A stretch of DNA of 64,000 nucleotides, from contig CAVZRV010000030.1 of NCBI GenBank assembly GCA_963777605.1, forward strand, positions 393,683 to 457,682. Direction: 5' to 3'. The translations under genes were made by a program, and so were the position numbers. The notes beneath the pieces are model-generated. The model saw only the letters and a list, made by a program, of their open reading frames with translations, was not told the origin of the DNA and ran no database searches. The DNA is from an uncultured Acidobacteriota bacterium (GTDB lineage Bacteria > Acidobacteriota > UBA6911 > RPQK01 > JAPXNP01). Below, piece after piece: positions 1 to 64,000 of the stretch (positions are counted from its first letter, which is position 1; each line of letters opens with the position of its first letter).

Positions 1-1497
1 GCAGGCCAAAACTTCACGGACCTCAATCTCCAGGCGATCCAGGACGAGGTCAATCCCAACTACTCGGAGACCTATCACTACGACGAACTCTACCGGCTTG
101 ACTCGGCGGAGACCAGTGTCTGGAGCCTCTCCTGGGTCTATGACCGCTACGGCAACCGGCTGAGCCAGTCGGGATCGGGCGGCGTACCGACCGAGACCCT
201 GACGATCAGTACCACGACAAATCGGGTAAGCGGCTGGACCTACGATGCCGCCGGCAATGTCACGGGCGACGGCACGCACACCTATGCGTACGATGCCGAA
301 AACCGCTTGATCACCGTCGATGCGGGAGTCACCGCGACCTACGGCTACGGCCCCAATGGCGAGCGGGTCTGGAAGGTTGCCGGAGGGGTGACGACCTACT
401 ATTACTGGGGGATCGGCGAGAAGGTTTCGGGCTCGTGGACCAAGTTCTTCGTCTCGGGCCTCGGTGGTAAGCTGGTCGAGTACAGCAGTTCGACGACGAA
501 GTTTTTTGTCACCAATCATCTGGGCAGTGTGGCGGCGCGCATGGATGTCAGCGGAACCCTCAGCGAAACCTATCGCTATCTCCCGTTTGGAGAACTGTTT
601 GCCGGTACCGCAACAACCCACGAGTTCTCCGGCAAGGAAAGGGATCAGGAATCGGGCCTCGATTACTTCGGGGCGCGGTATCTGGCGTCAAGTCACGGGA
701 GATGGATGAGCGTGGATCCTGCGTTGGGCAATACGGCGAACCCGCAGCGCCTAAATCGCTATTCATATGTTGGGAACGCACCAACGTCACTTGTCGACCC
801 GAATGGCATGCAATGGACGCTAGTAGACTGCGGAATTATGGAGAATTCGGTCAAAATCACATATGAAACACCGGAGGAAGCGGGAAGCGAATCGAGCTGG
901 TCAGGCGGGAAGAAATACTATTGCATTTACAGTTGGACCGCCGAGCCTCCGCCCCCGAATCCTCCCGTTCCTCCGCCGACGAAACAACAGACCGGTGAGA
1001 CGCCCGCGTTGAAGGCGCTTTCGTTCTCGGCGATGCAGAACATCGTGAAAGCGAATAATCTCTCCGGGCAAAGTGATGAGTTGATTCTCTGCCAAGCTTA
1101 TAGAGAAAGCAAATTCCGGCCATGGGCGGTCAACGGGAAGACCGGAGCAAGCGGTCTTCTTCAGATCCTGCCTGCAGCGGCGCTAGACATCTGGAGTGGG
1201 GAGCCTGGGGGATTTGGAGAAAACGGGTTCTCGGCCGAGACAATCAACGGGTGGTTCTCCCCCGGCGGAAGAATCTTTCAGCCTGGATTCAATATTGCCA
1301 CGGGGACTGCCTATTTGGGGTGGCTGATCTCTGATTGGTCGTCGGTAGGAGGAAGCGTCTGGCAAGCGCTCGACAGATACAGCCACGGTGCCAAGGGCTA
1401 CGCTGACCAGATAGTGAGTTGTGAACAAGAACTGAAGGAGGCACTTGAAAACGGTTCGGATCCAATGCCAGTTCTCAAGAAGGTGCTCCCCCAATGA
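1..1497 (+). CDS. RHS/YD-repeat polymorphic toxin (5' end outside window) with C-terminal SLT/lytic transglycosylase-like domain
   Basis: Frame is open from base 1. YD repeats (YHYDELYRL, YDRYGNR, YDAAGNV, YDAENRL) and RHS core (FSGKERDQESGLDYFGARY...GRWMSVDP...NRYSYVGN.P...DPNG). After a Pro-rich linker come SLT motifs: RES.F.P.A, GASGLLQI, NIATGTAYL, ALDRY. Confidence 0.9.
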   Translation, partial: AGQNFTDLNLQAIQDEVNPNYSETYHYDELYRLDSAETSVWSLSWVYDRYGNRLSQSGSGGVPTETLTISTTTNRVSGWTYDAAGNVTGDGTHTYAYDAENRLITVDAGVTATYGYGPNGERVWKVAGGVTTYYYWGIGEKVSGSWTKFFVSGLGGKLVEYSSSTTKFFVTNHLGSVAARMDVSGTLSETYRYLPFGELFAGTATTHEFSGKERDQESGLDYFGARYLASSHGRWMSVDPALGNTANPQRLNRYSYVGNAPTSLVDPNGMQWTLVDCGIMENSVKITYETPEEAGSESSWSGGKKYYCIYSWTAEPPPPNPPVPPPTKQQTGETPALKALSFSAMQNIVKANNLSGQSDELILCQAYRESKFRPWAVNGKTGASGLLQILPAAALDIWSGEPGGFGENGFSAETINGWFSPGGRIFQPGFNIATGTAYLGWLISDWSSVGGSVWQALDRYSHGAKGYADQIVSCEQELKEALENGSDPMPVLKKVLPQ

Positions 1498-2408
1498 AGA
1501 ATAAACGATGGTGCCTCACAATGCTTGTCGTTGAAATCGCCTTGATTGTCTGTGGTGCCGCGACCAGTGCCAACCTAGTCGAGGAGTCCGAGTTTGTAGC
1601 CTTCTGGACCACTGAGGCTGGAGATACGATCTTCAATTGCGAGGTTCAGTTCTCGGACTACGGCAAGCGTTGGCATAAGCTTGTCATTCTCAAGCAAGAT
1701 TCTGACAGTGCCACTCTTGTTTACGAACCGGACTTCAGCCGAATCCAACAATTCTCAAACATTGATCTGACTGGAGACGGCGCGGACGAAATATTGACCA
1801 GTTGGTCAGATGGGATGGGTTCAGAGGCAGTCGTCATTCAGCTCGTGCCAGTTCCTCGGATCGTATTCCATCAACCGTACAAATACGGTTTTTCCGTTGA
1901 ACCGCAGTTCCAGTACCCATACTTGGATCGCATTCAGATCTTCACCGGAGCTTCGAACCCGGATGATGTAAGTGTTACTTCGTATGAATGGTCACCGGTA
2001 ACAAAGCTATTCGTTGAGCGAGAATCACGGACTATCCATGCTCACCTCTTTGAAACGAGCTCGGGTTCGCCCTCGACAGGTCCGGCGAATGACGGAAGCG
2101 GCTGGCCAGAAGCTTCAATCCGACTTGGGTCAAGGATCTTGCTGTCGCGACTGCTCCATCGCGCGGATCCAGTCGAACCGAGGGAAGCAAGCCTGGCCGG
2201 CTTAGAAGAGGAAGTTGTGGTTGAGTTGCTTGTTGATGACACGGGGAAGGTCGCGTCAGCTCGAGTCATAAAGGGCGATCCAAGGTTATCACAAGCTGTG
2301 TTGGAGGCGGTTCGGCAGTGGAGGTTCGAACCATTGATTGTCGGAAAGCACGCGGTCAAGATGCGATCTTTCGTGACGCTACGATTTCCGGAAGATTTCA
2401 GACGATAG
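1494..2408 (+). CDS. Exported protein with C-terminal TonB_C-like domain; candidate immunity protein
   Basis: ATGA overlap with the RHS stop, N-terminal signal/TM segment, DLTGDGADEI loop, and a TonB C-terminal pattern (V.VELLVD.TG.V..ARVI.G...L.QAVLEAVRQWRFEP). Confidence 0.7.
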   Translation: MKNKRWCLTMLVVEIALIVCGAATSANLVEESEFVAFWTTEAGDTIFNCEVQFSDYGKRWHKLVILKQDSDSATLVYEPDFSRIQQFSNIDLTGDGADEILTSWSDGMGSEAVVIQLVPVPRIVFHQPYKYGFSVEPQFQYPYLDRIQIFTGASNPDDVSVTSYEWSPVTKLFVERESRTIHAHLFETSSGSPSTGPANDGSGWPEASIRLGSRILLSRLLHRADPVEPREASLAGLEEEVVVELLVDDTGKVASARVIKGDPRLSQAVLEAVRQWRFEPLIVGKHAVKMRSFVTLRFPEDFRR

Positions 2409-2714
2409 AAATGCTTACTACGACGTCCGAAGTCGCAGCCGACTGAGCCGGCCGGGTTTGGGAGGGGTTCCCAGGATTCTGGGTTCAAAGTTCTTGGTGC
2501 GGCACTTGGCGAGTGGATGGGATCCTCATAAATTCGCGGGTCGAAGGTGATCTTCTCAGTCTCGACCTGGTCTTCCGGCATTGCCATCGAGCGTACTTAG
2601 TAAGCGTCCGGTGAACCCATCTTTCCTTCAGTAGCCTCCCGACGGATACTCCGCGACAGTGGCGCGGGGCGTGGTGCCTGTGCCGAGGAGTGCGAACTGG
2701 ACCGGAGGGATCCG

Positions 2715-3065
2715 ATGGGGCGAGCGAAGCGGGATGTGGAGAAGGAGCGGTACTGGCGGAAGACGATCCGGGAGGCGGCCGGCAGTGGACTGTCGATCCG
2801 GGAGTTCTGCCGGCGGAATGATCTGAGCGAGAGTCAGTTTCACTGGTGGCAGCGCCGGTTGAGAACGAACGAGCGCGGCGGCTCGAAACGCAAGCCCACA
2901 GATGAGAGCCGGGCGAGCTTCGCGCTGGTCAGCGAGGAGGCGGCAGGGCTGGAAGCCGGTCTGGAGCTGGTCCTGATTGACGGACGTCGGCTGCGCATCG
3001 GCCGGGGAGTGGACGAGGAGACGCTGCGGACGGTGCTCGGGGTGGTGGAGACGAGTGGGTGCTGA
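2715..3065 (+). CDS. tnpA: IS66 accessory protein TnpA
   Basis: W...I......SGLSIREFCRR..L....F.WW.RRL helix-turn-helix pattern; first ORF of the element. Confidence 0.9.
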   Translation: MGRAKRDVEKERYWRKTIREAAGSGLSIREFCRRNDLSESQFHWWQRRLRTNERGGSKRKPTDESRASFALVSEEAAGLEAGLELVLIDGRRLRIGRGVDEETLRTVLGVVETSGC

Positions 3066-3502
3066 GTTTCCCGGCGGCCGTCAAGGTCTATCTGTGCACG
3101 GTGCCCTGCGACATGCGGCGCTCCTTCGACGGACTGTCGATGATGGCCGAGCACGTGATCGGCTGCAATCCCTTCTCGGGTCACCTGCTGGTGTTCTGCA
3201 ATCGCCGCTCGGATCGGGTGAAGATCCTGTACTGGGACCGGGACGGATGGGCGATCTGGTACAAGCGGTTGGAGGCGGGAACGTTCGCCTTTCCCTTTGC
3301 CGAGACGGGACGCAAGGAGATCGCGGCCTGGGAGCTGGGCGTGCTGCTGGAGGGGATCGATCTGGGTCGGGGCCGACGGCGCAAGCGCTACGCTTTGGCG
3401 GGGGAAACGGAAGCGGCGCGGCAAGGGGATGAAAAGGATTGCCGGGAGAGGGCATTTAGGGGTGGACAAAAGCCGAGAGCTCTGCTATGCTCTCGGGTAT
3501 GA
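3059..3502 (+). CDS. tnpB: IS66 accessory protein TnpB
   Basis: DMRRSFDGL, F.NRR.DRVKILYWDRDG..IWYKRLE.G.F and LLEGID motifs. The 3' end may be over-extended. Confidence 0.92.
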   Translation: MLSFPAAVKVYLCTVPCDMRRSFDGLSMMAEHVIGCNPFSGHLLVFCNRRSDRVKILYWDRDGWAIWYKRLEAGTFAFPFAETGRKEIAAWELGVLLEGIDLGRGRRRKRYALAGETEAARQGDEKDCRERAFRGGQKPRALLCSRV

Positions 3503-3859
3503 CAAACGTTTCCTCCACCACGCTGCGCCAACAGATCGAGCAGATCCAAACCGAGCTGGCGGCTCTGGGGCCGATCCACCCCGGGAGCCTCTCCGAACAG
3601 TACAACGTCTGCGGGACGCCGGGCTGCCGCTGCAAGGATCCCGACGACCCCCAAAAGCACGGGCCCTACTACCAGTTGAGCTTCACCTGGCGGGGCAAGA
3701 GCAGCTCGCGGTTCGTCAAACAGGATCGGCTCGAGGCGACCCGCCACAAGGTGGCCAACTACAAACGAGCTGCGCGACCTGGTCAACCGGTGGGTGGACC
3801 TGGCCGTCGAATTGGAGCGGGCCGAACGCGAGGAAGCCAAAGCGCGTCATGGAGCTTGA
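3499..3859 (+). CDS. DUF6788-like small Cys/His protein inside IS66 (one frameshift near 3770)
   Basis: GSLSEQYNVCGTPGCRC...HGPYYQLS motif; continues in another frame as LRDLVNRWVDL...HGA*. Confidence 0.7.
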
Positions 3860-5381
3860 TCCCACCCGGCTGCCGGCCGATCCGGGGGCGCTGCGGGCCA
3901 TCATCCTGGGACTGGTCGAAGATCTGGAGACGAGCCGGCGTCGACTGCGCCAGGCCCAACACCTGTTGGAACAGCTGCTGCGTCACCGCTACGGAGCACG
4001 GCGGGAGCGGGTGGACGAGAACCAGCTGTTCTTGTTTGCCGCCGGGATCGTCGAAAGCGGCAAGGATCGGACACCCCCGGCCAGAGAAGAGACCCCCGCG
4101 CCGAAACCGCAAAGGAGAGGCCATGGTCGCCGGCCGCTGCCGGCCTCGCTCGAGCGCCGCCGGGTGGTCTACGACCTCGGGGAGGACGAACGGCACTGCC
4201 CCGAATGCGGGGATCCCCTGCACCACATCGGAGAGGAGACGAGCGAACGGCTCGAGTACGTCCCGGCCTGCTTTCAGGTGATCGAGGAATCGTGTCAAAA
4301 GTACGCCTGCCGGAAGGGATGCACGGTGGTGACGGCCGACAAACCGCGGGCGCCGATCGACAAGGGAAGGCCGGGGCCGGGACTGCTGGCCCAGGTGGCG
4401 GTCTCGAAGTACGCCGACCATTTGCCGCTGTATCGTCAGGAAGGCATCTATCGGCGGCAGGGCGTGGAGTTGTCGCGCCAGACCCTGTGCGGGTGGATGC
4501 GGCAATGCGCCGAACTCGTCGATCCTTTGTATGAACGGATGAAGCGTGAGGTCCTGAGCTCGAAGGTGGTCGGAACCGACGATACGCCGGTCAACGTCCT
4601 CGACCGGAGCCGATCGCGGACCCGGGTGGGTCGGATCTGGACCTACGTGGGGGACGACCGGCATCCTTACACGGTCTACGACTACACGCCCAATCGCAGC
4701 CGGGCCGGACCGCAAGCGTTCCTCGACGACTTCACCGGATATCTGCAGGCGGACGCCTACGCCGGTTACGATCAGCTCTATCAGGATCCCAGACGCCCGG
4801 TCGTTGAGGTGGCCTGCTGGGCACACGCCCGGCGCAAGTTCTTCGAGGCCCAGTCGTCGGACGTGATGCGTTCGACGGTTTTACTGGCCTACATCCGGCT
4901 GTTGTACGACGTCGAACGGGAGGCCCGAAAGGCCAGGCTGACGGCAAAGCAACGTGATCGGTTACGGCGCCGGCGCTCGGGGCCGATTCTCGACGACATC
5001 CACGCCTACCTGGAAAAGGAGCGGGAACAGGTCTTGCCGAAGTCTCCGATCGGGGTGGCCATCGGCTATGCGCTCTCGAACTGGCGGGCGTTGGTCCGCT
5101 ACCTGGAGGACGGGGATCTCGAGATCGACAACAACCCGGCCGAGCGCAGTCTGCGAGGGATCGCCATCGGCCGCAAGAACTGGATGTTCTACGGTAGCGA
5201 CAACGGCGGGCGGACCGGAGCGGTCCTGACCAGCCTCATCACCACGTGCCGCAGGCACGACATCGACCCCTTCGACTATTTGCGCGACATCTTCGAGCGT
5301 ATCGGCGAGCATCCGCACACCCGGCTCGACGAACTCCTGCCCGATCGTTGGCAGCCTGCCCGGACGACCGCAACCTCCTGA
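3849..5381 (+). CDS. tnpC: IS66 DDE transposase TnpC
   Basis: CPECG zinc finger, KYADHLPLYRQ, DDTP, LQADAYAGY, CWAHARRKF, DNN.AER.LR, and ELLP.W C-terminus. Confidence 0.95.
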   Translation: MELDPTRLPADPGALRAIILGLVEDLETSRRRLRQAQHLLEQLLRHRYGARRERVDENQLFLFAAGIVESGKDRTPPAREETPAPKPQRRGHGRRPLPASLERRRVVYDLGEDERHCPECGDPLHHIGEETSERLEYVPACFQVIEESCQKYACRKGCTVVTADKPRAPIDKGRPGPGLLAQVAVSKYADHLPLYRQEGIYRRQGVELSRQTLCGWMRQCAELVDPLYERMKREVLSSKVVGTDDTPVNVLDRSRSRTRVGRIWTYVGDDRHPYTVYDYTPNRSRAGPQAFLDDFTGYLQADAYAGYDQLYQDPRRPVVEVACWAHARRKFFEAQSSDVMRSTVLLAYIRLLYDVEREARKARLTAKQRDRLRRRRSGPILDDIHAYLEKEREQVLPKSPIGVAIGYALSNWRALVRYLEDGDLEIDNNPAERSLRGIAIGRKNWMFYGSDNGGRTGAVLTSLITTCRRHDIDPFDYLRDIFERIGEHPHTRLDELLPDRWQPARTTATS

Positions 5382-5443
5382 GTTCGCCGCAGCCATTCCA
5401 CACGCCGGCACCACAGATCAAGATGGGTTCACCGGACGCTTAC

Positions 5444-5887
5444 GTACGGAGTCAGGGAGATTCGAGGGCAGTAGAGGCGTACCAACTCGGCCGTGTCGAT
5501 AGTGATCACGTCATGGGCTCGATCCCGATAGGGCTTCCCAATGAGCAGTCGATCCAGTCGAGCCTCGTCCACCCAGAAGAACACTTTGCTGTTCAGGAGT
5601 CGGCACCATTCACCGGGAGTCATGTCGATGAGGACCTTCCTCAGAGTCGATTCTCTAAGAACCTTTTGGTCGCGTATCACGACGTCCGGCAGACCGTCGT
5701 GGCGAAGAACAACTGATTCCTTTCGGGGCTCACACTCGATGGGATAGCGGATTTCCGGAGGGACCTGATACAGGTCGAGCAGCGCCGACGTGCTCAGAAG
5801 TCCGAGCTTACAGATGCTGTCCCACGCTCCTGCTTCGGCCATGTGGCAGACGAGCGGGTAGGTGGCGACGAGGTCCTCAACTCTCAT
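5444..5887 (-). pseudogene. DUF7002-like protein, 3'-truncated by IS66
   Basis: HMAE.GAW.SI..LGLLSTSALLD, RDQ and LNSKVFFW motifs. The frame runs into the IS66 right end. ATGA-coupled to the upstream PurA-like ORF. Confidence 0.6.
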
Positions 5888-6363
5888 TCCCGAGGCTCCC
5901 CTCTCCACGTACGCCGATCGATGATGGATCGGAAATCAAACCTGGTGGAAATCAACGAAACCGGTGCTTGGGCAACGGCCTCCACTTCTTGCACGAAGCG
6001 AATGCTGTCTTCAGTAAGCTGCTCAAACCTGCGAGCTTCTCGATTCGCTTTGTCGATGTAGTCGACAAAAGACAGTGCGATATCGGTCGGTCCATTCAAA
6101 AGTGTCGCCCGGTGAAGCAGATGCCAGTCAAACTCAGCAACTCGTCGCATCCTCTTTGTTGTGGATGTTAGCTCATTCCCGAGTAGTTCTTTCAACGGAA
6201 TGCGTGATCTCCTGCTCACTTCCTTCCAGTCGATTTCTCCAGACATCGGTCCGGATGTTCCCTTCTTTGGTGACTCTACTCGGATCGGATAGGTTCTGCA
6301 GACCATTACGATTCTTCGAACCCTGGACGGGGCAATTCCCGCCTCTGACAGGCATCCGGACAC
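5884..6363 (-). pseudogene. C-terminal half of a short (archaeal/PurZ-type) adenylosuccinate synthetase-like protein
   Basis: RTYPIRV...SGP...EI.W, TSTTKRMRRV.EFD and NGPTDIALSF.DY motifs. The N-terminal GDxGKG half is absent. Confidence 0.75.
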
Positions 6364-6812
6364 TCGGGATCAATGAGGTAGTAGTCGCTATCGTGTCGCT
6401 TGGTCTTGAGCCCGCCGACCTCCTGCTTTTCCCGCAGGAAGGCGTAATCACGTAGGGACGGTCTGCGCTCGTGTCGCTTGTAGCTTTCCAGGAGTTCCGC
6501 GATCCCTCTTGTCTGCCCGATATTCAACGGGCCTTCGACATTTCGTCTGACGTCGAAAAAGAGCTCCGCAATGTTGATGGCGAGACTCTCCAGCATGTTT
6601 CCGAGCGAGCTGTCCAGGGATCGAACCAGAGCGGTGTAGTACTGAATCTCCGGGCCGAGTGCGGCAATGAAGACATTGTGGATCTTCATGTTCAAAGTGC
6701 CATTTGGGTCGTCAACCTCCCCTTCGTGGCGAGCTTGAAAGCCGGTGGCGTAGGACTCCACGGCCGTATGCACGAGAGCCCGAATGGCACTCTCGTCGGT
6801 TACCGATTTCAT
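6364..6812 (-). pseudogene. N-terminal part of a TdeIII-like type II restriction endonuclease
   Basis: RSLDSSLGNMLE.LA and D.DY.L motifs. Similarity ends at IDPE, before the expected E-x-K catalytic segment, where the PurA-like fragment begins. Confidence 0.55.
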
Positions 6813-7049
6813 TGAGTCGGGATGTAAATAATTAGAAAGAAGTGACTTCTTCAGTATAGAGGAATGCAGAAATTCTGCAAGAACGAGCTAAACACACAGG
6901 AGAACACGACTTTCTCAGCGTGAAAGACCAGAGACTCCGCAGGAGAGCTGTACGACTCAAGAAACTAAGAGGTTTGGACCGTCTACAAAACTGACTACAG
7001 GGGGATTTTGAGCGGATTCCGGAAACAGCTGTAAACTATTGAAAACAAA

Positions 7050-7099
7050 TGGTGAAGGTAATCGGACTCGAACCGCCGACCCCCTGCGTGCAAAGCAGG
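7050..7099 (-). other. 3' half of tRNA-Ala(UGC); att-like core, not a functional tRNA
   Basis: Minus strand reads CCTGCTTTGCACGCAGGGGGTCGGCGGTTCGAGTCCGATTACCTTCACCA (anticodon arm, T-loop, CCA). No 5' acceptor strand or D-arm upstream. Confidence 0.8.
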
Positions 7100-7697
7100 G
7101 CCGTTCCAAACCCGGAAATGTCCGTTTTATGGGCTTCTTGTTTTCAGTGAGTTACGGCCAGCCTGTTGAGGTTCCTGACTCTGTGTGGGTTTGAGGGGCT
7201 CTGAGCGACTACAATTCTGACTACAGGCAGATGTCCCATTTCGTCATTAAAGGTTCCTCCACGGGGGCCGGGATCACCAGAAAACCTCCTCCGGACAAAG
7301 ACATGTGTAATTACTGTCTTTCCCGCTGACGTAATGACTGAATCGTCCTTGCCTTGGTGAGCCGGGAAAGGCTGGATACGCCACATAATCAAATCCTCAG
7401 CGGAGACGAATGGCACGTGTTGAGCGTCTGGTCAACCGGCAGGATTGCGGACACAACTCCCGGCGCCCAGCAGGACATGCATGGACTGGCAGACTAGGCG
7501 GTTGGCTCAGCAGAGGCAGACAAGACAATCCAGTCACAACCTAAGTGTGGAGAGGCCTGCCCCGCTTGCCGAACCTCGCGCAGGGTTATCGTTTGGCACT
7601 ACAGATCCACAGAGTGAGAGCCTGCCCATGGCCCACAGTTTTACCTGTTCGGTACAGCGAGAACTGAGCCGGGGCATTCAATAACCCACCGCTCATA

Positions 7698-8486
7698 GGT
7701 ATTGTCAACTTAACGATGAGATGGCGATACAGGTCCCCAAAATCCGCTTTATTAGGAGATGGACGTCACCTGTTGCCAACACTCGAAAGCACGGTCCCGG
7801 AGGAGTCGATGGTGGCACGAGCGAAGGAGGTGTCGCCCCACTCGAAACAGGTTCTGAACGGCTGCGTGAATGCTCAGGAATCGCTGGGCTTGCCCTACGG
7901 ACTTGAATCGTCGCATCTGGCGTTCTCGCTGTCGAGTCGGCTGGTGTGATACCTCAACCCGGTTGTTCTCGTATTGCCCAGTTGCATGGGGAATCGTTGG
8001 AATCAGTTCTCGATGAGCGGCAGTAGCTTCCCAGCTTGTCGGTGACAAGCCTGTTGAGACCAGATCTTTGTGGGCTTTCAGGAGCTTACGAAAGAACCGC
8101 TTGGCGGCCTGTCGATCTCGTCTGTTCTGCAGCAGAATGTCGATCGTGTCTCCGTCTTGGTCGGCAGCTCGCCAGAGGTAGTCTCGTTCTCCACGGATCG
8201 TGACGAAGAGTTCATCGAGATGCCAAGTGTCCCCCAGTCGACCCTCTTTGTTCCTCAGCCTCCGCGCGTAGACCGTCCCGAACTTGCGACACCAGTACCG
8301 CACGGACTCGTACGAAACGGCAATTCCGCGCTCAGCCAAGAGGCCCTCGACATCTCGGAAACTGAGACTGAAGCGGTGATACAACCAGAAGGCGTAACTA
8401 ATGATCGGAGATGGAAAGCGATGTCGGGTGTAGCTCGGGGTGTTCATCCCGCCATTCTCGCCGACGGCCGTTAATTTGACGGTGCC
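7698..8486 (-). mobile_element. IS6-family insertion sequence
   Basis: Imperfect terminal inverted repeats GGTATTGTCAACTTAACG (7698-7715) and GGCACCGTCAAATTAACG (reverse complement of 8469-8486) around an IS6 transposase. Confidence 0.88.
7752..8447 (-). CDS. IS6-family DDE transposase (possibly degenerate)
   Basis: RHRFP..II....W.Y.RF.LS.RDVE, WHLDE, YLWRA.D, NNR.E.SH and R.MRRFKS motifs. Confidence 0.9.
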   Translation of the reverse strand: MNTPSYTRHRFPSPIISYAFWLYHRFSLSFRDVEGLLAERGIAVSYESVRYWCRKFGTVYARRLRNKEGRLGDTWHLDELFVTIRGERDYLWRAADQDGDTIDILLQNRRDRQAAKRFFRKLLKAHKDLVSTGLSPTSWEATAAHRELIPTIPHATGQYENNRVEVSHQPTRQRERQMRRFKSVGQAQRFLSIHAAVQNLFRVGRHLLRSCHHRLLRDRAFECWQQVTSIS

Positions 8487-9475
8487 TGGAAAAGCCCTTC
8501 GCGAAAAAGGTAATCGGCTATCTTCCGGGCAAACTCCACGTTGCAGTGCCAGTGATCGCCGGGAGCTTCCTGTACGTTGTGTCCCGCCCTAAGCTCCTGA
8601 AAGAGAAGAGGGGCCAAGTCAAAGTGGCGGATGTTTCGTGCAGTCAGTTCATCAAGCGCAACTTCGCGGGCAGTGCAGTCGCGGGCGGACCACTTCTCCC
8701 GCTCTGCCAAGTATGGAAACAGGATGACGGTCAGAGAGCTCTTGGAGGGAAGCAGCACAGTCAATTGGTCGAGAGCTTCGCGAAACTCATCAGCAGACGC
8801 CTCGACGGAGGGCTGCTCCCCTCTGAAACGAACCGTGAGATAGTCCCTGAACAACTGTGAGTACCGGCCGAAGAACCGGTCAAGGCTTGAGAGCGGCCTT
8901 GCCGGGGCCACCACGTGCAGCTCGCCATCCTGGCCGACAAATGCGATTGGCGTGATCTGGAAATCATTCACGTGGAAAGTGAGCACGACTCTATCCGGAT
9001 CGATCTTGTAGTTGTAGCGACGATACAGTTCGACCTCCTGTGTCGTATTAAAGGAATCAACGCCGGCGTTCCAGTACTCATATCGCTCAGTCCCGTAGCA
9101 CTCACGCAGTGCGTCAATGATATGACCCCGAAAGGTCACCGAATCGCCCATGAAGAGAATCCGCTCAATCCCAGGACGTTTCTTCGGTGGATACGAGTTC
9201 AAAGTAGTTCCGAAGCGAGAGTAAAGAGCTTCTTCCGAGTGGGGTTCCGACCTCAGGAGAGGCCGGAACCCCATCCTGTTGTCAAGCACGAGAACTCGGC
9301 GTGCATGGTCAAGGTCCCAATTCAGCCAATCTAATTCCTGGCCCGCTCGACCTACCGCAATTGGGAGAAGGCGCGCGGCCAGTTCACAAAGGATAAGCGC
9401 ACAGATAACCCCCAAACACAAGGATAGCAGCCTGAATAGGAGTATTCGGCGACGGCTCGACCAGTCAATTCCCAT
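8471..9475 (-). CDS. Membrane-anchored SGNH/GDSL hydrolase-like protein
   Basis: N-terminal TM, RILFMGDS.T, NAGV.S.NT.QE, ND and D.WH.N motifs. The last codons and stop lie inside the IS6 terminal repeat. Confidence 0.8.
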   Translation of the reverse strand: MGIDWSSRRRILLFRLLSLCLGVICALILCELAARLLPIAVGRAGQELDWLNWDLDHARRVLVLDNRMGFRPLLRSEPHSEEALYSRFGTTLNSYPPKKRPGIERILFMGDSVTFRGHIIDALRECYGTERYEYWNAGVDSFNTTQEVELYRRYNYKIDPDRVVLTFHVNDFQITPIAFVGQDGELHVVAPARPLSSLDRFFGRYSQLFRDYLTVRFRGEQPSVEASADEFREALDQLTVLLPSKSSLTVILFPYLAEREKWSARDCTAREVALDELTARNIRHFDLAPLLFQELRAGHNVQEAPGDHWHCNVEFARKIADYLFREGLFQAPSN

Positions 9476-9950
9476 TAAATCAAGGATAATACATCCCAGT
9501 CTCCTGAGAGCTGATCACCTCGGTCTGCCACGGGAAGCGGTGGCTGCGAGCAGAAAACGCTCAGGCGTCGCACGTATGCGCACAACACGGAAACAGTGAC
9601 CTGCTGAAGGCTGTCGTTTAACTCCCAATCGCGAAGGTAGGGTTGGATGCCTCAAGAGACGTCTCCGTCAGGCATGCGCACATTCCGGGCTCCACTCCAC
9701 GGCTACCACTCTCTCCCTCCCGCTGTTGATCCACCCAAGGGCTCACCATTCGCAGGCGGAGAAACAGCCAGTCTCCAATGGCCAACGGAGCAGCCAATGA
9801 AATCCTACAATGAACGCGATTCTCACCCTCAAGCGCCAGAGCTTTTTCCAGCGGGCAGAAGCGTGCAGATGCGTTCCCGACCCCCTCCAATCCGCAAGCT
9901 AACTGTTTGACCAGGTCTCAGAGGTTTGAGGAATGTTGTCCCGAAGCCCA

Positions 9951-10922
9951 CTAATCCTCAAAACCGATGGGGAAGCGTGATGGGAGAACGCTCTGAACCC
10001 GCGGGTCGCGCTCCAATGCGCGAGCCTTCTCTTGGTCGCACACGACCAGAGCGATTGACGTCCCCACGCTGTCCAGCTGGAGACCATACTGCTCGGCCAA
10101 TCCTTCCATCTCCTGCGCGAGGTTATCCTGGGATACAAGACTTACAGCGTAGTAATCTGCTCGCTTGATCTCAAACGCTTGAGCGGCCCATAGGCGCTCG
10201 TCCTTGGAATACAAGGCGGTGGCTGCAAATGCAACGGGCTGAGCCCATACCGTGTAGAAAACCACCGAGCCTTGAGTAAACCCGTCAGGGATTTCGAACC
10301 ACTCGTCCAGAAAACCGGCGACATGAACCTGAGTCGGCGGAGTGGGAATGAAGAACCCCTTCCAGTCCACGAGATTCCCGTCCGGATCGAATAGATCGGC
10401 CCGATACGTTCCGGGCGTCTGGAAATACGCCGCAATGCCCGTATTGCTCACCAACGATTCCGGCCCTCCGTAGAGCACCGGAATGACGAACAGGCTTGCC
10501 AGTGGTCGGGCCGATATGGAAACCTGAGATGTAATTTCACCCGACTTGCGGACCACCAGGTTCGCGGCTACACCGAGTTCAGCTGATGCAGCGATGATCA
10601 CAGCGCCGTTGCGAAGCTCTCCCCCGACCAGATCAATCGCCCTGGATGCCCCGGATTCAAGAACGAAACTTCTGGGGCTTAAGAGTTCGTCGTCAGAGCC
10701 GTGGATTTCCACCTCAACCGCCCCAACGCCCGGGCCGGGATGGACTACAACGATGTGGGTTTCGATCGCGATCGATCCGGACCCACCTCGGGCCACTTGC
10801 GGCAGGATGACCCGGAAATCATTCAGGCGAAGTTCCTCGGCGAAACCAAGACTCGTATGGAATATCCAGCAGCAGAAGCAAAGAAGACCCATCACGACGG
10901 GGATCACTCTCCGAGTATGCAT
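9951..10922 (-). CDS. Secreted hypothetical protein
   Basis: Long ORF with AGGAG ribosome-binding site (RBS) before ATG 10922 and a signal peptide; directly downstream of the S8 peptidase. Confidence 0.65.
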   Translation of the reverse strand: MHTRRVIPVVMGLLCFCCWIFHTSLGFAEELRLNDFRVILPQVARGGSGSIAIETHIVVVHPGPGVGAVEVEIHGSDDELLSPRSFVLESGASRAIDLVGGELRNGAVIIAASAELGVAANLVVRKSGEITSQVSISARPLASLFVIPVLYGGPESLVSNTGIAAYFQTPGTYRADLFDPDGNLVDWKGFFIPTPPTQVHVAGFLDEWFEIPDGFTQGSVVFYTVWAQPVAFAATALYSKDERLWAAQAFEIKRADYYAVSLVSQDNLAQEMEGLAEQYGLQLDSVGTSIALVVCDQEKARALERDPRVQSVLPSRFPIGFED

Positions 10923-10932
10923 GTCAACTCTC

Positions 10933-12996
10933 CTATCGAAGTGATACGAATTCTCGAATATAGAGATGGTGAGTGCCTGTCTCCCCACTAGAACCGTAGT
11001 ACATTAAAACAGGAACCGCATTAGTACCCAGATCCCAACTATACGGGAAGTTCACCTGAATGAAGTGATCTCCGGAACCAGTCGTAATCAAGGGAGTCCC
11101 GTTGTCGGAATTAGACGCATAGAGAGTTACAGATTCGTCCGTGATTGTGACTGCAATCGACAGATTCTTCACGCCTCGCAGATCCAAGTAGTAGGGACTG
11201 TATGAGAGGTCCGTCAACGGTGTATCGTAGACAATAAATGGATATGAGCGGTCAGACGGTCCCTTTAGATCTATCCCTGCAAATACATAATCGCCGAAAC
11301 TCATGCGCTTATAGGTCCCCAGTGTGCCACAAGTCTGATTCGTTATTCCAGCATTTTCCACCAAGCCCACGCTTATTCGGCCCATCTCATTCATAATGTC
11401 AGTGCCCTCGTTCCGAGATGTCACTCGAATGACCAGCGTTTGATCTTGGTTTTCCGGAGGAAATTCAGCCCAGTATCCTGCGATCGTCATGGCAGTAGAA
11501 CCGGTAAATTCCGCATCGATGGCGACATCGTCCGTGTCGACACCGTTGCTGTCGTCAACTTTACGAAGGACGGGATCACAAAGCGCGTATCCGTTCTGTG
11601 GTACGGCCCAACGGCTCTTAGTTGGGTTACTTAGAAACAAGCGTTGAGACGCCGGGCTGTCATCAAAGCTATCTCCAAATGCCCAGGGAGCGAGGTTTGC
11701 ATTCAACATACGCCCGGTGTGCGTCACGCCGACGAGTGAGCCCGTCGATACGGGCTGAGACGACAGGAGCAGATTCTCCTTAATCTGCCAATATGTAAGA
11801 TCGGGATTCACGCTCTTCATCATACCAGCAACCCCCGAGACCAACGGGGCGGCCCAAGAGGTTCCACTATTGCGGCAAGTCGTTCCACAGTAGTTGACTG
11901 TGGCAGGATCGGCGCTGGCGCCCTCGGCGGTCCCGCCGCCATTTGTTGTACTATAGATCGCCACTCCGGGCGCAGCCAAGTGAACGCCTCGTCGGCCCAG
12001 GTTGGAGAAGCCCGCAAGGTTGCCAGCCTCATCTACAGCAGCAACACAAATGACATTCTTCAAATGATGTTTGCACGGAAAGACATCCCCGGCTTCCCAG
12101 TTCGTAGTATCAACATCGCGTCCATCGTTCCCTGCAGAGAATACAAAAAGTATATCATTGTCCTGCAAACTCTCGATGGCGGAAGCAATGTTGCTGTATT
12201 CATGGATCCCGTTCCAGCTATTGTTGATGATCTTTGCACCTTGGTCTTTCGCATAGCCATACGCCTGGATGAAGTCCGCTTCAGTGGGAACCCACTGTCC
12301 CTCAACCCAAATTGGAGACAAAAGTTTGAGCGGGAGGAGGTTCACGTCCCACATCACTCCTGTCGCGCCAATGCCATTATCACCAACTGCGCCAATTAGT
12401 CCGGCCGTGAAGGTCCCGTGATCGTCGTCGTCATCGACTGGAGCATCGCCATCCTCATTCTCGTCATCGCGAAAGTTCTTGGCGTTGTCCAAGTCAAGAT
12501 TGTCCACCAAGTCCGGGTGGTCCACATCAACACCAGTATCCACGACAGCAATCGTGACGTTTCCAGACCCTGTCTCCCACCTCCACAATTCTGGAGCATC
12601 GATGGCATCCAGGTGCCATTGAGACGAGAAGCCAGGATCATTCGGGATTCTGACAGATGCTAGATCGGCCCAGACCACAGCGTTGCGCCTCGCCCGATGA
12701 ACGACAGGAGAGTGCTCATAGGCTAGGATAGCGGCATCCAAGTTTGCTTGATCGGGTAACTCAATCTCAAAGAAGATGACCTCCTTTGTCTCCAGCAGCC
12801 TTCTTCGGACAGTGGCACTATTCGCAGCGTTCAGGGCATCGAGTTGGGACTTGGATGCTCCCGCATGGACCTGTAGGATCAGGCTGTTCGGGCGGAATTC
12901 TTCCCGTTGGCCAAATCCAATCAGTCCTATTGAGATGCACTCCAACACGACAAACATGAAGATCGGGAGAATGGGTTTCTTCACTGGTACTCTCAT
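10933..12996 (-). CDS. Secreted S8 (subtilisin-like) serine peptidase with C-terminal extension
   Basis: Signal peptide, propeptide, PNDP, triad motifs AVVDTG / HGTFTAG / SGTSWAAPLVSG, and oxyanion motif SAGN. Confidence 0.95.
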   Translation of the reverse strand: MRVPVKKPILPIFMFVVLECISIGLIGFGQREEFRPNSLILQVHAGASKSQLDALNAANSATVRRRLLETKEVIFFEIELPDQANLDAAILAYEHSPVVHRARRNAVVWADLASVRIPNDPGFSSQWHLDAIDAPELWRWETGSGNVTIAVVDTGVDVDHPDLVDNLDLDNAKNFRDDENEDGDAPVDDDDDHGTFTAGLIGAVGDNGIGATGVMWDVNLLPLKLLSPIWVEGQWVPTEADFIQAYGYAKDQGAKIINNSWNGIHEYSNIASAIESLQDNDILFVFSAGNDGRDVDTTNWEAGDVFPCKHHLKNVICVAAVDEAGNLAGFSNLGRRGVHLAAPGVAIYSTTNGGGTAEGASADPATVNYCGTTCRNSGTSWAAPLVSGVAGMMKSVNPDLTYWQIKENLLLSSQPVSTGSLVGVTHTGRMLNANLAPWAFGDSFDDSPASQRLFLSNPTKSRWAVPQNGYALCDPVLRKVDDSNGVDTDDVAIDAEFTGSTAMTIAGYWAEFPPENQDQTLVIRVTSRNEGTDIMNEMGRISVGLVENAGITNQTCGTLGTYKRMSFGDYVFAGIDLKGPSDRSYPFIVYDTPLTDLSYSPYYLDLRGVKNLSIAVTITDESVTLYASNSDNGTPLITTGSGDHFIQVNFPYSWDLGTNAVPVLMYYGSSGETGTHHLYIREFVSLR

Positions 12997-13268
12997 TGGA
13001 GTCTCCTTCTGTCATTTTGGTCTGGTTTGAGAATTGTGCGCGAAGTACGGTTCCGAGATAACAGCGACGATCGTTCAGCTGACGTACGCTGAAAGGAGGA
13101 GTCTTCAAGCTGTGCCCGCTGGCGAGGCATATCATCACACACTAGGTTGAAGACTCTGAGCGGTGGCTGATTCTCCATAACAAACGCCTTCGGGTGGGTC
13201 TTTCACTCTGTGGGAACTTACAACCCGGAGCGGACCTTATCCCAGCATCGGCCTCTCGCGGAAAACAA

Positions 13269-13316
13269 TTCGGCACAGCCGAACACTTCAGGCCGGAAGT
13301 GTTCGGAATATCCGAA
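13269..13316. promoter_or_regulatory. Bipartite palindromic operator, copy 1
   Basis: TTCGGcacagCCGAA-N18-TTCGGaatatCCGAA between the divergent S8 peptidase and XRE copy 1. Confidence 0.7.
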
Positions 13317-13407
13317 CGTTTTCGCATCTTCGGCAATAGGGAATCGGTAGTTGACTTGGATTTCGATGGAGGTCCCTCGAAAGAACCAGTGGAGTCCTTC
13401 TGGGCCC

Positions 13408-13436
13408 TTGACTGATTCGGAACCGGGCGCTAACGT
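13408..13436 (+). promoter_or_regulatory. Sigma70-type promoter of XRE copy 1
   Basis: TTGACT-N17-TAACGT, conserved upstream of the second copy. Confidence 0.6.
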
Positions 13437-13468
13437 GTCTCCGAAATGGGTGGAAGGAAGCGACAAAC

Positions 13469-14045
13469 ATGAGTGAGAGAGAATCGGTGAACGACTTCAT
13501 CCGGCAGCGGCTTCGTCGACTGCGTCTTTCCAAGAACGTGGGATTGAGGAAGCTTGCCGACCGAGCCGGAATCCCCTCGAGTTCGTATGCCTCGATGGAG
13601 GCCGGAGCGTATCGCCTGAACCTGGAGTCCTTGTTTCGAGTGCTCGGCGCGCTCGAGGCCGATATCACGGCGGTCTGGCCGTCGGAAGCTTCCAGAGCCC
13701 GCGCCGAGGACAGCGAACTCCTCTACCAGCGACAGCTCCAGGAATTTCGCTTGGGAGAAGTGATCCGACTGTCCCAGGCGGAGGGAGGCGCTTGTTCGAG
13801 GCCCGCGGCCGGTCCTGCCGGATCGTGATGTACCAGAACCTGAGTGACTTCCTGCTCGATCGATGCCTCGTTCGCCTGGAAAACGGAGATCCTCCGAACC
13901 AGGGCCTGTGGTGGCACCAGGATTTCCTCGACCCACCTACCATTTCTTCCTCAAGGCGGAAGGGTGCCCGAGTTTCGTGGAGAAGCTCGTTCAGCACTAC
14001 CTGGTCAACTGGTGCGCGCTGTTTGCGGAGGAATCAGGCGACTAG
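13469..14045 (+). pseudogene. XRE-family HTH regulator, copy 1 (frameshifted)
   Basis: RLRRLRLSKNVGLRKLADRAGIPSSSYASMEAG helix-turn-helix. Near-identical to 26456-27034, with indels near 13792 and 13930. Confidence 0.8.
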
Positions 14046-14297
14046 CGCCCGGACCAGCCTGAGTTCCAGCGCGGAGAGCACGCGAATGTCGTTGAGACTG
14101 GCCGAGAGCTTGCTCTTCAAGGACATCACCCCGTAGGTGAGGTAGAAGGCGGCAACCAGCCCGTAGGATTTCAGTCCCAACTCCCGTGTCCGGATGAGTC
14201 CCAGGACGTCCGCCCGGAGCGAGCGGGAGTACTCCGCGAAGAGAAACTTTCCTTTGCCCGACTTTGACATCAGGTATTGCGTGTCGGGTGCTTCCAG
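14034..14297 (-). pseudogene. 5'-truncated copy of the small membrane protein at 27023-27445
   Basis: LEAPDTQYLMSKSGKGKFLF...RLVRALVA matches the intact copy; homology stops near 14297. Confidence 0.8.
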
Positions 14298-14461
14298 ACT
14301 CGACTGTGATGAGCCATTAACATTTGTCAACAGCCGCCTAATGGGGGGCACCGCGGTGCACAATCTCCCCGGGGCATTTGTGGCAATAGCGGGCGCCTCC
14401 GACTTCGCGTTGCGCCGTCTGGCCGGCTGTTGACATCAGATGCGGACAGTCCCCGACCGAT

Positions 14462-16480
14462 TCAAAGTGCGAACGCCTGAAGCCACTGATCCTGATACAC
14501 GGGTCGTAACCCAAGGCACCCCCGGACGAAATGGTCGTTGCCGTAGAACGGGACGATAATCCACTTGAAGCCAAGCTTTCGCAGTTTGTCGAGCGCCGCG
14601 GAAGGCGACAACTGCTGAAATTGTTCGTTCTTGTAGACAATCCAAGAGAACCCTTCGTTACCGAGCCTTGGGCTCGCCAGAACCGGCACAACACCGCCGT
14701 CCATTTCCAGCAGCTTGGGCACTATGGCAACCGGCTCACAAAAGGTGATTCGAATGAGACCGCTTTCCTCAGAGCCCAGCGGGAGAGGCGACAATTCCGT
14801 GGAAGTGGTTCTGGCTGCAACCTGCTTGTCCTGGAACCAAACGTTCATCGGCGATCTTGACGAGAACTACTTCACGCCCGGAGCCGCGTACCCGAGCAAC
14901 ACCAAGTGGTACCGTTGGGCGGGATCGAGAGGCCCATCATCTCCCGGAGGGAAATCCTCCAGGTCGGCGATTGACAAAATAGAGGGGCCGGTTCTCCGCC
15001 AGGAGCTGGCGCAGAGGCTCCTGGGCGCGGAAACTCAGTGCGTCAGTGCTGGCTCGGCTCACAATCGGTGCGCTGAGCATCTTCTTGTGGTGAATTGTCT
15101 GGTAGAACGCTGCATTGGGGCCACTGTGGAGGTCGATCACGGCTCCGTCGGTTTGGGTTTCGAGCCATGAATAAAAAGAGCTGACATTCGGTCGACTCAT
15201 CTTAAGCGGCACCGCGAGGGATTCGGCGGCAAGCAAGACCCCAAGCGCCACTACCAATGCTGGCCCTCGGCGAAGCTTCGTTATGCGATCGATTGCTGCT
15301 CCGTATAAGAGCGCAAGGCCCAGGTATGTCAGCAGGTGGAACCGGGCAGCGCCTCTAAAAAGTCCAAAGCCCGGTACGTTCCGAACCAGGAAAACGGCAT
15401 GGCTTCGCCGGTGATCTGCTGACCGCCCAGCTGGAGGACCGGCCCGAGTGACAGGACGAAGAACACGCCGATCCAAACGGCGGATCGGGTACTCCAGGGC
15501 CGCTTGAGCCCGAACCAAGCCCAAACCGCCAGACACAACAAACTCCAGGGAACAAACTCCCCGGATTCGGCCTCTCCGCGATCCACTTGGTGTTTAACTG
15601 ATTGAACCAGCTGCCGTACGTCGAAGCGGGACCCGGAACGAAGAACGACTGAAGGTCGGCGGAATACATCCCGGCCAATTGCTCCGGGGAAATCCGCCTT
15701 CTCCATTTGAATCATTGGGATAATGAGTGGGCTCAACACAATGACCGCCGCGAGAACTACACTTGCGCTCCCTATCAGCTGTTTCCAGCGTGGTTGACAC
15801 GCTTCCCGGAAAACAAGCGTGATAATGAAGAGTCCGCAGATTCCAAAAACGAAGTAGTACCAGTCACAAAGGCCCGTGGCCACCAACCAAAGCGCAGCCG
15901 CAGCAACCCGATGCGGGGTCCAACCTTGCCGGACCCCTCTCAGGCTCGACAGGAAGAAGAACGGAAGCCATTGGTAGTTGATGAGGTTGAAATGCCCGAG
16001 GCTCTGCGAAAAGTGATAGGGGGAGAAGGAGAAAGCACAGCCCGCGAGGAAAGCACCGAGAGAACCAACTCCCAGATAACGCGCCAATCGATACGCACCA
16101 AAGCCCGCCAACACGAAAGTGGTGAAGGCGAATACATTGGAAATCGTCAACAGGGATAGAGCCCCTTGAAGCGGTACCGACAAGATTGAAGGGAGGAGCG
16201 CCCGACTGTGCAAGTAGGTGCACTCTCCGTGTGGGAAGGCAATGTAATCAGTACAGAACGGACTCTGTCCCCGTAGGAGCGAGAATCTCAGCCACCACAT
16301 GTTCCAGAGAAACAGCCACGCTTCACCGTCACCAAGTAGTCGATCCCGGAGTCTAAAGGCTAGAGGGTGGGTCAGAGCGACTGTCAACAATCCGTATCCG
16401 ACTAACGCCAAAGGCCCGTAGTCCCGCGCCGCCAACAGACTGCGGACCTTCAGCTGCACCTTGACTCCTTGACTGTTCAA
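14462..16480 (-). CDS. Polytopic membrane protein, GT-C/YfhO-like glycosyltransferase (frameshifted)
   Basis: W..WW, F.T.YI.FP.G, AF.FSPYH...GH.N, YSADL..FF.P, LSLGP and AR TM-loop motifs spread over four overlapping ORFs. Confidence 0.65.
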
Positions 16481-16554
16481 TCGATATGTCCAACAAGGTA
16501 CACTGCGTATCCTCAGAGCAAACGGCCGACATGTGTCGAGTCAGCAAAGAGGGG

Positions 16555-17499
16555 CTACCCACGTCTTCGGAATCCATCTTCCAAACACGCGCCTATGGTA
16601 CCTCCAAAACAAGCCGAGAGCCATTCGAGTGGAACAATTATCGACTCTGACACAGGTACCCTACAGGTCAAGTCAGGAGACTGGGGGCCAGAGAAATTTG
16701 AATCCTCCGCCCCCACGTCGAACGTTACTGTACTGAAGTGCAGAGCGATGATCCACTGGTGTTCGGAGAAACCGTAACCGTTGCCCCAGACCGGATACCA
16801 CGGGATCAAGCTTAATGAAACCCACAGAATCGTGCCAGACGCCCTTGTTGTCTGCGATAGTGTCATCCAGATCCCGAAAGAGGTCAATGACGGTCGATTG
16901 GTTAGGTGCGAGTGTCACTGGAGTGGACTCTGCCCAGTCCCATGCGTGCCCTTGCGTGCATGTCGACGAGTGGCCGTGAAGGCCTTTAGTTAAGGGATTC
17001 TGAACCCAGACGTCCGTTGTGGTGGCAGAGTAATTCTGAAGTTGTACTTTCGTCTGCCAGCCCTTCGGCCAGGAGCTCATGTTGTGCCAAAATGTAGCAA
17101 GTGGAATAACGATCCTCTGAATCCCCGAGTCCAAGTGGCCGGTACCGTCACCCCAACCTTGCCAAGCAGTCGCAAGCGCATAGCTGCACGAAGCCGTACT
17201 GATTACTTCGTCTCCGGTATTGAAAGAGTGCGGACTATAGCTGTAGAATTGCCCCCGGTAACCGACGCTACACACGCGCATCTTTCCCGACCACTCGTGG
17301 CCAGACCCCTCGGAACAACCAGGAAACGCTGCCCAAGCTTGCACACCGGCTCTCAGCCAACGTTGACCCTCGCTCCAGGCGTTGACAAGGTCCTCAGCTC
17401 CGTCGCCGTTATCGATTACGCATTCACCGATTGCCGTTCCGTCCATTTCTTTGTTCAAGCAATGGTTTGGAGCCTCATATACATAGTTCGCATCGTCAG
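16555..17499 (-). pseudogene. C-terminal part of a Cys/Trp-rich, probably secreted protein whose 5' end is removed at the IS21 left end
   Basis: Coding-like sequence (DDANYVYEAPNHC...TKVQLQN) begins exactly at the IS21 terminal repeat. The 3' end is uncertain. Confidence 0.5.
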
Positions 17500-17786
17500 T
17501 GCGTATTCCGGGCCAAGTTGACCACTGATTCCGATCGAAGTTGTCCAGGGATTCCGGGGGAAGTTGTCCGGTGATTCCGACGTGAAGTTGTCCACTTTCG
17601 GGGTGGGCAGCGGAACGGTGGAAACGAGGTCCGGAATGGTGGACAAGATCCCCGGAATGGGTGGACAACTTCGTCCGGAATGGCGGACACGTTCCCCGGA
17701 ACGGTGGACACGATCGCGGAATCGGAGTGAAAGCGGCGCTGGATAATCGCCGGTAAGGTGGACCTCCTTGAGGAAAGGAGGTGCCG

Positions 17787-19351
17787 ATGCCGGCCCGGAG
17801 GTTATCCATGCGAAAAATACGAGAAGTACTCAGACTGAAGTTCGAACTGGGATTGGAGAATCGGCAGATCGCCCGCAGCTGCCGGATCCCGCACAGCTCC
17901 GTGGGCAACTACCTGAAACGGGTCCGACGGGCCGGCTTGAGTTGGCCGCTGCCCGCGGATCTGGACGATGAAGCGCTGGAGCAGCGGCTGTTTCCGCCCG
18001 AGGAGCAACCGCCGGAGGCGTCGCGGCCGCTGCCCGACTTTGCCGCCATCCACGAAGAACTGCGCCGTCACAAGCACGTGACGCTGCAGCTGCTGTGGCA
18101 GGAGTACAAAGCAGGTCTATCCCGACGGCTACCAGTACAGCCGCTACTGCGAGCTCTATGCCCGCTGGAAACGAAAGCTCGATCTGGTCCTGCGCCAGGA
18201 TCACCGCGGCGGCGACAAGCTGTTTGTCGATCATGCCGGACAAACCATTCCCGTCACGGATCCCCGGACCGGCGAGATCCGGGAAGCCTATCTGTTCGTG
18301 GCCACGCTCGGGGCCAGCAACTACACCTATGCCGAAGCCACCGAGCATCGCGACCTGCCCGCCTGGATCGGATCGCACGACCGGGCCCTGGCCTTCTTCG
18401 GCGGGGTGCCCACCGTGGTGGTGCCCGGACAACTGGAAGACCGGCGTCACCGACCCCTGCTTCTACGAACCCGAACTCAATCCGACTTACCGGCAGTGGG
18501 CCGAACACTACCGGACGGCGGTCATCCCGGCCCGGGTCCGAAGGCCACGGGATAAGGCGAAGGTCGAAAACAGTGTGCTCATTGCCGAACGCTGGATCCT
18601 GGCGGCGCTTCGCAAGCGCACCTTCTTCTCCATCGCGGAGGTCAATCAGGCCATACGGGAACGGCTCGTCGAGTTGAACCACCGCCGGTTCCGCAAGCTC
18701 GACACCAACCGGGCCCAACTCTTTGAAGCGGTGGACCGGCCGGCCTTGAAGCCGCTGCCCGAACGCCCCTATCCCTATCGGGAATCGAAGAAGGTTCGGG
18801 TCCATCCCGACTACCACGTCGAGATCGACCGCCATTACTACAGCGTTCCCTATCACTACGTCCACGAACAGCTGGAGGCCCGGATCGGCGAGAAGATGAT
18901 CGAGATCTTCCGCTGCGGCCTGCGGGTGGCGGTGCACGTGCGAAGCTTCGCCGTCGGTCGCCATACCACCCTGGACGAGCATCGTCCCCCGCAGCACCAA
19001 AACCTCGAATGGACCTCCGATCGGATGATCGCCCGGGGCCGGGCGGTCGGTCCGGCGACGGCCGAGGTGCTCGAGCGGATCATGGCCTCCCGTCCTCATC
19101 CCGAACTCGGTTACCGCTCCTGCATGGGTGTCCTGCGACTGGGGCAACAGTATACGAACGAGCGGCTCGAAGCCGCCTGTCGGCGGGCCCTGTCGGTGAA
19201 CACCTGCTCGTATCGCAGCATCCGCTCCATTCTCTCGACCGGACTCGACCGCCGGCCCGTCGAATCGCCCCCGGCTTCTCCCGCTCACGACACCGTGCAT
19301 CCGAACGTGCGCGGCTCGTCCTATTACGGCTCGAAGGAGGTGCGGTCATGA
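17787..19351 (+). CDS. istA: IS21 transposase IstA (frameshifts near 18110 and 18425)
   Basis: LSMRKIREVLRL, LLWQEY, FVDHAG, PDN.KT, P.DKAKVE, and D.H.YSVP motifs. Confidence 0.92.
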
Positions 19352-20092
19352 CGCGCGAGCAGACCTTCGACCAACTCTACAGCCTCAAACTGCACGGCCT
19401 GGCCGATGCGCTTCAGAAACAGCTGGACAATCCCGAGATGGACGGCCTCGGCTTCGAAGAGCGTCTGGCGCTGCTCGTCGACGCCCAGTATCTGTGGCGG
19501 GAGAACCGGGCTTATGCCACGCGCTTGCGTCAGGCCCGCCTGAAGACGGCCGCCTCGATCGAGGACATCAACTACCGACATGCGCGCAAGCTCGATCGTT
19601 CGCTCGTTCAGTCGCTGGCGACTTGCGAGTGGATCCGCCGCCGCCACAATCTGACGATCATCGGACCCTCCGGCGTCGGCAAGACCTACCTCTGCTGTGC
19701 CTTTCTGGAGAAGGCCTGCCGGGAGGGCTTTCGCGTCCACTATGCGTCGGCTTCGAAGTTCTTCCGCCAACTCGGCATGGCCTGGGCCGACGGCAGCTTC
19801 GATCGGCTCCTCGCCAAACTGGCCCGCACCGATCTGCTGGCCATCGACGATTTTGGATTGGTCCCCCTGACCGATCTCGAACGCCGTCACCTGCTCGAGG
19901 TCCTCGACGATCGGACCCAATCCCGCTCCACCCTGCTGGCCAGTCAGTTCCCGATCGAAAACTGGCACGAACTCGTCGGCAGCCCCACTCTGGCCGACGC
20001 CATCGTCGAGCGGATCCTGGCCAACAGTCACCGGATCGAACTCGAAGGCGAAACCCTGCGTCGGCTCGAGGCCGGAGGAGGTGACGCCATGA
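19348..20092 (+). CDS. istB: IS21 helper ATPase IstB
   Basis: Walker A GPSGVGKT, Walker B LLAIDDFG, ADAI.ER and RIEL.G motifs; ATGA overlap with istA. The stop position is uncertain because the frame reads through into ORF3 in this assembly. Confidence 0.92.
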
Positions 20093-20787
20093 CGCCGACG
20101 CTCAAGCATGAAAAGGGCTGGTTTGCCGCCGGCGTGGAAGTGCGAAAACGCCTTGAAGGTCCTCTACCGACGGCGCCTTCAAGCTCTTCATCCATCTGTG
20201 TCTGGCGGCGCCTCGCCAAACCGGGGTCGTCGAGACCAGTCAGAGCGAACTGGCCCGCACCCTTCACAAGGGCAATCTGACCATCCGTAAGTATCTGCAG
20301 GAACTGGAAGCGCAAGGGATCTGTCGACTGAGCGGCTTCGTGCCGGTCCCCTACTGTCGGGGCCGCATCGAGATCACCGACGATTACTGGCCTTATCAGC
20401 GCGGGACCACGCTCCGCCGACAACCCGTCGGACGGGACGCCTCGGTCGACCAGGTGCGCCAACTGCTTGAAGAGCGCAGCTGTGTGGCGGCTTCCTTCTC
20501 CACGGCCGATGAGATCCTGGCCCGCAAGTGGCTCGACAGGGCATCCCGCTCGAGCGCATCGAACAGGCCATCCTGCTCGGCTGTGCCCGCAAGTACGTCT
20601 CGTGGCGCAATCATCACGACACGACCCCGATCCGAGTCTGCACTACTTCCAGCGGGTCCTCGATGAGGTCGATCACCTCGAGGTCTCCCCCGACTACTGG
20701 TCGTACGTCCGCTCCCGCATGCGCCGGATGGAGGAACTCTGGGATCGGAATCGGCAACGAAACGCCTCGCCGGAGCCGGAAACTTGA
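20089..20787 (+). CDS. IS21 passenger ORF3: winged-HTH plus DnaD-like C-terminus (several frameshifts)
   Basis: Strong GGAGGAGG RBS. Joined frames read ...GAFKLFIHLCL...SQSELARTL...TIRKYLQELE..G...LE.AILLGCARKY...SLHYFQRVLDEV. Confidence 0.55.
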
Positions 20788-21276
20788 CCCCGCTTCGAGA
20801 CCGAAAAACCCGGACCGGCGAACTTGGTTACAAAATTTGACCAAGTTCCGCCGGCCGAAATCCAAAGGAGATGATGTTGATGAACCCTCAAAACCACTTC
20901 CTGCTTGCCTCGATGTTGTCCACCTCAGGCAGCATGAACAAACCCCAGCGTCGCTTCGCTCCGGAGGTGGACAACTTCCCCGGACCGGGTGGACAACATC
21001 AGCGGAATACGCACCCAAGCCCCGGATCACGGTCCATCCTTTCTCACCGGGTGGTTGATCGGGTGGGGAGCCGTGTGTGAGTTGACGCCGCACGGTTCAG
21101 AGAGCGGCGGGCGGCAACTACAATACCTTCGACATATTGTGGCACTGCCCGGAAAGCGGGAGGAGGACTAAGAATACACACCTCAGCCTGCTACTTTTGG
21201 GCGAGCCCGTCTACTCGCCCACCGACCTAACGTCGCCTTGGTGATCATGACGGCTGTCCTCCAGGCACAACTCAAA

Positions 21277-22072
21277 TTACTTGAAACTATACTCTTTCCA
21301 GTAAGGGGGGTATTCAAGCGATAGTTGCTCGAGAAACTCCCAGGCAGTATCGTTCAGAAACCTGGAGTTCCTGTAGTAATCGTGTCCGATCCCGAAAACG
21401 GATCTCATGCTCACCGAATAGCCCAGTTTTTGAAGCGATTCCTTCGTCTGTTCTGCTATAAGCGCGGCCGAGTCAAGACTGCCGGTGAGCAAGAGAATGG
21501 GAATATGCCGTTCTTGGGCATCCACCATTAAGTAGCCTTTCCCGAGTCGGAAGCCCTCCGCTTAACACCGTAACCGCAGCGAAGTATCCCGGCTCCAAGA
21601 GCCCCAAGACAAGTGCAAACGTGCCCCCTCCCGAGTGCCCGAATAAGTACACTCGCCGACCGTCGATCGGCAACGACTCTTTGATTTCTTCAATCAGATC
21701 ATAGAAGAACGGTGGGCCGTCAGCAGAGAGTTCCCAACTGCGAGAAGCTGAAGGCTCTGGACTCACCACGACCATGGGTATCTTGTCGGCAATGCCGGTC
21801 CACTTTTCAACCATCAGCTTGGAATGGGCTCGACTACCGGCCAAGGTGACAAGGAGTGGAACTGCTGTGTCTCGACCTTGCACCCCTTCAGGCACGTAGG
21901 CGAAGTACGAGCGGGTTGCTTCATCTGGATCGTCGATTGAGAGTCTTGCCACCTTGCCTTCCGGGAAAGCTTCCCCGGCAAGGAGTGCGCTGCAACTCCA
22001 AGAGAAAACACAAATGAAAGCGAATATCTTCGTTCTGATCATTCTTCTCCCGAGAACCGACACGGTCGCCAC
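21277..22072 (-). CDS. Secreted alpha/beta-hydrolase (PHB depolymerase/esterase-like), one frameshift
   Basis: Signal peptide, YVP, PLLV.L.G, nucleophile motif ID.RRVYLFGHSGGG, and GH.Y near the C-terminus. Confidence 0.8.
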
Positions 22073-22171
22073 TTCACCTGACGGAGGGCCTAGACGAACA
22101 CCGGGAATCTACCAACTGCAGCATCCTTTCCAAGACAGGCTCACAGCCGTCAAGTCAGCGCCACCTGAAAG

Positions 22172-22405
22172 TCATACGGTTCCTGCGGGTCCCGTCGTCG
22201 GTTCCCCGACGTCCTGCTGTTGAATGTACCCAGAAGTGACTTCCTCGGCACCTCCAACAGTCGAAACAAAGTACCCTCGGGCCCAGAAACGCGGAACAAC
22301 TAAATTCCGGGCAATCTGACTCGTGCTCTTCCCTTTTGATTTATCCGATGGCCCTCGCGCCAACGAACAGTTCGGCGGAATCGAGATCATATTACGCACA
22401 TCATC
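22172..22405 (-). pseudogene. IS200/IS605 Y1 transposase remnant
   Basis: ISIPP, KGKS...IAR, FWARGYFVSTVG and YI..Q motifs; N-terminus missing. Confidence 0.75.
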
Positions 22406-22583
22406 CGGGCTCAGGCCTTCCTCGCCTGTCTCGCCTCCTTGTGCCGCACAAAGTGACAAGCTATCGGCCCCGGTTCTTCGCACAACTCCGGCCTGCTTTC
22501 GCAGAGGGTCTTCGTGATCAGACTCCCGCGAATGTCAAACTTCTGCTACCTCCTAGGATAAGCAGCGAGTTCGTCGTCTTTGT

Positions 22584-23513
22584 CTAGTATTGAATTTCAC
22601 CGTTGAAAACCATCTCATCTATCTTGAAGGTAGTCCGCAAAGATTTGTCACCCACCGGGACTTCGACAGTAATCTTTCCGGGAGAGAACGAATCCAGCGA
22701 GCGTCCAGCGATTTCTCGAGGGAAGATAAGGAGAACCCAGCGAATATCCTCAAAGTTGGGGAACTTTCCCGTGAACACAGTTGAGAATGAAGGGGGCGCA
22801 GTGTCGGCAGGTACCCGCCTGTCATCGCCTACCGCACTCTGCTTCTTCAGGATCTCAACGTCAATAACCGCGCGGTTGACACCTCGACCCGACCGAGAGT
22901 AATTCATCCGATTGAAACCATACAGCATTGTCTTCGATCGGACGCCGGCACCAGTCTCGTTACGGAGAAAAGCTTCCTGGACAGGGGCGCCCCTGCCCGT
23001 TCGAATGACCTCCGGCAGATGCGGTGACGAGATAAGAACCCGAATTGAATCCCGATCATTGAGGGTTGCGCCAAGATTCTCGAAGTGCTGCTTGAGCTCA
23101 CGGTGTGCAGGAATGAGCATCCGAAGGTCAGAGAAGTATTTCCCGAGATTCGTGAATTGCGTGAAGTCGATCTTTCTGTTGAGAATCACCTGAGCACGAT
23201 CCAGCGCTTCAAGTACGGGCCTGGACAGCCAAAGGAAGTTGATATGAATCGGCTGGGATCGAACCTCCGCAGAGCGAAACGGTCGCCTCAACACGAGAAT
23301 TCGCTGTAGTGATACCCACGGGGATTCCAGGAGAAGCCATCCTACTGAATGCCTGCTCCACTCATCCGGAGGACGAGCCTCCCACTGCTCACTTTGGCGC
23401 ACGCCCCCAACGACGAGAATGCCCACGCAAGTTAAAACGCTCACCAACGCCAGAAAGCGTTGTCTATTGGATCGAAAACCGCTCATGGTCCGAAGGAAGG
23501 TTGCGTTTCTCAC
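22584..23513 (-). CDS. Exported hypothetical protein
   Basis: 309-aa ORF with an N-terminal hydrophobic segment. Confidence 0.55.
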   Translation of the reverse strand: MRNATFLRTMSGFRSNRQRFLALVSVLTCVGILVVGGVRQSEQWEARPPDEWSRHSVGWLLLESPWVSLQRILVLRRPFRSAEVRSQPIHINFLWLSRPVLEALDRAQVILNRKIDFTQFTNLGKYFSDLRMLIPAHRELKQHFENLGATLNDRDSIRVLISSPHLPEVIRTGRGAPVQEAFLRNETGAGVRSKTMLYGFNRMNYSRSGRGVNRAVIDVEILKKQSAVGDDRRVPADTAPPSFSTVFTGKFPNFEDIRWVLLIFPREIAGRSLDSFSPGKITVEVPVGDKSLRTTFKIDEMVFNGEIQY

Positions 23514-23928
23514 CAGACTACAACGTCCATGATAGATTTAGACAAAGCTAAGGACGTATGATTGATTATCGATGAACTCATACTTCATGTCAAGAACGCC
23601 ATCACAGTCTGTCTGTGCCGTCGGCCCAGAAGAGCACATTTCCATATTCTATAGAATTATACGATCTGTACATCAGGACGTATCGAAGGTCCACCGATAG
23701 AGGAGACTTCCCAGGGAGCCTCCTCTGAAACTCAACTGAGCCCACATCTACGGACCTGCAACAGAGAGCGTAGCCGTTATGGAACTCTCCTTAGCACGGT
23801 CCTTGTACAGTTTAGCCTAGTCTTCATTAAAGCCGACTGAAGTTCATCACTCTCTTCAGTTTCACGTCATCTTATGGCAGCATATTATCTGGGGCCGGCT
23901 CAAAGGATCGCATTCAGGAGCAGACTCT

Positions 23929-25142
23929 TCACTGTGCCAAGAATACGTCATATGAGTTCTCGACCAGTCGGAATGATGTGTACTTTGCTGCGAAATCGGA
24001 AGAGGTTGCCGTATTGGTCTTGCTTCAAGCTCGCTTTGTACTGGAGTTCTATAGCGTCAATTCCGACTTCGGAGAGAAATAGCAACTCGTCAGGATCAGC
24101 GAGGCCATCATGGCTATAGTCCATCCAGATCTGCAAGAAATGAAACACCGAATCTTGAGCATCAATCAAACCATCAGCGTTGCCGCCATTTTCAGGAGAA
24201 TCATAGAACGCTAGAGCAGCATAGCCGTTCTTGTTCTCGCCGAGGCACTCAGGCGACCGGTTGCCGAAGAGCTCAGTCCCATCGTTGATGGTCCCGTCTT
24301 GGTCACGGTCCATCACGAGGAAACCATCATTTGAATCACTCCTTGTCCAACTCAACTGCTCAGTCTCGCCGTCCGCGTTGAGATCGAACTGGACGCCCTC
24401 TTCTATGCTTGTCAATTTGAGAGATCCAGTTTCAAGGCTTATGATTATCGGGCAATCATGACACTCGCAGTCAGGCTCACCAAACCAAATTCCGCCGAAC
24501 GCAATACAATCCACCTCTCCAGATCCTGGGCATACACAGTTGCTGTCGTTGTAATCATTGTCACAATCTGAATCAACGTAGTCATTACAGGTCTCAGTGG
24601 CCCCAGGATGGATATTAGGATTTGTATCATCGCAGTCGTCACAATTTATCATACAGTAGTCTGTGCCCTTTTCCCAATACAGGTCTCCATCTGAATCCGG
24701 CGGGCACGCCATTTTGGAGAGGGAGTTGGAGTCTGAAGCCAATATACCGCAGCTACAATCTCCGTTCTCGTCGACTGGCAGCCCTCGGCGCTCCATCCGA
24801 AGCTGAAGTAGCCCGAGTAGGTGTGGTCCCAATCAGGGAACGATGGCGCACACTGTTTCATTACGTTGTTGACGATCTTGCATTCTCCCTGACCCTGGAG
24901 AGTGCTCTGGTACGTCCCACCATTCGGCTTCTCCGGATCCCAAGGATACGTCGGAACGACCGTCCATAACATAGTCTTCTGAACACTGAAAGTCTGTTCC
25001 TGGCTACAGGACGGAGGACCGTCGCCAGTCATTTCGGGCTTCAATCGGGAGCGGTCCGCGCCAAAGCCCGGGGAAGTGCTGAAAACAAGGGCAGCAAGGA
25101 TTCCGACGAGATACTCAGAGAATGTATTGATTTGAATCTCAT
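23929..25142 (-). CDS. Secreted Cys-rich protein with MopE-like metal-binding repeat and Ca-binding DxDxDG domain (frameshifted)
   Basis: AAGGAG RBS, DCDD..P.IHPGA.E.C...D.DCD, PIII.L...FDLNADG...DRDQDG.I.DG.ELFG...NG..AL, and terminal YDVFL in a shifted frame. Confidence 0.7.
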
Positions 25143-25303
25143 TGCTTGTTTCTCCTTTTTGTAGTGTTGCCAGGTGATTCTGAATGTCTCGTTGGTGTGA
25201 ATAAATTATTAACAAGTCCTGAAAGAACCCGACGATGACTCGCGGTCTAACTTGAGCGTTTCGAAACTCGGCTGAGCACCGTTCAAAGTCCAGAGCCGAC
25301 TGG

Positions 25304-26161
25304 TCAAGCGCCCTCGGTGAATTGACGTCGGGATGGCTTCAGGCCTCTGGTGGCCACGATCGACAGTGGCGGGCGCGGAGGTGATGTTTTCGACCATGCT
25401 TCGTGGGAAGAACGGATTCCAGGGGATAATTCTTTGCGATCGATACCGGACGTAACACCGTTCATGGAGCTGAAAGAGTCGGGACGTAGAAGCATTATCG
25501 ACAAACCATGAGAGCCGACCGGGTGGATGCGCGAACAGTCAGCAGGGCCGCAAAGAGGTGGAGCAGATCTTCGGTTGGCTGAACAAAGCCGTGTCGGTCC
25601 CTGAGGTTCGGACCCAGGGGCTGAAATGAGGTCAGTTCGACAATTCGGTTTCGGACGGGGGTCTGCAAGCCGAACTGAACGAATATTCCGGGGGCCATGG
25701 ATGCTTGAGAGGGCCAGACCGCAAGATAGACAGTAGATTTGGGCAACGAATCGAACAGACGCCGACCTCGAGTTGTACCTTGTCCCGGTGATATTCTTCG
25801 TTACTCTCTGGGTGACGCAATCAAGATCGAGACGAGTTGGCGGCTCAACGGCAGCATTCTTGATCGGTCTGACGGAAGAGCGACGAGTGTTCAGTCCGGA
25901 GTGTCCTCTTCCAATCGCTCCTTCGCGGATCTCTCGAAGGTCGGGAGTCTTCAACCGGGCTTGTTTACCCGAGGCACGAAGCGTAAATGCTTCCGCCACT
26001 TTGGTGCCATCAAAGTGTCCTGTGACCTCGAATCTCCCGAGCTGGGAAACCGCAACCGCTCCGCCGTAGCGCTCCAGAATCTGGTCGGCAACCGACTGGG
26101 CCGGAAGGAGGGTGGTGAGAAGAAACAAGGCGGGAAGCACAAGGACTGGCTTCACTTTCAT
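25304..26161 (-). pseudogene. Secreted protein; only about the first 100 aa look genuine
   Basis: Signal peptide and ADQILERYGG..A..Q start; the rest of the ORF has non-coding-like composition. Confidence 0.4.
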
Positions 26162-26250
26162 GGCAGGCTCTCCCGATGGAATGTTCCGGTTTGTGGAAAC
26201 CCTTCGCTCAATCGGGATCTACCATGTTGTGGCTCTTGCCCGGTAAGATT

Positions 26251-26298
26251 TTCATAATGTCCGAACACTCCAAGCCCAATCTGTTCGGAATATCCGAA
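26251..26298. promoter_or_regulatory. Bipartite palindromic operator, copy 2
   Basis: TTCATaatgtCCGAA-N18-TTCGGaatatCCGAA between a divergent secreted-protein gene and XRE copy 2. Confidence 0.7.
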
Positions 26299-26394
26299 CA
26301 CCGTGCCGATATCGTCAATTTGCAGCCTGAACTTGCTGCGTGACTCGAGACAGAACCCTTTCAAAGACAAACGCCGGAGCGGTTTTCAAGGGCC

Positions 26395-26423
26395 TTGACA
26401 GTGTCGGAAAGCGGCGCTAACGT
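26395..26423 (+). promoter_or_regulatory. Sigma70-type promoter of XRE copy 2
   Basis: TTGACA-N17-TAACGT upstream of the GAGGAG RBS. Confidence 0.65.
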
Positions 26424-26455
26424 GGCGCGCAAACAGCTGAAGAGGAGAGAAGACC

Positions 26456-27034
26456 ATGCTTTGCGGGCAATCGGTGAATGATTTCGTCAGGCAGCGGCTT
26501 CGACGACTGCGGCTTTCCAAGAATGTCGGCGTCAGAGAGATCGCTGAGCGCATCGGCATGCCGAGCAGTTCCTATGCGTCGATGGAAGCCGGTGCCTACC
26601 GACTGAACCTGGAGTCCTTGTTCCGGGTGCTGGCGGCACTCGAGGCTGATATCTCGGCGGTCTGGCCGACAGAAGCTTCCGGAGCCCGCGCTGAGGACAG
26701 CGAACTCCTCTACCAGCGACGGCTCCAGGAATTTCGGTTGGGTGAAGTGATCCGACTGTCCCAGGCTGAGGGAGGCGCGCTGTTCGAGGCCCGTGGTCGG
26801 TCCTGCCGGATCGTGATGTATCAGAACCTGAGCGATTTCCTGCTCGATCGATGCCTCGTTCGCCTGGAAAACGGAGATCCGCCCAACCAGGGCCTGTGGT
26901 GGCACCAGGATTTCCTCGGCACCACCTACCATTTCTTCCTCAAGGCGGAAGGGTGTCCGAGTTTCGTGGAGAAGCTGGTTCAGCACTACCTGGTCAACTG
27001 GTGCGCGCTGTTTGCGGAAGAATCAGGCGACTAG
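26456..27034 (+). CDS. XRE-family HTH regulator with unknown C-terminal domain, intact copy 2
   Basis: N-terminal XRE helix-turn-helix; 192-aa intact ORF with RBS. Confidence 0.85.
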   Translation: MLCGQSVNDFVRQRLRRLRLSKNVGVREIAERIGMPSSSYASMEAGAYRLNLESLFRVLAALEADISAVWPTEASGARAEDSELLYQRRLQEFRLGEVIRLSQAEGGALFEARGRSCRIVMYQNLSDFLLDRCLVRLENGDPPNQGLWWHQDFLGTTYHFFLKAEGCPSFVEKLVQHYLVNWCALFAEESGD

Positions 27035-27445
27035 CGCCCGGACCAGCCTCAGCTCCAGTGCGGAGAGCACCCGGATGTCGTTGAGACTGGCCGAGAGCTT
27101 GCTCTTCCAGGACATCACCCAGTAGGTGAGGTAAAAGGCGGCAACCAGCCCATAGGATTTCAATCCCAGGTTCCGTGTCCGGATGAGTCCGAGGACGTCT
27201 GCCCGCAGCGAGCGGGAATACTCCGTGAAGAGAAACTTTCCTTTGCCCGATTTTGTCATCAGGTACTGCGTGTCGGGCGCATCCAGCATGATCAGGATCA
27301 CTTCCAGGTTGAGGTTGGCCTCGCTGAGTTTCTCGCGGTCCGATTCCCGGATCTCGATCCGAGCCAGGTGGTAATAGGCCGCAACGACGGCCACGCAGGC
27401 GACCAGTCCCAGGAAGTAGATTTCAATGTAGTCATCGAATCTCAT
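27023..27445 (-). CDS. Small membrane protein
   Basis: N-terminal TM helix; ATGA-coupled to the upstream multi-TM gene; paralog at 14034-14297. Confidence 0.8.
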   Translation of the reverse strand: MRFDDYIEIYFLGLVACVAVVAAYYHLARIEIRESDREKLSEANLNLEVILIMLDAPDTQYLMTKSGKGKFLFTEYSRSLRADVLGLIRTRNLGLKSYGLVAAFYLTYWVMSWKSKLSASLNDIRVLSALELRLVRALVA

Positions 27446-28182
27446 TGGCTGGATGGCCTCTCATAGAGAAGGTGCAGCATCAAACGGACACTCCGCTGCA
27501 ATCCCAGGTTCAGCGTGCGCTGTTCCGCCGACGCACTTGCCGGCGCGTAGTTCCAGAGTCCCGCGGTAAAGATCACCAGGGCAACACCGTAGATCGCCGG
27601 GACTCCGAACTGGAAGACCTCAAATCCGATTCGGTCCTGGAAATAGCTCACGAAATTCAACGACTGGCAGCTGACCATCAGGGTCATCCCGCCCAGAATC
27701 GCCTTGAGATTCTTTCCCGGGTCGATGTCTCGCCGCTCCAGCAGGTAGACGTAAATCAGCAAAGTCAGGACCATCTGAAAAACAAGACTGATCGCCTCTA
27801 CCCGATCATAGCCGTAGACCGGCAGGAACCCCAGGAAAACGAACACGGGTAGCCCGACCAGGATCGAAAGCACGGTGAGGACACTGGTCGCGTGGGGCGA
27901 CTCGCCACCGACCCTGAAGTTCCGTCGGGCCAGATCAACGAGCACCCAGATCTGCAGTGCCGGTGTCAGAGTCGAGTAGGTGTAGTAGTGAACCCGGTAC
28001 ACCGACGACTCAATTCCAAAGTGCAAGATGATCCAATCCCCGATCCATACTGCAAGTGCCTCGAACACGAGATAACCGAAAAACACGCGGTAATGGGACA
28101 TCAGTCGCTTCTTCATCAACCGAACGACCAGGACCACCAGTAGTGCCGAGTTGACATACATCGGAATCTCAGCTGGCGACAT
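27442..28182 (-). CDS. Multi-pass (about 7 TM) membrane protein of unknown function
   Basis: 246 aa with alternating hydrophobic helices; AAGGA RBS. Confidence 0.8.
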   Translation of the reverse strand: MSPAEIPMYVNSALLVVLVVRLMKKRLMSHYRVFFGYLVFEALAVWIGDWIILHFGIESSVYRVHYYTYSTLTPALQIWVLVDLARRNFRVGGESPHATSVLTVLSILVGLPVFVFLGFLPVYGYDRVEAISLVFQMVLTLLIYVYLLERRDIDPGKNLKAILGGMTLMVSCQSLNFVSYFQDRIGFEVFQFGVPAIYGVALVIFTAGLWNYAPASASAEQRTLNLGLQRSVRLMLHLLYERPSSQ

Positions 28183-28242
28183 TCCTTGAAGTCTATTCGC
28201 GATCTTAAGCCTAGATCAAGAACTCCCGTCTCGTCACCCCTT

Positions 28243-28290
28243 TTCGGAATACCCGAACACTTGTGCCCGCAAGTGTTCGGCCCTTCTGAA
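28243..28290. promoter_or_regulatory. Bipartite palindromic operator, copy 3
   Basis: TTCGGaatacCCGAA-N18-TTCGGcccttCTGAA between the multi-TM gene and the divergent peptide ORF. Confidence 0.7.
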
Positions 28291-28358
28291 AATTTTTGGT
28301 CCCAAGAGCATGCCGGATCTAGTCTGCGCGGGTCCGATGGACAGGAAGGGAGCAGGAG

Positions 28359-28526
28359 ATGGTTGAATGGATTTTGGTTGCGACTTTGACGGCCCTATCG
28401 TTTGTAGCACTGACAGACACGCAGACCGGCTCTGGAACGGAGAGCCAGGACCCGATTGTACAGACCGAGGACTGCTGTCCGGGTCCTCCTCCGCCTCCCC
28501 CTCCGTGCCGCGACGGCAACTGCTGA
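28359..28526 (+). CDS. 55-aa secreted Cys/Pro-rich peptide precursor (absent from the ORF track)
   Basis: MVEWILVATLTALSFVALTDTQTGSGTESQDPIVQTEDCCPGPPPPPPPCRDGNC*, preceded by the purine-rich RBS GGAAGGGAGCAGGAG. Confidence 0.7.
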   Translation: MVEWILVATLTALSFVALTDTQTGSGTESQDPIVQTEDCCPGPPPPPPPCRDGNC

Positions 28527-29074
28527 ACCCACCAGGGGCAATTCAGCCTGAGGTCAACACGGCGGGAGTAACCAGCACCAGGCAAGCAGGAGACTGGGCA
28601 AAAAGGGTCCAGAACAGCCAGCTCGTGATGATTGCCTAAGAACGGTGTGGGTCGTCTGAGGATCCAGATTCGGGAGGACCCACCAGAGACACGCAGCCTC
28701 CCCGCGAGGTCTGGGCGGTGCGCAATGGCTGCGCATCCCATTGTGGGACGACCTGGAGAATCTCGCCGGTCTCCTGCAGCGCCACTGCTGTTGGGATGCG
28801 GCAGTGTGCCGGCCGTTGTCATCAAAGGTTACGATCAGAAGATCCCTTTTCGCGATGTTCTCTTTCGAAGGCCAGCTCAAACGGCATCTTCTGCCCAAGA
28901 GACTCCGCATCGCTCGGCCTTATAGGGTTCCATGTGTTGGACTACTCTCTGAGCGGTTGTCCGGTGACAAATCCCAAAAATGGACATCTGTGTCAACTAG
29001 CCCCGCCCGGATTCGTGGACATCAGTGTCCATGCACCGGAACACATTTAACTCTCCAGGTGTTCCCTTGGGGCC

Positions 29075-30352
29075 ATGACAGCCGTCTATGCAGCCAACGG
29101 GAAACGAGATTTTCATGAATTCGAGCGCATGTTCGATGGGCGGATCGAGCAGCTTCAACAGGCCACCTGGGAATTTGACGAAAACCGACGGCTGGTGCTT
29201 CGTTACATCGCCGAGTGTCGACACGGCATGGTGAAAAGCGGGGGTCGCAACCGGCGGGTGGCAAAATCGACCCTCTACCGGATTGTCGGGATCCTGGAAC
29301 TCCTGAGCGAGTCCTGGATCAGGAAGCCTTTTCCCCAGTGCACGGCGGAGGATTGGCGCAATTTCTACATCCGCATGGAGGACGGAGAGATTCTGAGCCA
29401 GTCCGGCAAGCCGTTTCTGCAGAGTTCCCGGGCCAAGAACTACAAGACGGTCCAGAAGTTCCTCCGATGGATGGGTCAGGAAGAGTTCTGTGACAACTGG
29501 GATACCCGGGAGGAGTCCCGCACCAAACAGATCGTCACTCGGAAGGAAGTCGAGCAAATGGCCGAAGCCTCCACTCCCGCGATCCGTTGCTTCCTCTGGA
29601 TCCTCTTCGACGGAGGCTTCCGCGCCGAGGAATTCGCCAATCTTCGCTGGATGGACCTGAAGAAGCACGAGGGAAAAGGATATTACCAGGCCCAAGTCCG
29701 CGCCGAGACCTCCAAAACGAAGAAAGGACGGGTCGTCAGTCTCTGGCTGGCCACCGACAGCATCGATCGCCTCCGCCGGGAATGTGAGCGCACTGGTGAA
29801 TTCGAGCCATCCCAGTTCCTGTATACCGGCAAGTACCACTCCCTGTTGAAGACGGTCAAGCGGCTCGGCCGACGGGTCTTGAATCGGGAAATTTCGCCCC
29901 ACGTGTTGCGGCACAGCAGCGCCAGCTACTATGCCAACATCATCAAGACCTACCAGAATTTCTGCTTCCGCTACGGCTGGTCGCTCAAAAGCGGAATCGC
30001 CCAGCGCTACTGGCATCCCACGACCGACGACGAGATCGCCGACCAGGCCCAGGAACATGAAATCGGGCGCTTCCGAAACGACTTCGAGCGCATGAAAATC
30101 GAACGAGGAGCCCTCTCCGAGGAAGTCGAGCGCCTCCGCCACGAACTCGAACAATTCAAGTCCGCCGTGTTCGACCACTTCATAAAGTCGGGCAAAGCCG
30201 ATCGGCTACATGACCAAATCATGCAGCACAATGACGTTGGATTCAGACAACCTCAAGAACAGACGAGTGGAGAGACAGAGGTACCGACCGCATCGGTTCC
30301 GGATCAGACTGAAGCAGGATCCCTTCGTCGATTTTCTCGGAAATCTGACTGA
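29075..30352 (+). CDS. Tyrosine recombinase/integrase with C-terminal coiled coil
   Basis: Catalytic motifs DGGFRAEE (R), SKTK (K), PHVLRHS (H-x-x-R), GW (W) and QRY (Y). Confidence 0.92.
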   Translation: MTAVYAANGKRDFHEFERMFDGRIEQLQQATWEFDENRRLVLRYIAECRHGMVKSGGRNRRVAKSTLYRIVGILELLSESWIRKPFPQCTAEDWRNFYIRMEDGEILSQSGKPFLQSSRAKNYKTVQKFLRWMGQEEFCDNWDTREESRTKQIVTRKEVEQMAEASTPAIRCFLWILFDGGFRAEEFANLRWMDLKKHEGKGYYQAQVRAETSKTKKGRVVSLWLATDSIDRLRRECERTGEFEPSQFLYTGKYHSLLKTVKRLGRRVLNREISPHVLRHSSASYYANIIKTYQNFCFRYGWSLKSGIAQRYWHPTTDDEIADQAQEHEIGRFRNDFERMKIERGALSEEVERLRHELEQFKSAVFDHFIKSGKADRLHDQIMQHNDVGFRQPQEQTSGETEVPTASVPDQTEAGSLRRFSRKSD

Positions 30353-30994
30353 CCCGGCGCCGCTCTTCCGAGCATCACATGCTCATCTGGAAGTACGGGA
30401 ATCCGGTCCCGAACTCGGAATGGGGCCTCTTCTCTGTTTCAGGTGAGCCCCGACCCGCGACTTCGCGGATCCTTCAGAGAGTGAAACTGCCCCTGGCGCC
30501 TTGGTTTCAGGGGGCCGTATCAAAATTCGAAATTGGCCTTCTACGGCGACCACAGCTTGGGCAGAGTCTTACTCAAGATACAAAATGTAGTATCAGTTTC
30601 GGACCTTAAGCGACTTTTGATGCGGCCCCTCTGTGGTCCCGGCAAGGCGATCGCGGCCTGTAAGGTCGCGCCGATTCTTCACGTCCGGAGAGCTGTGCCG
30701 CCCTTTCAGGGCTGGATTCTTGATGGGGGAACCGTAAACCCAGGCAAATGCCTGGGCTGGAAACAGGCCCCCTTCAGGGGCCAGCCCGGCGCCGATCCCG
30801 TGATCATCACTCATCCACGGCTGGCACGTGACCAGAGGAACCAGGATCCAGCCGATATTCGCGTCCCTGGCTCTCCACCGATCGCCTCAATCCCCATCCA
30901 AACGCGTCCAACTCATCCAGGATTTCCAGTTCATCCAAATTGAAGTTTCAGGTGAGACGATCCACCAGGGGCGCACGCCCGCGGGCGGGGGTCG

Positions 30995-31476
30995 TCAATT
31001 GACTTTAGGCCACTCCCTTTCGGGCTCCTTCACCTCGATCTTTGGCGTCTTCTCGAGTTCGTTCTCGGGCACGATCGTGATCCGCATCCCCCATCCGGCA
31101 AACACTGAAAGGACTTTTCCGAAGTCCCGCATGGTCAATTCGGTGTCGTCGATATAGACAATGGTCTCACCGAATTCATTGTCTGAGATCTCGCATCTCA
31201 GGACCTCGCCGCGGGCTATCCAATACCCTCCCTCATAGAACCACCGGAGCTGTGGCTTCCCCGGGGAATCTCAACGGCGACATGCTCATAACTGGCGACC
31301 ATCTCGGCCTGGGTCTCCAGGATCTCATTGTGCAAACTCAGGATCTCTTCGTCCGTCATCTCCTGAACTTCCGGGCCAATCTGGAGGTTGACGCCACTCA
31401 CACCGGGTTCGAGGTAGTCAATGACGGCGTATTCCCCATCACGTTTGATTGTTATCTGGTTCGAGTGTGGCGACAT
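30995..31476 (-). CDS. Acidic hypothetical protein (frameshift near 31260)
   Basis: Joined frames read MSPHSNQITIKRDG...VAVEIP.G.PQL...RGEVLRC.I...F.GWGMRI.IVPE. Confidence 0.6.
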
Positions 31477-31635
31477 AGGGTTTCTTGAATCGCATCGGCT
31501 CTCCCGGCAATTTTCGGTCGCTGGTTTCGGCAAGCTTCCAATTCTAGATTGAATTCAACTTCCCGGCCGGCCCGGCGGTTACAGCAAGAGATATGAGGAC
31601 GAGCCACCATCCGAGATGGAGAAAACGCAAGTTAT

Positions 31636-34600
31636 TCAGCCAAATTGGGTTCTGAGACGCTCGCCTCTCCAACTTCGATCGACTTCTACAACCCGGGACA
31701 ACTCCTTGAACCGACACAGGCCGTTGACGAGCTTCATCTGATCGATGGTTCGGCAGTTGACGTCGAGAAGCTTCGGATTAGCCACCAGGACCGCCACGCA
31801 CTTGGCGCGCGAGACGGCCACGTTGAGCCGGTTACGGCTAACAGAAAGTCGATCGTCCGCGGGACCTCTTCCCCGGTCGACGTCGCCATGCTGAAAAAGA
31901 CGATCGGCGCCTCCTGTCCCTGAAACTTGTCTACCGTGCCCGCCTGAACGTCCCCCAAACCTCTTCTGGACAGTTCAATTCCAAGCAGCCGAACCTGGGC
32001 ATTGTACGGGGTGACCACTTTGATGTCGGCTTGGGATAAAGGTCGCGAAATCGCTCTCGACTCGATCCAGTTCCAGGTGGTCACTGAGCCGCCACTGAGC
32101 AGTCCTCAATCGAGTCGGCGATGAGGCGGACTTCTTCCGGGTGAAGACGAGAGTTCCCGTCATGATCGACGGGAATGAAACGCAGACCGGTTCCAGCGAG
32201 CGGACTGGACGGGTTGTCGATTCTTGACGCGCAAGTTCCGGCTCCGATTCGAGTCTGCCGTCGTAAACGACTTCGGAAATGAACCGGCAGACATCGGGAT
32301 GGAGCCGCCGTGTCTTCTCGAGGAAGATGCCCTGTTCCGGCGGTACGGTCAAGGGCATCTCCCAGGAGATGCTCGAGAACCGAGACGCCGCATCCAGGCG
32401 GATGGGTTCCCTGGGAAACCTGAGCGAGCTGAAGCGGGTCTCCCAGCAGGATCACCGAATCCGCCGCGGTCGTGACCGCCAGAGCCGTGGCGAGTGCCAT
32501 TTGGCCGGCTTCATCGATCACGAGGAAATCGACCTCCAGTGGATCGTTCTTGGGGCAGAAGCACCAGGGCGTCCCGCCAACCAAGCTCACCCCGGGATCG
32601 GTCAGATCCAGTCTCTTCCTCCCGGCATGTCAGCCGACTTCGAGTCGAAGATCAGGGTCTCGTCGAGTGGAGACACGTAGGGGTCACCGGTTCCCCGATT
32701 TCTTCAAACCCAGAAACTGAACTCCCGCCCGCTCTGCCTGTCGCTCGACTTCGTGCAGGAGGTTGTCGATTGCCTTGTGGCTGGTCGCACAGACGCCGAC
32801 GCGCCGGCCGTCTTCAATCAGCCGGAGAATAATCTGCGCCCCCCTATAGGTCTTTCCGGAACCGGGGGGACCCTGGATGAACAGAGCGGAACGCTCGAGG
32901 CGCATCGATAGCTCGACGATCTCCTCGACGGTCAGATGCCCCTCCTGAATCCGAGCGCCCGGCTCCAGCCCGGAATACGAGGTCTCCGACGCAGAAGGAT
33001 GTCGCGCCCGGCTTCATACTCGACCGATTCGAGGCCCTGATCGACGACCGCCTGCGCAAAGGTTCGAAGCACACTTCGAATCTGATGGGTGTTGAAGGGC
33101 CCGCCCGGTATCACAGCCCGGGGGGGCGGGTTACCCTCGAACTTTGGGCCCCGCTTCAGTTCGATGAGTCCTTCGTTGTCGTCGAGGGCTGCGACCGTCC
33201 CGCCATCCAGGATGCGCCCCTGGTCATCACGCAACTCCGGGTCCTTCACCTGTTGTCCGATCGAAAGCTTGTGCTCCTGAGGCGGGAAGCGGAACTGGGT
33301 TACGGTGGACCGCTTCTCTGGTCGTTCCACGCCCGTTGGTTCCAGCAGCCCAATGGCGTCCCGGTCCTCGACCAGTTCCTCCGGCGTCTTCGTCGCGCGA
33401 TTAAGAGTTCCCACCAGGCCGGTTTCTCATCCCGGCGATGATAGTGAAGCAGGTGAGAGAGGATCCATCGGGCGTGTTCTTCACTCGAGCGTCTTCTGGT
33501 TCTTCAGGAAGTCCCGACAGCAGCGCGGCTGAGAGCGGGTCACCCTCGACTCTCTCCTGCTCGATTTCCTCGGTCGTCTTCTCCGGTTCCCGCGCCTCGA
33601 GCCACGGCAGTTCTCTTTACCCAGCTGACGTTCCAGCTCGGCCCGCAACCTCAACAGCCAACTTTGCAGCCCAATCAGGGAATCGCAGTCTTCCCGGTTA
33701 TAGTCTTCGATCTCCTGGAGCTTGCTGGGATCCTGCGAGATGAGCCAGTCTTCGTAGGCAACGATCGCGCCTCCGGCATCGATCACCCCCTCGGACTCGC
33801 GATCCATGTAAAACGTCTCGACCTTCTTGAGCGAGTAACTCGGGTGGGAGATTCGGATCGACTGCCGGACCACGCTCAATAGATCGACAAAAGCCTCGGC
33901 ACGAAGCAGATCATCCACTCCTGCTCCCGGCTCCCGTACCTCCCCATCAACTGCTTGAGCGCCAGGACATCAGCTGGCCCGTAGTGGTAAATGTGGGCCT
34001 CCGGGCACTCCAGCCTGCGCTCGAGAATGAAATCGATGACCGCTTCGAACGCCCGCTGCTCCTGGTGTTCATCATGGGCCCACCAACTTCTATATTGAAG
34101 GTGATCCTTGGAATCTCTCGAAGAGATCCCGAACAGGTAGGTGAGCTCGATGAACGGATCGCTTTCGACATCAAAGAACAGATCTCCAACCGCCGCTTTG
34201 GGAAGGCGTTGGAAGCCCCGCCGATCCTCCGGCTCAAGGAACTCGTATCGATGGCGGCCGTCCCGTCGCTGCTCGAGTTGAAGCCGAGCCTGATTGGCCA
34301 ACTTCTCAAATGTTGTGGGGGCGAGCTCCGGGATCCGGGATCTCGAGAGCGGACTGACCAAGCGAGGTCAATGTGGAAATGCCCGCCGCCTCGAGCCGCT
34401 TGACCTGGTCTCGCCGAATCCCCCCGACCAGGCAGAGGTCATCATCGGTAACCCAGCCGCGGTAGCAGTAAAGGTTCCACTCGCACAGCCCGCAGAACTC
34501 GACGGGGTATCCACGTGTCTTATCTCTCTGTTCCATCCCCGCGGCGAATCGTGCGCTGATGTGTCGAATGTAGGCCGCAAGGGCATCGCGGTGGATCGTC

Positions 34601-35139
34601 TGCCGGCTTCCATCTCCCAGAATCACGTGCATCCGCTCGGTGACCAGGCCTTGCAGATCATCGAGCAGCTCGCAGTACACTCCCAATTGCAGAATGACAT
34701 GGGGATGGACCCTTCGGGCAAGCTTGGTGTCCACGATCTCGTAGCCCCAACTCCCAAAACGGGTTGGGCCGATCTCGGCCCGTTCCAGGATGTCGGCAAA
34801 TCCGGCCCAGGTCTGGTCTCCCAGGAAGGCCTGAACGATGGCGTCGGCACCTTCCCGCATAGCCGCGGCCGAGAGCTCGCGGGCCTCCAAAAACGAGACT
34901 TGAGGGGGCCGGGGAATTTCGACAACGCGTTTCCCCTGATCAATCAGCAGCTGAACGTATTTTCGCTCGTGCTCGGTACCGCGCCTGACCAGGAGTTCCA
35001 GGTGAGCCGACGTTCGTTTGGGGACCTCGGTGAGTTCTCCGAGCGTGGCCTTGCGGCGAAGCGTCAGCGCGTGCTCGCAGCGCAGATAGGTCGCCAGGTC
35101 CGTCGGGGAAAAGGTCCAGGCTCCGTCATCAAAGCGCAT
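31636..35139 (-). CDS. TM0106-family RecB-like nuclease / RNase H-like / SF1 helicase fusion (many frameshifts)
   Basis: SPTDL..YL.C, G.AD.L...D.KLA....Q...Y, FFDVE.DP, IYHY, SYSLKKVE, YN.EDC, QGPPGSGKT, IDEAGQ, GDP.QL and TVDKFQGQE motifs. Confidence 0.88.
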
Positions 35140-35564
35140 ACCAGGATTCTGGACGAATCGAGCCTCAATTTACAGGCTTGCGGAGTAGACTGATCTCCAG
35201 ACAACGACAAAGGTCCCCGGTGTCAACTACATTTCCCTACCCCGGGGAAATGTCATCGTCGTCGAGCAGATTGCGGCTATTGCCGGTTCGAACCCCAATT
35301 GGTGCGTTCTTCCGTGCTAGCCGCAACCTCAGCGATGTCAACTACATGAGCTGCAGTTGTCGTCGAGTAGCAGCCAGGAGGGGCTTGATAGACACGGATC
35401 GAAGCGTTCATGAGAGTCGCGCCACGCAAAGTCGTCGCACAGTGCAAGCGGGGCTTAGGCAATCGTAGGATACTCTCGTTACAATTAGTTCCGTTGCGGA
35501 GGGATATGTCTACATTGCCGGTAGGGGAGATTTACCTCTTTGAAAAGTTCTGACCTCGTAAATC

Positions 35565-36137
35565 TTGTTGCATTTTTCTTTAACGACATCATCGGGATGC
35601 TCGTTCCTGGTCTGCTTCTGTTTCAGTGTCGCTTGGATGATGGCTGGATGTACGATCCCTGACGCGCCTACCGGAATTTGGCTCTGGGTTTCTGTGGCCC
35701 TGTCGTACTTAGTCGGACACCTGGTGCTGAGCTTTAACGAATCTGTAGTGAAGAAGTTCATTCTAAACAAGAGAGAACAAGCGAGGGTCGGACAGAACCC
35801 GGAACGATGCAGCATTCGAGCGGTTCGTTGATTTCACCACTACCCGGTGGTCTCTGCCGGGGATCCGTCGTTCGAAGAGTTCAGGAATTTGGCCATGTCG
35901 GTTTCATCCGAAGCGGCAGACTTGGCGCGTAGGTTCATGTTTACGGCACTCCTGTGTTTTGGATCAGCGATTGCCTCGATTGCCCTGGTTTCTCTCTTTA
36001 CGCTTCTTTTTTGGACTTCTTCCCTCCCAGTCGGTGTCACTTGCCGCTCTTGGCTGCTGTGGTTGCTATTTGGTTTGGGCTCATCGGTGTTGCTCGATGC
36101 CTCCGCGGCTGGGAATTTGAGCGGCGAGCCCTTCTAA
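35565..36137 (+). pseudogene. Multi-TM membrane protein, fragmented
   Basis: Hydrophobic ORF pieces including NDIIGMLVPG and SYLVGHLV. Boundaries are uncertain. Confidence 0.4.
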
Positions 36138-36194
36138 ACCCCATTTTCAGTTGCTTTAGCTAAACATTCCGAAAGATTATACAGTCCCAGAGGA

Positions 36195-36601
36195 TTGGGC
36201 ACGTCGGTATATCTGGCGGGGAGGACTTTCGGGAAGAATGGGTGGGCAAGATAGAGGTGATCACCGCTCTTCCTGGTCTGCGGTTTCTTGATCCCAGGGT
36301 GCACAATCTTGCTGAACCAAAGGATTATACGGAGTGGGACCTCACTGCGATCGAGAATTGTGACTTCGTACTCGGGTACATGGAACAGTCGAATCCAGGC
36401 GGGTATAGCCTTGCGCTCGAGGTAGGCTATGCGGCTGCCCTTGGAAAGAAGGTCATTCTAGTCTTGGAACCCTCGCCGGAAGGTGGCCGAGATTACTACT
36501 TCGAGATGGTGCGGCAGGTTTCTGACCAGTGCTTCGACACCTTGACTCTTGGTATCGAGGGTCTGAAGCGGGCCGTCGAGGACGCATCGAGAACAATGTA
36601 G
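36195..36601 (+). CDS. Nucleoside 2-deoxyribosyltransferase (NDT)-like protein
   Basis: VYLAG in the upstream frame, then DL.AI..CD.V and G...EVGYA.ALGK.VI. Confidence 0.8.
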
Positions 36602-36680
36602 ATCGACACGGAGCCATAGAATATCGTCTCGAACGAGAGACCACGGCCGGCAAATCTCTTGAAAGTGACTGCTAAATCCC

Positions 36681-37153
36681 ATGGATATTGAACTAGTGCA
36701 CAACCTCGACCCAAAGAAATTCGTCTGGCTCTGGATGAAGTACGTGCGGGGCACCAACCTCGCGCACCACTGCACGAACTCGCTCCGGGGCCCCTACAGC
36801 AAGATCCTCAGCAAGCACAATCCGGAACTCCCCGGACACCCCGGCTCGTCCTGAACGAGCAACCCTGGGGCAGCTTCGAAGCCCTCTACATCTGCGGCGT
36901 CGCTCAGGAGGGCTACCGGCAGAAAACGAACTACCCCCACAACCTCCACGCCGCCATCTTCCCTGCCCCGGGAATGCGGGATGTTCTGCGGTTTGAGAAT
37001 TGGGAACTAAAGGTGGAACACGGCAAGTTCTTCCCTATCCCGGGTGAAGACTCACTCCCGCCGGAACTGGCGCGGCTGGATCCGGAATTCACCACCTGCA
37101 GGATCTTCCGCTTCGCGGTTGCGCTGGACCGGATGAAACGGACGGTTCACTGA
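36681..37153 (+). CDS. Hypothetical protein (frameshift near 36835; absent from the ORF track)
   Basis: MDIELVHNLDPKKFVWLWMKYVRG.NL.HHC..SL.G.YS joins LYICGV...NLH...RTVH*; GC3-biased codons. Confidence 0.55.
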
Positions 37154-37260
37154 AACTGATTCGGTTCGATCCACTGGGCACGGTCGTGCCGCAATCGGTC
37201 TAGGGCCTATCCCTCCGCAACTGTGCTCGTTCCAACTGCGGCGGCCTCAAAGGAAAGGAC

Positions 37261-39257
37261 CTAACAACTCCGGCGAAGTTGATGGCCGCGGATTTCGAGT
37301 CCTTTTAACTCCAGGATCTGCTCCCAAAGGGCTTTGTCTGGACCGTAATCCTCGAACTCGAGCAGTCCCGCCTTCTTCTCGGCAGCGGTGAGCTTGGAAA
37401 AGAGCTTGTGTTTCGGGTGATCCGATGACAGGTAGGCGTCCTTCTCGTAGAGGAGCTGCACCCGCTCCTGTGTCGAGTAGTCAAAGACCTCTACCTCTTG
37501 GGTCCTCAGCAGGATCTTGATCCGGAGCCTCAGTTCCGGGTGGGCTTTCTTCCAGAAGTCGTCATAGAACATTAGAGAGAGCTTCCCCGTTCCCTTGTGG
37601 ACCTTGATCAAGTCGGCCTCCTCAACCCCGCCGTAGAGGATCGATGCGCAGCCGACGTAAACGCGCAGCAGCGCCGGCAGTTGAGGCAAGTAGGAACTGT
37701 GGAACTGGAGGAACTCGGCGTCGTTCTTACCGAACAGCACTTCCGCGCAGGCCTCCTCGATCCGTTCCGGATTGGCCGCCTTCAGCAGAGTCTGGTAAGC
37801 CTCTTGCTCCAGATGGAGTAGTTCCCAAAAATCGCCTTGATGTCATATTGCAGCGACTCGGGAAGCATCGTGAACGGGATCCGTTTCTTGAAGTGGGCCA
37901 TGCAGAAATAGACCAGTAGGTCTTCGGCCCGCCGATTCCGGGACTCCTCCAAAGCTTCCAGGTCGAACTTCTCGCCAAGGATTTGCAGCGCCTTCGGCAG
38001 GGAGCCAGCCGCTCGACGGATCTCGTCAAAATGTTCGAATTCGCTCTTTCGTGGGACCCGCCCAACTCAAGACAGGTTTGCCAGAAACTATCGAACAGTC
38101 CCTGATGCTTCTGATACCGGGTCAGCTTCGGGAACGAAAACGGCTTCTTTCCGTTCGCGGGCAGCTGAGCTCCTTCCAGTCGATCTTTCGCTGAACGGAC
38201 CGTGCGATGAACTCGTGCTTGAGGCTGTCACTCTTGAAGACGTAGAAGATACCCAAACTGACGGAGATCGCCTCCTCACCGAGCGTGCTCTCCAAGTAAC
38301 GCTGCAGCTCGTCCTGAGCAAAGTACTTCTGAAAGGTGTTCCTGGAGGTCAGGATGCCGTCCCCAAACGGCCGAAAATCACCGTTTCGGGCGGCGCTGTC
38401 GTGCATGACGCTGACGACCAAGAGCTCCTTTGCCAACTTCCACGCATCGCGCAAGGTTTGCGATCGCTCTTTCGGGTCCTCAATGATGTTGAGGACAAAA
38501 CCGAGATTGACGATCTCCGCTTCCTGACGGGGTTCGTCCGGGGCGTAATAAGGATCCCAGCCGGAGGCCTCAAACCCTGCTTTCCTCAGAGCGCGGACAT
38601 CGTCACCCTGACCGCATCCGTAGTCGAAAAGACGTTTCCCGTCCAAGAGCCCGTGCGACAGCAATGCCTTCACCGGCCGCGAGGGCTCATATCGAACAAT
38701 CGCCGTCCGATGGCGTGCGACACCTGTACGCCCGGCATCACGACCCGGCTCGGCTCCATCGTCTTCAATAAGCTGATGCCCCTCAATCCGAAGCCGCATC
38801 CGCTTGAAAAGCCGCTCCCACTCCCGCCGAAATCCGATCTTGCTGGGGTACTCAAACAGCCCGGCCTCCTCCTCGGCTTGGGTCAATTTTCGAAACGTCT
38901 CATAGAGGGGATAGTCCGTCCCCACAAGCGTCTCTTTGCGATGGAGGATCGGCGGATTATGGGACTCTGAGAAATGAGTCAGCTCACTGCTGGCCCGTTT
39001 CCAAATCCACAAGAATCGAACGGACAAGCGGCGGATGTCTCGGTGTCGAAGGTAGGATAGTAGAGGTAAGAGATCCGATCGAGCGATCGAGGAATCTTGA
39101 CAACGTTCGCGCCAGGAGTGTCCGGCCAGTTAGCGAGAACCGAGTCTCTGAGGGGAAGCGGGAGACTTTCGACGGTTCCGACGTGAAAGTAAATTGCGTC
39201 GCCAACCAGTTTCCCAATACCGATTTCAGAAAAGTTCACTGCTCTCTTCGGAGTCAT
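37261..39257 (-). CDS. DNA phosphorothioation-associated putative SAM methyltransferase (frameshifted)
   Basis: GKLV.DA.Y.H, NPPILHRKE, RHRTAI.R...S.P, FDYGCG.GDD, GWDPYY, VNLGFVLN.IED..ER, TFQKYF and ADLIK.H motifs. Confidence 0.85.
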
Positions 39258-39391
39258 CCTACCGACAATCAGAATAACCGGATTAGCTGGTCAATTCTGC
39301 AATGAGTCTGCCTCTGAGATCATGGCAATGGCCTGGGTGTGGGAGAGCCGGCAGAAACGCCCCCATGAGAACGGCGACGAGTATGTCGGTT

Positions 39392-42300
39392 CTATGGGGG
39401 AAGTTCTGAAGCCAACTTCAGGAATCTTCTCTTCGCGTTGGGCGGCAACCCCTGGAAACGTTCAAGAAGCCACTCCACCTCCAACGCTTGAAGTTGATTG
39501 GAAATGCTGTTTTTGACCTTCTCGAGGCGCGCGCGGTGCGGGTCGGTCAGCCACGCTGGGGGGCGCTGCGCCTTCTCATAAAGGCGATTGGCTTCCGCCA
39601 CTTCGAGTTCTACGTCCTTCGCCGACTCGGCCTCAACCTGCTCAATCCAGGATTGGCTTTTGTCCTTACGGCTCCTTTCCTCCACCGCAGCAAACGTTGT
39701 CACCGTCTCGTCTGGTGCCCACGGCAGCTCGCCGTCAGCAAAATCCTCGACCGCAGCCTTCGCCAAGCGCTTTGAAAGCGATTCAAACTCAACCCAAGTC
39801 AGGCTCTCGCTTGCCAATTCCGCAGCAGCATGACTGAAACTATTGAGAGCACGCCGCATCAGGCGGAGATCCTCCAAATCGGATTCAGACCCCTCAAAAA
39901 CTCGGATAAGGTCATCGATCTCATCGGATAGGGTCTGGATATCTTCTGGACTCTTAATGGATTGTTTCCAAAGCTTCTGGGCCCTCTTCAGCATCTCAGA
40001 CTCCGTCGCTGACAGCTGAGACTGGAACTTGGATAATGCTTCGCGTGCTGTCACCACCTCCGGAAGATCTATTCGCCTGGCCATTCCCAAGACTTTGCCG
40101 GATAGGCTCTTGACCATTTCTCGGTAGCGCCTTATCTCCGTGATTCGAGTGATTCGGCTGACGGCTCCCTGCTGATCGAGCAACATCTGGACTTGTCTTA
40201 GGAGGTCGTGGGCGTCAGCCGCCGTTTGAGCGTTCTTGATCAAGAAATCAACACGCTTCTCCAGAAGTACCAGCTGGTCAGGAAGCTCCAAGGCTTTTAG
40301 GTTTCTACCGGTCCGATCGAGCATCTTGTGTTTGAACTCGCCAATTTGGTCAATTCCTTCTCCTTTCGGCCGTTGTCTGCTCAGCCACTCCGGAAAGGCC
40401 AAGATGATCGTTTGCCGCGCACGCAGAATCTGCGGCTCGAGTTTGTCGATCTGACCCTCGTCCCAACTTGAACCCTCATTGGCCATCCGGTTTCTGAGCT
40501 CAGCAAGTTGAGCCCCACCCCAAATTATCAGCCCGACATCTCCCCGCGTCTGCCCAGCTTCGATCTTCTCCAGGGCGGCACTGTGCTGAGCCTCGTTCTG
40601 CTCTAAGCGTTCACAAGCTTTCCTCGCGACCTGCTCGAGCGTCACGAGCCGATAGCCTAAGGAAGGCGGCACCGGTCGGCGGCGTTTCAACTGGTCGGCT
40701 TTGTTCAGGAATTGCTCCTGTTCCAAATATGTCTCCGTTTCCTCCCAAGCCTCAATCAGCTCTTCCCACTCGGAACTCCCCTCGCCCAGAAACACCAGCT
40801 CGTCTTGAGAGATGGCATCCAAATCGAGAAACTTTCCGCGGAACGGACTTGTCTGAAGCCACTCACTGACCGACAGCTGTCTGCCGCCCCTTGCCACCAA
40901 CAACTTCTCCACCCGGGGTGCTACGTAGGAAGAGAGAAGTAGGCCTGCAGATGCGAGGTTCGCACCAAAGGGCGGGTTGCACACTTCTCTCAATGCACTA
41001 GAAATTCCGAGGCGTTGTTCGCCAGTCTTGAGGGCATGATCCCACAATTGATAAGCCGCGCGAGCTCGATCCAACACCGGTTTGTTCGCGACATTCCCGT
41101 CGCGGGTGAAAATCCCCCAGGCGTCCTTCAGGACTGAAACAGCGCGATTCTTTACCTTCACAGGCTTGGCCAGGACGACATCGTAGTCGAGCTTGCCCTG
41201 AAAAAGCTCGGTCGTTAGTTGTAAACAGGAATCTGCCGCATTACCACGGGCGGTCGCGAACCCATCAAATGGAAACGGGATGGGCTTCTTGTAGATCGCT
41301 TCGAACACGCTCGTCGCCATCTGGGCCAGCCGGCCGCCCCCTGCATCGTCGCCTAATGGAGAAATGTATTGACGTTTTCTCAACTGGCTGTCGACGTGGC
41401 TGACCAGTAGCTCTCGGTCTTTCATCTTTTGAGCGTCAACCAGATTTCCGAAACGCGCCTTTTGCTCTTCCGTCAACGAATCTCTGAGTACCTCAAGTTG
41501 GGCAAGAAGATCCCCAATCTTGCCGTCTTCATCGAAGATCATCACGATGAAGACCGGAAATCGTGTTCCGTTACGTCCACTGACAAGCGATTTTAGGCTC
41601 TTCCGAGCGGCTGCCGTCGCCGTCTCCGGGTTGCGACTCCGTTCAACTAAGCAGAAAATGGCCGTCCCTCGAGGCTCATCCACAGCAACTGCGTTCTTCC
41701 ATCGGTCCAATGCGAACGCGAGGTTTGTCGCCAAGTTGTCCAGGGTTGTGGTGACCGCCTGATAGCGCCACTCGCGGGTGGTAACTTGGTACTTCTCGGA
41801 GAAGTCGCAATCAAGGTCTCGTAAAGATTCACAGTAGTCTTGCACCCGAAGGGCAAAAAGTCCCACCTTGCTCTGCTCGTCGAAGCTGCCGGCCACCCTC
41901 TGATTGAGGAACGCCAGAAACTGTGATCGCGGAACCGCGTCGCCTATGATTTCAAACTTTTTGAGGGCATGATCCCACTCCAGTACGTTGAACTCCTCTT
42001 CGAGGGTTTGGATTGCCTGTTGGGCCTCAGCCGTGCTCAATCCAGCAAACTCCCCAAGCGTCCGAACCACACCCTCCCTGTTTATTGCACGAAGGCCGAG
42101 TTTGGATGTGAGAACGACCGCCCGAAGAATTCGTCGGCCTTCGCGGGATAGCTGCGCCCCATGACGAGCTTCAACTGAGGAATAGGCATGCGCCACCGAT
42201 CCTTCTTGACCGGTTTCCTCTGAGGAAAGCAACTCCTGTTTCAGGTCCTCTGACCAGAGATCGACCGGGACGAGACTCCAGTCTTCCTCTCCGTCAAGCT

Positions 42301-43678
42301 CCACGCCACTATAGTGCTCAAATACCGTCGAAAGCAGCGCCAGAGCCGAACGCTCCTGCAAGTGCTTCCCCCCCGTTGAAAGATGAAAAAGCAACCAGGT
42401 CGAATAACCAGATAGGGGCCAACATCCTTTGCGGACGACCTTGTGAAAACGCTCAGGGTCACTCCAAAGGGCATAATTCTCTGATTGCGGGAACGACAGG
42501 TGAAGATTCGCCAGGATACTCTTCGATTTTGCTTTTGCCTGTGGAGAATCGAATAGCCTCTCGAGCCGCTCGGGATCGCGCTTTTCGATCAGGTGGGCAA
42601 TCAGAGTCTCAAGATTAATCGACAGATAAGAACGGCTCGAGGACTGAAACCGTGTCACATAGCGCAATATCTCGTTCCGGTATTCTGGGGCCACCCGCTG
42701 CACGTATGCGTTCAGCTCGAATTGGATAAATCCAACGAAAGTCACCGTTTCACTATGTGATTGGATCCCTTCAAATAAGTCCTGTAAGACACCACTGCCG
42801 GCAATCTGGCTACGATTCGTCGCGAACTCGGTGTAACGGCCAAATTCATCAAACAAGAACACGAGGCGACTGAATGGTTTCCCCTCTCCACAGTAGAGCC
42901 GAGCGACCGTCTCAATAATGTCTTTCAGGGACTCTCCTCCGAGAACCCTAATTGGCATCCCCCGGCGCTGGAAGAACTCATGCACCTCCTGGTAGGTTGT
43001 TTCGTCTTGGCGATCCAGAGCACCAAGCAGTTCTTCAATCGTGTCCGAGCTACACTCTTGAAGCAAGTCGCCGAGGACTTTGTCGTTACTCAGTCGAACC
43101 AGGTTCAGTGCCTGCATGAATCGAGGTCGGAGTTCATCGAGCGGCTTCGTGTCCAGGTCATTCGCCCTTAATTGAGCGTGAGTCTGGCGCGACACTTCGG
43201 CATTCAAGTCAAAGTTGCGCATCCCATTAAGTGCAACAACCAGACAGGGGCGCGACTCCGTAGCCAGGAGAGACCGGACTTCTCTGCCGATTGCCAGGTC
43301 AGCGGCATCGAGACTTTTCAGCGCGAATTCAGCAGGTTCCGAAAGAGGATCACTGAGCAGATGAGCCAAGGTCACCGCGAGATGAGACTTGCCGGTTCCA
43401 TAGCCGGCGATCGCCAAAGTAAAGGGGGCATCTTCTAGCCCAAAACAGCGTCTCAGAATTGCGCGGGTGAAACTTGCCGTATCTTGAAGCCGATGCCCAT
43501 GTGACTCACCGATATCCTCCTGAGAGACGCCGTGATATGAAGGACCGTGAAATACAAACGCCTCCGCCGCTTTCGCAGACTTGTCACGATTTTCAAGAAA
43601 CCAATCAATATTCACGGCACCGTTGAAAAGGCGGTCGCCTCGAAACGTCACCACATCTGAGAGTCGAGTACCCATCAT
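39392..43678 (-). CDS. Large P-loop ATPase (SspC/BrxC-like) with long helical C-terminus
   Basis: Walker A AGYGTGKS, Walker B FLFDEFG.Y.E, C.PL and QERS motifs; follows a DUF4007-like gene. Confidence 0.8.
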   Translation of the reverse strand: MMGTRLSDVVTFRGDRLFNGAVNIDWFLENRDKSAKAAEAFVFHGPSYHGVSQEDIGESHGHRLQDTASFTRAILRRCFGLEDAPFTLAIAGYGTGKSHLAVTLAHLLSDPLSEPAEFALKSLDAADLAIGREVRSLLATESRPCLVVALNGMRNFDLNAEVSRQTHAQLRANDLDTKPLDELRPRFMQALNLVRLSNDKVLGDLLQECSSDTIEELLGALDRQDETTYQEVHEFFQRRGMPIRVLGGESLKDIIETVARLYCGEGKPFSRLVFLFDEFGRYTEFATNRSQIAGSGVLQDLFEGIQSHSETVTFVGFIQFELNAYVQRVAPEYRNEILRYVTRFQSSSRSYLSINLETLIAHLIEKRDPERLERLFDSPQAKAKSKSILANLHLSFPQSENYALWSDPERFHKVVRKGCWPLSGYSTWLLFHLSTGGKHLQERSALALLSTVFEHYSGVELDGEEDWSLVPVDLWSEDLKQELLSSEETGQEGSVAHAYSSVEARHGAQLSREGRRILRAVVLTSKLGLRAINREGVVRTLGEFAGLSTAEAQQAIQTLEEEFNVLEWDHALKKFEIIGDAVPRSQFLAFLNQRVAGSFDEQSKVGLFALRVQDYCESLRDLDCDFSEKYQVTTREWRYQAVTTTLDNLATNLAFALDRWKNAVAVDEPRGTAIFCLVERSRNPETATAAARKSLKSLVSGRNGTRFPVFIVMIFDEDGKIGDLLAQLEVLRDSLTEEQKARFGNLVDAQKMKDRELLVSHVDSQLRKRQYISPLGDDAGGGRLAQMATSVFEAIYKKPIPFPFDGFATARGNAADSCLQLTTELFQGKLDYDVVLAKPVKVKNRAVSVLKDAWGIFTRDGNVANKPVLDRARAAYQLWDHALKTGEQRLGISSALREVCNPPFGANLASAGLLLSSYVAPRVEKLLVARGGRQLSVSEWLQTSPFRGKFLDLDAISQDELVFLGEGSSEWEELIEAWEETETYLEQEQFLNKADQLKRRRPVPPSLGYRLVTLEQVARKACERLEQNEAQHSAALEKIEAGQTRGDVGLIIWGGAQLAELRNRMANEGSSWDEGQIDKLEPQILRARQTIILAFPEWLSRQRPKGEGIDQIGEFKHKMLDRTGRNLKALELPDQLVLLEKRVDFLIKNAQTAADAHDLLRQVQMLLDQQGAVSRITRITEIRRYREMVKSLSGKVLGMARRIDLPEVVTAREALSKFQSQLSATESEMLKRAQKLWKQSIKSPEDIQTLSDEIDDLIRVFEGSESDLEDLRLMRRALNSFSHAAAELASESLTWVEFESLSKRLAKAAVEDFADGELPWAPDETVTTFAAVEERSRKDKSQSWIEQVEAESAKDVELEVAEANRLYEKAQRPPAWLTDPHRARLEKVKNSISNQLQALEVEWLLERFQGLPPNAKRRFLKLASELPP

Positions 43679-43685
43679 CCTATTC

Positions 43686-44543
43686 CTAAATCAGTTCGCT
43701 GTAGATCTGTGCCCAGGCTTTCTCAGTCGTAGTCAACGGACGCAGAATCCACGGTTTCATATGCCGGTCCACCTGAATCAACTGGTTCCGCTCCATCAAC
43801 TGTAGGACATCTTGAGATTCGGAGATTCCCCATTTCGGGATAGTTCGCCAGCCTCCTCTTGAATCCAATTCGGTGACCGTGATTTGGTCTTGTCTCGGAA
43901 AATGCAGGTGTACAAGCTCAAGGAGCCAAGCTCCATAAGCTATGGCAAACTCCTCCCTGATTGGCGCAGCGTTCCGTACGATCTCGTCTCCGTCTGACGC
44001 CAAGGCACCGCATCCGAGGAGTGAGGCATCTTCTTCGTACGTTCTGACCAGCGGGCCGATAAGATTGCCCTGTTTGGTCCCGTATGCCATAGCAAGGAGG
44101 TCTTCCAGGTGCTGGCGTTTAAAGCGAGACCCCAGCTCCTGCGCGTGTGCGTGGAAAACCTGGTACCAAACATCGGCTCCCGATTGAACGCTGCACATGT
44201 TCAAATGGACGATCCATTGGGTCAGTGGCTCGCGAAGAAAGGGATCCTCTAGATAGACGATCCGGCCCAGATTCGTAAGTCGTGGGCGTTTCACGGACGA
44301 TGGCTGCGAGTCGAGAAGGTACACGAGCCCCATTCCACGGCAGTAATCGAGTATTGCCGGAACCTTTCCGGTGAATTCACCAGTTGGGATACCAGTCTCC
44401 CTCGAAATCTTCAGATAATCCCCATCATTGTCTCCAGCCGCAAATGAGAGGAGAGCATGGATGTACTGGCGCTCGGGGACGAAAGACTTATGGAAGAACC
44501 TCGGCAACCGGTCGTAGCAAGTGTTCCCTTTAGGCATCGCCAA
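43686..44543 (-). CDS. Divergent DUF4007 (SspB-like) protein
   Basis: FH.SF, TGIP.G...GKV.AI..Y..GMGL, and LT.LG......DPFL....TQW..H motifs. Confidence 0.65.
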   Translation of the reverse strand: MAMPKGNTCYDRLPRFFHKSFVPERQYIHALLSFAAGDNDGDYLKISRETGIPTGEFTGKVPAILDYCRGMGLVYLLDSQPSSVKRPRLTNLGRIVYLEDPFLREPLTQWIVHLNMCSVQSGADVWYQVFHAHAQELGSRFKRQHLEDLLAMAYGTKQGNLIGPLVRTYEEDASLLGCGALASDGDEIVRNAAPIREEFAIAYGAWLLELVHLHFPRQDQITVTELDSRGGWRTIPKWGISESQDVLQLMERNQLIQVDRHMKPWILRPLTTTEKAWAQIYSELI

Positions 44544-47500
44544 AACGCTCCCGTAAGGCGGTGATTTGGATCTTGAACGCCTTATCCTGCAGTTCGCCCG
44601 TACTTTCGTTTAGGCTTGGCCCAAGGGAATAACATTCCCCCTTCTTGAGGCTTGCGAGCCGCTGCTGCCACACATCGAGCTTATCTCCCGTGCTTGTAGC
44701 GGCGATCTCTGCATAGCCTCTCATCTCCGTGTCGGACGGGCGAAAGAAAAGCTTGTGTCCGGCTAGGAATAGACGGTCCCGCTCGTCCTTGTTCAGACTG
44801 CTCATGATCTGGGTTGCAAGGATCAGTGAAAAACCGAATTTGCGCCCTTCCCGCAACAACTGTGCGAGGGGGCTCTCGTCGCGATGATCGAGGTTCTGGA
44901 CCTCATCTAGAACGACTACCTGGGGGGATGCCTGGGTTCCGATGCTTCGATAGAACCAGTAGAGATCAATCAGGGCAAATTCAGTGACCAGCCTTCCGGC
45001 TTCCCTCATAAAGCCCGCTAACTGGATTACATGGCAGTGATGAGTCTGATCTTTGAATAGTCTCTCCCACCCTTCAGGGTCTTCATTTCCAAAAGGGTTC
45101 TGATCGAGGAATGGGATCAACTTGCTGATGACCCCGCCCGCAAATTGCCGCTGAGCCCCCTTTTCCTCTGCGAGTCTCTGCAGCTCAGGGATGAGGTCTT
45201 CCATCGTCAGCCCAGAATCGCCCGATTCCTCCAGTCCATTCTTGATCGCCTGATATAATGCGGACTTCTGCTGATCCCCGAAGTTGTAGACTTCAGAAAA
45301 GACGCCGCTAACCCGCTGGGCCGTCGTAGATGGGTGCTCCGGAAGCGTCACCTCTCCAATCATCTCTGCGCGCTGTCGAAAAGGATTTATGGCCAGAGGT
45401 TCCCGCCGAACAATGTGCTGAACAGGAGAGAGGACATTCTTGAATTCGGCCTCAAGCTGATGGTCCATGAATCCGTTGGTGTAGTCCACTATCAACGAGT
45501 TCTGCCCGAAGCGACCCAGTTCAGAGAGTAGGCATTCAATTGTATAGGTCTTGCCCATCCCTGAAGAACCGAAGATTAGCATGTGGCGGTTGCTCAGGTC
45601 ATGGTGGCCAAACTCCCAATACACCTTACGTGAGCCAGGGACCGACTGACCGAGCAGTATTCGGTCGGGGATTTCGAGGGATTTCGCCACCTCTTCCTTG
45701 GTGTCTTTCTTCCCCACAGCACCAGCCTGTGAGCCTCTTGGGTTGAGATGCGCCACAACAGACGGGTCACTGCCACCCAAGCCTTTCTCCACTCCAGCCG
45801 CCCCGTCACCATCTGGATCGGTCCCGCGGGCAACCTGGACAACGCCAGTTGCCCTAAATGATGCGCAGTTGTCGGTCCAAGGAATGGCATGAACCCCTCC
45901 CTTGCGGCAGAGCAATCGAACGAATTCAGTGCCGCTTGAGACCACGCCAATACCGAACGACTGACCTTCAATGGAATACCTCCAGACGCCAGCTCGCGAG
46001 ATTACCGGCTCATCTTGGTCAGTCCAAAAGGTAACCGCCGTCGCACGCCACTCGATATCAAACTCACCCTCAGCAAGTCGTTCTAGCGCGGAAAGCACTT
46101 GGCTCTGCTCACGCCCGAGAATCACTGCCTTGCTTGCAATCAGCCGGTGAAGCTGGAGCCACCAGTACCTCTGGTCAGGTCGCTCATCTTCGACTTTGGC
46201 CTGATCGGAACGTGGCATGAAGACCGTGGCAAGGTGCCGCAGTCCACATTCAAGTTGTTCCCGCGCCTTGTCCAGATGGACATCAGACATTTGTGCCAGC
46301 TTGCATTCAATCAACCGCAGGTCCAGGTGGAGCCGACCAGACGGGCCAACCCGTGCCGTAAGCCACAGCAAGTCAGGTCTCGTATCCGTTTCCGCGGTGT
46401 CGAACCAATGACGGTAAGCATCCAACGAAACCAACTGATCGCAGAGTGCCTCCCCCTCTAGATTGAGGAGCTTACGCGTCAATGAATAAGCCATGAAATC
46501 TCGAATGTACTCGCCAATCCCGGTCGCCCGAACCAAAGAGAGCCCCGAAAGATTGCGTGACTCCGCCAGCACACTCTTCGCGACCTGCTCATATTCCTCT
46601 GGCATCCATCCGCTGTAGATTTCGCCGATTGCGGCAATGAGTTTGTGCAACACATCGGACAACCGAAACTGTTCGGTCGAAATGGTGTAGTTGGCCTCCC
46701 CGTGCGTGCCCACGCCCGACCCAAACCCTATGATCTCTCGCGATTCCTGCGTGTTTCCGGATTTCTCGGCAAGCAATCTTTCATCGACGTTGGGGTCAAT
46801 GCAGACCACCCATCCGGCTCTTTGGTGGAACGCATCAACGACACACTGCCACGGACCATAGTCGCCGTAGCCTAGAACGACGTGGTGAGACCCTGGCTTG
46901 CCTTCGCGGCTCTTAAGGCGCGACATGACCTCCGCGTGACGCGTCGTGATTCGGAATTGGCGGTTACTTAGAACACGGGCGCGCAGCAAGCGGCGCCCAG
47001 GATCCCGCAAGGAACAGAAGGACTTTTCCAAAATCGGGAACTTCAGGGTGCGCGTCGTGACGTCATAGGGCGCCACAAGCTCGAAGTCGTTGCCCTCGGA
47101 CCCGGCCCGGATGAATCCGTTGAGAATGGCAATATCAACATCCACGCTCTTGTCCACTAGATCAACGAATTGCCGATAATCGTTCTCTGGAGAGACAATA
47201 CGGTGCGCAACGGAGAGACTTGCTTTCCTGTAATGCGCCAACGAACTCTGGGTTTCAGCCGCTTCCCACCGTTCCTTCCATTGGCCGATCCATCGGGCAA
47301 CACTGCTATCGTCGCTCGACTCGGTGAAGACCGTCACAGAGATGGAATACGGCTTGAGACCATCAGCACGCCCCTGGCAAACTCCTGTTAAGAACTCGTC
47401 CACAGCGGCGATTACAGGTTGGATATCCTGGTTTTGATAAATCGCGATGCTGAGACCATCCATGGCGTGCGGGTGAAGTGCACAATATTCTTTAAGCACG

Positions 47501-49789
47501 CGGGTGATCAGCTGAGATTCGCGACTGGTTCGGAATAACTCCGCGTCTGTAACCTCCTGCTCGTCAAAAGCATCGTATCGAAGCAGTAGCCGTGTGGAGA
47601 GCGGAGCCTCGGTTTCACCAACCGTTCCGATGCGGTGGATCAGGCCGCTCCCTCGAACGTCTGTGTCAAGGATGCGATTGCGATCCTTAAGAATGCCAGC
47701 AAGCGGAGTCTGAATTGCGGCAAGATCGACGTAACCGTGCCAAAGGCTCTCGCGAAAGGACCGCGCTCCGGGTGAACGCAGTTCCCGGCCCGCAACTGTC
47801 GAAAATGCCGTGAAAAGGAAAACAATACGAGCATGGAGCATTTCGAGGAGCGCAGGGTGCAGAACCGTGACCGCACATGAAGGTTCGAATGGATCCCACA
47901 CCCAACGGTCCAAGTCGAAGCTCGGACGCCTAGTGATCACTAGGAAGGATCTGTAAAGCATTGAGGCAAGGGGGCTGTTTGCGCACGCCGGATTACGAAG
48001 GTACACATCGGATGCCCCCTCGTAAGCCTTCCGCAGGTCGTCCCAGACACTCAATAGTGCTGAATGGAGGCCGTCGGAAGCTGCCGACTGCATAAAGCGG
48101 TCGTATTCGAACGCCAATCTCTGGATCGATTCGAGCAACGGATCGTGACTGTCCAGTTCCCTAGCACGCAGCAGATTGTTTATCCCGTCGATCTCATCGC
48201 GAACACACTGGAGGAGGACTCTCCTTGTCTCTTCGTCGTCTTTGGCCAAGACTAGTTCGTCATAGTACGGAACGTGAAAGACTGGGAGACAGTAGCCGTC
48301 GGCCTTCGAGACACCCTCGGCGGCCCATTGAATTAGCTCGTCCGCAACTCGAAAGGGGTGAATCTCAGGCAACCGCCACGCAAATTGACGAGAAACGGGC
48401 TTGTCCCACCCTTCGCCTTCAACAGCCACCCGGAATTGCAGCAAAGGCTCAGCCGCACGGGCAGGCTGGCAATCTAAGTCTGGATGAACTAGTTTCGAAT
48501 GTACCGGCACACTGCGCCCATCGGAGCAAATGCGGGAAGTGTCAATCCACTCCTCAATATAGCTGTCTACTCCGCCAAGAAGCCTTGAGAGAGTCGTAAA
48601 ACCGCGTTGCTTGCGTACAGCTGCGGATTCCCCGTCGCAGTCATGCTTGAAAAGGAGGGATTCAAAGTGAATGCCTTTTATGGCCTCGTGAGCAACAACA
48701 CCTCTGATGTTCGACATCCGCTTGAAATCGCCAAGGACAGTCCACAGCGCACTCAGAACGACCTCGATTGGGTCGCCAGTCAGCTTCCGGATGGTTACTT
48801 TCCTTGGTTTGGGATCGATGCGCGCTTTGAAATTCAAAATGCGATCTCGAACCGTTACAAAATCGCAACTTAACAACTGGCCACGCGCTTTTGAATCAGC
48901 CGTATCGATGTAAGATCTCAGGGAGTCCACAAAGTCCCTGTCGGAGTCGAACGGTCGTCGTTCAGAGGAGTCGAAGAACTCTCCGAGCTCGTTCTTGTCG
49001 AGAAATAGATCAATGGTCTTGAGCGCTTTCTTCCGATTCCTTTCCTCCAAGAACGCGTCGTAAGCGAAAAAGCCGACGGCGTCATCCAAATATCCAGCAA
49101 ATGCTTGAGGAGTCGAGAACTTGAAAGTTTCGAATCCCGGAAGGCCAAACCGGCCAAGACTCGCGAGCAAAATCTTCTCTGCATCCCGGCCATCTTGCGC
49201 CACAGAAAGATCAAGCGCTTCCAAAAGGGAACTGACCTGCAGCACATCGGCGAGCCCGCGTTCGACTAATGGCAAAAGTATCCGATCGAAGTGAAGGATT
49301 GTCTCCTCGTCATACCCGATTCCTGTGTCCAGGACCCCTTGGACCCACTTTCAAGCTGCCATTGAGTTCATGTTCCCAGACGGTTTGAAGATTGCAATGG
49401 TGAAAATCCGCTAAACTAGCCGCGTCCGTGACCCGATCCACCCCTATCAGCAGTAGGATGGCTCTCTTCTCGGCGCCTTCGGCGCGATTGCGATAGGCGG
49501 TAAGGTTTTCGTTCTCATCACACCATCCCCTTTCAGAAAGCTCTCGAGAAATCGCACAAATACTCGGGTCGGTCGATGCCAGCCACTCCCGGACCAAGGG
49601 CATGGCGACTCTTATGATCACGATTGTCGGATCAGGAGTTCCAAGAAAGTGAGCCGTTAATCGGTCCCCGACCTCTCTTACCACCGGGGCCGGAAGGCTG
49701 GGCATCACTAGCAACAACTTCCGGCCAACCCGCCCGTGTTCTATCTGCCGAAGGACGTACTCAAGGGCGCTTTGCGCAAAGAACTTCAT
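44530..49789 (-). CDS. DptH/SspH-like protein: PD-(D/E)xK-like segment plus C-terminal HerA/FtsK-like ATPase (frameshift near 49330)
   Basis: RPDLL...IECK nuclease-like motif; N.H.LIFGSSGMGKT, VVLDE..N and LREGRKFG..LILATQ. The N-terminal piece is 49310-49789. Confidence 0.8.
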
Positions 49790-49793
49790 CGGT

Positions 49794-51450
49794 TTAGGAT
49801 TCCCCTCCCCCGTTGAACGAGTTCGTAACAAGCGAGCATGCGTCCGAAAGGCGAATCAGCACTCCCGAGGCGTCAAGCATGTCGATCAGCCAGGCGTCGG
49901 ACTTGCCTCCCAGGGTCGTGAGGCGAGACGTGCCGGACCATTCACAGGACGAGGCGATTTGTTCGCCATCAACTGCCAGCCCGTGATGCGCTAGAAGTAG
50001 CCTCTTGAAGGTATCGTAAGTAACCCGCTCCCCCTGGCCGAAGAGTAGTTAGCACCAGGAAACGCAGCAGCTTTTCGTTTAGGACAAACCTTGCACCGGC
50101 ACCACGTTTGGGGACCACCAGACCAATCCGCTTGGCCAAAGTCAAAAAGAGTTTATGACCATAGCGTCCGTCCGCCTCCTTGTACACCCTAGCCAATGCG
50201 TCCTCACTCAAATCCCCAATGGACGTCAGAATGTCGGAATGCCTAATTGCATCATGGATCTTTCTCTGAACGGCATTCAGGTTACGCCGCGAGATCTGTT
50301 TAACCACAACTTGACCGCCCTCGGGATCGGAAATCGACCAAATATACCCAAGCGGTCCCATACAATCTGCCCCACGCACCGGCGGAGAAACGTAACGTGC
50401 ACTCTGGGCGCACAAGCTTCTCAGGACCTGCATTGCGCAGGCGATCTCCAGCAGCTCCAAACGCTCAATCGGATCGATCACGGCCTCGCATAGGCGCAAG
50501 ACTTCAACAGCGAAGAGAAGCCCTTCCGGCCATGTTTCCTCGGGGCACCATCCACAGGACGAGAAACGTGGATCACCTCCCTGAAAGTCTGTCTGTCTGG
50601 CCGTCTCGGCTTCGACTCCGCTGTCCAGAAATTCAGCCAACTTCCCGACCGTCTCGGGGCACCCATCCAGCACGGCCGCCAGGGCCTGCTCCAGTGCGCA
50701 ACGAAGCTCTTCAGGTTCGGTCTCTCTGGAAGAAAGACTCAACCCGACCTTCTTCGCCCACGTTCGGATGACCGATTGGTCTTGGCGTAACGCGTTGCAG
50801 ACCTGGAGGTAGAGTAACTCTCCACCGCGGGCGAGAAACCGATGCCGTCCAAAAGAGAAGAAGTGGAGAAAGCGGACGACAACACTCGACCAGGTGCAAA
50901 CCCCTTCACGTCGCGCAACCGTCTCGTTCCAAAGAGTCTCTCCAGCTAAGAGGCTCCGCGCCACGGGAAGAAATGCTTGAGCACACCAAGTGCGCTGTCC
51001 CCCGACGCTCTGGAATCCAAGAAAAAGGTTCTCGAGCGTCTTGAGAACTTCGTTCGCATCGGTCGGCCCGGCAAGAGATATTCGGTCGGAGGACCGCAGT
51101 TCCTGAATCAAATGCCTGTAATGTTGCCTATGGCTTTCGTGCCTCGTCTCTAGCTTAGAGGCTCCCAAGAATGAGAACAACTTCAGGTTGAGTCGCGCTT
51201 TGGGCGCATACTTTAACGCTTCCCCCGGGGGCCACGATCTCAACTGATCTACAGAAGGCAACAGTTCCCGATCACCCAGCTCCTGCCCGCCTATCCGCTT
51301 TGCGGACGAAGCCACCAAGAAGAATTCGATCAACAGTTCAGCTACCGTTTGATCTGCAAAGAAGCGCCGGCCAAAAAGACGAATTGCCGGGTTGTAGTCT
51401 TCGCCTTTAGGTTCCGTCTTCCGCTCTATGCTTGGAAAAGCGTTAGGCAT
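49794..51450 (-). CDS. DptG/SspG-like protein (frameshift in the C-run near 50030)
   Basis: Lies between DptF-like and DptH-like genes. The shifted frame ends ...ML.ASG.L.RLSDA...V.N, resembling the DptG C-terminus. Confidence 0.6.
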
Positions 51451-54400
51451 CCGTCACCTCCAACCGCCCGTTTCGGACTGCGAATATCTGTCGGCGAAAT
51501 GTGTGGTTGGTGCGCAGCCGTACCAGCATGATGTCGTCGGTTCTCCGTGCCGATGCATGGCGAATCAGTTGTCCTTTGAACTTCTCGAGCCGGTCAACGT
51601 ACGACGCTTGGAGAGCTTGCCCAATCTCCCCACGATTCCTAAACATCACATAATCGAGGAAGGGCAATGAAAGAGGCAGGTCAAGATGGCCGCGACTTGA
51701 AGGACCCTCCAAAACCAGCTCGCGGCGAATTTCTCCGGATTGGGTCGTCCGCTTACGTAATCGAACCTGAAATTCATCTTCGGGATACCGCCCGAGTACC
51801 ACCTGGGCGCTTTGTCTGACATCGTGAGACCGGCGACATAGGGTGACGAATAGGTGTCGGTCCGTTGAGACACCCTCCGGCAATCGCACACCCGTAAAGT
51901 GCTCCTGAAGCACGTGCAGAATCCGTTTGTGGAGTAGGCTGCGCTCCTGAAGGCTCAGAATTTCGCTATCCTGGCTTTGCCACCGAACAAAGTCCAAGAG
52001 CGTGCTGGACCGGAGAAAGGACCGCAGAAATCCGGCTCCATCCTCCCCCCCAAAGTCGTGCAGGAAGAACACGGCCCGCCGGACTTGATCTCTTGACTCA
52101 TTGCCCGAAATTGTGTGGTCTGACCGCAGTCCAGCACCGTATTCTCGGAGAGTCTCGAAATCATCGGGACTTTCTGATGCTCTCAACTGGAAGGTTTGGC
52201 CGCGGCTCTTCATCCAAAAACGCCGTTCCCAATTGGCACAAAGCTGGGAGCCGAAACCTTGTTCGCGGACCGCACGAGCCCCTTCCAGCTGCATGGCCGG
52301 CAGATCGAGAGTCTTGCCGTTATCTCCAAAAAAGCGATTAAAGAACATGAACTCGCTCAAAAGGGGAGGCTTGGCCCTCTCTGACATCCTCACGATGTCG
52401 GGAAAGTCGAGTCCGGCGGTAATCATGTATGCCATGTGACCCGAGAGCTGCCGCAGCGTAAGCCTGGTGCCATACTCGTACATGCGACGGTACGCGAAAA
52501 AGAGCCGCTCGCGGACGACAGGCAAATTCGCCTGGATGAGAGAGACATTTCGGAAGATCGGGCACTTCTCTCGGCAGGAGGCTGAGTTGCAGGCAATCCA
52601 ACGCTCTTTGGCAATCATCCGCTCGAAGATCTGCTGGGCTATCTCGAGATTGTCCATCATCGCAACATTGATGACGACGAAGCTCGTCTCGTGAAACTCC
52701 ATCTCGGCGGGATCCTGAGAACTGATTCTTCCTAGAAGCTCGCTTTCGATCCGTACCCAATCTCCGCCTTTTCTCGTCTCATGCGCCTTGAATGCCTCCA
52801 AAAGTGTTCCGGTGTTGGATACAAGCAGGAACCGAGGACCATCGCTTTCGAGCATCTCGGCCAATAGTTTCGAGGACTCCAAGGAGGTCCACTCGCTGAG
52901 GTCTTTCACAAGGCTGATGCGTTCAAGGTTCTCCCTCGGATCTAAAAAACGGGGGAGAGGCCGATCCGGCTCCAGGCCACTGAGGCGCTTGTAGATCTCA
53001 ATTGCGATAGTCGATTTGCCATCTCCAGCGTGGCCGGTAAGGACCACATGCTTTCTCTTTTCTCCTGTCAGAATACCCTCAATGATTTTGGAGAGAGGAT
53101 GACTTACATGGATGTGGCCGAAGTTGGAATTTCGAGCCTGGAATTCCGCTAGAGCGTTCTCATTTGCCGCACTGCGACTGTGGATGGTGTTCAAATATGA
53201 CACAAAAGGGTTGGGCTCGACCTTGCCCGGCAAGTCGCTGGTCAGGCTCCCTTCCTCATTCGCCTTCACCTTCTCAATTGAGGAGACTACATGAACTTTC
53301 GTCACCGGCTCAGGCAGTATCACTGACTCTGGTTCAGTTAGAGCTCCTTTCAGTGCATCCCTCATTTCCCCGGTTGAACCATAACGACTTGCAGCATCAG
53401 CTGAACATCCTTTCAAGAGCCATGAGACCAGACGCCCAGAGACACCTTGTTCCTCTTGTTTTGGGGTGCCCGGCCTGGCGCCGAGGAGCCACTCGTGTAG
53501 ACTGACTGACAAAGCGAAAAGTTCGCCATCGACGCTGTACTTGCGGTCCTTACCAAGCCGAAGATCAGGAGCAACGTAACCCTCGGTACCTTCGTAAGTG
53601 CCCACCTGAGGATGAGACGCTGCTCCAAAGTCGATCAAGACAAAACGGCCGGCCTGGTCCAACAAGATATTTTCGGGCTTGATGTCGTTGTGAAGGATCG
53701 GCCCTGGGACGTCGTCGTCAAAACTGAGATGAAGGGACTCAACGGCGTCTAAAAGTTGCTCCGCCCCGCGAACGAAGCTTTCGAGATTAGGCCTCACACC
53801 ACCGTCGATTTCGCTACGCAGACTCCGCTCGGAAACCCAATCGAAAGCTATGTAGTACCGCCCATCGCTCCACTGGTTATAGTTGTCCACACGGACTAGA
53901 CTCGGGTGACGAGCGGTTGCAGCATAACGCTGTTCCTCCAGCACTCTTTGCAGAGGCACATCGAGATTAAACAGCTTGAGAGCGACTGTACGTCCCTTGG
54001 GTCCTGCAGCCCGATAGATCTGAGCTTCGGCGCCGAGACCCACGAATTCCTCGACACTGTAAAGTCCGGACTGTTCTCCCTCGTGAAGAACACGGTTAGG
54101 TTCAGTAGGCGTCTTCGGCGGGGCTTCCCCATAGGCTTCCAACATCTCCAAAACGCTGGCAGCGCTCCCAAGCCGATCCGACGGATTCAGGTAAATTAGG
54201 CTTGAAATGAGATCGATCACCCGGCCCGGGATTTTCCCCCGTTTTCGCAACCTCACGATCTGATCGTCCGAAAGGTACCCGGCCGATCGCTCCAAGTCAG
54301 TTGAGCATCCAAAGGGCGGTTGCCCGACAAGCATTTCGTAAAGGATCACGCCTAAGCTAAAAAGGTCGGCTGTTGCCTCGGGCACGGTACCAGTAACGTA

Positions 54401-55978
54401 GATTTCAGGGGCGATGTAGGGCGACCGCTTCAGTCTTGTCGCATCAGGGATTACAGTGACGCGATCCTCTTCAAGTTGGAACGACAAGTCAAAATTCATC
54501 AGTTTTGGCGTGTCGTTCACCATCAGAACATTTTCCGGAGACAGAGCCCGATGTACCACGTATTGGCCGTGAGCAGCCTCCAGTCCCCGGGCTAAACCAG
54601 TAGCGATTGCAACAGCTTTCTTCGGAGCCATTCTTTTCTTTGCTTGACGCAACGACTGGAGCAAGTCTCGCAGTGTCCCCGTTTCGGACCAGTCACTCCC
54701 TTCCACCAGATAGTTGTTTTCGTTGGGAATATCCCAGACCTTGAGGATGTTTGGGTGGTCCCCGATCTTCTCCACCGCATTCAGGGTTGCGGTCGCCCTC
54801 TCCCTTGCTTCGTGGTCGCCCAGAGTAAGGAAGAAAATGCGCAGCCGGCTCAACCTGCGGTGTCGGACGTCTGTTCGTCGTGCGACTACCTCGGCACGAT
54901 CATCATATTGGTAGAGGCGTTCGACAATTTCATATCCCGGAAATATGAAGTCTTTCGGACGACCCGGGCTACGCAGTTTCTGAACGTAAGAAGCAAACGC
55001 CTTGCATTGGTTCTCTGAGAGTTCTAACGTCTTCAGCTTTCGCTGATTCTTAAGATACTGGAGGAAACGGTCGATGCTCTCAAATGTCGGATTTTGGCTT
55101 TCCGTCTTCGGTATAGCCCCGCCACTTACCTGGACTTCAGGGTTGGTAAATACCACAACCGATTCAAAATAGACCGAAGGAAAACTTGGAAATTTCCGCT
55201 CGTAAAGTCCCCTTAATAGTTTGGCTTTGAAGTTATTACCTCGGTGTGGGTCAACTTTGAAGAACGAGCTATTCTGTACCCAGGAGTTAGGACGTACTTC
55301 GATGTTCCCGCTCCAGTGTTTCAACTCGATTACATACACACCAAAGCGGGCAACCAGTACGAGGTCGGCTTCGAAATAGCGGTTCGACTGATGGTCGTAC
55401 AGATCGAGATTGCTGAGAATCTCACCGAGCTTATGGGCTTCGACATACCGACCTATCGAGCCTATTGCCGTCTTTTCGTGAACAAACAGCGAGTAGGGCG
55501 CTAGATCCTCACTAACGCCATCGCTCTCGGCTCGGTCACCTGCACCTTCTGCCAAGAGTTCCTCCAATCTTTCCTTGATCATCTGGTTCATTACGGAGTC
55601 ACGCATGAATTCTAGAACTGCCTCATCGAGCTCGGCATATGCAACAAGGCGCTTCAAGTCCCCAGGCGAACCAACAGTCCCTGCCGCTTGCAAGGCCTTT
55701 TCCTGATTGGGACTTGGGACAAGACGCCAGAAGCCGTGACGGGAGAGATGAAAGAACGGCGCCCACGGCCTGTCTCTGTCCCTTTCTCCAGCATGTTGCC
55801 GAAAAAGCCGAGAAAAGGTCTGCTGGAACGCCACGTCGTAATAAACATGCTGGTCCTGGATACTCCTCTCCCGCACCATCTTAAGAACGGAGAGAAGCAG
55901 GATGTGCTTGTGTGGCTTGAAGCCTCTCCCAGCCGGGCTCAGCTCACATAACCCTTCGAGAAACTCCTCAAACGTCAT
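51443..55978 (-). CDS. SBD-like + NERD nuclease + pseudokinase + Ser/Thr kinase + DptF/SspF-like P-loop fusion protein
   Basis: KPHKHILLL...PFFHL...FWRL; EADLVL...VIELKHW.G; HRALSPEN/NFD; VALK, HNDIKPEN/DFG; VLTGHAGDGKS. Confidence 0.85.
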   Translation of the reverse strand: MTFEEFLEGLCELSPAGRGFKPHKHILLLSVLKMVRERSIQDQHVYYDVAFQQTFSRLFRQHAGERDRDRPWAPFFHLSRHGFWRLVPSPNQEKALQAAGTVGSPGDLKRLVAYAELDEAVLEFMRDSVMNQMIKERLEELLAEGAGDRAESDGVSEDLAPYSLFVHEKTAIGSIGRYVEAHKLGEILSNLDLYDHQSNRYFEADLVLVARFGVYVIELKHWSGNIEVRPNSWVQNSSFFKVDPHRGNNFKAKLLRGLYERKFPSFPSVYFESVVVFTNPEVQVSGGAIPKTESQNPTFESIDRFLQYLKNQRKLKTLELSENQCKAFASYVQKLRSPGRPKDFIFPGYEIVERLYQYDDRAEVVARRTDVRHRRLSRLRIFFLTLGDHEARERATATLNAVEKIGDHPNILKVWDIPNENNYLVEGSDWSETGTLRDLLQSLRQAKKRMAPKKAVAIATGLARGLEAAHGQYVVHRALSPENVLMVNDTPKLMNFDLSFQLEEDRVTVIPDATRLKRSPYIAPEIYVTGTVPEATADLFSLGVILYEMLVGQPPFGCSTDLERSAGYLSDDQIVRLRKRGKIPGRVIDLISSLIYLNPSDRLGSAASVLEMLEAYGEAPPKTPTEPNRVLHEGEQSGLYSVEEFVGLGAEAQIYRAAGPKGRTVALKLFNLDVPLQRVLEEQRYAATARHPSLVRVDNYNQWSDGRYYIAFDWVSERSLRSEIDGGVRPNLESFVRGAEQLLDAVESLHLSFDDDVPGPILHNDIKPENILLDQAGRFVLIDFGAASHPQVGTYEGTEGYVAPDLRLGKDRKYSVDGELFALSVSLHEWLLGARPGTPKQEEQGVSGRLVSWLLKGCSADAASRYGSTGEMRDALKGALTEPESVILPEPVTKVHVVSSIEKVKANEEGSLTSDLPGKVEPNPFVSYLNTIHSRSAANENALAEFQARNSNFGHIHVSHPLSKIIEGILTGEKRKHVVLTGHAGDGKSTIAIEIYKRLSGLEPDRPLPRFLDPRENLERISLVKDLSEWTSLESSKLLAEMLESDGPRFLLVSNTGTLLEAFKAHETRKGGDWVRIESELLGRISSQDPAEMEFHETSFVVINVAMMDNLEIAQQIFERMIAKERWIACNSASCREKCPIFRNVSLIQANLPVVRERLFFAYRRMYEYGTRLTLRQLSGHMAYMITAGLDFPDIVRMSERAKPPLLSEFMFFNRFFGDNGKTLDLPAMQLEGARAVREQGFGSQLCANWERRFWMKSRGQTFQLRASESPDDFETLREYGAGLRSDHTISGNESRDQVRRAVFFLHDFGGEDGAGFLRSFLRSSTLLDFVRWQSQDSEILSLQERSLLHKRILHVLQEHFTGVRLPEGVSTDRHLFVTLCRRSHDVRQSAQVVLGRYPEDEFQVRLRKRTTQSGEIRRELVLEGPSSRGHLDLPLSLPFLDYVMFRNRGEIGQALQASYVDRLEKFKGQLIRHASARRTDDIMLVRLRTNHTFRRQIFAVRNGRLEVTDA

Positions 55979-57167
55979 TTCCCACCCCCCGCAATCTTAG
56001 AGGGTGTCTTACCAGACAATTCCTCTCGCACAGAGTAAACGCACTCTGAAATACGCTTTACGGCCGTTTCAACTTCATCCCGTGTCGAGTACCTGCCAAG
56101 CGAAATACGGACCGCACATCGAGCAAGATCACGAGAGTATCCACAAGCCAACAAGACATGAGATGGGGATACAGTCCCGGAAGTACAAGCTGATCCACTG
56201 CTCATACAAAGATCCGGAGATCGGGCTAGAAGGACATCTGCTGGGACCCCGGGGAATATGACGCATGATGTCCCGGGCAGCCGCGGAGACCGGTCGCCGG
56301 CCACCAACACATTTGGTACCTTGTAACGCAATTCCTCTTCGAACCGGTCGCGAAGTGCGCTTACCCTATCTGCATCTTCCTTAATCAGCCTCTGCGCAAG
56401 CCTGCAAGCTTGCCCGAAACCCACGATCCCCGGAACGTTCAATGTGCCAGAACGCAACCCGAATTCCTGCCCCCCCCTTTAAGAATCGGTTCTAAGAGTT
56501 GTCGAGTTCTCCTTCCGCTGATGTAGCAAGCACCGACACCCTTCGGCCCATATACCTTATGCGCACTGACAGAAGCAAAATCCACTCTCAGTTCCTCGAG
56601 CGCCATTGGCACTTTGCCCAGTAGTTGACTTGCATCACAATGCACAAGTGCGCCCCGATTCTTGGCAATTTCAACAACACTCTCGAGAGGCTGAATCACT
56701 CCCGACTCATTATTAGCGCCCTGTAAAGACACTATCAGAGTGTCATTGGTTATAAGTCTCCTTGCCTCCTCCAAATCAACAATCCCAGATTCTTCGAGTG
56801 GCAGGTGACAAACATCAACCCCTTTCTCCAAGAGTAATTCGGACGGCTCCAGAACAGACTTGTGCTCACCTGCTCCAACGGCGACTCGAGATCTCGGACT
56901 GGACTTCCCTGCAATCAAACCCAGAAGAACTGAACAATTTGATTCCGTAGCCCCGCTCGTAAATATGAGATTCTCTGGAGACACTCCCAAAACTTCTCCA
57001 ATATCAACTCGGGCTCTTTCGACGGCCTGTGCTGCGGAGCAACCTAGAATATGAGGGCTCGAGGGATTGGCAAAATTGCCACCGAAAAACGGAAGCATGG
57101 CGTCGACAACTTCTGACGCACATGGCGTAGTTGCATTGTAATCGAGGTAGATCGGAGTACGACTCAT
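55975..57167 (-). CDS. Cysteine desulfurase (IscS/DndA/SspA-like), split at a C-homopolymer near 56470
   Basis: IYLDYNATT, NPSS.H, FTSGATES, NNE.G.IQP, HCDA.Q, SAHK.YGPKG.G, RSGT.NVP and SSGSAC motifs. Confidence 0.93.
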
Positions 57168-58021
57168 AAATGGCAGATCAAGCATCCCGACGTAGCATCC
57201 GAGTTCTCTTCACTGAAAACCTCACTCAACAAAAGCTCCGGCTTCCGACCTTCGATCCGTTTCCTTTTCTCTTCGAAATCTCGCTTTATCTGTGCGACAC
57301 GTTCCGGTCTAGACAATTCCGCCAGGCTTTCTCCTTGAATCCAAGTGTATCGCTCTCCGGTCAGCGGGTCTTCTCGCTCGTACTTCATTGCCTCCTGAAA
57401 AAGATCTGGGTGTGTTTCAAGAAGTCCCACCCATTCGCGACGCTGCTGGAAGAAGCAGAAGAAGCACCCAGATCGCGATCGCCAATTGTAGTATCTTGGC
57501 AGACCCAGTGGATTTCCACCGACATAGGTATTATTCAAGATATCAATGACATCTTGACGCCTGATTCCATCTTCCACAAAGGGGTGCTTGGCGACTATAT
57601 TGGGTTTGGTCGAAATATACTTTTTACGATGAAACTCGTCCGCTCGTATGCCGACATAGCTAATAACACTTTCATCTCCAATGTATTGTTCATAGGGTTT
57701 TATCTTCAAATATTCCGTGCACCACCGGATTTGAGGAGAGGGAAGAAATCCGCGGCGAATCTTTAGTAAGTCGTCGAACCCGAATCCTTCACTCCGAAGT
57801 CTGACTATCTTCTTATCGAGATAGACTTCAAGTCGATCCAGGTAATCGTAGGTTTCAGACAACTCTTTGTCCGTGTCACAAAAGACATATTCCATCTCAG
57901 GAACACGGCCCCTCATATAAATAGCGAGAGCGGCACTATCCTTGCCACCAGACAAAGCTAAAATATGGCGGGTCTCCCCTTTTGACTTGTTCACTCTTGG
58001 TCTGTCCTTCCCTGGCTGCAA
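57164..58021 (-). CDS. PAPS reductase-family protein (SspD/DndC-like)
   Basis: PP-loop SGGKDS, RWCT..LK..P, GIRADE, RSGC..C and C-terminal CLIC. Confidence 0.9.
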   Translation of the reverse strand: MQPGKDRPRVNKSKGETRHILALSGGKDSAALAIYMRGRVPEMEYVFCDTDKELSETYDYLDRLEVYLDKKIVRLRSEGFGFDDLLKIRRGFLPSPQIRWCTEYLKIKPYEQYIGDESVISYVGIRADEFHRKKYISTKPNIVAKHPFVEDGIRRQDVIDILNNTYVGGNPLGLPRYYNWRSRSGCFFCFFQQRREWVGLLETHPDLFQEAMKYEREDPLTGERYTWIQGESLAELSRPERVAQIKRDFEEKRKRIEGRKPELLLSEVFSEENSDATSGCLICHL

Positions 58022-58030
58022 GATCTTTCC

Positions 58031-61000
58031 CTAGTCGGTTAGCACGGAGTTCAAGGCAGCTTCAACAACCTGATTTGATTCCCCCACAGTATTCTCCGCC
58101 AAGTACTTCCTAAGCTTGTCGGCAATACGTTCAGCCCGACGTTGTTCTTCTGTGTCAAGGTTGGCGAACGCATTGACCTTCCCCGCAAGCCGTCTCACAG
58201 CGAGAAATCTACCGCCGAGAGCCTGGGCCGTAGCTGCGAAACGTTCGGCGTCGTCATCGGACCAATTGGTTGGTGGACGGCTCGCTATGAGGGCGCAAAC
58301 CGATTCCACTGATGTCTTTCCTGGCTGAGTCTGAAGTACACGTCGCACTACTGCCAGTAATTCAGGCTCCGTGACAGACCCTTCCATAAGATGAGCCTTT
58401 CCACGAAATCGCTCCCAACCAAGTTCGCCGGGGGGAAACCGAAAAGCCGCCAAGAGATAGTCTCGAGCTCTGTTCAATGCAGACGCATAGAAGCCGGCCC
58501 ATTCTTGAAGACTATGGTTGAGATCTGCAAAGAACCGGTCGATTTCGTCCAGATCAGCTTTCCCCTCTGAAAAGGGGGAAAGGCCAAGCGCTGCGGGGAC
58601 TTGAGCAAAAAGGAAGCTCTCAGGTGAGCGGGCATTTTGGAAAGCGCCGCGGAGAGCCAAAGTCTCGGCGGAGAGCCGCCGTGTGTTCCATGCGAAATCA
58701 GGAAGGGACTTCACCCGCCGGAACAGAGACCGGACGATTGGAACTGTTGCAGCTTCAACCTGTAGCCCTCTTGCCAGGCGAGCCACGATGGCCGCCCGAC
58801 TCCCTTCCACGCGACTTCCGGCAATTGCAAAGAGCTCCGGGCGCCTGAGAAGGACCTCAAAGTCGGCAATCCCCGGCTCCGGGATAAAAGTCCCTTCGCG
58901 GTATAGCGTCGTCTCGTTTGTGTGCACTCGCATAAAGGCGCAGAGCAGGACCGGTTGAACGCCGTCCGGGAGGCCATATGGCGGCGCTGCCAATGTCGCG
59001 AAGAGTTCGCCAATTGAGACAGGCTCAGGTCCTTGACCAAAGATCGTCTCCTCCAGAAAATCCCAGGATGGTCCTAGCCTATGGCTTCCGCCCAACTTCG
59101 GAGAGGTGAACTCCCAGATCGGCGGTGCTGTGGGACTCTCCCGGTGTATCCCCGTGTCACGGAGGACGGATTCGTACATGCTGCGCTCCGGTGGGTACCC
59201 TTCGATTCCGAGATTGGGCTGGTCCGCACGGGTCAGCATGGCCTCGATCAGGTTCCTTCTCGCTCCAGCGGCCGCCGAGGAGAGCGATCGCCGCATGATC
59301 AGTTCGTTGCGAATTCTGGGAGCCGCGGTGAAGATGCCGTCGCAGCAGTCGGAGAGCAGTTGGGAGACGTCCATAGGGGTTCTAACCCAGCACCTCTTTC
59401 CCTTGTGGAACCAAAGGCATTCACTGCCGTCCGGTTCCAGCCGGGGATCGAACAAGACCTTTCAGGCTTCTCCGGAGGAGCTGTTCGGCCTCTGTGATCC
59501 GTAGCGAGATCTCTCGGCGCGCGACGCGGTCGTCGCGCAGCTCCGGGGTGTTCTTCCATACCCAGCGCAGTGCACCCAGCTCCGTTACAGCACCCCGCAA
59601 GCCGCCGATCTCCTGGGGGATCGCGAAGAGGATTCTCGATTCCTTGCGGGCCTGCTTCGCACGCGCCTCGAATTCCCCTGCCAGGCTGGGAGACTCGGCC
59701 AAACAAACCAGGACGCTTCCTTCCGCTGCAGTTCGCGCTTCGATCGCAGATTCCAACCCGTCAAGCGCATCGACATACACGACTTCCAAGGCCCGAAGAG
59801 CACCGGTTTCAAAGCTGTGCCGGCGGGCAACCATGGGTCGGTTCGGCAGGTACTCGCGGACACTATCGCCGAGGCCGAGCAACGCTTGCGTCTTTCTCTG
59901 GCCCTCCGCAATGCGCTCCTCGATGTCGACGTCGCTTCCTTCCCAAATCTGGTAGCTGCGGTTGTACTTCCTGAAGGTCAAGATGGACTCGGCCCTCAGA
60001 TCAGAGAACACCGATTCAAGAACCTTCTCGGGAGTTGCGCTATTGCGGAGGTCGGCCGAAATCATTGCGGGTGACGCCGTGAGATGTGAAAACTGCCCCA
60101 AGGCGTTCAGGATCCCAACCGACTTCACAACCTTCCGGTGAAACTCCCCAAGCCGATCCTTTCGCTCCAGCGCGTCGGCCGCCTCCAGCCAGCGCAGGGC
60201 CTGAGGTTGGCGATATAGGCCCAAGCCAAAGTTCTTGGTGAAGTAATCGAATAAGTCAGGAAGGCGCACAAATTCCGGGGCCTCCGTCACCAGAGGTCGG
60301 GTCCGGATGAACTCTTGGAACCCGAATGGCTCGAGGCTCGTCAGTCCCGAAAAGAGAGACCGCTCGTTCTGGGCAAAACGCCGGAACAAGTAGGGCAAAG
60401 CTACCAGCGCCAAGGGGTGGAGTGGATAGGAAGCCCATGCTGATTTGCGGAACTCCTGCTCGGACATCCCCGGCGGGACAGCACCAACATCAACCGCCGT
60501 CGAAATGGCCCGATCGATCCGCTCAGCAAGACGTGCATCAACACCCTCCCGGTTCCAGCCAATCGCCTGCGCAACGAGCCGAATCATCTCCTCGGAGGAC
60601 TGAATGAATGCTACGTCTCCAAAACGGCCTTGGATCTTCGCCCATTCTCGGCGCGTCGCCATGTCCAAGTGATGACCATACTCTTCAAATGACTGGTGAA
60701 GGATGCCAAGGAAGATGGCCGGGAAATCCCCGCTGCGGGAATACGTGTTCAGCCACTTCCTGGAGCACATAAACGTCACCCTTCTGAGGCTGCCGCGCAG
60801 CGTACTCAAAGAGCTTTCCGAGTTCATCGACGACCAGGAGGAGTCCTTGATACCCGGCACGGCGGGCCGACTCGGAGGTAGCCTCCAAGGCCGAGACGAC
60901 GCTGCGCGAATCCATCGGCTCGCCCTTTACCGCCCGCTTGAACGCGTTGTCTATTTGCTGTTGAACTGAGCCGAATCCGCCGTTCCGATCATATTTCAGT

Positions 61001-61427
61001 GCCGAGAGAAGCCCTTCGACGATGCAGTCCGGGGCCGGGGCGCGCCGCGCCGTCAACAGCACCGGAAGAAAGCCTCTCCACCGTTTTCGCACGGCTGGAA
61101 ATGGCGAGACAGCTGAGAGTCAATCGACGCCAGATGTTGGCGAGCCCTTCGCCCCATCTCATCTCTTGAGCACAGGAGCCGAGACAAGAAAACCGCAAAA
61201 GCCGATTTGCCGCCGCCATAAGGGCCTGTGATCGTCCAGGCGCGGGAGGTGGACTTCGATTCGAGGCTTTCAGACACTCGAGTCAGGGCCTGCAAGACCG
61301 TGTCGGTCAGTATGTAGTCGCCGTTTTGAGTGGAGCCACTGAAGTCCTTTTCGACGTTAACGGATCGGCTGAAAGACTTGGCTACCTCCAGATGTTCGCT
61401 GATCATGCTCGCCGGTGCGCTCGTCAC
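58031..61427 (-). CDS. SspC-like large ATPase (several frameshifts)
   Basis: F.RSVN.E.D, Walker A GPYGGGKS, Walker B VVDELGK..E, HQSF..Y, EW.KI.GRF, YPLHP, QNERSLF and PPYG motifs. Confidence 0.85.
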
Positions 61428-62347
61428 GATGCACTCCTCTGGTAGTAGTCGTTCAGGATGTCCATCCCGTCAAATCGGCGCTTTCGATAAATCTGCTTGA
61501 GGCCCGCCGTTTCGTCGAGCATCATCGCCTGCCCAGTCAGTTGCTCCAAGTCTTCCACGTACTCGATCAAGCTGTTCTCATCCAACTTGAAGGCTTGCCC
61601 GGGACTCCCCTCACCGTAAAGGCACTTCTGGATTCCCACCGTCTCGGTTCTTGAGGACTCCCGATCAAAGAACTGCCCCAAGGCAAAGGCAAATACCGGG
61701 GCCGGCAACGATGATTTCGGCCCGATCGCAAAACGGTAGAGTTCACCGTCGGGAGAAGGCTGTATGAGGTCCAGTTCCAGCAACGGGCAATCAAAAGACT
61801 CCTCGGGGCTTGCCGTTTTCTTCCCTTTCTCTCCCCCCGCGTAGGATCGGATCAGGCAATCTACGTCCCTCCCGAGAACGTTCTCACTGACCTTGATCGA
61901 TTCCTTTTTCGCAAAGGATGAAATGAAATTGGTCAACTCCCGCCTCGTGAAATCGGGGCGGTCGAAACGAGAAAACAAGAGGTTCCAGGACGTGCCGAGT
62001 GTTAGGTTCGATACGAGCAACCAATGAATCAGCCAGAGTGAGGCATCGTCCTCGAGAAACGGGTCACAACCACCCTCAAGAAGGAGGCGCCTGCCGATCT
62101 CGGTCACGCGAAGATAGCGTCCGGTGTTGCGCGGAACATCAGGGTCAGGTTCCACCAACTGTGTCACCAGACACCAGTGCCGAATGCTCGACACCATGTT
62201 CTTGCCGACACCCAGCCGGACAAGGGCGTCGTCCTCCGAAAATAGCGTTGAGCACTCGCTGACCCCTCGAACACCCTTCTCAAGCCACCCATACCGAAAA
62301 GAGAAAGTCTGATGTCCCGAGAATTTGTACTTTTGAGTTATGCCCAT
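61424..62347 (-). CDS. DUF4007 family protein (SspB-like)
   Basis: FSGHQTF.FRYGWL.KG, LGVGKNMV.SIRHW, DPFLED.ASLWL.HW and SPG..FKL motifs. Confidence 0.9.
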   Translation of the reverse strand: MGITQKYKFSGHQTFSFRYGWLEKGVRGVSECSTLFSEDDALVRLGVGKNMVSSIRHWCLVTQLVEPDPDVPRNTGRYLRVTEIGRRLLLEGGCDPFLEDDASLWLIHWLLVSNLTLGTSWNLLFSRFDRPDFTRRELTNFISSFAKKESIKVSENVLGRDVDCLIRSYAGGEKGKKTASPEESFDCPLLELDLIQPSPDGELYRFAIGPKSSLPAPVFAFALGQFFDRESSRTETVGIQKCLYGEGSPGQAFKLDENSLIEYVEDLEQLTGQAMMLDETAGLKQIYRKRRFDGMDILNDYYQRSAS

Positions 62348-62351
62348 CCCC

Positions 62352-62564
62352 CTACAATCCTAGTTCATCGTGATTTGGACGCAAGTCGTTAGCATTTGAA
62401 GTCTGCACCCAAAGATCCACTTGAGAGATTCTGAACTTCCACAAGCGGCCCACCTTGTGCGCCGGCATTTCCCTTTGCCGGATCCAACGGTGAATCGTAT
62501 CCGTGCTAACTCCAACATGCTGAGCAATTTCTCCAAGCGAAACCCATGGTTCCTGCAATTGCAT
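62352..62564 (-). CDS. Excisionase-like HTH_17 DNA-binding protein leading the operon
   Basis: W.S..EIA.H.GVS.DTI.RWI....MPAHKVGRLWKF....VD.WV pattern. Confidence 0.85.
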   Translation of the reverse strand: MQLQEPWVSLGEIAQHVGVSTDTIHRWIRQREMPAHKVGRLWKFRISQVDLWVQTSNANDLRPNHDELGL

Positions 62565-63444
62565 CTTACCCCCAGGAGATGCTGCACATTTCTGCGCACT
62601 GTTGCGGATTTAAGCCGACAAAATTGTAGAGCTCCGGTGTGACAGGACGGCGCCCACCCAGGCAACTTGAGCAAAAAGTCGAAGCACCGCTGACAACCGA
62701 CAGTGCCGCCTGATTAAGAAAGCGCCGAAGCGGCGGGCAGAGCTTCCTCCGAGATAAGTCACTCCGTTCTCGAGGCTGATGCAGAAGCGTTCTGGTCGGT
62801 GCTCAGGAGCAGCCGGGATGGCTGACGCATTCCTAGCCTATAAATGCTTGAAAATGGAACTCTTGAAGGTTAGACTAGCTCCATGGACACGCGCTTGATT
62901 CGGTTTAAGGGCGGGTCAAACAGCCGCCGCAGCTATTTCGTAAATGAGTTCCTCGTTCGCTGTCTCGGGAAGAGCCGTAGGGAGCTTGAAATGGCGGTTA
63001 GGGAATGGACAGGCGAAATCGATTCGCCGAAGCACGGGCCGCTCACACTGGAAAGTCTCCTCAACATGTCGGGGCAAACCTCGATGATCTCTTGTCCTGG
63101 GCAACGGACGATTTCACTTTCTTTTCCTGGGATGACAGGGGGAGACTGACGTTGAAGCCCGAAAATCTCGAGCTCTGCATCCTTCTTGATCGGCTCCTAC
63201 AGCAGGGCGCTGAAAATGGGGAAGAACGACGGCTCGGAAGCGGGGACGATCCTGTGGGCGTGGAAGAAACGATCGGGCTTAGAGGGCATGCGGGAGCTTG
63301 CCGAGAAATACCCTTGATTCCGGCGGTTGGTGAAGGCGCGGAGGTCGTGCAACACTCCAGCAGGCTCATGCATTTGAATCGATTTTAGCTAGAACGGAAT
63401 TGGGTAGCTCTTGGTCTTGCTGGCTTGTCCGGGGACGCTGCCGG

Positions 63445-64000
63445 ATGGACGCGATCACAGTTGAGAACGCCTCTACGTCGAGCTTGGTCGGAGTGGCGAA
63501 TCGGAACGCTCCAGCGTTGAAAGAACACGTTGCGGATTGGATGGCCTGCGCAGACGATTCGAGACGTCGATTCCAGCAACTGCGATGAGATCAGGAAAAC
63601 AGATCGAGAGTGAAATTCCAAATAGATATTCCAGTACACGCGAATTAGACGCTTTGCGGATGATTGTCAGCAGCACGCCCAGCGATGTCTGGATCACCTT
63701 TCACGGTTCCAGGCTGTGGTGGTGTCGGCTCGCTGAATCGATGATCGAGCAGGATGAGGTCTCGAGTATTCGCGTTCTGAAGGGGAACCTCAATCATACG
63801 GATATAAAGGGGCAATCTTCTGCTCATCGAGCAACTTCCGGTCGACTCGCAAGGGTAGGGGTTCCGTGGAACGGCCTGTGGAGTCCGGGAAGTCGAGGAA
63901 CTTCGCCGTCTCCTCGACCGTCAACCGAGCGAGGTTCTCAAAGCGATTCAGAGCTCCGTGAAGATCTCGCCCAAAAGGTCGTTGAAGGGATCCGGCAGCT
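63445..64000 (+). pseudogene. Degenerate N-terminus of a putative restriction endonuclease-like protein, running off the window
   Basis: Fragments across frames: Y.ELG..G, VWITFHGSRLWW, L.GRL and GFRGT.C.V. Confidence 0.4.

What the first reader, a model, noticed from the sequence alone, without database searches (positions are those of the whole stretch)
37261..62564. ~25-kb expanded Ssp-type phosphorothioation defence operon
Seen: 11 co-directional, mostly overlapping or abutting genes in the order HTH, DUF4007, ATPase, PAPS reductase, cysteine desulfurase, SBD-NERD-2xkinase-DptF-like, DptG-like, DptH-like, second DUF4007-like, second ATPase, methyltransferase. Known: SspABCD installs single-strand PT and pairs with SspE or SspFGH, and NERD-kinase fusions occur in PglW of BREX type 2. 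Inference: a hybrid system adding a PT reader, kinase signalling, a second nickase/ATPase pair and a methyltransferase to SspABCD-FGH. I do not recognise this full architecture as described.
Basis: partly seen in the sequence, partly recalled or inferred. Interest (0 to 1): 0.88.

Follow-up and report, generated by a model that had tools for sequence, protein, structure and literature searches.

The report
Expanded Ssp phosphorothioate defence operon
This is a 25-kb anti-phage gene cluster that marks the cell's own DNA with sulfur and carries an unusually large five-gene restriction half; the same layout recurs in many bacterial phyla, part of it is already in print, and this copy is interrupted by frameshifts that are probably assembly errors.

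Summary
They are HTH_17, SspB/DUF4007, SspC, SspD, SspA, an SBD-NERD-pseudokinase-kinase-DndF/SspF fusion, an SspG-like gene, an SspH/DptH-like gene, a second SspB-like gene (B'), a second SspC/BrxC-like ATPase (C') and a TIGR04096 methyltransferase.

The assembly's only leuS is also frameshifted, so most of these are probably assembly errors. Real decay is not excluded.

The layout is a conserved unit. F-G-H-B'-C' follow each other in 12 of 12 loci found through the fusion protein and in 3 of 3 found through C'. SspBCD is adjacent wherever the flanks suffice.

B' and C' are constant. The methyltransferase (3 of 13 genomes), the SBD and the NERD-kinase head are optional.

The NERD-kinase-DndF fusion (NAR 2024), SBD-kinase fusions (NAR 2023) and SspABCD-SspFGH (mBio 2021) are published. 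I found no description of the obligate B'-C' pair.

Verdict: a new variant of a known kind.

The parts
62352..62564 (-). Small HTH_17 (excisionase/MerR-like) DNA-binding protein, 70 aa, 4 nt upstream of sspB. Probably a regulator. Not conserved in relatives.
   Evidence: Pfam HTH_17 4.5e-12. Only 1 of 7 relatives with an upstream sspB gives even a weak tblastn match (L004, 4e-6).
61424..62347 (-). SspB (DUF4007), intact, 307 aa.
   Evidence: PF13182 3.6e-85. PADLOC SspB 1.6e-88. 64% identical to L004 SspB.
58031..61427 (-). SspC ATPase, split into four ORF pieces by three frameshifts (about 61095/61077, 60748/60740 and 59455-59376). Walker A and B motifs are present.
   Evidence: PADLOC SspC PDLC02779 positions 2-101, 100-214, 215-638 and 638-1052 on the four pieces. 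tblastn with the intact L004 SspC gives four segments in frames -3, -2, -3, -1. Site context.
57164..58021 (-). SspD (PAPS-reductase-like PP-loop ATP pyrophosphatase), intact, 285 aa. SGGKDS motif present.
   Evidence: PADLOC SspD 1.8e-107. PF01507 2.9e-9. Motif read.
55975..57185 (-). SspA cysteine desulfurase, split by one frameshift inside a run of eight G (about 56460-56475).
   Evidence: PADLOC SspA profile 1-230 and 231-374 on two ORFs. Aminotran_5 on both. G8 run and frame change seen.
51443..55978 (-). F protein (1511 aa, intact): SBD (PT-binding winged helix), NERD nuclease, pseudokinase, active Ser/Thr kinase, DndF/SspF P-loop core, C-terminal domain.
   Evidence: PDB 8h0l SBDHga1 7.4e-18 at residues 6-140. 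NF045808 7e-8, MAD6 1.4e-95 and PglW 2e-52. NERD 1.4e-15 and Pkinase 3.4e-51. PADLOC SspF 1.3e-32 at residues 923-1220. Motif conservation in 12 sequences.
49794..51450 (-). SspG/DndG-like protein, one frameshift at about 50033. Intact orthologues are 540-613 aa.
   Evidence: tblastn with L004 G: residues 1-473 in frame -2 and 473-551 in frame -3. Stop codon at 49794-49796. Weak PADLOC SspG hit, 2e-9.
44530..49789 (-). SspH/DptH-like protein with a C-terminal HerA/FtsK ATPase, one frameshift at about 49350. Intact orthologues are 1744-1791 aa.
   Evidence: tblastn with L004 H: residues 1-146 in frame -1 and 148-1755 in frame -2. PADLOC DndH 4.9e-60 (C-terminus) and SspH 3.2e-17 (middle). DUF87 1.3e-11. 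PDB DptH 7es4 7e-10.
43686..44543 (-). B': a divergent SspB paralogue (285 aa, intact). Its start overlaps the SspH stop by 14 nt.
   Evidence: PF13182 2.7e-7. hhalign against the SspB alignment: probability 94.7%, E 5.9e-8. Against SspG: probability 0.4%. AF2 model pLDDT 84.4, whose only convincing PDB matches are SspB 6lb9/6juf (E 1e-6, TM 0.64).
39392..43678 (-). C': a 1428-aa SspC/BrxC/PglY-like P-loop ATPase (intact) with Walker A and B. It matches no Pfam or NCBIfam family.
   Evidence: PADLOC SspC 1.5e-11, N-terminus only. No Pfam or NCBIfam hit. hhalign of residues 1-750 against SspC: probability 97.7%, E 1.9e-12, 568 columns. Atlas neighbours are DUF6079/BrxC/PglY clusters (a lead only).
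37261..39257 (-). TIGR04096 'DNA phosphorothioation-associated putative methyltransferase' with an N-terminal extra copy of its own C-terminal domain. Two certain frameshifts (about 38100 and 37790) and one probable (about 39039/38973). An optional component.
   Evidence: TIGR04096 5.6e-93 (profile 2-193) and 8e-42 (profile 324-476). Own-genome matches in four pieces. tblastn with the intact L090 methyltransferase. The same 'C-terminal-like domain + methyltransferase' stands in one 702-aa frame in G009.

Best explanation
The locus is one copy of a widespread, horizontally spread Ssp-type phosphorothioate (PT) restriction-modification system.

Composition (shown):
- The modification half is SspB-SspC-SspD, here with its own SspA.
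- The restriction half is a five-gene unit, F-G-H-B'-C'.
- F is a DndF/SspF nucleotide-binding core. In this clade it often carries an N-terminal SBD, a NERD nuclease, a pseudokinase and an active kinase.
- G is the SspG/DndG-like DNA binder.
- H is the SspH/DptH-like protein with a HerA/FtsK motor.
- B' and C' are old paralogues of SspB and SspC/BrxC.
- A TIGR04096 methyltransferase and an HTH_17 protein are optional additions.

Mechanism (inferred):
1. SspBCD(A) writes single-strand PT at a short motif on host DNA.
2. B'-C', like BrxA-BrxC in BREX and SspB-SspC in modification, loads on DNA and scans for the same sites for the restriction complex.
3. The SBD of F reads PT and holds the complex inactive on self DNA.
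4. On DNA without PT, G/H engage, the HerA/FtsK motor translocates, and the nuclease of H (with NERD as co-effector) nicks or cuts.
5. The active kinase either regulates the complex, as PglW is thought to, or acts as a back-up abortive effector.

State of this copy: as assembled, five genes carry 8-9 frameshifts. I judge these about 70% likely to be assembly errors, in which case the system is functional. I judge them about 30% likely to be real inactivation.
For: Identity of every gene.

Conserved unit:
- 12 of 12 loci with downstream DNA, out of 13 full-length relatives of F, have G, H, B' and C' in the same order with intact genes. The hosts are labelled Hydrogenedentales, Latescibacterota, Armatimonadia, Gemmatimonadales, Verrucomicrobia, Atribacteria, Desulfobacterium, Muiribacteriota, Syntrophobacteraceae and others.
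- 7 of 9 loci with enough upstream DNA have SspBCD directly upstream. The other 2 have it convergent just after C'.
- Reciprocal test: C' homologues were found in 3 of 800 sampled genomes of two phyla, and all 3 sit in SspBCD-F-G-H-B'-C'.

B'-C' belong to the restriction half. In L009 SspB and SspC are only 37% and 32% identical to the window's, while F, G, H, B' and C' are 68, 65, 72, 53 and 56% identical. In L002 and L010 the modification genes are moved, but B'-C' stay behind H.

Paralogy of B' and C' with SspB and SspC.

Catalytic motifs across 12 sequences:
- NERD D..ELK in 12 of 12.
- Kinase 2 has the VA[LI]K lysine, HNDIKPEN and DFG in 12 of 12.
- Kinase 1 lacks the catalytic Asp in 10 of 12.
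- The DndF Walker A is present in 12 of 12.

Frameshifts as artefact:
- The assembly's only leuS is split into at least three frames, inside a conserved motif.
- 3 of 16 RND transporter genes are split.
- All 8-9 lesions here are frameshifts, with no nonsense codon and no deletion.
- 6 of 6 inspected sites hold a run of 4-8 identical bases.
- Broken and unbroken genes are equally similar to their L004 orthologues.
Against: - No experiment exists. PT modification, the target motif and defence are all untested, and the role of B'-C' is inferred from paralogy and gene linkage only.
- PADLOC matches to canonical SspF, SspG and SspH are partial or weak (1.3e-32 over half the profile, 2e-9, 3.2e-17). 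No NCBIfam DptF/G/H model hit at E 0.01 or better. The restriction half is therefore a distant relative, not a typical member.
- Canonical SspFGH works with three genes (PMC8092258), so B'-C' need not be required.
- Frameshift density here (9 in 25.3 kb) is about 5 times that of my background sample (4 in about 57 kb; binomial p 0.005).
- Homologous loci elsewhere are really broken by IS elements (L001, L010). Genuine decay of this copy therefore remains possible.
- An SBD joined to a PD-(D/E)XK nuclease is, in Hga, a PT-dependent cutter (PMC10602919). The SBD could target PT DNA rather than protect it.
Confidence: 0.75

Rival explanations
1. This copy is genuinely dead. It is a decaying defence island in which SspC, SspA, SspG, SspH and the methyltransferase were inactivated by real frameshifts, for example after loss of modification made restriction toxic.
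For: - 9 frameshifts in 25.3 kb against 4 in about 57 kb of control genes (p 0.005).
- The locus lies at a contig end, beside a stretch with long-ORF coverage in the lowest 1-5% of the genome and a phage-type integrase.
- Orthologous loci are disrupted by IS elements in L001 (inside H) and L010 (between B' and C').
Against: - The only leuS, an essential gene, carries 2-3 frameshifts in 2.6 kb. The assembly therefore makes clustered indel errors at an even higher local density.
- There is no nonsense codon or deletion among the 8-9 lesions.
- Catalytic motifs are intact.
- Fragments are as similar to L004 as the unbroken genes are.
- The spread of lesions over the 11 genes is compatible with chance (simulated p 0.15).
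Confidence: 0.3
2. These are two or three independent systems that merely sit side by side in a defence island: SspABCD plus an SspFGH-like system, and a separate BREX-like remnant (B'-C' with or without the methyltransferase).
For: - B'-C' resemble BrxA/BrxC.
- A distant C' relative in Thermomicrobium roseum sits with PglZ and BrxL instead of F-G-H.
- Mobile or foreign genes are tolerated between B' and C' in L010 and L011.
- Canonical SspFGH needs no such pair.
Against: - Same order and tight spacing in 15 of 15 loci across many phyla, including 3 ascertained through C' itself.
- B' overlaps the end of H by 14 nt here.
- No PglZ, BrxL or PglX was found among the 11 genes scanned.
- B'-C' keep pace with F-G-H where the modification module has been swapped (L009).
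Confidence: 0.1
3. B'-C' is a second writer rather than part of restriction. It could be a scanning pair that directs another self-mark (methylation by TIGR04096 where present) or widens the PT site range of SspD.
For: - B' and C' are paralogues of the modification proteins SspB and SspC.
- Where the methyltransferase exists it follows C' directly.
- PMC10853773 reports that Dnd scanning cores can recruit methylases instead of PT enzymes (abstract and passages).
Against: - The methyltransferase is present in only 3 of 13 genomes searched whole. It was not seen in the flanks of the 3 C'-ascertained loci.
- There is no second SspD next to B'-C'.
- B'-C' travel with F-G-H, not with SspBCD.
Confidence: 0.15

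Closest known systems
SspABCD-SspFGH (Vibrio anguillarum FF-93 / E. coli 3234/A; Wang et al., mBio 2021, PMC8092258; passages read)
   Same: The SspB, SspC, SspD (and SspA) modification genes score strongly. A three-part F/G/H restriction set follows, with a Walker A protein and an FtsK-like C-terminus in H. F, G and H hit the PADLOC SspF, SspG and SspH models.
   Different: The matches to SspF, SspG and SspH are partial or weak. F is 1511 aa with SBD, NERD and two kinase domains. Two further genes (B', C') always follow H. A methyltransferase may follow. The published system has three restriction genes and the paper does not mention a kinase.
DndFGH variants with an N-terminally extended DndF (Krishnan et al., NAR 2024, PMC10853773; passages read)
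   Same: [quoted passage not shown] It also describes H with a captured HerA/FtsK ATPase. The C-terminus of H here hits DndH 4.9e-60 and DptH 7es4.
   Different: The passages I read treat DndFGH as a stand-alone three-gene system. They do not mention an obligate SspB-like and SspC/BrxC-like pair behind H, nor the fixed link to SspBCD. Its supplements, which I could not open, may list such neighbourhoods.
BREX type 2 / Pgl (PglW, PglY=BrxC, PglX, PglZ) and BrxA
   Same: The head of F matches PglW over NERD, pseudokinase and kinase (7.5e-51; 2e-52). C' is BrxC/PglY-like. B' has the SspB/BrxA-type fold. PMC12839542 equates DUF4007 with BrxA.
   Different: There is no PglZ, no PglX-type methyltransferase, no BrxL and no helicase among the 11 genes. 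The self-mark is PT, written by SspBCD.
BREX type 4 and the Thermomicrobium roseum megaplasmid variant (NC_011961.1)
   Same: A PT-writing set is combined with a second DUF4007 plus a large BrxC-like ATPase. T. roseum has DUF4007, a 1108-aa protein, a PAPS reductase, then DUF4007, a small hypothetical protein and a 1401-aa protein that is the only plasmid match of C'.
   Different: There the effectors are PglZ and BrxL. Here they are F-G-H. Identity to C' is only 27% over residues 88-477.
MADS (Pseudomonas aeruginosa mad1-8; PMC13662399, passages read)
   Same: NERD plus the kinases of F score 321 bits on the MAD6 model. The ATPase of H hits mad8 (5.3e-17).
   Different: The score is below the MAD6 cut-off of 460 bits. 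No hit to any other MAD model was listed at E 0.001 or better. MADS marks DNA by m6A, not PT.
Hga, an SBD + PD-(D/E)XK PT-dependent endonuclease (NAR 2023, PMC10602919; passages read)
   Same: The SBD of F is closest to SBDHga1 (7.4e-18). It is likewise followed by a PD-(D/E)XK-superfamily (NERD) nuclease. The paper notes that 3% of SBD homologues carry a kinase.
   Different: Hga is a two-domain type IV enzyme that attacks PT DNA. Here the pair is the head of a 1511-aa subunit in a system that writes PT itself.

Membership tests
SspABCD modification module | SspB (DUF4007) present | tested here: met
   PF13182 3.6e-85 and PADLOC SspB 1.6e-88, full profile.
SspABCD modification module | SspC ATPase present as one open gene | tested here: inconclusive
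   The whole profile is covered (positions 2-1052) but on four ORF pieces in three frames. This is either artefact or real inactivation.
SspABCD modification module | SspD PAPS-reductase-like PP-loop enzyme | tested here: met
   PADLOC SspD 1.8e-107, full profile. SGGKDS motif present.
SspABCD modification module | Single-strand PT at a short motif in genomic DNA | not testable with these tools
   Needs LC-MS/MS of PT dinucleotides or iodine-cleavage mapping.
SspFGH restriction module | Sequence membership of F, G and H in the SspF, SspG and SspH families | tested here: inconclusive
   SspF 1.3e-32 but only profile positions 1-292 of 560. SspG 2e-9 with no stretch passing on its own. SspH 3.2e-17 over the middle only, while the C-terminus scores better on DndH.
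SspFGH restriction module | Three genes are sufficient for restriction | not testable with these tools
   Here two more genes (B', C') are always linked (15 of 15 loci). Their necessity needs genetics.
DndFGH / DptFGH | Matches to curated DptF, DptG and DptH models | tested here: not met
   No NCBIfam dnd-associated DptF/G/H model appears at E 0.01 or better for F, G or H. Only the HerA-type C-terminus of H matches PADLOC DndH (4.9e-60) and PDB DptH (7e-10).
DndF with NERD-kinase head (architecture in PMC10853773) | wHTH, NERD, inactive kinase, active kinase and P-loop DndF core in one polypeptide | tested here: met
   Domain order. Kinase 1 lacks the catalytic Asp and the beta3 Lys. Kinase 2 has the VALK lysine, HNDIKPEN and DFG. 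Walker A is GHAGDGKS.
BREX (any type) | PglZ phosphatase together with BrxC | tested here: not met
   No PglZ family hit for any of the 11 products in Pfam, PADLOC or NCBIfam.
MADS | MAD6 at or above the curated score, plus the other mad genes | tested here: not met
   MAD6 scores 321 bits against a cut-off of 460. Only mad6 and mad8 models hit.
TIGR04096 dnd-associated methyltransferase | Score above the curated cut-off over the full profile | tested here: met
   312 bits (profile 2-193) and 144 bits (profile 324-476) against a cut-off of 150. The middle lies in another frame. The gene is frameshifted as assembled.

The most novel reading that the evidence does not exclude
F-G-H-B'-C' is a distinct, unnamed five-component PT-sensing restriction machine. 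In it, a BREX-type scanning pair (BrxA-like B' and BrxC-like C') has been permanently wired to a DndFGH-type HerA/FtsK effector and, in many members, to a PglW-type NERD-kinase head. This would make it a natural bridge between the BREX and Dnd/Ssp worlds. The C' family alone has over 1200 clusters at 90% identity in public data, all labelled hypothetical, so the machine would be common in environmental bacteria yet absent from defence-system catalogues.
Probability: 0.4. Interest if true: 0.7.

Novelty: new variant of a known kind. Interest (0 to 1): 0.55.

Why it matters
How DndFGH and SspFGH tell PT-marked self DNA from foreign DNA is still poorly understood. PMC12914056 says so in its introduction.

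A natural version has three informative features. It carries a recognisable PT-reader. It carries an active kinase. It always keeps a paralogue of the very proteins that choose the modification sites (SspB/SspC). That gives direct handles on the question:
- whether the kinase signals or kills.

It also ties BREX components (BrxA/BrxC/PglW-like) to Dnd/Ssp effectors in one operon. This bears on how these large systems evolved by module exchange.

The C' family is large, over 1200 clusters, and entirely unannotated. A function for it would annotate many genomes.

For this particular window the practical message is different. The assembly has indel errors, so gene calls here should not be taken at face value.

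Tried and rejected
- Reads. The look-up of sequencing runs on 52400-62390 listed no run, so read laying was never used and the frameshifts could not be checked against reads.
- Metagenome scan with C'. It gave only three short contigs (1.7-2.8 kb) with no usable flanks.
- Plasmid tblastn with C'. It gave one distant hit, Thermomicrobium roseum.
- Complex prediction of C' residues 1-700 with B'. The result was 'no answer' (run scores 0.01, 0.50, 0.00). I count this neither for nor against binding.
- Selective sparing of F, B' and C'. I tested whether the nine lesions are unevenly spread over the 11 genes. They are not (simulated p 0.15), so I dropped the idea that F, B' and C' are selectively kept intact.
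- Phase variation at the G8 run in sspA. I could not test it. The other sites have runs of only 4-5 bases.
- Another genetic code. I rejected it because the breaks are frame changes, not in-frame stops, and rpoB, rpoC, dnaE, ileS and carB read through under table 11.
- Partial duplication upstream of the methyltransferase. I first read the extra C-terminal-like segment as decay. I rejected that because G009 has the same two-part layout in one 702-aa open frame.
- tRNA genes as island borders. None were found in the window.
- Literature. One search returned only noise. No hit for TIGR04096 described the family. My statement that the B'-C' pair is not in print rests. It also rests on passages and the outline of PMC10853773, PMC12839542, PMC12914056 and PMC8092258. 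Supplements were not opened and may list such neighbourhoods.

Full report
WHAT IS THERE.

The locus lies on the minus strand and reads from 62564 down to 37261. The window is the last 64 kb of a 458-kb contig of a 6.73-Mb, 53-contig assembly. That assembly is 96.7% complete with 5.7% contamination.

The genes, in order:
- A 70-aa HTH_17 protein (62352-62564; 4.5e-12).
- SspB/DUF4007 (61424-62347; PF13182 3.6e-85, PADLOC SspB 1.6e-88).
- SspC (58031-61427), whose four ORF pieces together cover positions 2-1052 of PADLOC SspC PDLC02779.
- SspD (57164-58021; 1.8e-107).
- SspA (55975-57185), in two pieces covering profile positions 1-230 and 231-374.
- A 1511-aa fusion protein, here called F (51443-55978).
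- An SspG-like gene (49794-51450).
- An SspH/DptH-like gene (44530-49789).
- A second DUF4007 protein, B' (43686-44543).
- A 1428-aa ATPase, C' (39392-43678).
- A TIGR04096 'DNA phosphorothioation-associated putative methyltransferase' (37261-39257).

Gene ends overlap or are 4-22 nt apart, except for 134 nt before the methyltransferase.

THE FUSION PROTEIN F.

- Residues 6-140 match the crystallised sulfur-binding domain SBDHga1 (8h0l, 7.4e-18). They also match NCBIfam 'phosphorothioated DNA-binding restriction endonuclease' (7e-8).
- NERD covers residues 185-278 (1.4e-15).
- Two kinase domains follow. The block at residues 187-750 scores 321 bits on MAD6 (cut-off 460) and 2e-52 on PglW.
- Residues 923-1220 match the first half of PADLOC SspF (1.3e-32).

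I aligned 12 family members:
- The NERD D..ELK motif is present in 12 of 12.
- Kinase 1 has HR[A/F/S/N] in 10 of 12 (HRD only in L011 and L013), NFD in place of DFG, and no beta3 lysine. It is a pseudokinase.
- Kinase 2 keeps the VA[LI]K lysine, HNDIKPEN and DFG in 12 of 12.
- The DndF Walker A, GHAGDGK[ST], is kept in 12 of 12.

THE SECOND PAIR, B' AND C'.

B':
- It hits DUF4007 only weakly (2.7e-7).
- A profile of 13 B' sequences aligns to a profile of 8 SspB sequences with 94.7% probability (E 5.9e-8, 165 columns). It does not align to SspG (0.4%).
- Its AlphaFold model (pLDDT 84.4, pTM 0.85) has as its only convincing PDB matches the SspB crystal structures 6lb9 and 6juf (E 1e-6, TM 0.64). 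The next hits have TM below 0.3.

C':
- It matches no Pfam or NCBIfam family and no PDB relative.
- Its first 750 residues align to an SspC profile with 97.7% probability (E 1.9e-12, 568 columns).
- Its language-model neighbours are DUF6079/BrxC/PglY clusters (a lead only).
- Walker A and B are readable.

They are old paralogues of SspB and SspC.

IS IT ONE SYSTEM?

A scan of one genome per species with F returned 79 loci. Thirteen (L001-L013) match F along its length. The other 66 match only the kinase region at 22-33% identity, and I did not use them. One of the 13 (L008) is a 2.6-kb contig.

Linkage in the loci found through F:
- In all 12 loci with downstream DNA, G, H, B' and C' follow F in the same order.
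- Their genes are single open frames of consistent length: G 540-613 aa, H 1744-1791 aa, B' 276-316 aa. The exception is H in L001, which is split by an IS30-like element.
- The hosts are labelled Hydrogenedentales, Latescibacterota (2), Armatimonadia, Gemmatimonadales, Verrucomicrobia, Atribacteria, Deltaproteobacteria, Desulfobacterium, Desulfobacterales, Muiribacteriota and Syntrophobacteraceae.

Position of the modification genes:
- Of the 9 loci with at least 5.5 kb upstream, 7 have SspB-C-D directly upstream, and 4 of those 7 also have SspA.
- In the two Latescibacterota loci the Ssp genes lie just after C' in convergent orientation.
- Three loci start at a contig edge. Two of their genomes hold SspD on another contig. 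In one, G010, none was found.

Reciprocal test:
- I searched 400 genomes of the window's phylum and 400 of the phylum of G004 with the C' profile. Three other genomes matched: G373, G730 and G704.
- None of the 6 genomes of the window's own family matched.
- All three loci read SspB-C-D(-A)-F-G-H-B'-C'.

So B'-C' are linked to F-G-H in 15 of 15 loci, whichever end I start from.

They belong to the restriction half:
- In L009 SspB and SspC are 37% and 32% identical to the window's, while F, G, H, B' and C' are 68, 65, 72, 53 and 56% identical.
- Where the Ssp genes are relocated, B'-C' stay behind H.

WHAT IS OPTIONAL.

- Methyltransferase. Whole-genome TIGR04096 searches find it in 3 of 13 genomes (G000, G003, G009), each time right after C'. 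It was not seen in the fetched flanks of G373, G730 or G704. In G009 it is a 702-aa frame whose N-terminus repeats the family's C-terminal domain, and the window has the same layout.
- SBD. Four of 12 F proteins (L002, L009, L010, L011; 1317-1391 aa) start after the SBD region.
- NERD-kinase block. In G373 the F gene is one 782-aa ORF that matches only residues 5-160 and 881-1511 of the window's F. G730 shows the same pattern.
- HTH_17. It has only one weak counterpart, in L004.

HOW COMMON.

- The SspF-core part of F finds 242 proteins of 831-2645 aa (E 0.001 or better, among 8000 scored candidates). All 120 listed carry a kinase domain and 112 of 120 carry NERD.
- C' finds 1223 proteins. The 120 listed are 1419-1446 aa, have no Pfam domain and are named 'hypothetical' or nothing, with one called TPR.
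- At least 18 pairs from the two lists share the same longest-contig length. That is a rough sign that they lie on the same contigs.

THE FRAMESHIFTS.

I mapped the breaks with intact L004 and L090 proteins.
- SspC changes frame at about 61095/61077, 60748/60740 and 59455-59376.
- SspA changes frame at 56475/56457, inside a run of eight G.
- SspG changes frame at 50033.
- SspH changes frame at 49352/49350.
- The methyltransferase changes frame at about 38100 and 37790, and probably at 39039/38973.

There is no in-frame nonsense codon and no deletion. The six sites I inspected each hold a run of 4-8 identical bases.

Controls in the same assembly:
- rpoB (partial), rpoC, dnaE, ileS, a valS-like gene and carB are single open frames.
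- Of 16 full-length RND transporter genes, 3 are split by 4 shifts.
- The only leuS (G000:C29:244372-246696) is split into at least three frames, with one junction inside a conserved LeuRS motif.

An essential single-copy gene cannot be a pseudogene, so this assembly makes clustered indel errors. The density in the locus (9 in 25.3 kb) is about five times that of the first control set (4 in about 57 kb; binomial p 0.005). It is lower than the density in leuS. The spread over the 11 genes is compatible with chance (p 0.15).

I put about 70% on artefact and 30% on real inactivation. IS-disrupted orthologues elsewhere make real inactivation plausible. No sequencing run could be listed to settle it.

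HOW IT PROBABLY WORKS.

Shown:
- the gene content;
- the paralogy of B' and C' with SspB and SspC;
- the conserved catalytic motifs;
- the linkage of the genes.

From published knowledge:
- SspBCD with SspA or IscS writes single-strand PT, and SspFGH damages DNA lacking PT (PMC8092258, passages).
- SBDs bind the PT sulfur (PMC10602919, abstract and passages).
- DndH-type proteins carry a nuclease and a HerA/FtsK motor, and DndG and SspB share a triple winged-helix module (PMC10853773, passages).
- DUF4007 is the BrxA counterpart and SspC the BrxC counterpart (PMC12839542 and PMC12914056, passages).

Inferred:
1. B'-C' is the site-scanning unit of the restriction complex, a copy of the writer's own site finder.
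2. The SBD reports PT and keeps the complex silent on self DNA.
3. Unmarked DNA releases the H motor and nuclease, with NERD as a second nuclease.
4. The active kinase regulates the complex or kills the cell as a back-up, as Krishnan et al. proposed for these heads.

The opposite role for the SBD, guiding NERD to PT DNA as in Hga, is not excluded.

COMPARISON AND NOVELTY.

- The modification half is a regular SspBCD(A).
- The restriction half is a distant relative of SspFGH and DndFGH. The PADLOC matches are partial and no NCBIfam DptF/G/H hit appeared.
- It is not a BREX system, because no PglZ, BrxL or PglX is present.
- It is not MADS, because the MAD6 score is below the cut-off and only two mad models hit.
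- The NERD-kinase-DndF fusion and SBD-kinase fusions are already described.
- I did not find any description of the constant B'-C' pair behind H, or of the fixed union with SspBCD. The texts read were. Supplements were closed and may bear on this.
- The nearest parallel is a BREX-4-like locus on the Thermomicrobium roseum megaplasmid. It also has two DUF4007/ATPase pairs, but PglZ and BrxL as effectors.

VERDICT.

- It is a new variant of a known kind.
- The copy in this window is poorly assembled or dead.
- Interest 0.55.

Noticed in passing
G000:C29:244372-246696 (outside the window): The assembly's only leuS is split into at least three reading frames, with one junction inside a conserved LeuRS motif. 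This shows clustered indel errors in the assembly. Any pseudogene call in this genome needs read support.
   Followed up: yes
G000, 16 RND transporter loci (e.g. C31:333392-336369, C11:323774-326804, C28:231924-235176): 3 of 16 full-length ACR_tran genes are split by 4 frameshifts. The sites show only short base runs.
   Followed up: partly
G000:C8:297542-300475: A second dnaE-like gene matches the full polC/dnaE profile but has 2 in-frame TGA codons. I did not examine it.
   Followed up: no
window 29075-30352 (+) and window about 6000-37000: There is a phage-type integrase (PF00589 8e-11). The surrounding 30 kb has long-ORF coverage in the lowest 1-5% of the genome. This is probably a mobile island, or a badly assembled stretch. 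There is no tRNA gene in the window.
   Followed up: partly
window 36242-36601 (+) and 34306-35139 (-): A nucleoside 2-deoxyribosyltransferase-like ORF (7e-7) and a weak PD-(D/E)XK nuclease match (0.009) lie just beyond the methyltransferase. These are possible further defence genes.
   Followed up: no
L100 (NC_011961.1 90215-105778, Thermomicrobium roseum megaplasmid): The annotated genes run DUF4007, 1108-aa hypothetical, PAPS reductase, DUF4007, small hypothetical, 1401-aa hypothetical, PglZ, BrxL, cysteine desulfurase. A type III-B CRISPR locus lies next to them. It is a PT/BREX hybrid with two DUF4007/ATPase pairs.
   Followed up: partly
L001 18940-19941; L010 21988-23064; L011 11792-13313; L105 2959-4232: Insertions occur in orthologous loci. 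An IS30-like transposase (HTH_38+rve) lies inside H in L001. A DDE_Tnp_1 transposase lies between B' and C' in L010. A ParA-like ATPase plus DUF4435 lie between B' and C' in L011. An unexamined 1.3-kb insertion lies inside SspC of G730.
   Followed up: partly
L103 5203-8601 (-) and L104 17407-18387 (-), genome G373: In this genome F lacks the NERD-kinase head. A separate 1132-aa AAA_22 + protein-kinase protein follows C', and a WYL-WCX regulator precedes SspB. The kinase function may be supplied in trans.
   Followed up: partly
P0032 (protein): A 1345-aa relative of F carries an Aminotran_5 (PF00266) domain as well as the kinase domains. It is possibly an SspA-F fusion or a merged gene call.
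   Followed up: no
L086 2427-5558 (-) and L090 899-4899 (-): Downstream of C' (G004) or of the methyltransferase (G003) lie a calcineurin-like phosphoesterase, with either a Schlafen AlbA_2/HATPase_c_4 protein (G004) or a 909-aa AAA_23/SMC_N ATPase (G003). These are probably neighbouring defence genes.
   Followed up: no
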